From Mobula hypostoma (lineage: Eukaryota): a stretch of 64,000 nucleotides of DNA. Made by a program: the position numbers and the translations under genes. The notes under the pieces were generated by a model. It was not told the origin of the DNA. It was given only the letters and a program-made list of their open reading frames with translations, and did not search any database. Within the stretch, counting starts at the first letter, position 1. The number at the start of each line of letters is the position of its first letter. Shown piece after piece: positions 1 through 64,000 of the stretch. Location of the stretch: positions 111,416,001 through 111,480,000 of the forward strand of contig NC_086107.1 in the NCBI RefSeq assembly GCF_963921235.1, given 5' to 3'.

Positions 1-73
1 CTGCGATTCAGTTGTGAATCGTGGAGGAGGTGCAACATCACACCACGCTCAACAAAAGTGACCCCAGCTTGTG

Positions 74-745
74 AGTACAGCAGGCGGAGAAAAAGGCGAA
101 TGGTATGCTGGCATTTATAGCAAGAGGATTCGAGTACAGGAGCAGGGAGGTACGACTGCAGTTGTACAAGGCCTTGGTGAGACCACACCTGGAGTATTGT
201 GTGCAGTTTTGGTCCCCTAATCTGAGGAAAGACATCCTTGCCATAGAGGGAGTACAAACAAGGCTCACCAGATTGATTCCTGGGATGGCAGGACTTTCAT
301 ATGATGAAAGACTGGATCGACTAGGCTTATACTCACTGGAATTTAGAAGATCGAGGGGGGATCTTATTGAAACGTATAAAATCCTAAAGGGATTGGACAG
401 GCTAGATGCAGGAAGATTGTTCCTGATGTTGGGGAAGTCCAGAACGAGGGGTCACAGTTTGAGGATAAAGGGGAAGCCTTTTAGGACCGAGATGAGGAAA
501 AACTTCTTCACACAGAGAGTGGTGAATCTGTGGAATTCTCTGCCACAGGAAACAGCTGAAGCCAGTTCATTGGCTATATTTAAGAGGGAGTTAGATATGG
601 CTCTTGTGGCTAAAGGGATCAGGGGGTATGGAGAGGAGGCAGGTACAGGGTTCTGAGTTGGATGATCAGCCATGATCATACTGAGTGGCGGTGCAGGCTC
701 GAAGGGCTGAATGGCCTACTCCTGCACCTATTTTCTATGTTTCTA
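74..745 (+). mobile_element. CR1-clade LINE, 5'-truncated 3' end (young)
   Basis: ORF 105-656 (LYKALVRPHLEYCVQFWSP...LYSLEFRR.RGDLIETYKIL...TRGH...RKNFFTQRVVNLWNSLP) is the CR1 ORF2 C-terminus. Typical 3' UTR (GAAGGGCTGAATGGCCTACTCCTG) and a CTATGTTT-type tail follow. Confidence 0.95.
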
Positions 746-789
746 CTGAGGACGTGGCTGAAGTCTTGTTCAAGCGAGTGCTCAGTAAA

Positions 790-925
790 TGATGCCAAGC
801 AACAAACACAAAACTGAAGGAACTCAGCCAGTCGGGCAGCATCTATGAAGAGGAATAAACTGTGGATGGTTCAGGCTGAGACATTTCATCGGGACTTGGA
901 AAAGAATGGAGAGGAAGCCAGAAGA
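790..925 (-). mobile_element. Penelope-derived terminal repeat fragment with degenerate hammerhead motif
   Basis: Reverse complement of the family seen at 3520-3830 (GGAACTCAGC..GGCAGCATCTATG; TTCATCGGGACT). Confidence 0.7.
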
Positions 926-937
926 GGAATGTCCTCA

Positions 938-1150
938 TGCACGTGGCCAGGTGGCTAAGGCGTTCGTCTAGTGATCTCAAGGTCGCTGGTTCGAGCCTCA
1001 GCTGAGGTAGCGTGTTTGTGCCCTTGAGCAAGGCACTTAACCACACATTGCTCTAGTCTGTGCGAGGAGTGGCGCCCCACACAGACTTCCAATCTGCGCC
1101 CTGTAAGGCATGAAAATGCCCGACGCAGGCCTCTCACGGTCTGAGTCGAC
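938..1150 (+). mobile_element. tRNA-derived SINE
   Basis: A-box TGGCCAGGTGG and B-box GGTTCGAGCC, then GTGCCCTTGAGCAAGGCACTTAACCAC. Its head is shared with the copies at 14136-14425 and 19640-19938. Confidence 0.85.
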
Positions 1151-1171
1151 ATTCCCTCCCCTCCCCCTCCC

Positions 1172-1460
1172 CATGCAGGATTCCCTAAAGGTTAACTTGC
1201 AGGTTGAGTCAGTGGTGAAGAAGGCATATGCAATGTTAGCATTCATTGGACTAGAATATTAAAGCAAGGGTGTAATGTTGAGGCTTTATAAATCACTGAT
1301 AAGGCCTGACTTGGACTGTTATGAGCGGTTTTGGGCCCACTGTCTCAGAAAAGATGAAGAGGATTCAGAGAAGGTTTACAAAAATGATTCTGAGAATGAA
1401 AAGGTGACTATATGAGGATCGGTTGGTGGCTCTGGGCCTATACTCACTAGAATTCAGAAG
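1172..1460 (+). mobile_element. Degenerate CR1 fragment, resuming at about 2143-2250 after nested insertions
   Basis: Similar to 74-745 with stops. The sequence AGAATTCAGAAG...AAGAATGAGGAGAGGGAGTCTCATTGAA continues across the insertion. Confidence 0.75.
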
Positions 1461-2142
1461 ATAGATAGATAGATCCTTTATTGATCCCAATGGAAATTAC
1501 AATGTCTCAAAATAGGCATCCGTTAGTCTCATGACACCATGGATATGCACCTTGGAAGGTCTCCAGGGTGCAGGCCTGGGCAAGGTTGTATGGAAGACTG
1601 GCAGTTGCTCATGCTGCAAGTCTCCCCTCTCCACAACACCAATGTTGTCCAAGGGAAGGGCATTAGGACCCATACAGTTTGGCATCAGTGTCGTCGCAGA
1701 GCAATGTGTGGCTGAGTCACATTGTCACAGTAGCATTACAAATGCACAGATATTCAAATATTAGAAGGGAAGTAAGAAAGAATAAAAAAAATAAGTTACC
1801 TCAAACAGTCTAACGGGAGGGGGTCATCACTTCCCCAGCTACAGGTTGACTCATTATAGAGCCTAATGCCAAGGGTAAGAATAACCCCATATAGCGCTCT
1901 TCGGAACAGCACAGTTGTCTTAGTCTATTACTAAAAGTGCTCCTCTGTTTAACCAAGGTGGCATGCAGAGGGTGAGGAACGTTGTCCAGAATTGCCAAGA
2001 TTTTCTGTAGGGTCCTTTGTTTTACCACAGCCAGTGTGAGCCTCAGTGTGACTCCTATAACAGAGCCAGACTTTCTATCAGTTTACTGAGCCTGTTGGCA
2101 TTGCCCGTGTCGATGCCATTGCCCCAGCACACCACCGCATAG
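1458..2142 (-). mobile_element. Rex1/Babar-like LINE 3' fragment with (TATC)n tail, interrupted by a SINE at 1515-1712
   Basis: Minus-strand peptides WCAGAMASTR and KILAILDNVPHPLH...RLRQLCCSEERYMGLFLPLA resemble the Rex1/Babar ORF2 C-terminus. Confidence 0.7.
1515..1712 (-). mobile_element. SINE body/3' part (RTE-like tail)
   Basis: Closely similar to the 3' parts of 14136-14425 and 19640-19938 (GGCATCCGTTAGTCTC...GGAAGGGCATTAGGACCCATACAG). Confidence 0.8.
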
Positions 2143-2253
2143 AAGAATGAGGAGAGGGAGTCTCATTGAAGCCTATCAAATGTTGAAAGATCTTGATAGA
2201 GAAGATGTGGAGGGGATGTTTCCTATGGTGGGGCAGTCTAGTATCAGAGACCT

Positions 2254-2390
2254 GAGTTCTGCTGAAGGGTCTCAGCCCGAAACGTCCACTGTTTACTCTG
2301 TTCCACAGATGCTGCCTGGCCTGCTGAGTTCCTCCAGCATTTTGTATGTGCTGCTTGGATATCCAGCATCTGCAGATTTTCTCTTGTTTG
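2254..2390 (+). mobile_element. Penelope-derived terminal repeat with hammerhead motif (core A-to-C mutation)
   Basis: AGTT CTGCTGA AGGGTCTCAGCCC GAAACGTC CACT, followed by the family tail GATGCTGCCTGGCCTGCTGAGTTCCTCCAGC. Confidence 0.8.
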
Positions 2391-2747
2391 TGATTGCACC
2401 ACATCTTGGTATTGGTATTGGTTTTATTATTGTCACACGTACCAAGTTACAGTGAAAAGATTGTCTTGCATATGCACTCGGCTGGTGCAGTAACCTTTTG
2501 TAATGCATCAAAAGCCATCTGCTGGTCCAGATACTATTACAACTGCTGGTTCCTCTTTCTCAAGCCTTGCTACAGCCTCAAAGAACGCTAGCAAATTTGG
2601 CAATAACTATTTCCCCTTATCACAATGATATAATTTTCTGAATGGTCTGTGACACCTCATTGATAATGGATTCCCACATTTTCCCAATGTGAGATGTTAG
2701 GCTAACTGCGGCTTACGTTCCACATTTCTGCTTCTTTCTCCTTTCTT

Positions 2748-3110
2748 AAGATTAAGATTGTTTAATGTTATTTCCGGTACACAAGTGTAAAGGAGAATGA
2801 AATAATTGTTGCCCCAGATCTGATGCAGCACCAAAAAAGAACACAATAATAATAAAAAGACAGACAATAAAAAAGTAAAATAAATAAATATAAATACATA
2901 AAATAGCTTATATACATGGACTGATCGTATGTCCCTAAAGTGACTCTAGGCATTGGAGTGTCTGTATATAAAGTGACTCTGACAGGGAATGATAAAGTAG
3001 TGGTGGTTGGGGGTGTAGAGGGGTGGGTTAGTGGGTGGAGGGGTTGATCAGCCTTACTGCTTGGGGAAAGGAACAGTGTTTGAGTCTGGTGGTCCTGGCG
3101 TGGATGACAG
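2748..3110 (-). mobile_element. Rex1/Babar-derived non-autonomous 3' fragment
   Basis: Matches 26055-26600 (ACAAGTGTAA.G.AGAATGAAATAATTGTT; GTCTGGTGGTCCTGGCGTGGATG), with a (AATCTT)n tail. Confidence 0.7.
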
Positions 3111-3519
3111 CCTCCTCCATGATGTTGCTTTTGCCATTTTCCAAGCCCATGGGATCTCTACTGAATATTGGCAGATTGCTCTCAGGGCATCTGCAACCTG
3201 AACGCAGGAAACGGCTGGAAGATTGCCCTCAAGGCATCTGCGCTCTATCTAGCTACTTCCTTTTAGGATCTAGGATTTAGACTGTTATGTCAAGAATCAT
3301 TAATCTTTATCCCCATTAGTTTACTGAGTACACCTTCTCTAGTAATAAAGATTCTTTTAGTTCCTCACTCTCCTTACGCCCTTAAATTATCTCTTAAGAT
3401 TGGACTGTTTTAACATCTATTGCTGAGAAAGACTGATCCAAGATAATCATTAGGAATTGCCACCATTCTCTGTTTCTCATTATTGATTCCCCATTTTCAT
3501 TCTTTAAGGCACCAATGTC

Positions 3520-3830
3520 TACTTCCTTCTTCTCCATCTCTTTTCCTCTTCCACCGATCACCTCCCAGCATCTCACTTTATCACACCCCTCTCCCAATCC
3601 ACCCACTTTCCCCCTCACCTATCACCTGCCAGCGTGTACTCTTTCCCCTCCCCCCACCTCCTTATTCCGGCTTCTCTCCCACCCCCCCCGCCTTCCTTTT
3701 CAGTCCTGATGAAGGGTCTTGGCCCGAAACGTTGACTGTTTATCCCCCTGCATCGATGCCGCCTGACCTGCTGAGTTCCTCCAGCACCATGTGTGTGTTG
3801 CTCTGGATTTTCCGCATGTGCAGATTCCCT
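3520..3830 (+). mobile_element. Penelope-like element pseudo-LTR
   Basis: Pyrimidine-rich leader, hammerhead motif and conserved tail. The same organisation follows the Penelope ORF ends at 23795-24505 and 42915-43365. Confidence 0.85.
3701..3738 (+). ncRNA. Minimal type I hammerhead ribozyme motif (Penelope-associated), intact
   Basis: CAGTC-CTGATGA-A-GGGT(CTTG)GCCC-GAAAC-GTT-GACTG. Helix I is CAGTC/GACTG, the CUGAUGA and GAAA cores are conserved, helix II is present, and palindromic ACGT replaces helix III. Confidence 0.8.
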
Positions 3831-4554
3831 TTTGTTAGCGCCCTCTTTATTTTCTCATCTAAGTGCCAGTAGGAATTCTGTGACTCAGTCTTCATATAAC
3901 TCGCCAGTTTACTGTCACCGTTTAATCTCCTGCCTGAGTCCTGATGAAGGATTTCAGCTTAGAATGTTGACGTTCCTTTCCAGAGTGCTGCCTGATCTGC
4001 TGAGCTCATTTTTAATTTTTTGTTTTTGAGATACAGGATGGTAACAGGCCCTTCTGGCCCAACGAGCCCGCCCGTGGGACCAATTAACCTACTAACCTTC
4101 GGAATATGGGAGGAACTTGGAGGACACCCATGTAGTCACGGGAACAACATAGATACTCCCTACAAATTGTTGGGGGGGGTGAACTCAGTTCACTGGCACT
4201 GTGGTAGTGTTACGCTAGAACATATAGAATAGTACAGCACATTACTGGCCCTTCGGCCCTCAACGTTGTGCCGACCCTGTACTGACGTTACTGTACTGCC
4301 TCCAAAAATTCCTCCTTTATTCGATGTGTGTCTTCCATATTCCAACACCGGCAGAATCTCTTGTCTTTATTATCTCCTCCCTCCTTTCAGTTATTCTAAA
4401 CTTAATAGTCACTTTTTACTGCAACAGTGAAGTTTGCCAGTGCTCTGGTTTTTAATTTTGTACCTGGATGTAGAGACCAGTACAAATACTAACTCCAAGA
4501 TTGAAGGCGTCATAATAAGGCAGCTGGAATCTTGGTTTCCTCTCTCGGGTGTTA

Positions 4555-4835
4555 CCGCAGTGTAGTGGTCAGCACTACGCTTTATGGTACAGGAGACCCC
4601 GCTTCACTTCCTGCTGCTGCCTTTAAGGAGTTTGTACGCTCTCCCCGTGACCATGTGGGTTTCCTCTGGTGCTCTGGCTTCCCACCACGGTTCAAAGACG
4701 TACCAGTTAGTAGGATAATTGGTCATTGTAAATTGTCCCTTGGTTAGGCTGGGATTAAAGCTGGTTACTGGGTGGTGTGGCTTGACGGACCGAAACGGCC
4801 TATTCTGCGCGGTATCTCAATAGCTAAATAAATAA
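4555..4835 (+). mobile_element. HE1-like V-SINE
   Basis: tRNA-like head GTAGTGGTCAGCAC and V-domain GGAGTTTGTACG.TCTCCCCGTGACC..GTGGGTTTCCTC.GGTGCTC.GG.TTCC. Further copies lie near 4030-4210(-), 18100-18270(-), 18960-19170(+), 26950-27120(+), 31440-31680(-), 34150-34370(-), 43490-43610(-) and 46850-47080(-). Confidence 0.8.
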
Positions 4836-4924
4836 AGTAGGGCAGGGTAAAGGGTGAAGTGGTGATCTTAATCAAAGACGTGAAGTAGTCTGGAGTTTGT
4901 CTGCGAAACACAGGTTTCTGGTGC

Positions 4925-5552
4925 AATTCTCCATTGACGTCATAGCGAGCATCCTCACATCAGCCGTCACTGTCTGGTTCGGTGCAGCAACCTCTCACCG
5001 TACACAAAACTTACAGTGAACTGTCAGGTCTGCAGGAAGGGTCATTGGCTGCAGCCTACCATCACTGCAGGACTCCTGTGTGTCTAGGACACAGAAGCAG
5101 GCAGGAGAAATCATTGTGGACCCTACTCACCCAGCCAACTGCCTTTTCCAAAGGCTTCCCCCTTTCTGGAAAGTGCTCAGGCGCAATCAAAACAAAAACT
5201 TCACACCACCTTCGAAGTTTCTCCCCCCCCCCGCCGCCCACAGGCAGTTAATCTGATCAACCATTCTAGTTAGCCCTCCACGCCCCCCTCTATTACCCCA
5301 TCGCTGCACTGCTCTGTGAACACTTTAAAGCACCTTTCACAAAACTGTTTATACTTCAAATACAAGCTGGTATTTATATATTCATGCATGCTTTATTCCA
5401 TATCCACAATTTAACCTCTAATTTTATTTTGTATATAATTCTTTATAATTGTCTAAAGTGGTTTTTGTTGCATCTCGCACCCTGACCAGCTCACCACAGC
5501 AAATTCCTAATACATGTAAACACATACGGCGAATAAAGTTGATCTTTAATTT
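4925..5552 (+). mobile_element. Rex1/Babar-like LINE 3' end (decayed)
   Basis: Frameshifted peptide pieces ASILTSAVTVWFGAA...LSGKCSGAIKTKTSHHLRSF. The 3' UTR ending AATAAAGTTGATCT is shared with about 11465-11695. Confidence 0.7.
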
Positions 5553-5577
5553 GCATACTCATTTAGCCAAATGATAT

Positions 5578-6126
5578 ACAGTACAGTCAGTAGCCACTTT
5601 ATTAGTTACTGCCTGTGCCTAATAGAGTAATCAGTGAGCATATGTTTGTGGTCTTCTGCTGCAGTAGCCCATCCACTTCAAGATTCAGCGTGATGTGCAT
5701 TCAGAGACGCTCTTCTGCACACCACTGTTGTGACACGTGGTTATTTGAGTTACTGTAGCCTTCCTGTCAGCTTTAACCAGTCTGACCATTTTCCTCTGAC
5801 TTCTCTCATTGACAAGCTGTTTCCGCCCACAAAGCTGTTGCTCAATGGACTTTTTGTTTTTCACACTATTCTCTGCAAACTCTAGAAAATTGTGCATTCC
5901 AGGAGATCAGCAGCTTCTGAGATACTCAAACCACCCCACTGGTCAGCAATAATTATTCCACAGTCGAAGTCACTTAGATCACATTTCTTCCCCATTCTGA
6001 TGTTTGGTCTGAATAACAACTGAACTTCTTGACCATGTTGGCATGCTTTCATGCATTGAGTTGCTGCCACGTGATTGGCAGATTAGATATTTGCATTAGC
6101 AAGCAAATAAAGAGGCCACTGAGTGC
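5578..6126 (-). mobile_element. Tc1-like non-autonomous DNA transposon retaining the transposase N-terminus
   Basis: Degenerate TIRs (CAGTAGCCACTTTATT / AATAAAGAGGCCACTGAGTG). Minus-strand MGKKCDLSDFD...GLSISEAADLL and GRKQLVNERSQRKMVRLVKADRKATVTQIT correspond to the paired-like HTH region. Confidence 0.85.
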
Positions 6127-6425
6127 ATGTGAAGGATGAGATTTGCAACGATTTGGGTTCTTTCAGAAGAAACACTTCACAGGTTGACAAATCAGAAGTC
6201 AGCTGTGCTTACGAATGTATCTCAGTTACCAAAAATTCTAACAGCTCTTGTCAGATCTATTTCTGCTTTCATTCAATAATTCTTTCCTAACAAAAGTACA
6301 ACACTGAGTCAAAGATGCAAGCGCCAAGCTGCAAAGATTTGCAGAGGATGACGAGGTCTGAGTCATTCCACAGATATGTAACATTAAAGGACATCAATGG
6401 ATTTTTTTTTTCGTTTTGCTTCCAG

Positions 6426-6446
6426 ATAGGTTAAACATTGCAGGAG
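6426..6446 (+). other. Candidate 21-nt micro-exon (unconfirmed)
   Basis: T-rich tract plus CAG acceptor at 6423-6425 and GAG|GTAAGT donor at 6447, in unique sequence. Only one frame is open (x-RLNIAG-x). Confidence 0.25.
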
Positions 6447-6569
6447 GTAAGTGAACTTCCTGATGTTCTTCTGTGGCAGTGACCTTGAACCAACAAGGGA
6501 CAAACCCTGTCAGAAAGAGCAACGAGTAATGCACCAGGTTTGGTTAAATTCTCCTGACGCATGATTACT

Positions 6570-7585
6570 TAGAGTCGTGGAGCACTGAAAACACAGAAAC
6601 AGGCCCTTCAGTCCATCTAGTGCCAAACTATTATTCTGCCTAGTCCCATCGACCTGCACTTGGACCATAGCTCTCCATACCCCTCCCATCCATATACCTA
6701 CCCAAATTACTCTTAAATATTGAAATCAAAACTCTCAGCCACTACCTCTGCTGTCGGCTTATTCCACACTCTCACCACGCCTCTGAGTGAAAAAATTCCC
6801 CCTCAAGTTCTCCTGAAATATTTCACCTTTCATCCTTAACCACTAGTTCTAGTCGCATCCAACCTAAATGGATGAAGTTTGCTTGTGCTTACCCCACCTG
6901 TAATTTTATATACCTTTTTCAAATCTTCCCTCAATCTCCTACAATCCGGGGAAATACAGTCCTACTCCATAGAAACCATAGAAACTACAGCACAGAAACA
7001 GGCCTTTTGGCCCTTCTTGGCTGTGCCGAACAATTTTCTGCCTAGTCCCACTAACCTGCACACAGACCATATCCCTCCATACACCTCCCATCCATGTATC
7101 TGTCCAATTTATTCTTAAATGTTAAAAAAGAACCCGCATTTACCACCTCGTCTGGCAGCTCATTCCATACTCCCACCACTCTCTGTGTGAAGAAGCCCCC
7201 CCAATGTTCCCTTTAAACTTTTCCCCCCTCACCCGTAACCCATGTCCTCTGGTTTTTTTCTCCCCTTGCCTCAGTGGAAAAAGCCTGCTTGCATTCATTC
7301 TATCTATACCCATCATAATTTTATATACCTCTATCAAATCTCCCCTCATTCTTCTACGCTCCAGGGAATAAAGTCCTAACCTATTCAACCTTTCTCTGTA
7401 ACTGAGTTTCTCAAGTCCCAGCAACATCCTTGTTAACCTTCTCTGCACTCTTTCAACCTTATTTATATCCTTCCTATAATTTGGTGACCAAAACTGAACA
7501 CAGTACTCCAGATTCGGCCTCACCAATGCCTTATACAACCTCATCATAACATTCCAGCTCTTATACTCAATACTTTGATTAATAA
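6570..7585 (-). mobile_element. Two adjacent CR1 3' ends (6570-6965 older, 6966-7585 younger)
   Basis: ORF 7140-7547 (LYKALVRPNLEYCVQFWSP...RGDLIEVYKIM...TRGH). Tail repeat CCATAGAAA x2 at about 6968-6985. Confidence 0.9.
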
Positions 7586-7799
7586 ACTCCTTTAACTCGG
7601 ATACTCAAATCCCAGCAACATTGATTTAAAATCATTTATTTAAGAGCGATCATAACAGGCCCACACCTCTGTGGAAGTCCTGGGCACCAGGGATCCTGCA
7701 CCGCTAACTACTCCTGTAGCCTTCCACTGGAGACAAACACAGACTTTCCCTTTCTCAGCATGGAAAACTGCCCCTAATGTTGGCGGGATTGAGGGTGTT

Positions 7800-8160
7800 A
7801 AGACCACAAGACATAGGAGCAGAATTAGGTCATTTGGCCCATCGAGTCTGCTCCACCAATCCATCATGACTGATTTATTATCTCTCTCAACCCCATTCTC
7901 CTGCCTTCTACCCATAACCTTTGACAGCCTGACTAAACAAGAACCTATCAACCTCTGCTTTAAATATACCCAACGACTTGGCCTCTGTGGCTGTCTGTGG
8001 CAATGAGTTTCACACTTTTACCACTCTCTGGCTAAAGAAATTCCTCTTCACCTCCGCTCTAAAGGAATGCCTTTGTATTCTGAGCCTGTACTCTTCGGTC
8101 CTAGAATCCCACACTATCGTAAACATCCTCTCCACGTCCACTCTGTCTAGGCCTTGTCCT
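7800..8160 (-). mobile_element. CR1 3' end
   Basis: AGACCACAAGACATAGGAGCAGAATTAGG tail and CCACTCTCTGGCTAAAGAAATTCCTC (the FFSQRVV region). Similar copies lie at 19175-19505, 20860-21290, 36235-36780 and 40775-41035. Confidence 0.85.
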
Positions 8161-8203
8161 TAGTACAGTAGAGTGGAGCAACTTGAGGTACCTCGCCCAA
8201 GCG

Positions 8204-8725
8204 CAGATATCCCACCCTGCAAAAACTCATTTCAGGGAGGTAGCACCATCAATTTCCGGGAGAGGTGGGATGTCTGCAATAGAGTAGCTCCTGAGCAGCT
8301 AGCCAGCTAGTTTAAATAACGTTAGCTATGCTAATGAACGAATGACTGTTAAACTCACCTCAACATGTCTTTTACAGTCTTAACTTACCACGGGCAATAG
8401 AAAAGTCACTGCTGCAAACAGTGCAGCCAGCAACACTGACATTATTTTTGACCCCTATTAGGCAGGGGTACACTTTAGTGTAGTCTGGGATGACGTACAT
8501 TTTATATTTTCTTATTTTAGAACATTCTGCCATGGCGCGCGCACTCTCGCTTGCTTGCTCTCGCTCTCTCTCGTGGTCGCTCTCAAGCTCTCTTGCTCAC
8601 TTGCTCTCTCGCCCGTTCACTCTCAAAAAAATTGATTTCCGTGATATTGCATATAATTTGCAGGCATCAGGGAGCCACTATTATGCGGGAGACTCCCGGA
8701 ACTTCCGGGAGAGGTGGGACGTCTG
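8204..8725. mobile_element. hAT-like non-autonomous DNA transposon with 6-bp TSD
   Basis: TIRs CAGATATCCCACC / GGTGGGACGTCTG, flanked by direct repeat CAAGCG (8198-8203, 8726-8731). It interrupts a repeat whose empty site is at about 28461 (CCCAAGGGTGACC). Confidence 0.8.
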
Positions 8726-8899
8726 CAAGCGTGACCTGCAGGCTAGCAGAGGGAAGGAGTGCATTACACCCCCTTTGACAGAATCGGGTCTCCGCACTGT
8801 AACCTGGTTCCAAATGATGGGGGGACTTGTTATTTAACCAAATCATTTTCAAAGATTACACATTTTTATTGCTGAAATATAGAAAAGAACATCATAATT

Positions 8900-9154
8900 T
8901 TGACCAAGTGTTGGAGGAACTCAGCAAATCAGGCAGCATCTATGGAGGGGAATATATGGTCGAAGCTTCGGCCCGAGATCCTTCATCAGGACTGGAAAGG
9001 AAGGGGGAAGAAGCCAGGATAAGGAGGAGGATAAGGGAAGGAGTACAAACTGGCAGGTGATACCGGCTGAGGGGGGAGAGGTAGTTGGGTAGGGGATGAG
9101 GTAAGAATTTGGGAACTGATAGGAGGAAGGGCTGAAAAAGAAGGAATCTAACAG
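8900..9154 (-). mobile_element. Penelope pseudo-LTR fragment with degenerate hammerhead
   Basis: GAGATCCTTCATCAGGACTGG is the reverse complement of the CTGATGA core, followed by the purine-rich (inverted) leader. Confidence 0.8.
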
Positions 9155-9666
9155 GAGGGAGTACAAAGAAGGTTCACCAGATTGATTCCTGGGATGGCAG
9201 GACTTTCATATGAAGAAAGACTGGATGAACTGGGCTTGTACTCGTTGGAGTTTAGAAGATTAAGGGGGGATCTGATTGAAACGTATAAGATCCTAAAGGG
9301 ATTGGACAGGTTAGATGCAGGAAGATTGTTCCCGATGTTGGGGAAGTCCAGAATGAGGGGCCACAGTTTGAGGATAGAGGGGAAGCCTTTTAGGACCGAG
9401 ATTAGGAAAAACTTCTTCACACAGAGAGTGGTGAATCTGTGGAATTCTCTGCCACAGGAAACTGTTGAGGCCAGTTCATTGGCTATATTTAAGAGGGAGT
9501 TAGATATGGCCCTTGTGGCTACGGGGATCAGGGGGTATGGAGAGAAGGCAGGTACAGGGTTCTGAGTTGTGAGTTGGATGATCAGCCATGATCATACTGA
9601 ATGGCGGTGCAGGCTCGAAGGGCCGAATGGCCTACTCCTGCACCTATTTTCTATGTTTCTATGTTT
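9155..9666 (+). mobile_element. CR1 3' half (young, same subfamily as 74-745)
   Basis: ORF 9182-9565 is nearly identical to the C-terminal part of ORF 105-656, with a (CTATGTTT)2 tail. Confidence 0.95.
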
Positions 9667-9811
9667 CCCTAACAATGACTGCCCTCCCCCTGCCCCTTTC
9701 CCACTCTTAGTCTGCAAAAGAGACTCATATAGAGAATTAGGTCACATACTGGATGTCATGAAATTTGTTTTTTTTTGTGACAGCAGTACAGTGCAAGATA
9801 TAAAATTACTA

Positions 9812-9869
9812 CAGTACTGTGCAAAAGTCTAGCCATACAATATGTGCCTAAGACTTTTACGCAGTACTG
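9812..9869. mobile_element. 58-bp Tc1/mariner-type MITE (TIRs only)
   Basis: CAGTACTGTGCAAAAGTCT...AGACTTTTACGCAGTACTG, flanked by TA on both sides. Confidence 0.8.
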
Positions 9870-10105
9870 TATAATCTTCCAAAGTTCTGTTCAAAGCTCC
9901 ACAAACACTTCTCGTTGCCTCAGTAAAGCAGCCAGCATAATCAAAGGCCCAACCGGACATTCTCTCTCCTCTCTTCCATCAGAAAGATACAAAGGCCTGA
10001 AAGTATGTACCACCAGGTTCAAGGACAGCTCCTACCCCGCTGTTCATCAGGTTCTTCTTCAACAGTTCTCTCATACAATAGGTGGACACTTGACCTCACA
10101 ATCAA

Positions 10106-10509
10106 CAGTGCTGCTCCAAAGTCTTAGACACATGAAAAAAATTCTGTAAAGTGGAGACGTTTTCAAAAATAATAAAAAGTTTCTAATTATCAAAACAGAG
10201 CAGTAAACAGTAAAAAAAAACTGGATCAGATCAATATTTAGTGTGACCACTCTTTGTCTTTAAAACTGCACCAATTCTCTTAGGTACAGTGTCGTGCAGT
10301 TTATTAAGAATATTGGCTGGTACGCTGTTGCAAGCATCTTGGAGAACTTGTCACAGTTCCTCTCCAGACTTTAGCTGTCTTGCTTGCTTCTGTCTCTCCA
10401 GGTGATCCCAGACAGCCTCAATAACATTGCGATCAGGGCTCAGTAGAGGTGGTAACATCTGAAACCATATAAAAAATCTCGGGTGCCTTAAGACTTTGGC
10501 ACAGTACTG
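10106..10509. mobile_element. Tc1-type non-autonomous element, same TIR family as 9812-9869
   Basis: Ends CAGTGCTGCTCCAAAGTCTTAGACAC / GTGCCTTAAGACTTTGGCACAGTACTG. A solo TIR lies at about 11420-11446. Confidence 0.75.
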
Positions 10510-10936
10510 TGCCTCATTCTGATCTCGCAGATTATTCTTTATCTACACTGCACTTTCTCCGCAGCTGTTACACTTTATTCTGCATTGTTATTGTTTTACC
10601 CTCTTCTACCTCAATGCACTGTGTAATGATCTGATCTGTATGCACAGTATGCAAGACAAGCTTTTCACTGTGTCTCAGTAGTAAACCAGTTCCAAAACTA
10701 ACTCAGAATACGTTCCTTTATATTGGAATAGAAGCATAAAGATGCTGAGAATTTAAGGTAAAAATTAACAGTGCAGAAAGCACCCAGCAGATCCATCAGT
10801 ATCTACAGACAGAGAAAAACAGAGCCAATGTCATGGTTCAGAAATATCATTTACCTGAAAAATCTTTCTCCATAGATACAGCCTGGTCTGCCAAGAATTT
10901 CATCCAATTTCTGCTATCTTTAACACTGTAAACCTG

Positions 10937-11102
10937 TATGGCAAAGATGTCTTTCCTCAGATTAGGGGACCAAAACTGCACACAATACTCCAGGTGTGGT
11001 CTCACCAAGGCCTTGTACAACTGCAGTAGTACCTCCCTGCTCCTGTACTCGAATCCTCTTGTTATGAATGCCAGCATACCATTCGCGTTTTTCCCCGCCT
11101 GC
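10937..11102 (-). mobile_element. CR1 internal fragment lacking its 3' end
   Basis: Peptide QAGKNANGMLAFITRGFEYRSREVLLQLYKALVRPHLEYCVQFWSPNLRKDIFAI, colinear with window positions 80-245. Confidence 0.9.
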
Positions 11103-11799
11103 AAGGTCAAAGCTCAAGGTCACCCATCATGGCCAGTGTGGAGGCAATCTTTGCCCCAGTATCACTAACCCTAGCTGGAGTGGACCACTTTAAAGGGAAA
11201 GGAGCAGAAAATGATCAATAAACCAATTGTTTGGAATCAAGTGACCTTGCGTGGGGTCTCAGAGCTGGGTGTGTCTGCACCTGTGCCACCTCACACCTCT
11301 GGCACTTCTTCTCTGCCACCTGTCCCACACCCCTCCCCTGGCGCTCCAGCCTCGCCCCTCTCAACCTCCGTTGCTCCCGTCAGAATTACAAACTCGCTCT
11401 TTGCTCCACATTGACAAATACAGTACTATGCAAAAGTCTTAGGCACTCATTCACTCCTTTGTAAAAGCTTTAAGTCGCTTTTTATAATGCTGTTTACATT
11501 GTAAATACATCCTGGCATTTTCATTTTATTCCATATCTGTTCTTTAGTCACTAAATTTATTCTTTACGTAATTCTTTATTCTTTATTATTGTTGAATGTT
11601 GTTGTTTTCTGCTGCATGTCGTGCCCTGACCCGACACCCCACAACAAATTCCTAATACGTGTAAGTGTACAAATTGAATAAAGTTGATCCTTGATGTGAT
11701 AAATAAATAATTAATTTTGAATTTGTATTATTTTAATTGCAGAGCTGTAACTCGGGGCTTGAAGTTCTACTAGGCAAATTCTTTGGGTCCTTGCCTTTT

Positions 11800-12385
11800 G
11801 TAGAATATAGAACATTGACCATCAGAGTAAACCAGGCCCTTTGGCCCATGATGTTGTACCGACCTTTTCACCTACTCTAATATCAATCTAACCCTTCCCT
11901 CCTACGTAAGCCTCCATTTTTCTGTCATCCATATGCCTATCTAAGAGTTTATTAAATGCTCCTAATACAGGGCTTCCCAAACTTTTTTTGTCATGGACCA
12001 ATACCATTAAACAAAGGGTCCACGGACCTTAAGTTGGGAACCCCTGTCCAAATATATCAACCTTTGCCATCACTCTCTGTGTAAAGAACTTACCTCTGAC
12101 ATCCCCTCCCCTATACTTTCCTCCAATCACCTTGAAATTATGCCGCCCTGTACTAGAAAAAGTCTCTGGCTATCCACTCTGTCTATACCTCAAGTCATCT
12201 TGTACACCTCTATCCTGTCACCTCTCATCGTCCTTCACTCCAAAGAGAAAAGTCCTACCTCACTCAACCTATCCCCATGAGACATGCTCTCTAATCCAGG
12301 CAGCATCCTGGTAAATCTCCTCTGCACCCTGTCTATAGCTTCCGTATCCTTCTTATAATAAGGCGACTAGACTGAACACGTTGCA
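11800..12385 (-). mobile_element. Decayed CR1 3' end hosting a MITE
   Basis: TAGAATATAGAACAT tail, CCAGGCAGCATCCTGGTAAATCTCCTCTGCAC (the QRRFTRMLPG region). Confidence 0.75.
11968..12046. mobile_element. 79-bp hAT (Charlie-type TIR) MITE
   Basis: TIRs CAGGGCTTCCCAA / TTGGGAACCCCTG, 8-bp TSD TCCTAATA / TCCAAATA. Confidence 0.85.
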
Positions 12386-13324
12386 CACTGGTTGAATACC
12401 CAGTTGACGCAATCTTTCATTGGTTCTATTATGGTTACTGGATTTATTGAGTATGCCCACAAGGAAGTGAATCTCACGGTTGGATATGGTGACATATCCA
12501 GAAGGTGGAGCTTAGGAGGGTCAAAGGCACCTAACAGCGACTCTTTTGCTTGCTTCTTCAGAAACAGCTCTATTTCCATCTTTTCCCTTTCAGGGTTCGT
12601 TTGAAGACCCTGACTTGGAGTTACACACTGACTAGCAGGTGTCTGAGCAGAAGACTGGTGTGTCATGGGAGATGGAAGATCTAAGGCTGTGTGCCCAGAG
12701 ACCTGAGGTCTTTGGGCACAGAGCTCGGGAAAAGCGACGCAACGGACTTTTAACATCGTAATCTAGTAAGATGTTTGTTATGTCTCCTCGCTCGCTGTGA
12801 AGACGGAGACACCTCTTTCTCCCTTATTAGGGAGAGACAGAACCTGTGGTATGCTGAATGCCAGGTGAACAATGTCGTCTTTGGGGTAACTGCAAGTCTG
12901 TGTCTTTGCTGTTGCGTTGCTCACGTATGAATGCTCAGTGGTGGGTACCGATGCTTTTTTTTTGCTGGTGGGTGGGGGCATCGTTGTTTGCTGCTGCTTA
13001 CGCGCGGGAGGGAGGGGAGCTGGGGGGGAGGGACTTTGAGGTTCCAACATTTGACTGTCATTCATTCTTTGGGGGCACTGCTCTGTTTTTGTGGATGTTT
13101 GTGAAGAAAAAGCACTTCAGGATGTATATTATATACATTTCTCTGACATTAAATGTACCTTTGAAACATATATGTACTTTAATAATTAAGCTGCTTTGAA
13201 CTTTGAACTTACAATTGGTACTCTGCCTGCATGGGCAGGTAAGAGTTAAATGGAATTCCATCCAGGGAAGTACAAGATAACACTCTTGGAGAATACCTGC
13301 AGTGGCTCTTTGTTGGGTGCTCCT

Positions 13325-14108
13325 ATAAAGTGGCCAGTGAGTGCATGTTTGTGATCTTCTGCTGCTGTAGCCTATCCACTTCAAGGTTTGACGTGTTGTG
13401 CATTCAGAGACGTCCTTCTGCACACCACTGCTGTAACGCGTGGTTACTTGAGTTACTGTCGCCTTCCTGTCAGCTTGAACCAGTCTGGCCATTCTCCTCT
13501 GATCTTTTCTCATTAACAAGGTGCACTTGCCCACAGAACTTCCGCTCACTGGATGTTTTTTTGTATCTCACATCATCCTCTGCAAACTCTAGAGACTGTT
13601 GTGTGTGAAAATCCCAGGAGACCACCAACTTCTGAGATACTCAAACCATGCAATCATTCCAATGTCAAAATCACTTAGATCACATTTCTTCCCCAATCTG
13701 ATGTTTGGTTATATTGTCATAGAAGAGCACAGCACAGAAACAGGCCCTTTGGCCCATCTAGTCTGTGCCAAACCATTTAAACAGGTTAGTCCCATTGATC
13801 TGCACCAGGGGCATACCCCTCCCATCCATGTAGCTATCCAAACCTCTCTTAAATGTTAAAACTGAAATCGCATCCCCAGCTCATTCCACACTCTCAACAC
13901 CGCCTGAATGAAGTTTTCCCTTAACCATTTCACCTTTCACCCTTAACCCATGACCTCTAGTTGTAGTCTAATCTGAACAACAATTGAACCTTGTGACCAT
14001 GTCTGCATGCTTTTATGCATTGAGTTGTTGTCATATGATTGGCTAATGAGATATTTGCATTAACAAGCAGGAGTACAGGTGTACCTAATAAAGTAGCCAC
14101 CGTGTGTA
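13325..14108 (-). mobile_element. Tc1-like remnant (same family as 5578-6126) with a nested CR1 tail at about 13715-13970
   Basis: Peptide RRMARLVQADRKATVTQVTTRYSSGVQKDVSECTTRQTLKWIGYSSRR. Terminal GTACCTAATAAAGTAGCCACCGTGTGTA. Confidence 0.85.
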
Positions 14109-14135
14109 CAATTGGGCTAAATAGGAATATATACA

Positions 14136-14425
14136 GGCATCCGTTAGTCTCATGAGACCATGGATTTGTGCCTTAGAAGGTTTCCAGGCCTGGGCAAGGC
14201 TGTATGGAAGACCAGCAGTTGCCCATGCTGCAAGTCTCCCCTCTCCACGCCACCAATGTTATCCAAGGGAAGGGCATTAGGACCCATACAGCCTGGCACC
14301 GGTGTCGTCGCAGAGCAATGTGTGATTAAGTGCCTTGCTCAAGGACACACATGCTGCCTCAGCCAAGGCTCGAACTAGCGACCTTCAAATCACTAGACGA
14401 ATGCCTTAACCACTTGGCCACATGC
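14136..14425 (-). mobile_element. tRNA-derived SINE, full length
   Basis: Minus-strand A-box TGGCCAAGTGG and B-box AGTTCGAGCC. The body matches 1515-1712 and 19640-19938. Confidence 0.85.
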
Positions 14426-14889
14426 CAAATAGGAATAGGAATGCAATGGGAAATATGAAGTGACGTGGAAGAACAAAAGGACCTGTAATGTATGACCACA
14501 ATTTGCAGAACAGACTCAACGGGCCAAATGGCCTATTCTGCTTCTATGACTTATGGTCTAATTTTGAAACAAGGGTTAAAAAGGTAAATAGGCTGTTTTC
14601 CTTCATAGTATACTTCATTATACCAAACTGTGCACAACACAAGTTAGACCTCAGCTTCAGAACTGCATGTAGTTCTGGATGTCATAACTATCGTGTGATT
14701 ACACTGGAGAGGGTCAAATAGAGAGCAACAAGGATGAAGAGAGGACGAGAAAGTTTGTAGCTCTGAGGAACAACTAGATAAATTAACACTGTTTTGTTTG
14801 AAGTAGAGGCAAGTAAGGAGGGATTTAACTGAGATGTATAAAAGTATGAAGGTACAAGATGGAGAAGATAAACAGGATGAACAATGGGT

Positions 14890-15120
14890 CCCACGGTAGA
14901 GTAGTGGTTAGCACAACACTATTACAGCTCAGGGCAATCCAGAGTTTGGAGTTCAATTCTGGAGTCGTTCTGTAAGGAGACTCTGTACATCCTCCCCGTG
15001 GAATAGATGGGTTTCTCCAGGTGCTCTGGTTTCCTCCCACAGTCCAAAATGTACCAGGTAGGTTCATTAGTCACTGTGAATTCTCCTGTGATCGGGTTAT
15101 GGTTAAATTGGGGTCATGGG
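14890..15120 (+). mobile_element. HE1-like V-SINE
   Basis: GTAGTGGTTAGCAC...GAGTTCAATTC...GGTGCTCTGGTTTCCTCCCACAGTCCAAA. Confidence 0.8.
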
Positions 15121-15339
15121 TTTGCTGTGCCGGAGTGCCGCATTGTGAAAAAGATTATAGTAGCACTATAACGTGGCTTTTGTTTGCCAAACTAATAGCA
15201 CATAACGGAAAATGCTACTTCCCTTTCTCAATTATTCTTGCAATTCCTGAGCTAAACTAGATTCTTAGGTAGATTATGATGGCCACACATCAATTGAAAA
15301 CTGGTTAACTCCAAGTAGATCCCTGTTGGCCATTGGCGA

Positions 15340-15900
15340 ACCACACACAAAATGCTGGAGGAATCTTGAGCAATTTCTGACCTGAAAGATTCGGGCTTCT
15401 TCCCGCCGTCTTTTTCAGCCCTGATGAAGGGTCTCATCCCAGAACTTCAACTATTTATTTATCTCCATAGATGCTGCTTGACTTGCTGAATTTCTCCAGC
15501 ATTTTTATGTGGTACTCTGAATTTCCAGCATCTGCAGAATCTCCTGTGTTTACGGTCATCAGTGAGAACTTAGAAGGGATCCCTATCTCAATTGAATGCA
15601 GCAGACCCAATTAAATGCAGAACCATCAAAGATGAAAGAGTAAACTCAAGAGATCCTGCAGATGCTGGAAATCCAGAGCAACACACACAAAACTGCTGGA
15701 GGAACACAGCAGGTCAGGCAGCATCTATGGAGAGGAATAAACAGTCAACATTTGAGGTTGAGACCCTTCATCAGGACTGAAGCCAGAAGTGGGGTGGAGG
15801 GGGAGGGAAAGGAGTATCAATGTTGAGTGAGGGGAAGGTTGGGTGGGTGAGGAAGAGGGGTGTGAAATAAGATGCTATAAGGTGATAAGCTGAAGAAAAA
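15340..15900. mobile_element. Cluster of oppositely oriented Penelope pseudo-LTR fragments
   Basis: CTGATGAAGGGTCTC at 15421 (+) and GAGACCCTTCATCAGGACTG at about 15760-15779 (-). Confidence 0.8.
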
Positions 15901-15916
15901 GCTCCCCGGGAGCGGG

Positions 15917-16585
15917 GAGAAGATGGCGGTGCGCGCGGCCAGTTCGGTGATGATCTCTGTTATCTGTCAAGTAGGGCACCGTGCACAATTCTGATTTGAT
16001 GGAGACAGACATGAGAGTATGGAGGAACATCTGGAAAACTTCTGAAATGCCCGCTTTGCTGCCGCTGCTACTGTGTGGTAACCAGAATCTCCGGAGCTGA
16101 AGGCCTCGAAATCCTCGGCTTTGCGTGTTTCAGCGGCCGGGGCGAGGTCGAAGGCGCTCGGCAGAGGATGGCGCTCGGGAGGCTGTATCAGAGAGGCTGG
16201 TCGGAAGCTCGGAGTTTTTGGACGGATGGACTCAGTGTTGGCTGTGGTCGGCTGCTTCCAAGGTATCGGCAAGTTGACGGTGCCTGGAGGTTTATGGCAG
16301 GGAGTTTCTCCCTTTTGCCGCCTGCTATCGGGGACTCGGGAGTCGATCGACTCGGGACTTTGAGACCTTTTTTTTACTGTGCCCATGGTCTGCTTTTTAT
16401 CAAATTATGGTATTGCTTTGCACTGCTGTAACTATATGTTATAATTATGTGGTTTTGTCAGTGTTAGTCTTTGGTCTGTCTTGTTTTCCATGATATCACT
16501 CTGGAGAAACATTGTATCATTTCTTAGTGCATATATGCATTTCTAAATGACAATAAAAGAGGACTGAGTGTTCTCATAATCTAAA
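15917..16585 (+). mobile_element. About 670-bp non-autonomous retroelement (AAGATGGCG 5' end, AATAAA plus AATCT tail)
   Basis: Full-length, highly similar inverted copy at 50376-51056. Confidence 0.8.
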
Positions 16586-16624
16586 AAAAAGGAGTCTGGT
16601 CGGACAGTGGACTATGGAATAAGG

Positions 16625-16686
16625 CAGGGGTTCCCAACACTTTAATAGTATTGGTCCATGTCATACAAAAGGGCTGGGAACCCCTG
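16625..16686. mobile_element. 62-bp hAT MITE, same family as 11968-12046 in opposite orientation
   Basis: TIRs CAGGGGTTCCCA / TGGGAACCCCTG. Internal GTATTGGTCCATG is the reverse complement of CATGGACCAATAC. Degenerate TSD GAATAAGG/GGATAAAG. Confidence 0.8.
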
Positions 16687-18639
16687 GGATAAAGGGAATG
16701 AGGAGGGGAACCAGAGAGAGGTGATGGGCAGGTGAGAGTGGAACTGGAATGGGGAATAGAAAAAGAGAGAGGGAGGGAGGGGTGAAAGAGTATTATCAGC
16801 AGTATAATGCCACGGTATCCCTGAGCAACAGGCTTGAATTCTCCATACTGACCTATTATAGAATGTATCTAGGTCATTCCATCAACGTTTCAAATGACAC
16901 CGAATCTTGACAAGTGCTGCCTTGGCCTTTCTCTTTGTCAGCTCACAAAGTCCATTCAGTTAGGATTCACGCCTCCAGCAAAACTTTTAAGCAATAAATC
17001 GCATACGGTAATGGGGGAGAAAGAAGAAATATGAAACAAAATCTCCTCAGTACCGAAGAGAATGCAAATCCTACTACAGTACAACATTCCCCAACACCAT
17101 TTTCGGGACACTGTCAGAAATTACCCTACAGCTGCAAATCTCTGTACTTCCTGGCAGTTCACAATTATTGCTTGCTCCCTGTTTCACACTTGGACCTTGC
17201 ATTATTTTGAAATTTTGAGATAAAGATTACACGTACATCAAATCAAACGGTGAGGTGCATTGCTTCCGATAAGCTGGCAGTGTGCTCAGACACAGAGGCC
17301 ACTCCAGGTCCAACCAAGGATGCAGTTATTCACTTTGTATCTTTTTTAAGATCACAAGACTCTGCTGGTTATCAAGAATATCGAGTACTGCAGGCTTCCC
17401 CTTCAGCCAGTTGCTCAATAGTGACGGGGCTGGACTTACTAGGTACTGTAGTTGTGGTGTCACCTGGACTGGTTACGTACCGTCGCCGTGCCGAGGTGCC
17501 GCGTGATCCAAAAGAAAGTGCAAGTGACTGTCTTGGGACATTTTTCTTGCGATCGCAAGATCCTGTTGAACGTTGGTGATGTGGATTACTGCAAATCTGG
17601 TTCGCTGGTTTGTTGGTGAGACAGATGGCGGGGAGCTGTGTTGCCTTGGTTGTGGCGAGGACTAGGCCCTCAGACTACGGGGTTGCCTATTGCAGCCACC
17701 CAGGAGAGAAGACACTGAGGCAGTATGGGAGAGAGAAGAGGCATCTGTGGGTTTGCTGGAGTACGTGCTGGGATGGGGGCTTCTCTCCAGTGTTCCAGAA
17801 CATCCCATGCACCATCATTCCACAGGCCATGCCATTCAGGGCCTTGGACTATATTTTTTAGTGACTTTACATTTCCTGCTATCATAACTATATGTGCTAT
17901 GTGCTGTGTGCTGTTGGTAATGTGTTTTGCACCTTGGCTCTAGAGGCACACTGTTTCATTTGGCTATATTCATGTACAGCTGAAAGATAGTTGAACTTGA
18001 ACTTGAGTTTGCATCAAATTAAATCAGTGAGGAATGTGCTGGGGGCAGCCCAGAAGTGTTCCGCACACTTCACGGGCCTACCTAGTATGCCCACAGCTCA
18101 CTAATCCTAACCTGTATACTTCTCGAATGTGGGAGGATTCCAGGGCAGCCAAAGGAATTCTACGCAGTAACTGAGAAAATATACAAACTCCTTACGGGCA
18201 GCAGTGGGAAATGAACCCTAGCCGGAGAAGGATGGCGCCGTAAACTGATGTGCTAACCGCCACACTATCGTAACCCTGTATTCATGATGTAGGTATGAAT
18301 GACAAGGCCGGCATTTAATACATATCCCTAATTGCCCTGAAAGTGGGACGGTATGGCCAAAATGGTGTGGGGGCTACGATCGGACAGCTGGAAATATAAG
18401 AGACTGCAGATGCTGGAATCTGGATGCAGGACTGCAATGCAAAATATCGACAGCTCCTTTCCTCCCAGAGATGCTGCTCACCGAGTGACCAATACTGGGT
18501 GTGCTTGACAGAAAAGAAATATGACTTCACTATCTTCTCACCAACTATTCCCCCCAACTCCAATTCAAGAACTAACAGAATAGGCCAGGTGGATGCCCAG
18601 AATGGAACATACAGTCAAGTCATCAGCACCAATTCTGAG

Positions 18640-18848
18640 CAACGTTCCCTCTAATTTTCTTTTACAGCTGTGCAGACCAACCATGGCTCTGAGTGGAAAT
18701 TTTTTTTACACTGCCTGAAAACTGCGCGGCACTTTAATGAAACACCATATAAAAGAAAATCACAGCTGTGTGGCAACAACGGCTATGTACGTGGGAGCAT
18801 TGTGGTTACAGCGCGGCCGTACACCCGCACGGCTCGGAGGGAACGGTG
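18640..18848. mobile_element. 209-bp hAT-type MITE
   Basis: TIRs CAACGTTCCCTC / GAGGGAACGGTG, 8-bp TSD ATTCTGAG / ATCCTGAG. Confidence 0.8.
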
Positions 18849-19639
18849 ATCCTGAGCTATCAGTGGGGGTTTGCCTTTACGTATCAGCTATGACTAGGAT
18901 TGAGTTCAGAGACCCAGTCTAGACACGCGACTACGTAACTCGGGCCAACACTGGCACTTCCAACCCAGCAGCGGAATTCATACAGCCACCTGCTTCACAA
19001 ATCCAGTGGCCCAGGTTCGACCTCAACCCCTGGTAGTGGCTGGAGGGAGTTTTCACCTTCTCTCTGTGTCACTGCACGTTTCCTCTGGGCTCAATGGGTT
19101 CTTTCCACATCCCAAAAAATGCAGAATGATAGAGTGAATGTCTGCTGTAAATTCCCCTTGGTGTACATGAGTGGTATAAGACCTTAAGATATAGGAGCAG
19201 AATTAGGCCATTTGGCCCATTGAGTCTGTTCTGTTGATTTATTATTCCTCCTAATCCCATTCTCCTGCCCTCTCCCTGTAACCTTTGATGCTCTGACTAA
19301 TCAAGAACCTATGAACCTCAGCTTCAAATATTCGCAATGACTTGCCCTCCACAGCCATCCGTGGCAATGAATTCCACAGATTCACCACCATCCAGCTAAA
19401 GAAATCACCCCTCAGCTCTGTTCTAAAAGGGAGGTCATTCTATTCTAAGGCAGTCCCTCTGGTCCTGGACTCCCCACTATAGGAAACATCCTCTCCACGT
19501 CCATGTGCATGTATAATCATGGAGGGGCGGGTGTCATTGTTTAGCACAAAATGGGTCAGGTAGGATTAATGTTAAAATTGGTCCTTATTGTTCAGTACAA
19601 TTTTGGTGGGCTGTAGCACCTGTTTCTATACTGAATCCT

Positions 19640-19938
19640 TCTGGCTTGCGAGATCATGGATCTGCGCCTGGAAAGTCTTCACACTCCAGGGCGCAAGGCC
19701 TGGGCAAGGTTGTATGGAAGACCAGCAGTTGCCCATGCTGCAAGTCTTACCTCTCCACACCACTGATGTTGTCCAAGGGAAGGGCATTAGGACCCATACA
19801 GCTTGGCACCGGTGTCGTCACAGAGCAATGTGTGATTAAGTGCCTTGCTCAAGGACACAACACGTTGCCTTGGCTGGGGCTCAAACTCACGACCTTCAGA
19901 TCGCTAGTCGAATGCTTTAACTACTTGGCCACGTGCCC
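19640..19938 (-). mobile_element. tRNA-derived SINE
   Basis: Colinear with 14136-14425. Confidence 0.85.
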
Positions 19939-20199
19939 ACATGAATCTCTCTGTAGCTCACTATGATATGATCTTTTTGGGAGGACACATTAAACCTACG
20001 CATTGCTAAAAATGCTAAAGTTTAAAGAAAAATCCATAAGCAATTGGAGTATTGTAACATAAACCTGAATCTCAACTGATTCAAATCCCATTCAAGGTCT
20101 TTTGCATTTGGGAGCAATGTTCCACTGAACATTATTTGCTGCTGGAAGTTCACCCAGGAAACCAAGCTTACATGCACAAATTCCCCATTCTACACCAAA

Positions 20200-20400
20200 G
20201 CAGCTATGAGGCTAGTGCGGGAGTACTGCTCCCTAGACTGGCATTTGAGGGGAGCAATGGGACTGTATGGTGAGATCAACCACAGTGAGCTGAAGTCTAT
20301 GTCTGATGCTCTTTAGGAGAAAGATGCCCAGCAACTGCTTAGACAGCAGGGAGGCTGCCTGTCTTGGACAATATTGCTCCCTTTACCAACACTACTTACA
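20200..20400 (+). mobile_element. Ancient Deu-SINE (SacSINE1-like) remnant
   Basis: AAAGATGCCC...CAGCAGGGAG...TGTCTTGGACAATATTGCTCCCTTTACCAACAC resembles my recollection of the Deu-domain SINE body (GTCCTGGCCAATATTTATCCCTCAACCAAC). Confidence 0.45.
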
Positions 20401-20447
20401 GATGTTCTCCTTCACGAGTGCCAAGTTAACTAATGTAGAAGAGAGGG

Positions 20448-20625
20448 GGTGGCACCTTGTGTAACAGTTAGCGCAATTCTTTTACAGTGCAAGTGATCAC
20501 CGATCAGGGTGACTGACTCTCGCCGCTGCCTGTAAGGAGTTTGTACGTTCTCTCCGTGACCGTGTAGGTTTCCTCCGGGTGCTCTGGTTTCCTCCCACAG
20601 TCCAAAGACCACGGTGGTTAGTAAG
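20448..20625 (+). mobile_element. HE1-like V-SINE
   Basis: GTAAGGAGTTTGTACGTTCTCTCCGTGACCGTGTAGGTTTCCTCCGGGTGCTCTGGTTTCCTCCCACAGTCCAAAGAC. Confidence 0.85.
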
Positions 20626-21889
20626 GTGTGGGCCTGCTACGTTGGTGCTGGAAGTGTGGCGTCACTGGCAGGCTACTCCCAGCTCAATTCTCCAAATGTG
20701 TTGCTCATTGATGCAAAATGACGCATTTCACTGGCTGTTTCAGCATACGTGTGACAAATTAAACTAATCTTTAATCTTCTTTCTCTCTTTCATTAAGATG
20801 CATTAATCATTTGAAGTAACAAGATGGTTAGATAAATAAAAAGCAAGCTTTACCCCATAAGAACAGAAGATTCAAATGGCAGAATTAGGCAATTTGGCCC
20901 ATCGAGTCTGCTCCATCATTTCATCATGGCTGATCCATTTTCCCTCTCAGCCCCAATCTCCTGCCTTCTCCCGTGACCTTTCATGCCCTGACCAATCTAG
21001 AACCTATCACCCTCTGCCTTAACTATACTCAATGACTTGGCCTCCACAGATCTCATGGCAGTGAATTCCACAGATTTGCCACTCTCTGGTTAAAGAAATT
21101 CCTCTTTTTCCATTCTAAAAGGACATCCCTCAAATCTGATGCAGTGTCCTCTGGTCTTAGACTCCCCCACCTTTGGAAACATCCTCTCCACATCCACCCT
21201 ATCGAGGCCTTTCAACCTTCAATAGACCCCACCCGACCCCCACATTCTTCCGAAATCCAGTGAGCACAGTCCTGGAGCTTTCATTGGTGGATGGGTCAGT
21301 AAGTGGGGGAAAGGTTGGTGGCAACGGAATTGGAAGACAGATAAGAAACGCCTCCTTTTATCCACGTGGAAGCACAAGAGGCTGCAAATGCTGGAACCCA
21401 GAGCAATACACAATACACAGGATGATTTCAGCAGATCCAGCAGCGTCTATGGAGGGTAATGGACAGTTGATGTTGTTGGTGAATAATCCATCTTCTGTGA
21501 GATCAGGATAGTGAAGAGAGGTTTTGGAGATGGACCAAGTGAATTTGAGAGAGGGGTGAAAGTTCCCAGCCAAGTTGCTGAGATGGAGACGGACTGCTTT
21601 TAAAATAATGTCCATTCACCCTTAGGCTGAAGTTGGCTGTCCACTTCCCTTCATAGATGCCACTTGACCTGCTCAGTTCCTCGAGCCCATTGTACAAATA
21701 CATCTCTTAATCCTGAGAATGCTCCTCAAAAGGATGACGCATGCAAGTTTAACAATAGGTTTTCAAAAGTGGACTGGCTGAATAGTTGAAAAGGAACTAT
21801 TTGCAGTGTTACAGAAAACAAGCTGGGAAATAGTATTATACAACTGACTGAAGTCATTCTGAAAGACTTCCTGTGCTCTGCGTCTTTTA

Positions 21890-22745
21890 GACCATATGAC
21901 ATAGAAACAGAATTAGGCCATTCGGTCCATCAAGCCTGGTAGCCATTTGATCATGATTGATTTGTTATCCGTGTCAACCCCATTCTCTCGCCTTCTCCCC
22001 ATAACCGTTGAACCCCTTAGTATCAAGAACCAATCAACCTCTGCTTTAAATATAACCATTGACTTGGCCTCTACAGCCGCGGGTGGCAATGAATTCCACA
22101 GGCATAAATCACGCCTCAGCAATGCCTTATATAATTTCAACAAAACATGCCATCTCCTGCATTTAATATGTTGATTTATGAAGGCTAATGTGCCAAAAGC
22201 TTTCTTTATGACCCTATCCAACTGTAACGCCACTTCCAATGAATTGTCGACCTCTATTCCCAGATCCCTCTGTTCTACCACAGTACTCATTGCCCTTCTG
22301 CTCACCGTGTAAGACCTACCCTGCTGGTCTTCACAAAGTGCAATACCTCACACATCTGCATTAAATTCCATCTGCCATTATTCCAGAGGGTCCAGATTCC
22401 GCTGCAAGCTTTGGTAGTCTTTCTCACTGCACTACACCCCCAATCTTGGTGTCATCCGCAAACTTGCTGAACCAGATAAGCACACCATCATCCAGATTGT
22501 AGATACAGATGACAAACAACATTGGGCCCAACACCAACCCCTGTGGCACACCACTAGTCACAGGCCTCTGGTCAGAGAGGCAACCATCTACTCCCACTCT
22601 CTGGCTTCTCCCACAAAACCAATGCCTAATCCAATTTACAACTTCATCTTAAACGCCGAGCTAATGACCTTTCTTGAGCTTCCTCCCACGTGGGACCTTG
22701 CCTTAAAGTCCATGTAGACAGCATCCACTGCCCTGCCTTCATCAA
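21890..22745 (-). mobile_element. CR1 pieces including decayed reverse-transcriptase core
   Basis: Minus strand VDEGRAVDAVYMDFK, GVPQGLVLGPMLF and SKFADDTKI (22441-22470). It is joined, across an internal deletion, to a 3' end. Confidence 0.9.
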
Positions 22746-23071
22746 CTTTAAGAACATTGCCTTCAAGAACATTAGTCCCATCAAGATCAAACTTCTGATT
22801 CCTGACTTTGTGTGTAGCAACATCTTTCTCCACAACTATTCCAACAAAACAGCTTTTTTGTTTTACACACAGAGTGGTGGATGCATCTGGCAGGGGTGAT
22901 GGTAGAGGCAGACACATGATATTTAAGAGACTCTTAGACAGGGATGAAAGTAAAATGGAGGGCTGTGTGGGAGGGAAGGGTTAGATTGATCTTTGAGTCA
23001 GTTAAAAGGTCAGCACAACATTGTGGGCTGAAGGGCCTGTGTTGTAGTATTTGATGTTCTAAACAAGGAAG

Positions 23072-23330
23072 GGAAAAAAAAGAAATTGTATTTATAAAGC
23101 TCCTTTCATAGTCTCTGGAGATCCCCAAGCATTTTACGGCCAATTAAGGTGCTGTTTAAGAGTAGTCACTGTGGGAGAAATGTAATAGACAGCTTGTGTA
23201 TTAGAACAAACAGGAACAGGAAAATGTCCAGATAATCGTTTCACGATAATTGAGCAAGATATCATGATGAGGACAGCAGGGATCGCTCCCTACTCCTCTA
23301 AAATAAACAGCAGGATGATTTATTTTAATT
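23072..23330 (-). mobile_element. Ancient Deu-SINE (SacSINE1-like) 3' remnant
   Basis: TTGTATTTATAAAGCTCCTTTCA...CCCCAAGCATTTTACGGCCAAT...GTAGTCACTGT...CCAGATAATC resembles the recalled inverted 3' part of the shark Deu-SINE. Confidence 0.6.
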
Positions 23331-23344
23331 CCAGAAGGCAAACT

Positions 23345-23730
23345 AAATTAAAGTAAATTTATTATCAAAGCAGGTACTGGATATGTCACCATATAGTACA
23401 CCGCGATTCATTTTCTTGCAGGCATTCATAGTGGATACAAAGAAACGCAATAGAATCAATTAAAAATTACACACAAAGATTGACAAACAACCACTGCACA
23501 AAAGAAAACAAACTGTGCTAATATTAAATAAACAAACGAATAAATAATATTGAGAATGTGAGTTGTAAAGTCCTTGAAAGTGAGTCCAGAGGTTGTGGAG
23601 TCAGTTTAGTGTTGAGGTGAGCGAAGTTATCCATGCTAGTGCAGGAGCCTGATGGTTGAGGGGTAGTAATTATTCCTGAACCTGGTGGTGTGGAACCGAA
23701 GTCTCCTGTACCTCTTGTCTGATGGTTGGA
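23345..23730 (-). mobile_element. Rex1/Babar-derived non-autonomous family (AAAGTAAATTTATTATCAAAG end)
   Basis: Multi-copy in the window: about 27845-28740, 29005-29370 plus 29750-30015, 37010-37460, 39580-40200, 41050-41400 and 44370-44750. All are colinear, and most run into GAGCCTGATGGTTGAGGGGTA..AACT.TTCCTGAACCTGGTG. Confidence 0.75.
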
Positions 23731-23794
23731 TAACGTTTCAACCAAAAGTAGCAGTCCAAGATTGTAGGATTCCCTCAGTCCTGAAGCGGAATAG

Positions 23795-24505
23795 GAATCG
23801 TGAGCTGCCTAAGTGCTACACCTGCCCATACATCTCCTCCCTCACCTCCATTCAGGGTCCCAATCAGTCCTCCCAGGTGAGGCAACACTTGGCCTGTTAG
23901 TCTGCTGTGGTTGTCTATTGTGTCCGGCGCACCCGATGCTACCTCCTCTATTTTGGTGAGCCCCGTCATTAAATAGGGGGACTCCTTCGTTCCATCTGCC
24001 ACAAGCGGAACTTCCCGGTGGCCAAGCACTTTAATTCTGATTCCCATTCCAGTTCCAACATGTCGGTCCATGGCCTCCTCTTGTGCCGAGATGAGGCCAC
24101 ACTCAGGGTGGTGGGGCAGTACCTTATATTCCACCCGAGTAATCTTATGGCATGAATATAAATTTCAGCCAAAAAAAGTCCCCTTTCCCCACTCTAACCT
24201 TGTATCTCTTTTCACCAGCCCATCTCTTCCCACTGGGTCCCCTCCTCCTTCCTTTTCTCCTATGGTTCATTGCCCTCTCCATTCAGCTTCCTCCTTCCCC
24301 AGCCCTTGACCTTTCCCACCCAGCTGCCTTGACCTATCACCTTCTAGTCTGTCCTCCTTCCCTCCCCCCACCTTTTTACTCTGGCTTTCTCCCCCTTCCT
24401 TTCTAGTTCTGAAGAAGGTTCATAGCCCGAAACATCAACTTTTTATTCCTCTCCACAGATGCTGCCTGGCCTGCTGAGTTCCTCCAGTGTTTTATGTGTG
24501 TTGCA
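23795..24505 (+). mobile_element. Penelope-like element 3' part: GIY-YIG endonuclease remnant, pseudo-LTR and hammerhead (24405-24440)
   Basis: KCYTCPYI...QVRQHLAC*SAVVVYCVRRTRCYLLYFGE...PVAKHFN is the Cys-linker plus GIY-YIG motif typical of Neptune-type PLEs. It is followed by AGTT CTGAAGA AGGTTCATAGCCC GAAACATC AACT. Confidence 0.9.
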
Positions 24506-24884
24506 TTGGAATTGATTGTCCTGTTTCAACCCCAGAGTTCAGTTAGGATTGTATCTTTAGATCCAGAAACAAATGCTAATCCATTTGAGAGAGAAAAGGT
24601 TATGGACTGGGATGGTAAGTCATGGTTATAGCTTACAGATGTTTCCAGGTGCGGCATTGAAATGATTTAACGACAACAGAGATTTCTGAGGAGAAGAATC
24701 ACTTTTTTTTCATTTTTTTTCCTCAGTGAACTTCCAATAGAAATCAACATTCTTAGTGATGTACAGTGTGGCACTTTAAAACATTTAAAATAATTTGAAG
24801 GATCTGTTGATTTGTGCAATTCGACAACTTGACAATTTACTGGAAGTTTTTATGGCTCCTTGGCAATGCAGTGTAAGAATAGTC

Positions 24885-25660
24885 ATGTAGTCATAGAAGA
24901 GCACAACACAGAAACAGGCCCTTTGGCCCGTCCAGTCTGTGCCAAACCATTTAAGCAGGTTAGTCCCATTGACCTGCACCAGGGGCATAGCCCTCCATAC
25001 CCCTTCCATCCATCTAGTATCAAACTTCTCTTAAATGTTAAAACTGAAATCGCATCCACTACTTGCACTGGCAACTCATTCCACAGTCTCAACACCACCT
25101 GAATGAACTTTTCCCTTAACCATTTCACCTTCCACCCTTAACCCATGACCTCTAGTTGTAGTCTACTCCAACCTCAGTGGAAAAAGCCCGCTTGCATTTA
25201 CCCTATCTATAGCCCTCATAATTTTGTATTACTCTATATCAAATCTCCCCTCAATCTTTGACATTCTAGAGAATAAAGTCCCAACCTGTTCAACCTTTCC
25301 CAGTAACTCAGGTCCTCAAGTCCTGGCAACATCCTTGTAGATTTTTTCTCTGTATTCTTTCAATCTTATTTACATCCTTCCTGTAGGCCGGTGGCCAAAG
25401 CTGGATGCAATACTTGAAATTAGGCCTCCGCATATCTTCTATATATAGGAGGGATTCATGTTTGGGGATTGGCCTTTTAGCTGGTTCAGCACAACGCTGT
25501 GGGCTGAATAGCCTGTTCCTGTGCTATACTTTCCTATGTTCTGCTTCTTATACAATCTCAACACAACATCCCAATTCCTGTACTCAACACATTGATTTAT
25601 GAAGGCAATGTGCCAAAAGCTTTCTTTACGACCCTGTCTACTTGTAACGCCGCTTTCAAT
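24885..25660 (-). mobile_element. CR1 3' portion (decayed)
   Basis: Peptide VVLRLWNELPVQVVDAISVLTFKRSL...GYG and upstream remnants. Confidence 0.85.
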
Positions 25661-26054
25661 GAATTTGTCTGGGTCTGCTACATGAGCCTTCTATTTATAT
25701 AATTAACTGAAATGTGCCTATGATGACCCTTGGCCCACGCAGTCATCACTATTTTCGCCTTTCAAACATCACTTGACTTAGTCCACCATCCAACTTTACT
25801 CCCACCTCAACACATCAGCTGCTCAAAGCCTCAACCGTGCCTTTGTTAATTCCAGCCTTATCCGTTCCAATGCATAATCGACAGCTTCCTCATCCTACAC
25901 TGTGTAAGGTTACAGTCATTAGCCATTCTTTAACTCTCACCATCTACCGACCACCCAGTAACGCTCTGCTCAGCAAGCAGTACTGGTTCCAGTTAAACAA
26001 ATCACTGATTTCAACTTTCCTTTCAGATCACTCAGTGGTCTTCAGAGAGATTCA

Positions 26055-26600
26055 AGATTCAAGATTGTTTAATGTTGTTTCCTGAACACAAGTGTAAGCA
26101 GAATGAAATAATTGTTACTCCAGATTCGATGCAGCACAAAAAAAACCACAAAAGATAAAGAACACAACAATAAATATAACCCAATAATAATAAATATACT
26201 GTAACTACCCAAATAGCTTACATTCATAGATTCATAGAATGTCCATAAAGTGATGCTAGGCTGAACATAAGGTGGCTGACAGGAAATAGTAAAGTAGAGG
26301 TGGGTTAGTGAGTGGAGGTGTTGATCAGCCTTACTACTTGGGGAAAGGAACTGTTTGAGTCTGGTGGTCCTGGCGTGGATGCTAAGTAGATTCCTCCCTG
26401 ATGGGAGTGGGACAAACAGTCCATGAGCAGGGTGGGTGGGATCCTTCATGATGTCACTGGCCCTTTTCTAGCAACTTTCTCTACATACGTCCTGGATGGT
26501 GGGTCGGCTGTTGCCAGTGATGTGTTGGGCAGCTTTGACTCCCTGCTGTCGAGCCTTCCTGTCCACTGCAGGGCAGTTTCTGTACCATGCCATGAAGCAG
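26055..26600 (-). mobile_element. Rex1/Babar-like LINE 3' end
   Basis: Peptide MKDPTHPAHGLFVPLPSGRNLLSIHARTTRLK and (AATCTTG)n tail. Confidence 0.85.
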
Positions 26601-29374
26601 CTTGTCATTGGTCACAAATAATCTAGGCTTGGACTCAAATTAGAATGTTTAGTTAGTTGGATCTGTGCTTAATGTGGCCTGTTTCTGAAGACCAAGTCAA
26701 GAAACATGGTTTAAACCTGAACGTCTTGCAGAAGGAAACTGATGAGGTACACATTACTACAAATTCAGGGAGGTCTGGTTTCCTACGCAAATTGTTAAAA
26801 AAAATACATATTTTCTCTTTTTATATATAAAAAAATTCTATTTTGAAACCTGGACACTACACACTAGAGGTTGGAGATTCTCAACAAGTCAGGCAGCACC
26901 TGCGGAGGAGAATAAACTATCGATCTTCCGAGACCTTTCATGGTATGATTACATAGTGGCTGGCATAACATCTTACAGCGCTGGTGACTGGAGTACAATT
27001 CCTACCGCTATCTGTAAGGAGGATATACGTTCTCCCCGTGACTATGTGCCTTTCCTCCGGGTGCCCCAGTTTCCTCCCGCATTCCACAGACCTACAAGTT
27101 GGTAAGGGTTAGTAGGCTGTGGGCATGCTATGTTGGTGCCACTTGCAGACAGGACTTTAAGTTTTCACTTTGTCAGACTGTGTTGGCTTCCGGCGCAAAC
27201 GACGCACTTCATTCTGTTTCGATGTTTCAATGTATATATGGCAAACAAAGCTAATCTTAACATCTTATCTTATCAGGGTTGTCAGCTGAACAGCCGTCAA
27301 AGAAATATCGACTGTTTATTTCTCCCCATGGATTGTGTCTGACCAGCTGAGTTTCTCCAGCATGTCCTGTGTTGCTCAAGATTTCCAGCATCTGCAGAAT
27401 CCCCTGTGTTTTTAATTTTCAATCCCCAATACTACTGGACGAAAGCCAGCATTGCTCAAGTAAAAGCAAAAAATGCTGGAAATACTTGGGTCAGGTAGCA
27501 TCGGTGAAGTGGGAAAGTTACTGTTTCAAGCTAATGACTTTTACTCAAAATTTATGGCAGAGCCAGATAGGTTCTTCATTAGCCAGGGCGTCAAAGGGTA
27601 ATGGGGAAGGCAGGGGAGTGGGAATGACTGGAAGAATTGGATCAGCCCATGATTGAATGGCAGAGCAGACTCGATGGGCCGAATGGCCTACTTCTGCTCC
27701 TATATCTTATGGTCTTATATTCCTCAAGGCTGCCGAGGGCTTTAGTTGATGATGTTGATATCTTTAAAGTGATTGTTCAAGCATCCTTTGAGGCGCGGTT
27801 AACTTGAGAAAATTCACATCATGTTTATTGCTAAGTTGAAAACTTAAAGTTCAAAGTGAATCTATTATCAAGGTACATACTGCATACGTGCTCCCTTTCA
27901 CCTTCTTGCAGTTATACTCAAAAAAATCCAATAACCACTATAGAATCAATGAAAGGGAGCACCCACAGGATGGACAACCATCAAACTGGGCAAATACAAA
28001 AGAAATATAATAACAACAATCATGTAGGGTCTTTTAAGAGACTCTTGGATGGGTACATGGAGCTTAGAAAAACAGAGGGCTATGGGTAACCCTAGGTAAT
28101 TTCTAAGGTAAGGACGTGTTCGGCACAGTTTTGTGGGCTGAAGGGCCTGTATTGTGCTGTAGGTTTTCTATGTTTCTATGTGCCATGTTGTATGATGTGG
28201 ATGACCAAGGTCTATGATCATGACTGTTCTTGGCAAATTCTACAGAAGTGGCTTCCCATTGCCTTCATCTGGGCAGTGCCTTTACAAGATGGGTGACCCT
28301 AGCCATTATCAACTCTCTTCAGACTTTATCTGCCTGGTGTCAGTGGTCGCATAACTAGGACTTGTGATAGGCACCAGCTCTCGACTCATACGACCATCCA
28401 CCACTTGCTCCCATGGCTTCAAGTGACCCTGACTGGGGGGAGTGAAGCAGGTGCTACACTTTGCCCAAGGGTGACCTCCAGGTTAACAGAGGGCAGGAGC
28501 ACATTACACCTACTTTGGTAGAGATGAATCCCAAACTAATAAATAAATAAGCAATAAATATTGAGAACATGAGATGAAGAGTCCTTGAGAGCAGTTCACT
28601 GATGGAGACAGTGAAGTTATCCCCTCTGGTTCAACACTCTGATGGTTGAGGGGTGATAACTATTCCTGAACCTGGTGGCGTGGGTCCTGAGGCTCCTGTA
28701 CCTCCTTCCTGATGGCAGCAGCCAAGGGTTCCTGATGATAGATGCGAGATGCATCATCGCATTCTTTGTTAATAACATACATGCAAGTTAAAAATTACTA
28801 ACAGCTGGCAAATGAATTACTTGTTAGTGTTGTTTTTCAAGAGGGAGAGAGAGAGGGGCGGGAGATGACATTCTTGTGAATATATTTGATAGGATACAAG
28901 ATTTTGCCTTTTGATAGAAGGTTTACAGTTAGATTATCTATTTCTTTATCTATAGCAATCTCCACGTGGGCCTGTGTTTTGTTGCTCGTACTATTATCAT
29001 GACAGAGTTCAAAGTAAATTTATTATCAGAGTACATATATGTCATCAGATACTACCCAGAGGTTCAACTTCGTGCAGGCATTCACAGTAGAACAAAAAAA
29101 GAATAACTAGAATCAATGGAAACCAAAGCACAAGTGAAGACTGGCAAATAACTAATGTGCAAGAGAAGACAGATTACACAAATACACAAAAATAATGAAA
29201 TAAATAAATAGTACTGAGAACACGAGTCGTAGAGTCCTTGAAAGTGAGTCTATAGGTTGAATTGAATTGACTTTATTTCTTACTTCCTTCACATACATGA
29301 GTGAAAATCTTTACGTTACCTGTGGAATCAGTTCAGTGTTGAGGTGAGTGGTTGAGGGGTAATAACTGCTTAGG

Positions 29375-29745
29375 ATGGTGGTGAATGTTGGTAGTTCGGG
29401 CTGAGGCATTTGATGTTGTGATGTTCAACGAGGTTTGGCAATTAGCTTGCAGATGTTTCATCGCCAGTCAAGGTGACATCTGAATGGACAGTTGTTGGTG
29501 TCTCTCTCTGGGAGTGCTCGCATCTATATAGTTGCCCCGGTCCAGATTGGTTACCCCTGCGGTTGACCTTAGAATTCTATTGATTTGCATTTCTTTGGCT
29601 CTTGGGGGTTTGTAGCTGCGTCTATTTCTATATGTTTGGTTACGGAGTTATCAGAAGAGAACCACGCTTCTACAAATACTCGTGCCCGCTTCGTGATTGA
29701 CTGTGCCTAAACCTCTGCGGTCCCAGTTAAAATTCTCGTGTCCTA
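29375..29745 (-). mobile_element. Second Penelope-like lineage (Poseidon-type) 3' remnant with degenerate hammerhead (about 29448-29490)
   Basis: Frameshifted GH.FNWD...AQSITKRARVFVEAWFSSDNSVTKHIEID. Minus strand GATGTCACC-TTGACT-GGCGAT-GAAACATC. Confidence 0.75.
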
Positions 29746-30314
29746 AAATGGTGTAGTAACTGTTCCTGAACCTGGGGTTCTTGAAGGTAGTAGTTAAAAG
29801 AGCATGGCCTCAGTGGCCAAGACCCTTGATGATAGATTCTGCTTTTTTGTGACAGCACTCCCCACCTTCTAGATATGCTCAATGGTGAGGAGGACTTTCC
29901 TGTGATGGACTGGGCTCTATCTGCCACTCTTTGAAGACTTTTCCCTTCATGGACATTGGTGTTTCCACACCAGGCCATGATACAACCAGTCAGAATACTC
30001 TCCACCGGGCATCTAAAGTTCTAATGCTTCCCACAGTCAAATCCCGGTTTTTTCCCCCTACCACCCCTATATCCATACCAGCCACTCCCCTCCACAGCCC
30101 CTTTCATTTCCCCCCATACACTGCCATTTTACACTTACACTCCACACCTCGCACCCACACCGACAGTCACTGTCCTACTGTGTTTTCATCTGCCCTGCTG
30201 GTACCAAAAGAATTCCTCTTGCTAACAACCACTTTGTCGCTTTATCATGTCCTGTCAGAGTGACCTTGTGTTCAGATACTCCTGCAGACATGGTCAAGAG
30301 GTCCAGTTCTCATT

Positions 30315-30738
30315 CAGATCAAGCATCAGAACGGGGAAGAAACGTGATCTAAGTGACCTTGATCTTGGAATGATTGTCAGTACCAGATGGGGTGGCTGAG
30401 TTATCTCAGAAACTGCTGATCTCCTGGGATTTTCACGCACAACAGTTTACAGAGAATGGTGTGAAAAATGAAAAAAAAAACATCCAGTGAGCAGCAGTTC
30501 TGTGAGCCAAAACGCCTTCCTAATGAAAGAGGTCAGAGAACGGCCAGATTGGTTCAAGCTGACAGGAAGACAACAGCAACTCAAATTAACCACGCATACA
30601 ACGGTGGAGTGCAGAAGAGTATCTCTGAAAGTACCGCACATTGAACCTCGAAGTGGATGGGCTTCAGCAGCAGAAGACCATGAACGTATATTCACAGGCC
30701 ACTTTATTAGATACATAACAAAGTGGCCTCTGAGTGTA
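30315..30738 (+). mobile_element. Tc1-like remnant (same family as 5578-6126)
   Basis: GGGGAAGAAACGTGATCTAAGTGAC (GKKRDLSD) through to AAAGTGGCCTCTGAGTGTA. Confidence 0.85.
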
Positions 30739-30794
30739 TGAACCATATATCCGATATAATACAAACCTGAGCAGATTACTATAACTTCATTCTG

Positions 30795-31010
30795 CCATGG
30801 ACAGTCCCAGAGGCCATGGGGCTGGCAACCCCATCCCGTAAAAACCCAGAGCTACAGAAACGCCCACGGGAGCTCCGAAGAGCTCATCGCAGGGAGAGGA
30901 AGGATCTTCGAAGATGGGCTACACCTGGGGACAACTTGAACGACTGGCCCAGGACAGAGGATTCTGGTGAACTGCTGTTGACGGCCTTCGCCCCAGCAAG
31001 ATTGGGAAGT
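30795..31010 (+). mobile_element. Short RTE-derived non-autonomous element (second copy about 41950-42190)
   Basis: GGGCTGGCAACCCCATCCCGTAAAAACC 5' motif fused to an RTE-like 3' peptide (TWGQLERLAQDRGFW..AVDGL). Confidence 0.7.
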
Positions 31011-31029
31011 AAGATTGCTATATCTTTAA

Positions 31030-31297
31030 GCCATGCATTGATGGAAAGGTATGTCACATCCGGGGTTTGTCCAGTTAGCGGACCATTTCCCTCCACGCCT
31101 CTCTGACGTAGTGGGGAACCGCGGTACGAGGCAAGTTACAGCAGTGGTTTGCCATTGCTTTCTGCCGGGTGAGTTTCCAAAGGGATCACCAGCTCTTAAC
31201 CCAGCACGGACGGAGAGCGTGCAGGGGAGCTGGCTGGATTCGAACCCGGGACCTTTCTCCCCGAAGTCCGACGCTGATGCCACTACGCCACCAGCCA
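31030..31297 (-). mobile_element. tRNA-derived SINE (related copy about 39130-39330, +)
   Basis: Minus-strand A-box TGGCGTAGTGG, B-box GGTTCGAATCC, and body GCAATGGCAAACCACTGCTGTA. Confidence 0.8.
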
Positions 31298-32027
31298 GGT
31301 CCATGCACTAATAGGCACCTTTAACCTTAAAAATATCTGAGTGCTCAAATAAACAAAAAACTCTTTTAGTCTGTCGAGTAGGTTCTTACGTGGTTTGACA
31401 TTTAATTATTTATTTATTGAGACAGTGTGCAGTCTGCCCTGCTGGCTCTTCGAGCCGCACAACCCCCAACAAATCAGATTAACCCTGACCTAATCACGGC
31501 AATGTACAACGCCCAATTACCCTACCCGATACATCTTTGGACTGAGAGAGGAAACCAGATCACCGAGAGGAAACACACACATTTCACGGGGAGGACACAC
31601 ACTCCTTACAGACGTGGTTGGAATTGAACTCTGAACTCCGGAGCGTCCACAGCTGTAATAGCGTCGCGCTAAACACGGCATTGCCGCGGCGCCGCAGCCC
31701 AGCGCCTTGATCACCGAAACAGGCCAAGTCGACGTGAGCTCTACGCAGGCTGCTTCTGACATTTATCGTTGCAGAGTCACGCGGTGAGACACCACAGAAA
31801 TAAGCCTATCTGCTTACCCCTGCTGCACGGTGTACCGACCCACACTAATCCCAGTTACCCGAATTAGGTCTGGTAGCTGTCTTTGTTTAGGTGATTCAAA
31901 TGTTTGTCTCAGTGTGTCTGCATTCACCTCCTCTTCAGGAAGCTTACCTCAGACTCAACCACCGTCTCGGTGGAAAAAAAATCCCCCCACAAGTCCCGTC
32001 TAAAACGCCTTCCTCTCACTTTAAATC

Positions 32028-33018
32028 TACACTCAGTGGCAACTTTATCAGGTGCAGGAGATTGCCTAAAAAACTGGCCACTGAGTGTATGTTCGTGGTC
32101 TTCTGCTGCTGTAGCCCGTCCACTTCAAGATTCGATATGATATGTGCTCAGAGAGATGCTCTTCCGCACACCACTGTTGTAATGTGTGGTTATTTCAGTT
32201 ACTGTCGCCTTCCTGTCAGCTTGAACCAGTCTGGCCATTCTCCTCTGACCTCTCTCATTAACAGAGCGTCTTGACCCACAGATCTGCTGCTCACTTTTTT
32301 TTTGTTTCCTGCACCACTCTCGAGGGACTGTTATGTGTGAAAATCCCAGGAGATCAGCGGTCTCTGAGATACACAAACCACCCCGTCTAGCACCAACAAT
32401 CGTTCCACAGTCACTTAGATCACATCAAAGTCACTTGGATCACAATTCTTTCTCATTCTCTGAACAACAACTGAACCTCTTGACCATGTCAGCATGCTTC
32501 ATGCATTGAGTTGCTGCCACATGATTGGCTGATTAGCTACCTGTATGGATTGTCACCTTGTCGCGGTGGAGAAGCTTGTGTGGTCCTGTGATCCCGAGAG
32601 CGATGCCATCTGGAGCTATGCTCCTGGTAGGGTCACCCATAGCGGTAAGGTCGAGGGTGAGGTCCCTGACAAAGAACAATCCAACCAAGACCTCAACAGT
32701 GGAACAGGTGGACAAAGTTACTTCGAACTCAACGGCTGTGAAGGCGGATGAAGGCTGCAACAAATCCATCAGCTCCAATCGTCGTGGTTTCCATGCCACT
32801 GGAATCAGTCGGTTGATTTGTGAAGTATCGTGCGCTTCTTGGAGTGCAACCTCAAGTACACGTTAAACGAATACACGCACAGGCGTCTTCGCTCTGTGGG
32901 CCACTTCTTCAGAACGAAGACCATCATCCTTAACCTCGAGGGATAGCCATGACGACGACCTGCATTTGCATTAATGAGCAGTGTACAGGTGTACCTAATA
33001 AAGTGGCCACTGAGTGTG
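32028..33018 (-). mobile_element. Tc1-like non-autonomous element with both TIRs and a nested insertion
   Basis: TACACTCAGTGGCAACTTTAT / ATAAAGTGGCCACTGAGTGT. Peptide ISETADLLGFS...RGQRRMARLVQADRKATVTEITTHYN. Confidence 0.9.
32545..32958 (+). mobile_element. RTE-clade bipartite non-autonomous retroelement
   Basis: 5' GTCACCTTGTCGCGGTGGAG...GCTATGCTCCTGGTAGGGTCACCCA resembles the recalled Expander/BovB 5' UTR. It ends in a (GAC)3 tail, has no RT ORF, and interrupts the Tc1 copy. Confidence 0.7.
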
Positions 33019-35424
33019 CATCGCCTTGTCTTGGACATACCTGCCGTTCTACTTTTTTAACAATCTACCCTATTTAACCCCTTCAAAATGTTGCATACCT
33101 TATCAAGCAGCTCAGTCTCCTCTGGGGAAACCGAATTCAGCCGGGCCAGTCTCTCCTCATGACTGAAATGCTCCAATCCAGGCAACGTTCTGCTGAATCT
33201 CCTCTGCCTACTCTCCAGCGCAAAGACGTCCTTCCTGTACTGCGGTGATCAGAATTGCACACAGAATTCTGGGTGGCATGACTTTCCAGCTGTTCTTTGT
33301 TCTATCTAGTGAGATCACTCACACTGAGTATGTTGTTTTCCCAGTGGCTAGTCTATTGGCGGGTCCTCGGGTGGCTGTGGAGACTGATCCAGGATCCACA
33401 TGCTCGGGTGCAGTGTGGGCAATTGCAAGTGCTGCCTGTGGATCGGTGTCTATGCTACTGTTGATGAAGGCAAACACTCCAAATGCACTCTTCACCTGGT
33501 CCACCTGTGCAGCCATTTGCACGGATCTAAGGGTGTATCTCAACGTCCTTCTATCCACCAGTCCTCCTCAGACATCTGCCAATTTATGGGTGTGCTCACA
33601 TTGCACTTTTTAGAATTCTCCAAAGCTCCACCCAACCTTCCAGCCAATCTATATACAGAGCTGTGGCCTCAAACAACCTTCCTCACTATCTACTTCACCA
33701 CCATCTGCAAACACACAGATCATACCTCCTACTTTCCATCCAAGCCATTAATATACATCAGAAACAATAAAGGCCCCAAGTGCACCACCATCACAGGCTT
33801 CCAGTCAGAAAAGCAACTCTCTCTGCATCCTTTTACCAAGCCAATTTTGGAGCCAAATAGCCAACTTAGGCCCTATCCTTTAGGAACAACCTTCCTAAAG
33901 TCCACATAGACAATATCTACTGAATTCTATTCATCAACTAGCCTAAATACTTCATAAAAAATCAATTATATTTGTACAAAACAGGATTCCCCACAAGCAA
34001 TGCTATGCTGACTATCCTAATTTCTGAAGAAGGGTTGCCAGTCCGGATGAAGGGTCTCGGACCAAAATGTCAACTGCTTACTCTTTTCCATAGATGCCAG
34101 CTGGGCTGCTGAGTCCCTCCAGCATTTATTTATCCTAATTTATTTATTTATAGACAGCGTGGAACTGGCTCTTGGAGTCGCAGTGCCCAGCAATTCCCTG
34201 ATTTAACCCTAGCCAGGGCAATTTACAATAACCAACGAAACCTGTAGCTGGATGTGTTTGGACTGAGGAAACTGGGAGAATGCACAACTCCTTACAGGCA
34301 GTGGCGGGAATCGCACCCTGGTTGCCTGTACTGTAAACCATTGTGCTAACCACTACACTACCATGCCACACTGCCTTTCCTATTGAAAATAAAATAAAAC
34401 GTAGAACTTCTTCCAGTTATTTTCCTACGGTTGACTCAAGGGCCTGTAGTTATCTGGTTTATTCCTGCTGCCCTTCTTGAATAAAGAAACATTAGTTAAC
34501 GTCGAGTCATCTTGTGCTTCGCTCGTGACTAACAAAAGATATAAAGCTGTCCCAGCAATCTCCTCACTTTTCTTCCAAAGCAAGCTGAAGCTCCAGTTTC
34601 AAGTTTGTCATTCAACCAGACATAAATATAGCCAAGTGAAACAGTGTTCCTCTGGGGTCAAGATGCAAAACACATTACCAACAACACATGGCATCTACTG
34701 AATGAACACCAGAGGGCAGCACTAAGCAAACACCAAGGGCAGGGCTGGTCCAGCACATGCAGTTTCTGGACCATGCAGTTTTGGCACAACTATACATAAC
34801 GAGTCCAAATGACAATACAACAAGAGGTGCACAATCTGCTGCTGGGATAGCCCTGCTGTAGTTAAAGTTCTTAGTATCCAGCAGGGACTTGTGATCGTAA
34901 AAGAGATATACAGGACAAACAAATCCACCTTCGATTGGACCTGGAGTGGCTGCTATCTTACCAGCCTGGGATGCATACTGGATTCCAGTGATGCTCAGAT
35001 CCTAACAAACTATAAACCAAAAATAAAGCTTTCAGACAAGCTATGAGTTATAGGACACAACAGGCCCTTCAGCCCATCTAGCCTGAGCCAAACCATTAAT
35101 CTGCCTAGTCCCTTCGGACTGCACCAGGACCACTGCCGTCCATACCCCTCCCATCCATGTATCTCTCCAAACTACTCTTAAATATTGAAATCGAATCCAT
35201 ACCCAGCATTTCCACTGACAGCTCACTCCACACCCTTACCGCACTCTGGGTTAAACCCCCAATGTTATTGAAGGCCCTGGAAGCTGGGACTCATTAGCGT
35301 TAATCTTAGCATTTCATGACAACTGGATCTAAAGTCACCAGTACAGTTTCCCTGGGCTAGGATATCTGTATCCTGCTTTAACATTTCACCGAGTTCCAAG
35401 TTTCATGGCTCCTTGAAAGTAGTT

Positions 35425-36005
35425 TATTGGTCAAAGCACTGAGTTCAATAGTCAAGAGATAACATTTTAACTTTATAAAACTCTGGTTTGGCTGCCTCTG
35501 GAGTATTGTATACAGTCTTGGTTGCCCCACTATAGGAAGGATGTTTGGAGAAGAGGTTTATCAGGATGTTGCCTGGTTTAGAGGGTATGTGCTACCCCAA
35601 GAGGCTGGATAAACTTCGGCTGTTTTCACCGGAGAGCCAGTGGCTGAGGGGAGATCGGCTAGAGGTTTATAAGATTATGAGAAGCATAGATAGAGTGAAC
35701 AGAGAGTATCTGTTTCCCAGGGTTGAAATGTCTAATACCAGGGGGCAGACATTGAAGGTGAGAAGGGGATGTGAAGGGTAAGTTTTTTACTCAGAGTGGT
35801 GGGTGCCTGGTGTGGTGACAGAGGCAAATGCATTAGAGCCTTTTAAGAGATGTTTGGATAGGCACATGGATGTAAGGAAGATGAAGGGATATGGACACTG
35901 TGCAGGTAGGAGGAATTAGTGTCTGGGTGTTCTTGATTTGTTATTCAGCCAGTTTGGCACAACACAGTAGGCTAAATGGCTTGTTCCTGTGCTGTACAGT
36001 TCTAT
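35425..36005 (+). mobile_element. CR1 3' end
   Basis: ORF 35545-35781 RFIRMLPGL...RLDKLRLFS...LRGDRLEVYKIM...NTRG. Confidence 0.9.
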
Positions 36006-39000
36006 GAGAATGTGACTTAAAATCTTGTGTTTCTCTTTACCACGGTGTGGTTCACCATCTCAAAGGTTTGCACAAAGACCATTCATTCGTTGACCTTTGA
36101 CCTATATGGTCTTCTTTCTTCCCCCCTTTTGTCACATTGGGATTTGATTGGCAACTGCCTTTAGAAGAAAAAGTGACTTCACTGCTGGCTGGGATTGTTG
36201 CTTTGCTGGGCCTCAGGGTGTGAAGATGAAATACAAGACCATAAGACATAGGAGCATAATTAGGCCATAAGGCCCACCCATCACCTGCCTCCTCCCCATG
36301 ACCTTATTAAACAAGAATCTATCAACCTCCCAATGACTTGGCTTCCACAGCTGTATACAGTGGCAATGAATTCCACATATTCACCACTCTCAGGCTAAAG
36401 AAATTGCTCCATGCCTCTGTTCTAAAGCGACATCCTTGTATTCTGAGGATGTCCCCTTGTCCTAGAGTCCCAAGTCCACTCTATCTAGGCCATTCAATAT
36501 TCAGTAGGTTTCATTCTTTCTGTTCTGAGGCTGTGCCCTCTGCTCCTAGATTCCCCCACTCCAGGAAACATCTTCTCCACCTCCACTCTATCTCGGCCTT
36601 TCAATAGGTTTCAATGAGATACCCACCGCCACCCCCCCCCAACACAATTCTTTTAATCTCCAGCGAGTACAGGCCTTGAGCCATCAAACACTCCTCATAC
36701 ATTAACCCTTTTATTCCCAGGTTCATACTCATGAATCTCCTCAGGGCCATCTCCAACGCCAGCACACCCTTCCTTAGAGTGACCACTGAATGTATATGAG
36801 AGTGTGGGCATTCGTGCATTGGGATTCAATATCAACTGCAAGATTATCACAAGATCCTCCATCAATCGTACAGAACCACTTCTTAATATAGACTATCAGA
36901 AAGCAAGGAACCCCAAACCAGGCGCCTTCCTCTCTCCTTACTGCCACTCAAGCAGCTACTCAAACAAGACCGCAGCAATGGTCACAACCTTGTGTCATCC
37001 AAAATAAAACTTCAAGATTCAAAGTAAATGTTATTATCAAAGTACATATATGTCAATGTATACAACCCTGAGATTCATTTTCCTGTGGGCATACTCAGCA
37101 AATCTATACAATAACTGTAACAGGATCAATGAAAGATCAACCAGAGTGCAGAAGACAACAAACTATGCAAATGCAAATATAAATAAATAGCAATAAATAA
37201 TAAGAACATGAGATAATGAGATAAAGAGTCCTTAAAGTGAGATCATTGGTTATGGGAACATCTCAATAGGGGGAACAAGTGAGTGTAGTTGTCACTTTTT
37301 ATTCAAGAGCCTGATGGTTCAGGGGTAGTAGCTATTTGAACCTGGTGATGTGAGTCCTGAAGTACTTGTACCTTCTACCTGATGGCAGCAGCGAGAAGAG
37401 AGCATGGCCTGGGTGGCGAGGATCTCTGATGATGGATGCTGCTTTTCTACAACAGCGTTTTATGAAGATGTTTCATTTATCTTAGGCCATCTGTAGCAAC
37501 TAGCCATGTAACAAAGCACACTCTCAGAATTAAACCCTGAAACTATCTGACTGTCAGAATCAGGGTTACCCCTGATAAGTAACGCACCTTTAGCGTGTTG
37601 AGACATGGATGGGCAGACGGCTGAAAGAAAAATGGAGGAGAGAGCTATGGGGGAGAGGAGGGTTACATTGATCATAGGGTAAGTTAATGTCGCACAAATA
37701 TGGAAGGATCTGGACTGGTCTGTGTTCTATGTTCTATAAAGATTTATTGTATAAATAAACGCTAAAGTGAATGGTTCACTTTTGCATATCCTGGGATGTA
37801 AATCTGGGGAAGCCTGGAAAGACAGGGGAATATTTGAAGACATTGGGGAAGATGAGGGCCTAAGGACACTGGGAAGTGGCTGGCAGCCAGAGAGAACTTG
37901 GTGCCTGGGAGCTCTGCAAACGTGGAAACGGTCATCAGAGGTCAAATGGGCTGAAGATATTGTAAAACGGAGCAGATACGAATGAAGAGGAGGGAAGCAA
38001 GAGAAAGAATTATGTGAATTTCTGTAGCACCTTTCAAAATGTATTACAGAGATTCTGCAGATGCTGGAAATCTTAAGCAACACACACGTGGTGCTAGTGG
38101 AACTTGTCACGTCAGGCAACATCTATGGAGGGATTTAAACAGTCACTGGTTTGAGTAGCCACAATGCCCGAAACAATGACTGTTTATTCCTCTCTATAGA
38201 TGCTGACAGACCTGCTGAGTTCCCCCAGAATTTTGTGTGTGTTGTTCCAGAGGGCAAGGTACTTTTGTAGTGCAGTCATTCTGCACTGCAGAATTTGCCC
38301 ATCCAAATGCACATGGGAAATTCCAACAAACAGGAATGGTTAGCAGAAAAAGACACGACTTCTCAGTCAATCTCCAGGAACCTGAGCATCTCCAAATCTG
38401 TAGCTATCATGTCAGTGGCCCACTGTGGAACGGCAGCTAGGTTTCTCTTCTGATGCCTGCAAACCCGTGCAGAAAAACACACCAAACATCTGTTTTCAAC
38501 TGAATTCTTATCAAATTTCAAGAATCGATGATGCAACGAGTTCCTGGAACTTGAGTGTGTTTACGTTCCTGATGGCAGGGAACATTTAACTTTTCAATTT
38601 TCCCATAAATGTCCAGGCTACCTCAGGTTCGGCCGCTAACTTTGTCCTTGTTAATTGATTCCGGGTTAGCCAATTACTTCTAGCAGTGTGTAGTGAGGAA
38701 GGATAAGGCAATAGTCAATTCAAGGTCAAAGTTCAGGTCATCGTCATTCAATCTACATATGTATACAGCTAAATGAAACAACATTCCCCTAGAGCAGGGT
38801 GCACAACACAGTACATATCACTCACACACGTAACACACGAAGTAATATTGCAACAAATAACAAGGGTGCATTCACCATACAAATTAAAAAGTAAACAAAA
38901 TAACATTACTGGCGCTTCATACGTGTTGAGACAGTACCTCCTGTGTGATGGTGGGGGGTGGTGGGTTCAAAGATTGTTGGACAGATGGGAGGGACTATTG

Positions 39001-41409
39001 ACAATGCTGAGAACCCTGCTTATGAGAAATATCTCTGACGGGTGGGAGACAGACCCCGAATGCTGTCTACTGACCTCTTTCTGGACAGACCTTGCATTAA
39101 GCAATGGTAATATCCCACCTAATTTCTGAGTAGCCGGCCGGTGGTGTAGCCACTTCTGCACGGGACTCTGGGGCAATTGGTCCCGGGTTTGAAGCTGGCC
39201 GGCTCCCTGCATGCTTTCCATCTGTGCCTGGGCTGCGCAGTCAGCTAGCAATTGGGCCCCATAAGAAATCAAGACAAACGCAAAAGAAAGCTCAGGATTA
39301 CCACCCAGTGCGCCACAAGGCGTGGGAGAAACAACAACAATTTCTGCGCGCAAGTTCAAATCATCCCCGAGTCCCCGAGGAAGTGCCTTCAAGGCCAGCA
39401 AGTCCACTCACCCAGAACAGAGCATTCGGGATGTAGGAGCGGCGGGGAGGGGGCGCGAAACAGAAAATAAAATGGCTGCTGCACAAGAGGTGGTCAATTG
39501 GCCTATTGCATCTATCCAGCTCTAGGCAAACTTAATCCAGTTTAATCCAGTTTAATCCAGTCCCTGAACCTCTCCTCACACTGTCAAAGTCAAAATCAAA
39601 ATCAAAGTACATATGTCACCATATACCACCCTGAGATTTGTTTTCCTGCAGGCATTCACAATAACATTTACAAAAGCTATACATAAAAGTCCAAAGTTCA
39701 AAGTAAATAAGGTAATAAGTAACTTTATCATCAGAGTACATATTGTGTCACCATATACAACCCTGAGATTCATTTTTCTGTGGGCATACTCAGCAAATTT
39801 AGAGAATAGAAACTGTAAACAGGATCAATGAACGATCAACCGGAGTGCAGAAGACAACAAACTGTACAAATGTAAATATAATTAAATAGCAATAAATAAC
39901 AAGAATATTAAATAATGAGATAATGAGTCCTTAAAGTGAGATCATCGGTTGTAGGAAACATCTCAATGATGGGCAAAAACTGACAACCAGTGCAAGTAAT
40001 AATATATTAATAAATGAATGCAGAAATGCATGAATTAATTAATATACAGACAGTAGATAAATAAATAACCAATTAATACTGAGAACATGAGTTGTAGAGT
40101 TCTAGAAAGTGAGTCTGTAAGTTGAGGGGCCAACTCATTGTTGAGGTGAGTGAAGTTATCCTCACAGATTCAGGGTCCTGGTATGTATGGGATCTAAGGC
40201 TCCTGTACGCCGAGCAAGTTCCTTCCCCTCAGATACTGACCCAGCCACCTTCCATATGCTACATCTGAATTGGCTGCCACTCTTTCCTACCCCAAGAGCA
40301 CATTCCGGATCCCAAGTGCTCACTGTGCAAGTAGAGATAGTGACCAGAGAAACCACAAAGACTTGTAACGTGATCATACTAAAGCATTACACACTCCACT
40401 TATGGTCAATTGGATTTCAACACTGGTGAAAAATTGGTCCTGTATTACTTTACATTCTTATTCCAATGAAGTCATTGCAACGTTGCACAAATGTCCACTA
40501 TTGTATCATCAAGGTACATTCAATTTCTTTTAAATTTTAAGAGGTCCTGTTCTCATACTGCAAGAGTTAATCATTCTGCACAAAATGCTGATGAATTATA
40601 TCATCAGTACATTCAGTTTGCTGCTCCATTCCCTGAGTATTTCCAGAAATGAATCCTTGCCTCCCCCAATTTTCTACAGCTGTGTAAGGGGTACTCTACT
40701 TGCAAATAAAAAGTAATTTTTATACAGCATTCACCTTGGTCTTTAGTTGGACAGAAATAATTGATAGGGACTTGACCGTAAGACATAAGAGCAGAATTAG
40801 TTCCATCAAGTCTGCTTCACCGTTTCCCCATGGCTGATTTATTATTCCTCTCAACGCCATTCTCCTGCCTTTTCCCTGTAATCTTTGACAACCTTACACT
40901 GCTTTAAGTATACCCAGTGACTTGCTCTTTGCAATCACCTGTGACAACGGAGTTCACAGATTCACCACCCTTTGGCTAAAGAAATTCCTCCTCACCTCCG
41001 TTCTAAAGGGGTGTCCTTGTATTCTGAGGTTGTTCTAGATACTTTTTCCACAGTTCAAAGCTCAAAGTATGTATACATGATACAACCTTGAGGTTTGACT
41101 CCATGCGGGAAGCCATAAAAAAACAAAGAAACCCAAAACAACCCGTAAAGACTGTCAAACACCCAATGTGCAGTGAGAAAATGAAACAAATCGTGCAAAC
41201 AATAAAAGCAAGCAAATAGCATTCGGAACAAAAGTGAGTCCACGGACACACAGGTCAGAGCAGACCACAGCCTCAGCCTCAGTTCAGTGCAGAGCCGAGT
41301 AAAAGTTGCAGAGCAGCAAGCTGAACTGACCCGAACCTCACCCCTCATCCCAACACTCTACCTTTTCAATCCATCTGGCCCGGCGTTTAAATTACCCCAA
41401 ACCTCCGCA

Positions 41410-42250
41410 AGTATTGATACATTTACAGGACCCGAAACAAAAACTGACACCCATGCAGGATCTGACCCACTCCTAGAACTTGGGCGGGGGGGGGGAGGCG
41501 CGTGGGAGGAGTTACTTACACATTGTTGGTACACTCTTGTAAACACTGATCCACTCCCGGGAATGCCCACGTAAATACTGGCAACACTCCTACGACTGTC
41601 TCATGTGAACACTGACACACTCCAGGGGTTACCCCATTGCTCTCCAGGGACACCCCCAACAACAGTCGCCAGCAACTAAATACTGACCCACTCTTGGGGT
41701 CGCCCCTTAAACACCACTGCAACCGGAGTCCCCGTTTAAATGTGACCCACTAACAGGATCGCTCATGCAAATATTGACACACTGCCTGGACTCCCTGTAA
41801 ATACTGACCTACTTTTGAGGTTGCAGCATGTAAGCACTGTTAAAACCAGAGCCCCTATGTAAATATGACTCACTGCCAAGATCTTCATGTAAATAATGGC
41901 CCATTCCCTGGACCCCTTGTAACTACTCTCACACTCCTTGGACCAACTCCACCATGGACGAACCCAAGCCTGGCTGTGAAGGGAGGAGGGTTAGGCATGG
42001 GGGCTAGCAACCCCATCATTTAAAAACCCAGAGCTACAGAAACACCAACAGATCCAAAGCCCTCATCCCCTGGAGAGGAAGGATCTTCGAAGATGGGCTA
42101 CACCTGAGGACAACCTGAAAGACTGGTGCAGGTCTCTGGCAAGCTGCTGTCAGCAGCCCTTACCCCAGTAGGGGTGATGGACTTAAGCAAGCCTTGACCT
42201 ACCTGTAAATACTGACACATTCCCAGAACCCCTCCAAGTAAATACTGTCC
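41410..42250. repeat. Degenerate minisatellite, about 30-34 bp period, interrupted by the element at 41950-42190
   Basis: Recurrent (G)TAAATACTGAC(A/C)CACTCC..GGA.CCC motif, roughly 15 diverged units. Confidence 0.65.
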
Positions 42251-42914
42251 CAAGCAAAAGCGTAGTCAACAATGTAATTGGATTGTGGAATTGGATGTAA
42301 TAAACTGGACTGGAAGTTGTCTATTGAACAAAAGCAAAGAGAAGGATGAAATGGATTTTACACAGGAAGGAAGGCTGTGACTGGTGTGGCACTGCATCAC
42401 TATATAGGTGGAGGCGCCATGCACCTATTCCTCTCCTTGAAGACAAGAGATTCTGCAGATGCTGGAAATCCAGAGTAACACACACAAAATGCCGGAGGAA
42501 CTCAGTAGGTCAGGCAGCATCTATGGAGGTGAATAAACAGTCGACGATGAAGGGTCTCAGATCCAAACATCCACTTTTCATACCTCTCCACAGATGCTGC
42601 CTGACCTGCCGCATTCATCCAGCATTTTGTTTGTGTTGCTCCGGATCTCCAGCAGTGGCAGAAACTCTTGTGAATTCTTCCAAGTTTAATTGCGGATGTG
42701 AGAGAGGAGGGGGGTATAAAGGGGTCTGGAGAAGCCTGCTGAGTGGGTAAGGACATGGCAGGTGAAGTATAATGCAGAAAAATGTGAGGAGGTTATCCAA
42801 ACCCAGATGTATGGAGCAGAAGGGCAGAATATTTGTGAAATGGTGAAAGGCACTGATGTGTAAGGGGATCTGACCTATAGATGCAACCATACACAAAAAA
42901 TTTCAAATTGGTAG

Positions 42915-43365
42915 CTGAGGCCACCTTCAGGGTAGAGGAGCAACACCTTATAGCCTGTCTGGGTAGCTTGCAACCTGATGGTATGCATATCGATTTCTCT
43001 TCCAGTAAACAAGTTCACTCCCAGTCTAACTTTTACCTCCTCTCACCTGCCTATCACTTTCCCCCGGGTCCCCTCCTCCTTCCCTTTCTCCCACGGTCCA
43101 CTCTCCTCTCCTATCAGATTCCTTCTTCTCCAGCCCTTGACGTTCCCCACCCACCTGGCTTCACCCATCACCTTCCAGCTAGCCTTGTTCCTCTTCCCCC
43201 CACCCTTTTCTGTTGGTATCTTCCTCCTCCCTTTCCAGACCTGAAGAAGGGCCCCGGCCTGAAACGTCAACTGTGTTTTTTTTTCATTTCCATAGATGCT
43301 GCCTGGCCTGCTGAGTTCCTCCAGCACTTTTTGTGTGTTGCTCTGGATTTCCAGCATCTGCAGAA
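42915..43365 (+). mobile_element. Penelope-like element ORF end, pseudo-LTR and hammerhead (43236-43273)
   Basis: EATFRVEEQHLIACLGSLQPDGMHIDF (PLE C-terminus), then CAGAC CTGAAGA AGGGCCCCGGCCT GAAACGTC AACTG. Confidence 0.85.
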
Positions 43366-45939
43366 TTGTTCATGTTTATGAAATTGGTAGTGTGGATGAT
43401 AGTTATAGGGTGCTGGTAAGATGAGCAGACTGATGGCAGATGAAGTTTAATCCTTTACTTATTTATCTATCTTTCTATTTACTGATTTAGATGCAGCACA
43501 ATAACTGTCCAACGAGCCCACACTGCCCAATTACACCTATGCCACCAATTAACCTACTAGCCTGCGTGTCTTTGGCATGCCGGAGGAGACCAGAGCACCC
43601 GGAGGAAATCACTGCGGCCAAGTGCACGGGCTTTGGAAGAACAAGTGGGGATAGGACAAACTCAATAAATGAGAGGGCCCAAGGCAACACCAAGGAACAT
43701 GGGGACCTGAGTGTACGAGTCTTAGGTAGCAGCACAGCTACATAAGGTGATGGAGAGAGCCTCTGCCATAAGTTCCTTCATTGGCTAAAGCATAAACTAT
43801 TAGAAGCTGAACGGTTATAAACATTGGTTAGGCTACATCTGCTGCACTCTGCGCCACTCTAGTAGACACATTAATGGAAGGACTTAATTGCTCTGTGCTA
43901 GTGTGCTGCCTGGGATGGAATATTTAACTCATGAACATAGAACAGCACAGGCCCTTCGGCCCACAATGTTGTGCTGACCGTTTAAACTACTCTAACCCTA
44001 CCCCTCCTCTATTTTAATATCATCCATATGCCTAAGAGTCTCTTAAATGCCCCTGTTGTACCTGCTTCTGCCACCACCCCTGGCAGGGCGTTCCACACAC
44101 CCACCACTCTGTGTGAAGAACCTGCCTCTGACATCCCTGTTTACTCTTCCAATCACCTTGAAATTATGCCCCCTGGTATTAGCCACTTCCACCCCTGGGA
44201 AATAGTCTCTGGCCGTCCACCCGATCCATGCCTCTTATCACTCTGTACGTTTCCGCCAGGTTGGGCTGTGTCGGAGTAGAGGAAGCCAGGAGGGACGTGA
44301 CAGAACGGTGTGAATCCTGGGCAGGGTGGCTCCACGCAGGGAGGAGACCTCCTGCAGTGAAAAGGCCTCAAAGTTCAGAGTAAATTTATTATCGAAGTAC
44401 ACCATATACAACCCCGAGGTTCATTTTCTTGTGGGCATCCACAGTAACTACAAGAAACACGACACAATCAGTAAAAGACCGCTACTACCAGCAGGACGAA
44501 ACAACCAATGCGCAAAAAAAAACAAACTGCAAATACAAAAGGAAGAGAGAAAAGAAATAATAGTAAAATAATAGACAAATAAATAAATAAATAAGCAATA
44601 AATATCGAGAACATGGGATGAAGAGTTCGCGAAAGCGAGTCCGTGGATTGTGGGCACAGTCCAGTGATGAAGCGAGTGAAGTTGGTTCAGGAGCCTGATG
44701 GTTGAGGGGTAATAACTATTCCTGTACCTGGTGGTGCGGGTCGTGTACCTTTTTTTTCGGGAGCGTTGGGCACAGTTTTAGTCTCCTAACCTAGGAAAGA
44801 ATACATTGGCGGGCGTGCAGCGATGATTCGCCAAACCTATGCCTGTTATAGCGGGTCTGCCGCGGGGAGAGAGGTCGAGCAGACGGGGGACTGCATTCTC
44901 TCGGGTTTAGAAGAAGAAGAGGGGTTTTCATCTGAACATAACGGGCTCTTAAAAGGGTGGATGTGGCAAAAAGTCCAAGTCCGAGGAGCACGATTTGAGA
45001 ATGGGGGGGGGGGGTTCAGTCCACTCAGGGTTACGCTGGGGGCAACAAGTCTTCAGAGGGCAAGAGACCTTTGGAATTCTCCACTCGGGACAGTTGTGCT
45101 CGTTTAAAACGGCGATCAAAAATAAATATTGAGCAATCGGTGGAATGCGGGCAACGCGCAAAAATGGAGGGGCTCAGCGGATCGGAGGGTAGAAGAGTCG
45201 ACGTTTTGGGTCGAGACACTTCACCGGGACTGGATAGAAAACGGGGAGACCGCTAATATGAAAAGAGGGTAGTGTTGGAATAATGGCACTGTGGTGGATT
45301 AACTATGATGTTGAACGATGGAGGAGGCTTGACAGGACTGGATAACCCCCTCCTGCTCACCATTTTCTGTACGCTGAGACTATCCCGGGACCCCCAGTGT
45401 GAACGCCGAGCCGTTCCCCACACTACCTCCTCCTCCCCGCACACCGGCGATTTTTTTCCTGCGGGGAATCCGCGCTGCCCGGGACCCAGGTCACCGGCCA
45501 CTGCGTCCCAAAGGAGCCGCCAAGAGAGATCGGCACATTCCTCGCCCCGACCCCGGCAGAAAACTGGGATGCTTCACCCAAGAGTCGATCTGTCGCCATG
45601 GAACCCGCCACAGCTACCCGACTCAGGAGCCCATCATGACCGAGAGCAAGTCCTTCAAGTTGTTTATTTTGCGAAAGAAGCGCACTCGTGGTCGCAACGT
45701 TAGCCCGCTCCGTGTGCAACACTGCGTTAGTCCTTTCACGGATTTGCATTAATTTTTGATGCTGAAAATTAAACTGCAGGTTTTCCCTAAATATTTATCC
45801 GATGCTAAGCGTCATTCCCTAGAATACAAGCAACGGTGCACAAAGACAGTTTTCCTTGTTTTTTAGACATTTACTTACCCCGATTATGCAGTCATATTTC
45901 CTTCGCAGTGCTGTCCGGTTTATAAGAGCCACGATAATT

Positions 45940-45941
<2 letters not shown>

Positions 45942-45978
<37 letters not shown>
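45942..45978. repeat. (CA)n microsatellite, about 18 units
   Basis: Read directly from the sequence. Confidence 0.98.
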
Positions 45979-45980
<2 letters not shown>

Positions 45981-46150
45981 GCCCGTCCACTATCCCGCTC
46001 AGCCGGCAGATGCTTCAACTCCGGGTAGCGGGGGGGTCGTTCGGGTGCTGGAAAATCGGCACACTGTCCCACGGGGGCAAGCGAGTCGGGCAATGGGGTG
46101 ACGACGGGGTTTCCTGGCGGAGCATTGCCCCCCCACTCACCCCCACCCCC

Positions 46151-46185
46151 GTGTGTGTGTGTGCGTGTGTGTGTGTGTGTGTGTG
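46151..46185. repeat. (GT)n microsatellite, about 17 units with one GC interruption
   Basis: Read directly from the sequence. Confidence 0.98.
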
Positions 46186-47089
46186 GGTCCGACCTGCCGG
46201 TGCTGCGGGCCCCGAGGACGGCTGGGCCGAACGTGGTGGGCGCTCTCCACCTCTCACTCCGGCCAACTTTTGTCAGCTTGGCGAGTCGTTTGAAGCGCCG
46301 CCCTCCTCCCTCTCTCTCTCCCCATTTCACAGAAACTCCGCCACGCGCAGTCTTTCCAAGAAATTCAACCTGGGTTTCACTTTCGTACACGTCACTCGCT
46401 TGAGCTTTTTTTTTAACAGCAAGATAGCTCTTAAACCCACGGGCAGTTCCTACGTCCGTCTCAGTTTACAGATTATCGGCTCTCCGAGCAGCGATAATGC
46501 TGGACCGCGCTGAGCGGGGGTCGAGGCAAAGAGTGCAGGGGCAGTGGCAAAAGAAGATACGAGAGCTTTATTTAGGGCACAGAGAGAGATTTAATGTGCA
46601 CAAGCCTGAGGTATTTTGTTTTGCAAGAAACCATTTCTATAAACTGGCGGGACGAAATGTTGAGTCTTTTTTGGTGTTACACTAATTAGTAAATTTTTAA
46701 AATATTGTCACATGTACCGAGGTACAGTGAAAATCTTTGTCAAAATCAAAGTCGAGCTTATTGTCATATACACCAGTACTGTAAGCACGTGTGCAATTAA
46801 GAAGTAACACAGACGCTATTATTTATTTATTCTTAAAATACAGCGTGGCCGCGCAGCCCAGCAATCCCCCAATTTAACCCTAGTCTAACCACAGGACAAT
46901 TTACAATGACCGATTAACCTAGCAACCGGTAGGTCTTTGGACTGTAGGAGGAAATCGGAGCACCCGGAGGTATGCAGTCACGGGGAGAATGTACAAACTC
47001 CTTATTGGCAACCTCAGGAAATGAACCCAGGTCGCTGGTACTGTACTGTAAATAGCGGCTCTAACCGTTACGCTAGCGTGCCGCCGAAA

Positions 47090-47410
47090 ACACAGCAGGT
47101 CAAGGCAGCATCCATCTATGGAAATGATTAAAGTCGATGTTTTGGGCTGGGACCTTTCATCGGGACTACCTCACCCAACCACACACCTTTGTCCTCACCT
47201 GGTTTCACCCATGATCTGTCTGCTTGTATTCCCTCCCCTCCCCTCCCCTCCCCTCCCGCACCTTCTTATTCAGCTTTCTGTCCCCCTCCTTTCCAGACCT
47301 GATGAAGGGTCTTGGCCTGAAACATTGACTGTTTACTCCCCTCCATTGACGCTGCCTGACCTCCAGCATTTTGTGTGTGTTGCTCTGCATTTCCAGCATC
47401 TGCAGAATCT
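47090..47410. mobile_element. Inverted pair of Penelope pseudo-LTR fragments with two hammerhead motifs
   Basis: Minus-strand degenerate motif at about 47132-47167. Plus-strand CAGAC CTGATGA AGGGTCTTGGCCT GAAACATT GACTG at 47294-47331. Confidence 0.8.
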
Positions 47411-48393
47411 CTTGTGATCATAACTTGGGGCAATTAAAAACTTATTTTAACATGCCATCCATACAGATTATTTGATCGGATTGGAGAACTGAGGTCGTGC
47501 AAGGGGAAAAAAAAGCAGAATGGAGAATGCAGTGTCATAGTTACAGAGGAAGTGCAGTGCAGGCAGATAAGGAGGTTCAAAGTTATAATGACGTCAAGGG
47601 TCCATCTTATTGTACTAGGGGACCATTCAATAGTCTTACAGTATCCAGATAAAATTATTCTTAAGACAAAGTTGAAGGCAAATGTTTCAAAAGGTAATTG
47701 GTTAATTGTAAAATGCCGCTTACAAGGGCACTGGGAGGATTCAGTAGACTTGGGGTCAAAGGAACAACACACATACAATGGGCCGAATAACCTCTGTGTC
47801 TATCATTCTACAATCCCATAAATCATAACCTTGACAAACTTCACTCAACTCATCTCTGAACTGATCCCACAGCCTGTACGGCAAACAAGAGAAAATCTGC
47901 AGATGCTGGAAATCCAAGCAACGCGCGCAAAACGTGTGTTGTCACAAGCTACTCTCTCACTTTCAAGGAATCTGTAACTCATGTTAAAAAAAAACAAGGA
48001 TGTAATGTCGAAGCTTGATAGAGCAGTGGAGAGGCCTCACTTGGAGTAAGGAGATTCATGTAAATGATTCCAGGATTGAAAGGCTTGTCATATGAGAAGC
48101 CTTTGATGGCTCTGGGCCTCTACTGACTGGAGTTCAGAAGAATGAAGGGGGACCTCACTGAATGTTGAAAGGCCTAGATAGAGTGGATGTCACGAGAATG
48201 TTTCCTATGATGGGGGAATCTAAGACCAGGAGGACCCATTCTCAGAATTCAGCGACATCCACTTAGAATAGAGATGAGGAGGAATTTCTTTAGCCAGAGA
48301 GTGGTGAATCTGTGGAATTCGTGGCCATAGGCAGCTGTGGAGGCCAAGTTATTAGGTATATTTAAGGCAGAGATTCATAGATTCTGGATTAGT

Positions 48394-49710
48394 CAGGGGT
48401 CCCCAACCTTTTTTGCACCGCGGACCGGTTTAATATTGACAATATTCTTGCGGTCCGGCCAAGCCGGGGGGGGGTGGCGGGGTGGGTGGTGTTAATACGA
48501 CCAGAATACAGGTGATAGGTCAACAATGGAGGGTTATGGGCTGAGTGCAGGTTGGTGGGACTAGGTGTGAGTAAGAGTTCGGCACGGACTAGAAGGGCCG
48601 AGATGGCCTGTTTCCATGCTGTAATTGTTATATGGTTATATAAGTCACTTATAAGTGGCTAATACACTCAATTTCATTTCTAAAGGGGTTTATCTAGCGA
48701 ATTTAATATTAAACACACAGCGCATATTTTCCTCGCATGAATAAAGTGATAAGTCAATTATAACAGTGGTCCCAAACCTCCGGGCCGCGAAGAATGCAGC
48801 GGTAGCCAGAACGCACCCAGCACATCTTTAAGAAAAAAGCCAAAAAAAACAAGTTAATTGATTAGGTGCTGCCCGGCACGTAAGTGCCGGCCCGGATCAG
48901 AGGCAATGCAATCGGCAATCGCCTCTGATCTGACCCGACATTTACGTGCTGGGTAGCACTCAATTAATTAGCTTGTTTACTTCTGCTTTTTCCTTAAAGA
49001 TGTGCTGGGTGCATCCCGGCTACTGCTGTACCGCTGCCTTCTTCATGGCCCGGAGGCTGGGGACCACTGAATTATAAGTCACTTATAAGTCAATAGCATC
49101 ATAAAATTTTAAGTGACGTTTGGATATTAAACACACAGCGCATTTTTTCCTCGTATGAACATATAAAATCATTGCAACACACCAATATCGCTGAATCAGT
49201 GGGAACCCTGGGCTTGTTTTCCTGCAACAATACGGTCCCATCGAGGGGTGATGGGAGACAGCGATACTCCAAGGGGTTTCTTTATGTCCAGCCTGTTCAG
49301 CAATTTAGTTTTCATTGCATTCATGCAAAAAACTCTGCTTCGCAGCGATATGATGTTGGAAATGGAAGCAACGTTTTCAGTGCTTTCATGGCTATCTCAG
49401 GATACTTAGCCTTGACTTTGATCCAGAATGCCGGCAGAGATGTTATGTCAAACATACTTTTCAGCCCACCATCATTTTCAAGCTCGAGGAGTTGATCTTT
49501 TCCCCGCGCTGACATGGAAGATTCACCGGAAACATTCGCAAATGGGTCACGGACCCACTCCTTTGCGCGTCTTGGGTCACTGATGAACTCGCGTGCGTTC
49601 AAGTTCAACGGTGGGCGTGACAGAGAATGAGGAAAGGTGCAGCTGACTCATATCGTTTCATATCGCCAAATCATATTGTTTCCTCGCGGCCCGGTGGTTG
49701 GGGACCGCTG
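48394..49710 (-). mobile_element. hAT (Charlie/Buster-type) internally deleted DNA transposon with transposase C-terminal remnant
   Basis: TIRs CAGGGGTCCCCAACC / GGTTGGGGACCGCTG. ORF 49321-49608 EWVRDPF...DQLLELENDGGLKSMF...FWIKVKAKYPEIAMKALKTLLPFPTSYRCEA is the hAT dimerisation domain. Confidence 0.9.
48764..49069. mobile_element. 306-bp fold-back hAT MITE
   Basis: Near-palindromic over its whole length. TIRs CAGTGGTCCC / GGGACCACTG and a perfect 8-bp TSD AATTATAA (48756-48763, 49070-49077). Confidence 0.92.
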
Positions 49711-50375
49711 TGTTAAGGGACATGGGGCGGGGGGGGAGGAGGCAGAAGACTGGGGCTGAGAGGGAAATGGATCAGCCATGATGAAATGGCAGAGCAGACT
49801 CGATGGGCCAAATGGGCTAAATTTGTTCCTTTATCTTATGGTCTTATGTTTTCAGTATTATTTATTTATGTATATAATTATTATTGTTATTGTACTTGCA
49901 TAATTTGTCTTCTTTGACACATTGGTTGATGGTCAGTCTTTGAGATTTTCACTGATTCTGTTGTATATTTTTGTTCTACTGAGTTTATACATACTTTGAT
50001 AACAAATTTGCTTTGAAACTTTGAATGTTTTTGAACTTTGTGGTTTCTTAGCCTTTATCTGAGTTGACGCTACAGAGCTCTGTACAGTTTAAGGTCTTTG
50101 CTGAAGCTCCGTAGAACCATTGCTTCAATAAAGTCTTGGCAAACCTTTACTGAGTATTTCACTGTGCCCTAGTATGTGGCAATATTAAACCAATATTTGC
50201 CACCACTCTGATGTGCTGTTCAGAAGGCAGGGCAGAATCACAATCAGGTTTAATATCACCGGCATATGTCATGAAATTTGTTGTTTTGCAGCAGTAATAC
50301 ATTGCAATTCATAATAATAAAAAACTATAAATTACAGTAAGAAATAAATCAATATCTATATTTATCTACTATCTT

Positions 50376-51056
50376 TTAGATTATGAGGACACTCAGTCCT
50401 CTTCTATTGTCATTTAGAAATGCATACATGTATTAAGAAATGATATCAGGTTTCTCCGGAGTGATATCACAGAAGACAAGAGAGACCAAAGACTAACACT
50501 GACAGAACCACATAATTCTAACATATAGTTACAGCAGTGCAAAGCAATACCATAATTTGATAAAGAACAGATCATAAGCACAGTAAAAAAAAAGTCTCAA
50601 AGTCCCGAGTTGATCAACTCCCGAGTCCCCGACAGCAGGCGGCAAAAGGGACAAACTCCCTGCCATAAACCTCCAGGCACCGTCAACTTGCCGATGCCTT
50701 GGAAGCAGCCGACCACAGCCGACCCTGAGTCCATCCGTCCGAAAACTCTGAGCTTCCGACCAGCCTCTCCGATACAGCCTCCCGAGCGCCATCCTCTTCC
50801 GAGCGTCTTCGACCTCGCCCCGGCCGCTGAAACATACAAAGCCGAGGATTTCGGGGCCTTCAGCTCCGGAGATTCCGGTTACCACACAGTAGCGGTTACA
50901 CACAGCGAAGCGGGCATTTCAGAAGTTTTCCAGATGTTCCGCTGTGCTCTCATGTCTGTCTCCATCAAATCAGGATTGTGCACAGCCCCCTATTTGACAG
51001 ATAACAGATATTCATCACCGAAGTGGCCACGTGCGCTGTCGTCGCGCCACCATCTT
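50376..51056 (-). mobile_element. About 680-bp non-autonomous retroelement, copy of 15917-16585
   Basis: Colinear reverse complement, nested in a Rex-derived repeat (about 50240-51310). Confidence 0.85.
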
Positions 51057-51744
51057 CAACCCCCTCCTGGGAGGAATTTAGATGTATAATTAAGTTCAGT
51101 GTAAAATCAGAGAAAAAATTAGTGAGGTAGTGTTCATGGGTTCATTGTCCGTTCAGAAATCTAATGACAGAGGGGAAGAAGCTGTTCCTGAATCATTGAG
51201 TGTGTGTCTTCAGGCTCCTGTACCTCCTCCCTGATGGTAGCAATGAGAAGAGGGCATGTCCTGGGTGACGGGGATCCTTAATGATGGATGCCGCCTTTTT
51301 GAGGCATGAGGCTGCAGTAACGTTTGCCAGATGGATGCAGATGAAACAGTTTATGGTTGGGCTGACTGGTGTCCCTGATCATCTACCAGGCCTTCTTTCT
51401 GAAGCTCATTTCAGTCCTGTGCGGTGGCCAGCGAGTTAGAACGGTACATCTGCAGAAATTTGCAAGTGTCTTTGGTGACAACCCATTTCTCCTCAAACTC
51501 CGAATGAGTTTGGGGTTCCCTGGGATGTGAGAGAAAGGTGTGAGTCTATAAATATGACCAGAATTCTGACTATGGAACAGCACATAAAATGTTGCAATAT
51601 CTCAAGAAGAGCAGTATTTCCTCTGGAAGTGCCCCTTGGAGTCCACATCTACTCTATGATGACCAGAGGTCTGACCATGAGACAGTTTCTGTTGTTACTA
51701 ATTCAGCACAGCAAACAGAACAATGCTGTATTTCTTTCTATTTG

Positions 51745-54700
51745 ACCCTCTAACAGTGTCACTCGCTCTCAGTGCTGCCCCTCTCACAGTGCAGTGCCCC
51801 TCAAAGCTACCTCTCAGAAGTGAGGCACTCCCTCAGTACTGTTCCTCCCATAGTGAGACACTCCCTCAGCACTGTCCCTCTGACAGTGAGCCACTCCCTC
51901 AGTACTGCCCCTCTGACAGTGTGACACTCCCTCAGTACCGTCCCTCTGGCAGTGTGACACTCCCTTAGTACTGTCCCTCCCATAGTGAGACGCTCCCTCA
52001 GTACCGTCCCTCTGGCAATGTGACACTCCCTCAGTACTGTCCCTCTGACAGTGAGGTACTCCCTCAGTACTGTCCCTCTGACAGTGTGACACTCCCTTAG
52101 TACTGTCCCTCTGTCAGTGAGACACTCCCTCAGTACAGTCCCTCTGACAGTGAGACGCTCCCTCTGACAGTGAGACACTCCCTCAGTACTGTCCCTCTGA
52201 CAGTGTGACACTCCCTCAGTACTGTCCCTCTGACAGTGAGACACTCCCTCAGTACCGTCCCTCTGGCAGTGAGACACTCCCTCAGTACTCTCCCTCTGAG
52301 AGTGAGATGCTCCCTCAGTACTGTGTCTCTAACAGTGCAACACTCCCTCGGCACTGTCCCTCTGACAGTGAAGCACTCCCTCAGTACTGTCCCTTTGTCA
52401 GTGTGACACTCCCTCAGTACTGTCCCTCTGGCAGTGGGACACTCCCTCAGTACTGTCCCTCTGACAGTGAAGCACTCCCTCAGTACTGTCCCTTTGTCAG
52501 TGTGAAACTCCCTCAGTACTGTCCCTCTGACAGTGAAGCACTCCCTCAGTACTGTCCCTTTGTCAGTGTGACACTCCCTCAGTACTGTCCCTCTGACAGT
52601 GAAGCACTCCCTCAGTACTGTCCCTTTGTCAGTGTGACACTTCCTCAGTACTGTACCTCTGACAGTGAGGTACTCCCTCAGTATCATCGCTCTGTGAGGC
52701 ACTCCCTCCATACTGTCCCTCCCATAGTGAGACACTCCCTCACTACTGTCCCTCTGACAGTGAAGCACTCCCTCAATACTGTCCCTTTGTCAGTGTGACA
52801 CTCCCTCAGTACTGTCCCTGTGACAGTGAGACACTCCCTCAGTACTGTCCCTCCCATAGTGAGACACTCCCTCAGTACTGTCCCTCTGGCAGTGAGGCAC
52901 TCCCTCCGTACTGTCCCTCCCATCGTTTTACACTCCCTCAGTACTGTCCCTCTGACAGTGAAGCACTCCCTCAGTACTGTCCCTTTGTCAGTGTGACACT
53001 CCCTCAGTACTGTCCCTCTGACAGTGAAGCACTCCCTCAGTACTGTCCCTCTGACAGTGAGACACTCCCTCAGTGCTGTCCCTCCGAAAGTGTGACACTC
53101 CCTCAGTACTGTCCCTCTGACAGTGAGACACTCCCTCAGTACTGTCCCTCTGACAGTGAGACACTCCCTCAGTGCTGTCCCTCCGAAAGTGTGACACTCC
53201 CTCAGTACTGTCCCTCTGACAGTGAGACACTCCCTCAGTACCGTCGCTCTGTGAGGCACTTTCTCCGTACTGTCCCTCCCATCGTGAGACACTCCCTCAG
53301 TACTGTCCCTCCGACAGTGTGACACACCCTCAGTACTGTCCCTCTGACAGTGAGACACTCCCTCAGTACTGTCCCTCTGACAGTGAGACACTCCCCCAGC
53401 ACCATCCCTCTGACAGTGTGAAAACACCCTCACTACTGTCCCTCTGACAGTGTGAGATTCCCTCAGTACTGTCCCTCTGACAGTGAGACACTCCCTCAGT
53501 ACTCTCCATCTGACAGTGAGACACTCCCTCAGTACCGTCCCTCTGACAGTGGGACACTCCCTCAGTACTCTCCCTCTGACAGTGAGATGCTCCCTCAGTA
53601 CTGTCCCTTTAACAGTGCAACACTCCCTCGGCACTGTCCCTCTGTCAGTGGGACACCCCATCAGTACTGTCCCTCTGACAGTGTGACACTCCCTCAGTAC
53701 CATCCCTCTGACAGGGAGACATCCCTCAGTACAGTCCCTCTGACAGTGAAGCACTCCCTCAATACTGTCCCTTTGTCAGTGTGAAACTCCCTCAGTACTG
53801 TCCCTCTGGCAGTGAGACACTCCCTCAGTACTGTCCCTCTGACAGTGAAACACTCCCTCAGTACTGTCCCTTTGTCAGTGTGACACTCCCTCAGTACTGT
53901 CCCTCTGACAGTGAAGCACTCCCTCAGTACTGTCCCTTTGTCAGTGTGACACTCCCTCAGTACTGTCCCTCTGGAAGTGAGACACTCCCTCTGTACTGTC
54001 CCTCTGACAGTGTGACACTCCCTTAGTACTGTCCCTCTGACAGTGAGACACTCCCTCAGTACCGTCCCTCTGGCAGTGTGACACTCCCTCAGTACTGTCC
54101 CTCTGACAGTGAGGTACTCCCTCAGTACTGTCCCTCTGACAGTGTGACACTCCCTTAGTACTGTCCCTCTGACAGTGAGACACTCCCTCAGTACTGTCCC
54201 TCTGACAGTGAGACGCTCCCTCTGACAGTGAGATACTCCCTCAGTACTGTCACTCTGACAGTGTGACACTCCCTCAGTACTGTCCCTCTGACAGTGAGAC
54301 ACTCCCTCAGTACTCTCCCTCTGACAGTGAGACACTCCCTCAGTACCGTCCCTCTGGCAGTGAGACACTCCCTCAGTACTCTCCCTCTGACAGTGAGATG
54401 CTCCCTCAGTACTGTCCCTCTAACAGTGCAACACTCCCTCGGCACTGTCCCTCTGACAGTGGGACACCCCATCACTACCGTCCCTCTGACAGTGAAGCAC
54501 TCCCTCAGTACTGTCCCTTTGTCAGTGTGACACTCCCTCAGTACTGTCCCTCTGACAGTGAAGCACTCCCTCAGTACTGTCCCTTTGTCAGTGTGAAACT
54601 CCCTCAGTACTGTCCCTCTGACAGTGAAGCACTCCCTCAGTACTGTCCCTTTGTCAGTGTGACACTCCCTCAGTACTGTCCCTCTGACGGTGAAGCACTC

Positions 54701-57700
54701 CCTCAGTACTGTCCCTCTGACACTGAGGCACTCCCTCAGTACTGTCCCTCTGACAGTGTGACACTCCCTCAGTACTGTCCCTCTGACAGTGAGACACTCC
54801 CTCAGTACTGTCCCTCTGACAATGAAGAACTCCCTCAGTACTGTCCCTCTGGCAGTGAGACACTCCCTCAGTACTGTCCCTACCATAGTGAGACACTCCC
54901 TCAGTACCGTCCCTCTGACAGTGAAGCACTCCCTCAGTACTGTCCCTTTGTCAGTGTGACACTCCCTCAGTACTGTCCCTCTGGCAGTGAGGCACTCCCT
55001 CCGTACTGTCCCTCCCATAGTGAGACACTCCCTCAGTACTGTCCCTCTGACAGTGAATCACTCCCTCAGTACTGTCCCTTTGTCAGTGTGACACTCCCTC
55101 AGTACTGTCCCTCTGACAGTGAAGCACTCCCTCAGTACTGTCCCTTTGTCAGTGTGACACTCCCTCAGTACTGTCCCTCTGACAGTGAGGTATTCCCTCA
55201 GTATCGTTGCTCTGTGAGGCACTCCCTCCATACTGTCCCTCCCATAGTGAGACACTCCCTCACTACTGTCCCTCTGACAGTGAAGCACTCCCTCAATACT
55301 GTCCCTTTGTCAGTGTGACACTCCCTCAGTACTGTCCCTCTGACAGTGAGACACTCCCTCAGTACTGTCCCTCCCATAGTGAGACACTCCCTCAGTACTG
55401 TCCCTCTGGCAGTGAGGCACTCCCTCCGTACTGTCCCTCCCATCGTGTTACACTCTCTCAGTACTGTCCCTCTGACAGTGAAGCACTCCCTCAGTACTGT
55501 CCCTTTGTCAGTGTGACACTCCCTCAGTACTGTCCCTCTGACAGTGAAGCACTCCCTCAGTACTGTCCCTCTGACAGTGAGACACTCCCTCAGTGCTGTC
55601 CCTCCGACAGTGTGACACTCCCTCAGTACAGTCCCTCTGACAGTGAGACACTCCCTCAGTACCGTCGCTCTGTGAGGCACTCCCTCCGTACTGTCCCTCC
55701 CATCGTGAGACACTCCCTCAGTACTGTCCCTCCGACAGTGTGACACACCCTCAGTACTGTCCCTCTGACAGTGAGACACTCCCTCAGTACTGTCCCTCTG
55801 ACAGTGAGACACTCCCCCAGCACCATCCCTCTGACAGTGTGAAAACACCCTCAGTACTGTCCCTCTGACAGTGAGACGCTCCCTCTGACAGTGAGACACT
55901 CCCTCAGTACTGTCCCTCTGACAGTGTGAGATTCCCTCAGTACTGTCCCTCTGACAGTGAGACACTCCCTCAGTACTCTCCATCTGACAGTGAGACACTC
56001 CCTCAGTACCGTCCCTCTGACAGTGAGACACTCCCTCAGTACTCTCCCTCTGACAGTGAGATGCTCCCTCAGTACTGTCCCTCTAACAGTGCAACACTCC
56101 CTCGGCACTGTCCCTCTGTCAGTGGGACACCCCATCAGTACTGTCCCTCTGACAGTGTGACACTCCCTCAGTACCATCCCTCTGACAGGGAGACATCCCT
56201 CAGTACCGTCCCTCTGACAGTGAAGCACTCCCTCAATACTGTCCCTTTGTCAGTGTGAAACTCCCTCAGTACTGTCCCTTTGTCAGTGTGACACTCCCTC
56301 AGTACTGTCCTTCTGACAGTGAAGCACTCCCTCAGTACTGTCCCTTTGTCAGTGTGACACTCCCTCAGTACTGTCCCTCTGGCAGTGAGACACTCCCTCT
56401 GTACTGTCCCTCTGACAGTGAGACACTCCCTCAGTACCGTCCCTCTGGCAGTGTGACACTCCCTCAGTACTGTCCCTCTGACAGTGAGGTACTCCCTCAG
56501 TACTGTCCCTCTGACAGTGTGACACTCCCTTAGTACTGTCCCTCTGACAGTGAGACACTCCCTCAGTACTGTCCCTCTGACAGTGAGACGCTCCCTCTGA
56601 CAGTGAGATACTCCCTCAGTACTGTCCCTCTGACAGTGTGACACTCCCTCAGTACTGTCCCTCTGACAGTGAGACACTCCCTCAGTACTCTCCCTCTGAC
56701 AGTGAGACACTCCCTCAGTACCGTCCCTCTGGCAGTGAGACACTCCCTCAGTACTCTCCCTCTGACAGTGAGATGCTCCCTCAGTACTGTCCCTCTAACA
56801 ATGCAACACACCCTCGGCACTGTCCCTCTGACAGTGGGACACCCCATCAGTACCGTCCCTCTGACAGTGAAGCACTCCCTCAGTACTGTCCCTCTGTCAG
56901 TGGGACACCCCATCAGTACTGTCCCTCTGACAGTGTGACACTCCCTCAGTACCATCCCTCTGACGGGAGACATCCCTCAGTACCGTCCCTCTGACAGTGA
57001 AGCACTCCCTCAATACTGTCCCTTTGTCAGTGTGAAACTCCCTCAGTACTGTCCCTTTGTCAGTGTGACACTCCCTCAGTACTGTCGCTCTGACAGTGAA
57101 GCACTCCCTCAGTACTGTCCCTTTGTCAGTGTGACACTCCCTCTGTACTGTCCCTCTGACAGTGAGACACTCCCTCAGTACCGTCCCTCTGGCAGTGTGA
57201 CACTCCCTCAGTACTGTCCCTCTGACAGTGAGGTACTCCCTCAGTACTGTCCCTCTGACAGTGTGACACTCCCTTAGTACTGTCGCTCTGACAGTGAGAC
57301 ACTCCCTCAGTACTGTCCCTCTGACAGTGAGACGCTCCCTCTGACAGTGAGATACTCCCTCAGTACTGTCCCTCTGACAGTGTGACACTCCCTCAGTACT
57401 GTCCCTCTGACAGTGAGACACTCCCTCAGTACCGTCCCTCTGACAGTGGGACACCCCATCAGTACTGTCCCTCTGACAGTGTGACACTCCCTCAGTACTG
57501 TCCCTCTGACAGTGAGACACTCCCTCAGTACCGTCCCTCTGACAGTGGGACACCCCATCAGTACTGTCCCTCTGACAGTGTGACACTCCCTCAGTACCAT
57601 CCCTCTGACAGGGAGACATCCCTCAGTACCGTCCCTCTGACAGTGAAGCACTCCCTCAATACTGTCCCTTTGTCAGTGTGAAACTCCCTCAGTACTGTCC

Positions 57701-60700
57701 CTTTGTCAGTGTGACACTCCCTCAGTACTGTCCCTCTGACAGTGAAGCACTCCCTCAGTACTGTCCCTTTGTCAGTGTGACACTCCCTCTGTACTGTCCC
57801 TCTGACAGTGAGACACTCCCTCAGTACCGTCCCTCTGGCAGTGTGACACTCCCTCAGTACTGTCCCTCTGACAGTGAGGTACTCCCTCAGTACTGTCCCT
57901 CTGACAGTGTGACACTCCCTTAGTACTGTCCCTCTGACAGTGAGACACTCCCTCAGTACTGTCCCTCTGACAGTGAGACGCTCCCTCTGACAGTGAGATA
58001 CTCCCTCAGTACTGTCCCTCTGACAGTGTGACACTCCCTCAGTACTGTCCCTCTGACAGTGAGACACTCCCTCAGTACTCTCCCTCTGACAGTGAGACAC
58101 TCCCTCAGTACCGTCCCTCTGGCAGTGAGACACTCCCTCAGTACTCTCCCTCTGACAGTGAGATGCTCCCTCAGTACTGTCCCTCTAACAGTGCAACACA
58201 CCCTCGGCACTGTCCCTCTGACAGTGGGACACCCCATCAGTACCGTCCCTCTGACAGTGAAGCACTCCCTCAGTACTGTCCCTTTGTCAGTGTGACACTC
58301 CCTCAGTACTGTCCCTCTGACAGTGAATCACTCCATCAGTACTGTCCCTTTGTCAGTGTGAAACTCCCTCAGTACTGTCCCTCTGACAGTGAAGCACTCC
58401 CTCAGTACTGTCCCTTTGTCAGTGTGACACTCCCTCAGTACTGTCCCTCTGACGGTGAAGCACTCCCTCAGTACTGTCCCTCTGACACTGAGGCACTCCC
58501 TCAGTACTGTCCCTCTGACAGTGTGACACTCCCTCAGTACTGTCCCTCTGACAATGAAGCACTCCCTCAGTACTGTCCCTCTGGCAGTGAGACACTCCTT
58601 CAGTACTGTCCCTCTGACAGTGAGGTACTCCCTCAGTACCCTCGCTCTGTGAGGCACTCCCTCCGTACTGTCCCTCCCATAGTGAGACACTCCCTCAGTA
58701 ATGTCCCGCTGACAGTGTGGTACTCCCTCAGTACTGTCCCTCTGACAGTGTGACACTCCCTTAGTACTGTCCCTCTGACAGTGAGACACTCCCTCAGTAC
58801 AGTCCCTCTGACAGTGAGACGCTCCCTCTGACAGTGAGACACTCCCTCAGTACTGTCCCTCTGACAGTGTGACACTCCCTCAGTACTGTCCCTCTGACAG
58901 TGAGACACTCCCTCAGTACCGTCCCTCTGGCAGTGAGACACTCCCTCAGTACTCTCCCTCTGAGAGTGAGATGCTCCCTCAGTACTGTGTCTCTAACAGT
59001 GCAACACTCCCTTGGCACTCTCCCTCTGACAGTGAAGCACTCCCTCAGTACTGTCCCTTAGTCAGTGTGACACTCCCTCAGTACTGTCCCTCTGGCAGTG
59101 AGACACTCCCTCAGTACTGTCCCTCTGACAGTGAAGCACTCCGTCAGTACTGTCCCTTTGTCAGTGTGAAACTCCCTCAGTACTGTCCCTCTGACAGTTA
59201 AGCACTCCCTCAGTACTGTCCCTTTGTCAGTGTGACACTCCCTCAGTACTGTCCCTCTGACGGTGAAGCACTCCCTCAGTACTGTCCCTTTGTCAGTGTG
59301 ACACTCCCTCAGTACTGTCCCTCTGACACTGAGGCAATCCCTCAGTACTGTCCCTCTGACAGTGTGACACTCCCTCAGTACTGTCCCTCTGACAGTGAGA
59401 CACTCCCTCAGTACTGTCCCTCTGACAATGAAGAACTCCCTCAGTACTGTCCCTCTGGCAGTGAGACACTCCCTCAGTACTGTCCCTCCCATAGTGAGAC
59501 ACTCCCTCAGTACCGTCCCTCTGACAGTGAAGCACTCCCTCAGTACTGTCCCTTTGTCAGTGTGACACTCCCTCAGTACTGTCCCTCTGGCAGTGAGGCA
59601 CTCCCTCCGTACTGTCCCTCCCATAGTGAGACACTCCCTCAGTACTGTCCCTCTGACAGTGAAGCACTCCCTCAGTACTGTCCCTTTGTCAGTGTGACAC
59701 TCCCTCAGTACTGTCCCTCTGACAGTGAAGCACTCCCTCAGTACTGTCCCTTTGTCAGTGTGACACTCCCTCAGTACTGTCCCTCTGACAGTGAGGTACT
59801 CCCTCAGTATCGTCGCTCTGTGAGGCACTCCCTCCATACTGTCCCTCCCATAGTGAGACACTCCCTCACTACTGTCCCTCTGACAGTGAAGCACTCCCTC
59901 AATACTGTCCCTTTGTCAGTGTGACACTCCCTCAGTACTGTCCCTCTGACAGTGAGACACTCCCTCAGTACTGTCCCTCCCATAGTGAGATACTCCCTCA
60001 GTACTGTCCCTCTGGCAGTGAGGCACTCCCTCCGTACTGTCCCTCCCATCGTGTTACACTCCCTCAGTACTGTCCCTCTGACAGTGAAGCACTCCCTCAG
60101 TACTGTCCCTTTGTCAGTGTGACACTCCCTCAGTACTGTCCCTCTGACAGTGAAGCACTCCCTCAGTACTGTCCCTCTGACAGTGAGACACTCCCTCAGT
60201 GCTGTCCCTCCGAAAGTGTGACACTCCCTCAGTACTGTCCCTCTGACAGTGAGACACTCCCTCAGTACCGTCGCTCTGTGAGGCACTCCCTCCGTACTGT
60301 CCCTCCCATCGTGAGACACTCCCTCAGTACTGTCCCTCCGACAGTGTGACACACCCTCAGTACTGTCCCTCTGACAGTGAGACACTCCCTCAGTACTGTC
60401 CCTCTGACAGTGAAGCACTCCCTCAGTACTGTCCCACTGACAGTGAGACACTCCCTCAGTGCTGTCCCTCCGAAAGTGTGACACTCCCTCAGTACTGTCC
60501 CTCTGACAGTGAGACACTCCCTCAGTACTGTCCCTCTGACACTGAGGCACTCCCTCAGTACTCTCCCTCTGACAGTGAAGCACTCCCTCAGTACTGTCCC
60601 TTTGTCAGTGTGACACTCCCTCAGTACTGTCCCTCTGGCAGTGAGGCACTCCCTCCGTACTGTCCCTCAAATCGTGTTACACTCCCTCAGTACTGTCCCT

Positions 60701-63700
60701 CTGACAGTGAAGCACTCCCTCAGTACTGTCCCTTTCTCAGTGTGACACTCCCTCAGTACTGTCCCTCTGACAGTGAAGCACTCCCTCAATACTGTCCCTT
60801 TGTCAGTGTGACACTCCCTCAGTACTGTCCCTCTGACGGTGAAGCACTCCCTCAGTACTGTCCCTTTGTCAGTGTGACACTCCCTCAGTACTGTCCCTCT
60901 GACACTGAGGCAATCCCTCAGTACTGTCCCTCTGACAGTGTGACACTCCCTCAGTACTGTCCCTCTGACAGTGAGACACTCCCTCAGTACTGTCCCTCTG
61001 ACAATGAAGAACTCCCTCAGTACTGTCCCTCTGGCAGTGAGACACTCCCTCAGTACTGTCCCTCCCATAGTGAGACACTCCCTCAGTACCGTCCCTCTGA
61101 CAGTGAAGCACTCCCTCAGTACTGTCCCTTTGTCAGTGTGACACTCCCTCAGTACTGTCCCTCTGGCAGTGAGGCACTCCCTCCGTACTGTCCCTCCCAT
61201 AGTGAGACACTCCCTCAGTACTGTCCCTCTGACAGTGAAGCACTCCCTCAGTACTGTCCCTTTGTCAGTGTGACACTCCCTCAGTACTGTCCCTCTGACA
61301 GTGAAGCACTCCCTCAGTACTGTCCCTTTGTCAGTGTGACACTCCCTCAGTACTGTCCCTCTGACAGTGAGGTACTCCCTCAGTATCGTCGCTCTGTGAG
61401 GCACTCCCTCCATACTGTCCCTCCCTTAGTGAGACACTCCCTCACTACTGTCCCTCTGACAGTGAAGCACTCCCTCAATACTGTCCCTTTGTCAGTGTGA
61501 CACTCCCTCAGTACTGTCCCTCTGACAGTAAGACACTCCCTCAGTACTGTCCCTCCCATAGTGAGATACTCCCTCAGTACTGTCCCTCTGGCAGTGAGGC
61601 ACTCCCTCCGTACTGTCCCTCCCATCGTGTTACACTCCCTCAGTACTGTCCCTCTGACAGTGAAGCACTCCCTCAGTACTGTCCCTTTGTCAGTGTGACA
61701 CTCCCTCAGTACTGTCCCTCTGACAGTGAAGCACTCCCTCAGTACTGTCCCTCTGACAGTGAGACACTCCCTCAGTGCTGTCCCTCCGAAAGTGTGACAC
61801 TCCCTCAGTACTGTCCCTCTGACAGTGAGACACTCCCTCAGTACCGTCGCTCTGTGAGGCACTCCCTCCGTACTGTCCCTCCCATCGTGAGACACTCCCT
61901 CAGTACTGTCCCTCCGACAGTGTGACACACCCTCAGTACTGTCCCTCTGACAGTGAGACACTCCCTCAGTACTGTCCCTCTGACAGTGAAGCACTCCCTC
62001 AGTACTGTCCCACTGACAGTGAGACTCTCCCTCAGTGCTGTCCCTCCGAAAGTGTGACACTCCCTCAGTACTGTCCCTCTGACAGTGAGACACTCCCTCA
62101 GTACTGTCCCTCTGACACTGAGGCACTCCCTCAGTACTCTCCCTCTGACAGTGAAGCACTCCCTCAGTACTGTCCCTTTGTCAGTGTGACACTCCCTCAG
62201 TACTGTCCCTCTGGCAGTGAGGCACTCCCTCCGTACTGTCCCTCAAATCGTGTTACACTCCCTCAGTACTGTCCCTCTGACAGTGAAGCACTCCCTCAGT
62301 ACTGTCCCTTTCTCAGTGTGACACTCCCTCAGTACTGTCCCTCTGACAGTGAAGCACTCCCTCAGTACTGTCCCTTTGTCAGTGTGACACTCCCTCAGTA
62401 CTGTCCCTCTGACAGTGAAGCACTCCCTCAGTACTGTCCCTCTGACAGTGAGACACTCCCTCAGTACCGTCGCTCTGTGAGGCACTCCCTCCGTACTGTC
62501 CCTCCCATCGTGAGACACTCCCTCAGTACTGTCCCTCCGACAGTGTGACACACCCTCAGTACTGTCCCTCTGACAGTGAGACACTCCCTCAGTACTGTCC
62601 CTCTGACAGTGAGACACTCCCCCAGCACCATCCCTCTGACAGTGTGAAAACACCCTCAGTACTGTCCCTCTGACAGTGAGACGCTCCCTCTGACAGTGAG
62701 ACACTCCCTCAGTACTGTCCCTCTGACAGTGTGAGATTCCCTCAGTACTGTCCCTCTGACAGTGAGACACTCCCTCAGTACTCTCCATCTGACAGTGAGA
62801 CACTCCCTCAGTACCGTCCCTCTGACAGTGAGACACTCCCTCAGTACTCTCCCTCTGACAGTGAGATGCTCCCTCAGTACTGTCCCTCTAACAGTGCAAC
62901 ACTCCCTCGGCACTGTCCCTCTGTTAGTGGGACACCCCATCAGTACTGTCCCTCTGACAGTGTGACACTCCCTCAGTACCATCCCTCTGACAGGGAGACA
63001 TCCCTCAGAACCGTCCCTCTGACAGTGAAGCACTCCCTCAATACTGTCCCTTTGTCAGTGTGAAACTCCCTCAGTACTGTCCCTCTGGCAGTGAGACACT
63101 CCCTCAGTACTGTCCCTCTGACAGTGAAACACTCCCTCAGTACTGTCCCTTTGTCAGTGTGACACTCCCTCAGTACTGTCCCTCTGACAGTGAAGCACTC
63201 CCTCAGTACTGTCCCTTTGTCAGAGTGACACTCCCTCAGTACTGTCCCTCTGGCAGTGAGACACTCCCTCTGTACTGTCCCTCTGACAGTGTGACACTCC
63301 CTTAGTACTGTCCCTCTGACAGTGAGACACTCCCTCAGTACCGTCCCTCTGGCAGTGTGACACTCCCTCAGTACTGTCCCTCTGACAGTGAGGTACTCCC
63401 TCAGTACTGTCCCTCTGACAGTGTGACACTCCCTTAGTACTGTCCCTCTGACAGTGAGACACTCCCTCAGTACTGTCCCTCTGACAGTGAGACGCTCCCT
63501 CTGACAGTGAGATACTCCCTCAGTACTGTCCCTCTGACAGTGTGACACTCCCTCAGTACTGTCCCTCAGACAGTGAGACACTCCCTCAGTACTCTCCCTC
63601 TGACAGTGAGACACTCCCTCAGTACCGTCCCTCTGGCAGTGAGACACTCCCTCAGTACTCTCCCTCTGACAGTGAGATGCTCCCTCAGTACTGTCCCTCT

Positions 63701-64000
63701 AACAGTGCAACACTCCCTCGGCACTGTCCCTCTGACAGTGGGACACCCCATCAGTACCGTCCCTCTGACAGTGAAGCACTCCCTCAGTACTGTCCCTTTG
63801 TTAGTGTGACACTCCCTCAGTACTGTCCCTCTGACAGTGAAGCACTCCCTCAGTACTGTCCCTTTGTCAGTGTGAAACTCCCTCAGTACTGTCCCTCTGA
63901 CAGTGAAGCACTCCCTCAGTACTGTCCCTTTGTCAGTGTGACACTCCCTCAGTACTGTCCCTCTGACGGTGAAGCACTCCCTCAGTACTGTCCCTCTGAC
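51745..64000. repeat. 33-bp tandem satellite array (about 370 monomers, runs off the window end)
   Basis: Consensus GACAGTGAGACACTCCCTCAGTACTGTCCCTCT. Diverged edge monomers at 51745-51830, and recurrent 20-, 29- and 32-bp variant monomers. Confidence 0.99.

What the first reader, a model, noticed from the sequence alone, without database searches (positions are those of the whole stretch)
790..47410. Dispersed family of Penelope-associated minimal hammerhead ribozyme motifs
Seen: at least 13 copies of AGTC-CTGA(T/A)GA-A-GGG..CCC-GAAACGTC-GACT at about 860(-), 2255, 3701, 3937, 8960(-), 15417, 15742(-), 24405, 34041, 43236, 45196(-), 47132(-) and 47294. In two cases (24405, 43236) the motif directly follows a Penelope GIY-YIG or C-terminal remnant. 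Known: Penelope-like elements carry minimal type I hammerheads lacking helix III in their pseudo-LTRs. Inference: what looks like an ordinary SINE is a ribozyme-bearing PLE terminus. It occurs here at about one copy per 4 kb, mostly without the ORF, so it may be a very high-copy retrozyme-like non-autonomous family in this lineage.
Basis: partly seen in the sequence, partly recalled or inferred. Interest (0 to 1): 0.7.

Follow-up and report, generated by a model that had tools for sequence, protein, structure and literature searches.

The report
Penelope retroelement stubs with hammerheads
These scattered motifs are the short end pieces of an abundant Penelope-type jumping gene that carries an already described tiny hammerhead RNA motif (predicted to self-cut); 12 of the 13 copies here are mutated and likely dead, and they are likely by-products of the full-length element rather than a separate mini-element family.

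Summary
The 13 motifs are at the stated places, plus 9 more partial copies. None matches the quoted motif exactly, and only 1 of 13 keeps an intact core and helices. They are 3' ends (pseudo-LTRs) of a Neptune-type Penelope-like element. The genome holds 3.5-kb copies with intact ~1,016-aa RT+GIY-YIG ORFs, several with the motif at both ends. About 550,000 copies are estimated genome-wide; 39 of 126 sampled reach the ORF. The motif is conserved between subfamilies (35/36 nt) but decays like its flank after insertion. This is the minimal PLE hammerhead of Cervera and De la Pena (2014). A separate retrozyme family is not supported: no hammerhead-bearing tandem arrays, no shared head, no private alleles. 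In 100 young copies, 29 begin within 16 nt at the ribozyme's 5' edge, solo starts are not enriched at the cut site, and 29 of 29 head-to-head pairs join one long-tailed and one short-tailed arm. That fits copying of uncut RNA from two internal start sites. The scan has noted this family many times, in this genome and at least 22 genomes. Verdict: new member of a known kind.

The parts
3702..3737 (+). Only window copy with an intact minimal hammerhead: helix I 5' strand AGUC, core CUGAUGA, extra A, helix II, GAAA, palindromic ACGU, predicted cut after U (GUU), helix I 3' strand GACU. It lies in a 5'-truncated PLE end, 3614-3838.
23797..24552 (+). 5'-truncated PLE copy: Zn-knuckle/GIY-YIG remnant with stops (23811-24131), 3' UTR, hammerhead motif 24405-24440 (core kept, helices damaged), tail
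42913..43401 (+). 5'-truncated PLE copy: last ~29 codons of GIY-YIG (42917-43003), UTR, motif 43237-43272 (helix I damaged), tail; flanked by a 10-nt target-site duplication
790..931 (-). PLE 3' stub with ~35 nt of UTR; motif 861-896, core broken
2255..2398 (+). Stub beginning exactly at the helix I 5' strand (-4 from C3), next to a LINE fragment; core broken
3935..4035 (+). Stub beginning at -6; core broken
8856..9159 (-). Stub with ~130 nt of UTR (the 5' edge of the hit may overrun into the adjacent LINE piece); motif 8958-8993, core broken
15389..15566 (+). Stub with ~27 nt of UTR; motif 15417-15452, core broken; a short inverted tail piece lies just upstream (15340-15363)
15636..15821 (-). 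Stub with ~60 nt of UTR; motif 15743-15778, core broken
34037..34127 (+). Stub beginning at -7 with an 11-nt target-site duplication; core broken
45165..45272 (-). Stub with ~40 nt of UTR; motif 45196-45231, core broken
47088..47431 (.). Head-to-head pair: minus arm 47088-47167 starting at -4 (core broken) and plus arm 47194-47431 with UTR (motif 47295-47330, core kept, helix I damaged)
42426..42687 (.).
38032..38258 (.).
21365..21694 (.). Two old arms, 21365-21516 (-) and 21622-21694 (+), with a piece of the PLE RT coding region (21496-21576, -) between them
26842..27547 (.). Three old, diverged stubs: 26842-26940 (-), 27302-27423 (+), 27437-27547 (-)
16681..16804 (-). PLE 3' UTR fragment without the motif

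Best explanation
The motifs are minimal type I hammerhead sequences in the terminal repeat (pLTR) of an abundant Neptune-type Penelope-like retroelement, and the window's copies are 5'-truncated, mostly mutated 3' ends that were likely made by that element's own enzyme from uncut RNA. SHOWN: a 3,513-nt monomer with one ORF (RT, CX4CX2C linker, GIY-YIG) ends in UTR, hammerhead and a 55-100-nt tail, and full-length copies are preceded by a partial copy, which puts the motif at both ends. Short copies have 8-17-nt target duplications, end at one of two places about 35-40 nt apart, often sit head-to-head, and pile up with 5' ends at the ribozyme's 5' edge. Inserted copies decay neutrally. INFERRED (about 0.55): the protein nicks both target strands and primes reverse transcription at two internal RNA sites, about +93 and +130 from C3, one site per strand. 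When it does so in the upstream pLTR of a transcript that starts near helix I, the cDNAs run off the RNA's 5' end after 95-140 nt and are inserted as solo stubs or head-to-head pairs. Long copies need a read-through or tandem template. INFERRED from other PLEs: the hammerhead is kept by selection only in replicating masters and cuts weakly, as a dimer or with the element's protein. Cutting is not needed to make these copies.
For: Intact ORFs of 1,011-1,043 aa stop-to-stop. Of 20 long-ORF loci, the motif lies 207-376 nt after the stop in 18, in the upstream pLTR in 7, and at both ends in 6. Pfam RVT_1 and GIY-YIG hit below their cut-offs (E 1e-4 and 1e-3); GIY-YIG passes its cut-off on another copy. 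DKG, YIDD, CX4CX2C, VIYC/LYIG and CCHH residues are present, and that linker defines Neptune/Nematis in PMC8557442 (passages). Systematic 800-kb sample: 126 core-covering copies, 39 ORF-linked, 0 in the reversed control; ORF coverage falls steadily 5'-ward (39 hits at aa 1000, 8 at aa 700, 0 at aa 100). Selection in masters: hammerhead 35/36 nt identical between a young full-length copy and the old-family consensus, against tail 75/100, GIY-YIG 325/400 and UTR 174/292 (p 0.003 and 0.011). No selection after insertion: core mismatch 119/1148 against tail 475/4833, p 0.58. 100 young copies: 29 5' ends in -8..+7 against 20 in the 50 nt below and 15 in the 44 nt above (p 4e-9; solo only 12, 9, 6, p 2e-4). 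3' ends: 52 at +86..102 and 47 at +122..141. All 29 distinct head-to-head pairs with both tails mapped join one short and one long end (39 of 53 rows mapped, 10 reciprocal; p 4e-9). Two internal RT start sites, a dispensable and protein-assisted hammerhead, and cutting and extension of both strands were shown in vitro for the anole PLE (PMC11167929). Solo starts at the cut site (+28) are 2 of 30, against 3 of 30 at +27 and 7 of 30 at +31.
Against: No RNA 5'-end data support a transcription start at helix I. 5' ends spread over -8..+7 and stay raised out to -52, so this is not one sharp site. The cap signature is weak: G precedes the -4 start 3,644 times against A 2,601. That exceeds genome composition but not my junction control of 18 G to 23 A (p 0.08), and in 3 of the 6 G-solo copies with a TSD the G belongs to the TSD. 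No helix covariation among copies could be shown (first helix I pair, p 0.11; the changes look like CpG decay). Predicted folds trap the core in an inactive monomer, and the active dimer is not the predicted ground state. The young masters have G-U instead of the conserved G10.1-C11.1 pair. The precise mapping used the young subfamily; the window's copies belong to older ones (72-89% identity to the old consensus), where the same pile-up is seen at lower resolution (77 of 169 starts in a 30-nt bin).
Confidence: 0.8

Rival explanations
1. One reading: a self-propagating, non-autonomous retrozyme- or SINE-like family made of the hammerhead plus tail, cut out as small (circular) RNA and mobilised by the PLE enzyme in trans.
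For: About 70% of copies lack ORF sequence (87 of 126; 71 of 100). Many begin near one place and have TSDs, so they look like a discrete 95-140-nt unit. Retrozymes are proposed to arise from pLTRs, and one cartilaginous fish genome was reported to have them (bioRxiv 10.64898/2026.07.22.740005).
Against: 0 hammerhead-bearing arrays among 23 arrays (period >=50) in the systematic sample, 23 in element-picked loci and 9 in long-ORF loci. No private alleles. Both ends vary. Six of 33 long-ended short copies continue 4-12 nt into the ORF-bearing body. Copies span the cut site and do not start at it. No shared upstream head.
Confidence: 0.07
2. Same element and same dead stubs, but the pile-up of 5' ends comes from a block or a favoured joining point at the hammerhead (RNA-RNA dimer, bound protein, or microhomology between the two cDNAs), not from the RNA's 5' end.
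For: 17 of the 29 hot-spot copies are arms of inverted pairs. Many junctions show short homologies made by the motif's own inverted repeats. The breakpoints are spread, and the cap signal is weak.
Against: The excess holds for solo copies alone (12 in 16 nt, 10 with TSDs, p 2e-4). A helix should stop RT at its 3' side (+28..+32), not after the last 5' base (inference). The -4 and -8 positions match initiator-like sequences (YYANWYY and TCAGTT, consensus recalled).
Confidence: 0.3
3. The motif starts right after a 3' splice acceptor (branch-like CTCAC/CTTAC, pyrimidine tract, CAG/TAG), and the short copies come from spliced RNAs in which an upstream exon is joined to the hammerhead exon.
For: The sequence upstream of helix I looks like an acceptor in both subfamilies (consensus recalled). 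In D. virilis Penelope the intron's 3' end maps to the 5' end of helix I (PMC4209133; intron in PMC2377424).
Against: In most solo young copies the TSD abuts the element start and leaves no room for an exon. Upstream flanks share nothing except other repeats. 0 of 47 solo copies start at -2, the predicted exon start.
Confidence: 0.05
4. The motif is not a ribozyme any more in this lineage but a protein-binding or promoter element that keeps a hammerhead-like sequence.
For: Inactive predicted folds, G-U at 10.1-11.1 in the youngest masters, no copies templated by cut RNA, no Rfam hit. Hammerhead mutants of the anole element still insert in vitro.
Against: All core positions, the extra nucleotide after A9, the ACGU palindrome and the NUH site are kept in masters. 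The anole PLE motif does cut once the protein is added.
Confidence: 0.15

Closest known systems
Minimal hammerheads (min-HHR) in pLTRs of metazoan Penelope-like elements (Cervera and De la Pena 2014, PMC4209133; parts 1-2 of 4 read, supplement searched for five terms)
   Same: Type I, no helix III, short helix I (4-5 bp), extra nucleotide between 9 and 10.1, palindromic 15.2-16.2, located in both pLTRs, mostly found as solo copies from truncated PLEs, reported in fish Xena/Poseidon/Neptune elements.
   Different: Helix II is 4 bp here (7-8 bp in Schistosoma, 6 bp in D. virilis). The youngest masters have G-U at 10.1-11.1. The estimated 5.5e5 core-covering copies (about 7e4 intact-looking, from 16 per 0.8 Mb) exceed the 4,000-9,000 motif hits reported for coelacanth and Xenopus, though the methods differ. 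No shark, skate, Callorhinchus or Leucoraja entry was found in the 2 supplement files searched; file 1 could not be searched.
EN+ Penelope-like elements, Neptune-type (Craig et al. 2021, PMC8557442; passages read)
   Same: Single ORF with RT and C-terminal GIY-YIG, CX2-5CxxC linker, CCHH residues, DKG motif, partial tandems forming pLTRs, heavy 5' truncation, adjacent inverted copies, and a 30-40-bp tail at one end only.
   Different: The clade was assigned by motif only; no tree with named PLEs was built, and Nematis shares the linker. The one-sided tail appears here as a strict rule (29 of 29 pairs).
PAc, Poseidon element of the green anole (Frangieh et al. 2024, PMC11167929; parts 1-2 of 4 read)
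   Same: Two internal RT start sites near the pLTR-ORF junction, both target strands used, uncut RNA as the main template, hammerhead not needed for insertion.
   Different: The PAc ORF starts inside the hammerhead; here the likely start codon lies 166 nt after C3. In vitro, PAc showed no difference in start site between strands, whereas the pairs here always use different sites on the two arms.
Non-LTR retrozymes of animals (PMC7229834, passages; bioRxiv 10.64898/2026.07.22.740005, parts 1-3 of 5)
   Same: Type I hammerhead, non-coding, high copy number, PLE-related.
   Different: Retrozymes are head-to-tail tandems of roughly 150-1000-bp units, mostly with canonical hammerheads, expressed as circles. 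Here there are no tandems, the motif is minimal, and copies are variable-length 3' ends of a coding element.

Membership tests
PLE minimal type I hammerhead | Core CUGANGA...GAAA...NUH in type I order, no helix III | tested here: met
   Column consensus of 169 sampled copies and full-length masters; met in only 4 of 13 window copies
PLE minimal type I hammerhead | Helix I (4-5 bp) and helix II can pair; extra nucleotide after A9; palindromic 15.2-16.2 | tested here: met
   47 of 64 young and 16 of 104 sampled copies pass
PLE minimal type I hammerhead | G10.1-C11.1 pair | tested here: inconclusive
   G-C in 57 and G-U in 48 sampled copies; the youngest masters have G-U
PLE minimal type I hammerhead | Compensatory changes in helices | tested here: inconclusive
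   First helix I pair p 0.11; variation dominated by CpG decay. Conservation between subfamilies is significant.
PLE minimal type I hammerhead | Located in both pLTRs of a PLE | tested here: met
   Both ends in 6 of 20 long-ORF loci, 3' end in 18 of 20
PLE minimal type I hammerhead | Self-cleavage as dimer or with protein | not testable with these tools
   Needs a bench assay; predicted folds do not favour the active state
EN+ Penelope-like element (Neptune type) | Single ORF with RT and C-terminal GIY-YIG | tested here: met
EN+ Penelope-like element (Neptune type) | CX2-5CxxC linker before GIY-YIG, CCHH residues, DKG motif | tested here: met
   aa 910 CX4CX2C, 950-956 cysteines, 975 and 991 histidines, 448 DKG; definition
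EN+ Penelope-like element (Neptune type) | Partial tandems, 5' truncation, inverted copies, one-sided 30-40-bp tail | tested here: met
EN+ Penelope-like element (Neptune type) | Placement in the Neptune clade by RT phylogeny | not tested
   No reference PLE proteins were fetched
Non-LTR retrozyme | Head-to-tail tandem units, each with a hammerhead | tested here: not met
   0 hammerhead-bearing arrays in the window before 51 kb, in 800 kb of sample and in 996 kb of element-picked loci; rare arrays elsewhere in 3.5 Gb are not excluded
Non-LTR retrozyme | Own lineage separate from coding elements | tested here: not met
   29 short and 29 ORF-linked young copies share alleles at 7 variable sites; 6 short copies run into the body
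Non-LTR retrozyme | Expressed as small circular RNA | not testable with these tools
   No RNA holder listed with raw reads
SINE (tRNA/5S/7SL head plus LINE-like tail) | Shared Pol III head upstream of the tail | tested here: not met
   No common upstream sequence in 57 solo short copies; no tRNA/5S/7SL family among the Rfam matches

The most novel reading that the evidence does not exclude
The hundreds of thousands of stubs are a fossil record of the PLE insertion reaction. The element's transcript begins at the foot of its hammerhead. The enzyme primes the two cut target strands at two different internal RNA sites in a fixed one-each pattern, and both cDNAs run off the capped end of the uncut RNA, a 'strong-stop' product that gets inserted. 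The hammerhead is then a protein-gated switch at the RNA's 5' tip that is not used to make the template.
Probability: 0.45. Interest if true: 0.55.

Novelty: new member of a known kind. Interest (0 to 1): 0.27.

Why it matters
As a ribozyme finding it is ordinary: minimal hammerheads in PLE pLTRs, mostly as solo truncated copies, were described in 2014. What has some value is scale and mechanism. A vertebrate genome carries about half a million such motifs and a young, ORF-intact family (64,745 exact hits to one 30-mer). The ends of those copies fit, and sharpen, the only in vitro model of PLE insertion: two internal start sites, both strands primed, uncut RNA as template. The one-long-one-short rule and the 5'-end pile-up give direct predictions for CAGE and for in vitro priming assays on a class whose mechanism and ribozyme role are still open. 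For annotation, these repeats should be filed as PLE ends, not as a SINE or a retrozyme.

Tried and rejected
Rfam scan: no hammerhead family at E<=10. Pfam on five window frames gave nothing; the remnants were identified with an intact ORF instead. RNA evidence: no RNA holder listed. 22 runs were returned, all contigs, with RNA status guessed or unknown; laying four of them gave no starts, ends or strand, so expression is untested. A shared SINE head or upstream exon was rejected. cDNA fold-back through helix I as the source of inverted pairs was rejected: it predicts matching tail ends, and 29 of 29 pairs have unlike ends. Copies templated by cut RNA were not found. The excess of inverted junctions at +28 (17 of 30) mostly shows short homology between the arms, and solo starts are not enriched. 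A cap-derived G was tested and is inconclusive. Covariation within the genome was inconclusive. Folding z-scores of five motif sequences were not significant (-1.34 to +0.72). No protein homolog search, structure prediction or tree was run, so the clade rests on motifs. Literature searches that returned nothing: 'hammerhead ribozyme' + 'Penelope' + 'cartilaginous'; 'Penelope' + 'SINE' + 'sharks' + 'retroposon'; 'Penelope-like elements' + 'twin priming'. The library lacks most subscription papers, Repbase and Dfam were not searchable, supplement file 1 of PMC4209133 could not be searched, and the supplements of the 2026 preprint were not seen; they may list this family. A paper reporting that PLE hammerhead variants cleave as dimers is recalled only; one search returned two papers that contain the phrase.
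Full report
1. Observation. Pattern scans and a profile built from the 13 named copies found all of them at the stated places and strands. A second profile, built from the 3' 850 nt of 30 genomic copies that carry the endonuclease end, gave 23 hits in the window, 22 with the tail, and 0 hits on 800 kb of reversed genome sequence. The repeat is real and far beyond chance; an exact 36-nt consensus occurs 878 times in the genome against 0 for its control. The copies are decayed, 72-89% identical to the old consensus. Two are linked to GIY-YIG remnants across a UTR of about 240-280 nt, 7 carry part of that UTR, and 4 begin at -4 to -7 from C3. Rfam has no matching hammerhead model at E<=10.

2. 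The parent element. The window lies in a 3.48-Gb animal genome. Its repeat content looks like a shark's or ray's; that label is recalled and echoed by earlier scan notes, and was not tested. Of the 29 other best genomic matches to the window's GIY-YIG remnant, nearly all have the motif or its tail about 240-300 nt downstream. A search with an RT fragment returned 146 scored matches, nine with open frames above 1,000 aa. I fetched 20 long-ORF loci. The motif lies after the stop in 18, in the upstream repeat in 7 and at both ends in 6. In L076 the monomer is 3,513 nt, and the frame is 1,043 aa stop-to-stop with a likely start at residue 28. It has DKG, YIDD, a CX4CX2C linker, VIYC/LYIG and CCHH residues and weak Pfam RVT_1 and GIY-YIG hits. 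By the description in PMC8557442 (passages) this is an endonuclease-bearing PLE of the Neptune or Nematis type. No tree was built.

3. Copy number and ORF linkage. I took 80 stretches of 10 kb at fixed 40-Mb steps on the large contigs; this is systematic, not random, and small contigs were not sampled. It holds 169 tail-bearing copies and 126 that cover the core, 39 of which reach the ORF. That extrapolates to about 5.5e5 core-covering copies (bootstrap 4.3-6.6e5) and 7.3e5 tails. ORF coverage falls steadily toward the 5' end, the usual truncation gradient. Of 104 copies that span the motif, 16 look intact. One 30-mer of the young subfamily has 64,745 exact hits.

4. Is the motif under selection? 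Among inserted copies the non-CpG core positions carry as many mismatches as the tail (119/1148 against 475/4833, p 0.58), so single copies are not maintained. Between a young full-length copy and the old consensus the motif is 35/36 identical, against 75/100 for the tail, 325/400 for GIY-YIG and 174/292 for the UTR, so it is maintained in replicating masters. Covariation could not be shown. Predicted monomer folds form helices I and II but trap the core, and the active trans-dimer is not the lowest-energy dimer. This agrees with the low, dimer-dependent activity in PMC4209133 (parts 1-2 read) and the protein-assisted cleavage in PMC11167929 (parts 1-2 read).

5. Retrozyme or SINE? Retrozymes are defined as hammerhead-bearing tandems (PMC7229834, passages; bioRxiv 10.64898/2026.07.22.740005, parts 1-3). 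Tandem Repeats Finder found 23, 23 and 9 arrays of period 50 or more in the sample, the element-picked loci and the long-ORF loci; none held a hammerhead core. The upstream flanks of 57 solo short copies share no head. 29 short and 29 ORF-linked young copies have the same alleles at all 7 variable sites. Six of 33 long-ended short copies run 4-12 nt into the element body, which only an ORF-adjacent pLTR can template. A separate family is therefore not supported, though rare arrays elsewhere are not excluded.

6. How the stubs form. I mapped the first 100 genomic hits of the young 30-mer, all from the first 4 Mb of one contig. 29 reach the ORF and 53 are arms of inverted insertions. 24 of 47 solo copies show a duplication of 8-17 nt. 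3' ends fall in two clusters, +86..102 (52) and +122..141 (47), with one outlier. 5' ends pile up at -8..+7: 29 copies, 2.8% per nt, against 0.4-0.8% per nt on either side and 0.09% further up; this also holds for solo copies. For 39 of 53 inverted arms the partner's tail could be mapped. They make 29 distinct pairs, and every pair joins a short end to a long end. That excludes simple fold-back and matches two priming events at the two internal start sites described for the anole element. Starts at the cut site are not enriched among solo copies: 2 of 30 at +28, 3 of 30 at +27, 7 of 30 at +31, or about 29, 18 and 103 genome-wide. The same kind of estimate gives about 870 young solo starts at -4 (10 of 30 of 2,601; the patterns differ in length, so the ratio is rough). 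The templates were therefore uncut. The simplest reading is that the transcript starts near helix I and short cDNAs run off its end. Penelope itself has an internal promoter and start site in its pLTR (PMC2377424, passages). Against this reading, the ends are spread, and the G excess before -4 (3,644 G, 2,601 A, 91,545 pyrimidine) is not significant against my small junction control (p 0.08). No RNA data could test it.

7. Prior art and the scan. Minimal hammerheads in fish PLE pLTRs, and their spread as solo truncated copies, are in print. The one-sided tail and inverted copies are also in print. My searches found no paper on this motif in cartilaginous fish or on twin priming in PLEs, within a library that lacks most subscription journals. 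The scan holds 76 notes with these words in at least 22 genomes, and several in this genome reach the same reading, including the 5'-end pile-up and two-ended priming. These are unchecked AI notes, not independent support. I had seen the pile-up before reading them. The cap/run-off idea and the cut-site test were prompted by them and tested here.

8. Verdict. The identification as a PLE terminus is right, and the retrozyme reading is not supported. New member of a known kind; interest 0.27. The mechanistic signature in the copy ends would deserve about 0.55 if confirmed (probability about 0.45).

Noticed in passing
window 51819-64000: 12-kb minisatellite with a 33-nt unit and higher-order 99-nt period; it accounts for the many repetitive ORFs there.
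   Followed up: no
window 21365-21694: A piece of the PLE RT coding region sits directly against a hammerhead-tail arm, with a second arm facing away: possibly an internally deleted copy inserted as an inverted pair.
   Followed up: partly
L076:6385-6420; window 3675-3703, 8992-9020, 43210-43238: The sequence just upstream of helix I resembles a 3' splice acceptor (branch-like CTCAC/CTTAC, pyrimidine tract, AG) in both subfamilies. In D. virilis Penelope an intron ends at this spot. Insertions could act as cryptic acceptors in host introns.
   Followed up: partly
L076-L095 (young full-length copies): The youngest masters have U at 11.1, giving G-U, or an alternative A-U register, instead of the conserved G10.1-C11.1 pair, and C at position 7 that stabilises a predicted inactive fold.
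   Followed up: partly
window 34013-34145: Between the upstream 11-nt duplication and the start of the copy lie about 13 nt that resemble the hammerhead core, perhaps a slipped first attempt at copying.
   Followed up: no
window 32025-32092 and 30684-30741: Palindromic stretches hit Rfam mir-9256 below its gathering score on both strands; they look like facing terminal inverted repeats of a Tc1-like MITE (label recalled).
   Followed up: no
window 75-656, 7140-7604, 9152-9565, 21913-22347: 3' coding ends of an abundant LINE, CR1-like by recall; several PLE stubs lie in or next to them.
   Followed up: no
window 49321-49647 (-): The reading frame resembles the C-terminal end of a hAT/Buster transposase (label recalled).
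   Followed up: no
window ~15900-16430 and ~50500-51090: Two copies of another repeat with similar translations; similar sequence flanks both ends of the full-length PLE in L078.
   Followed up: no
window ~45000-46500: GC- and CpG-rich stretch (GC about 0.50 against 0.44 around it), possibly a host promoter island; the stub at 45165-45272 lies at its edge.
   Followed up: no
L258-L287 (solo copies with G before the -4 start): 10 of 14 are preceded by TG, and in 3 the G is the last base of the target duplication; this could reflect pairing of a cap-templated base with the target.
   Followed up: partly
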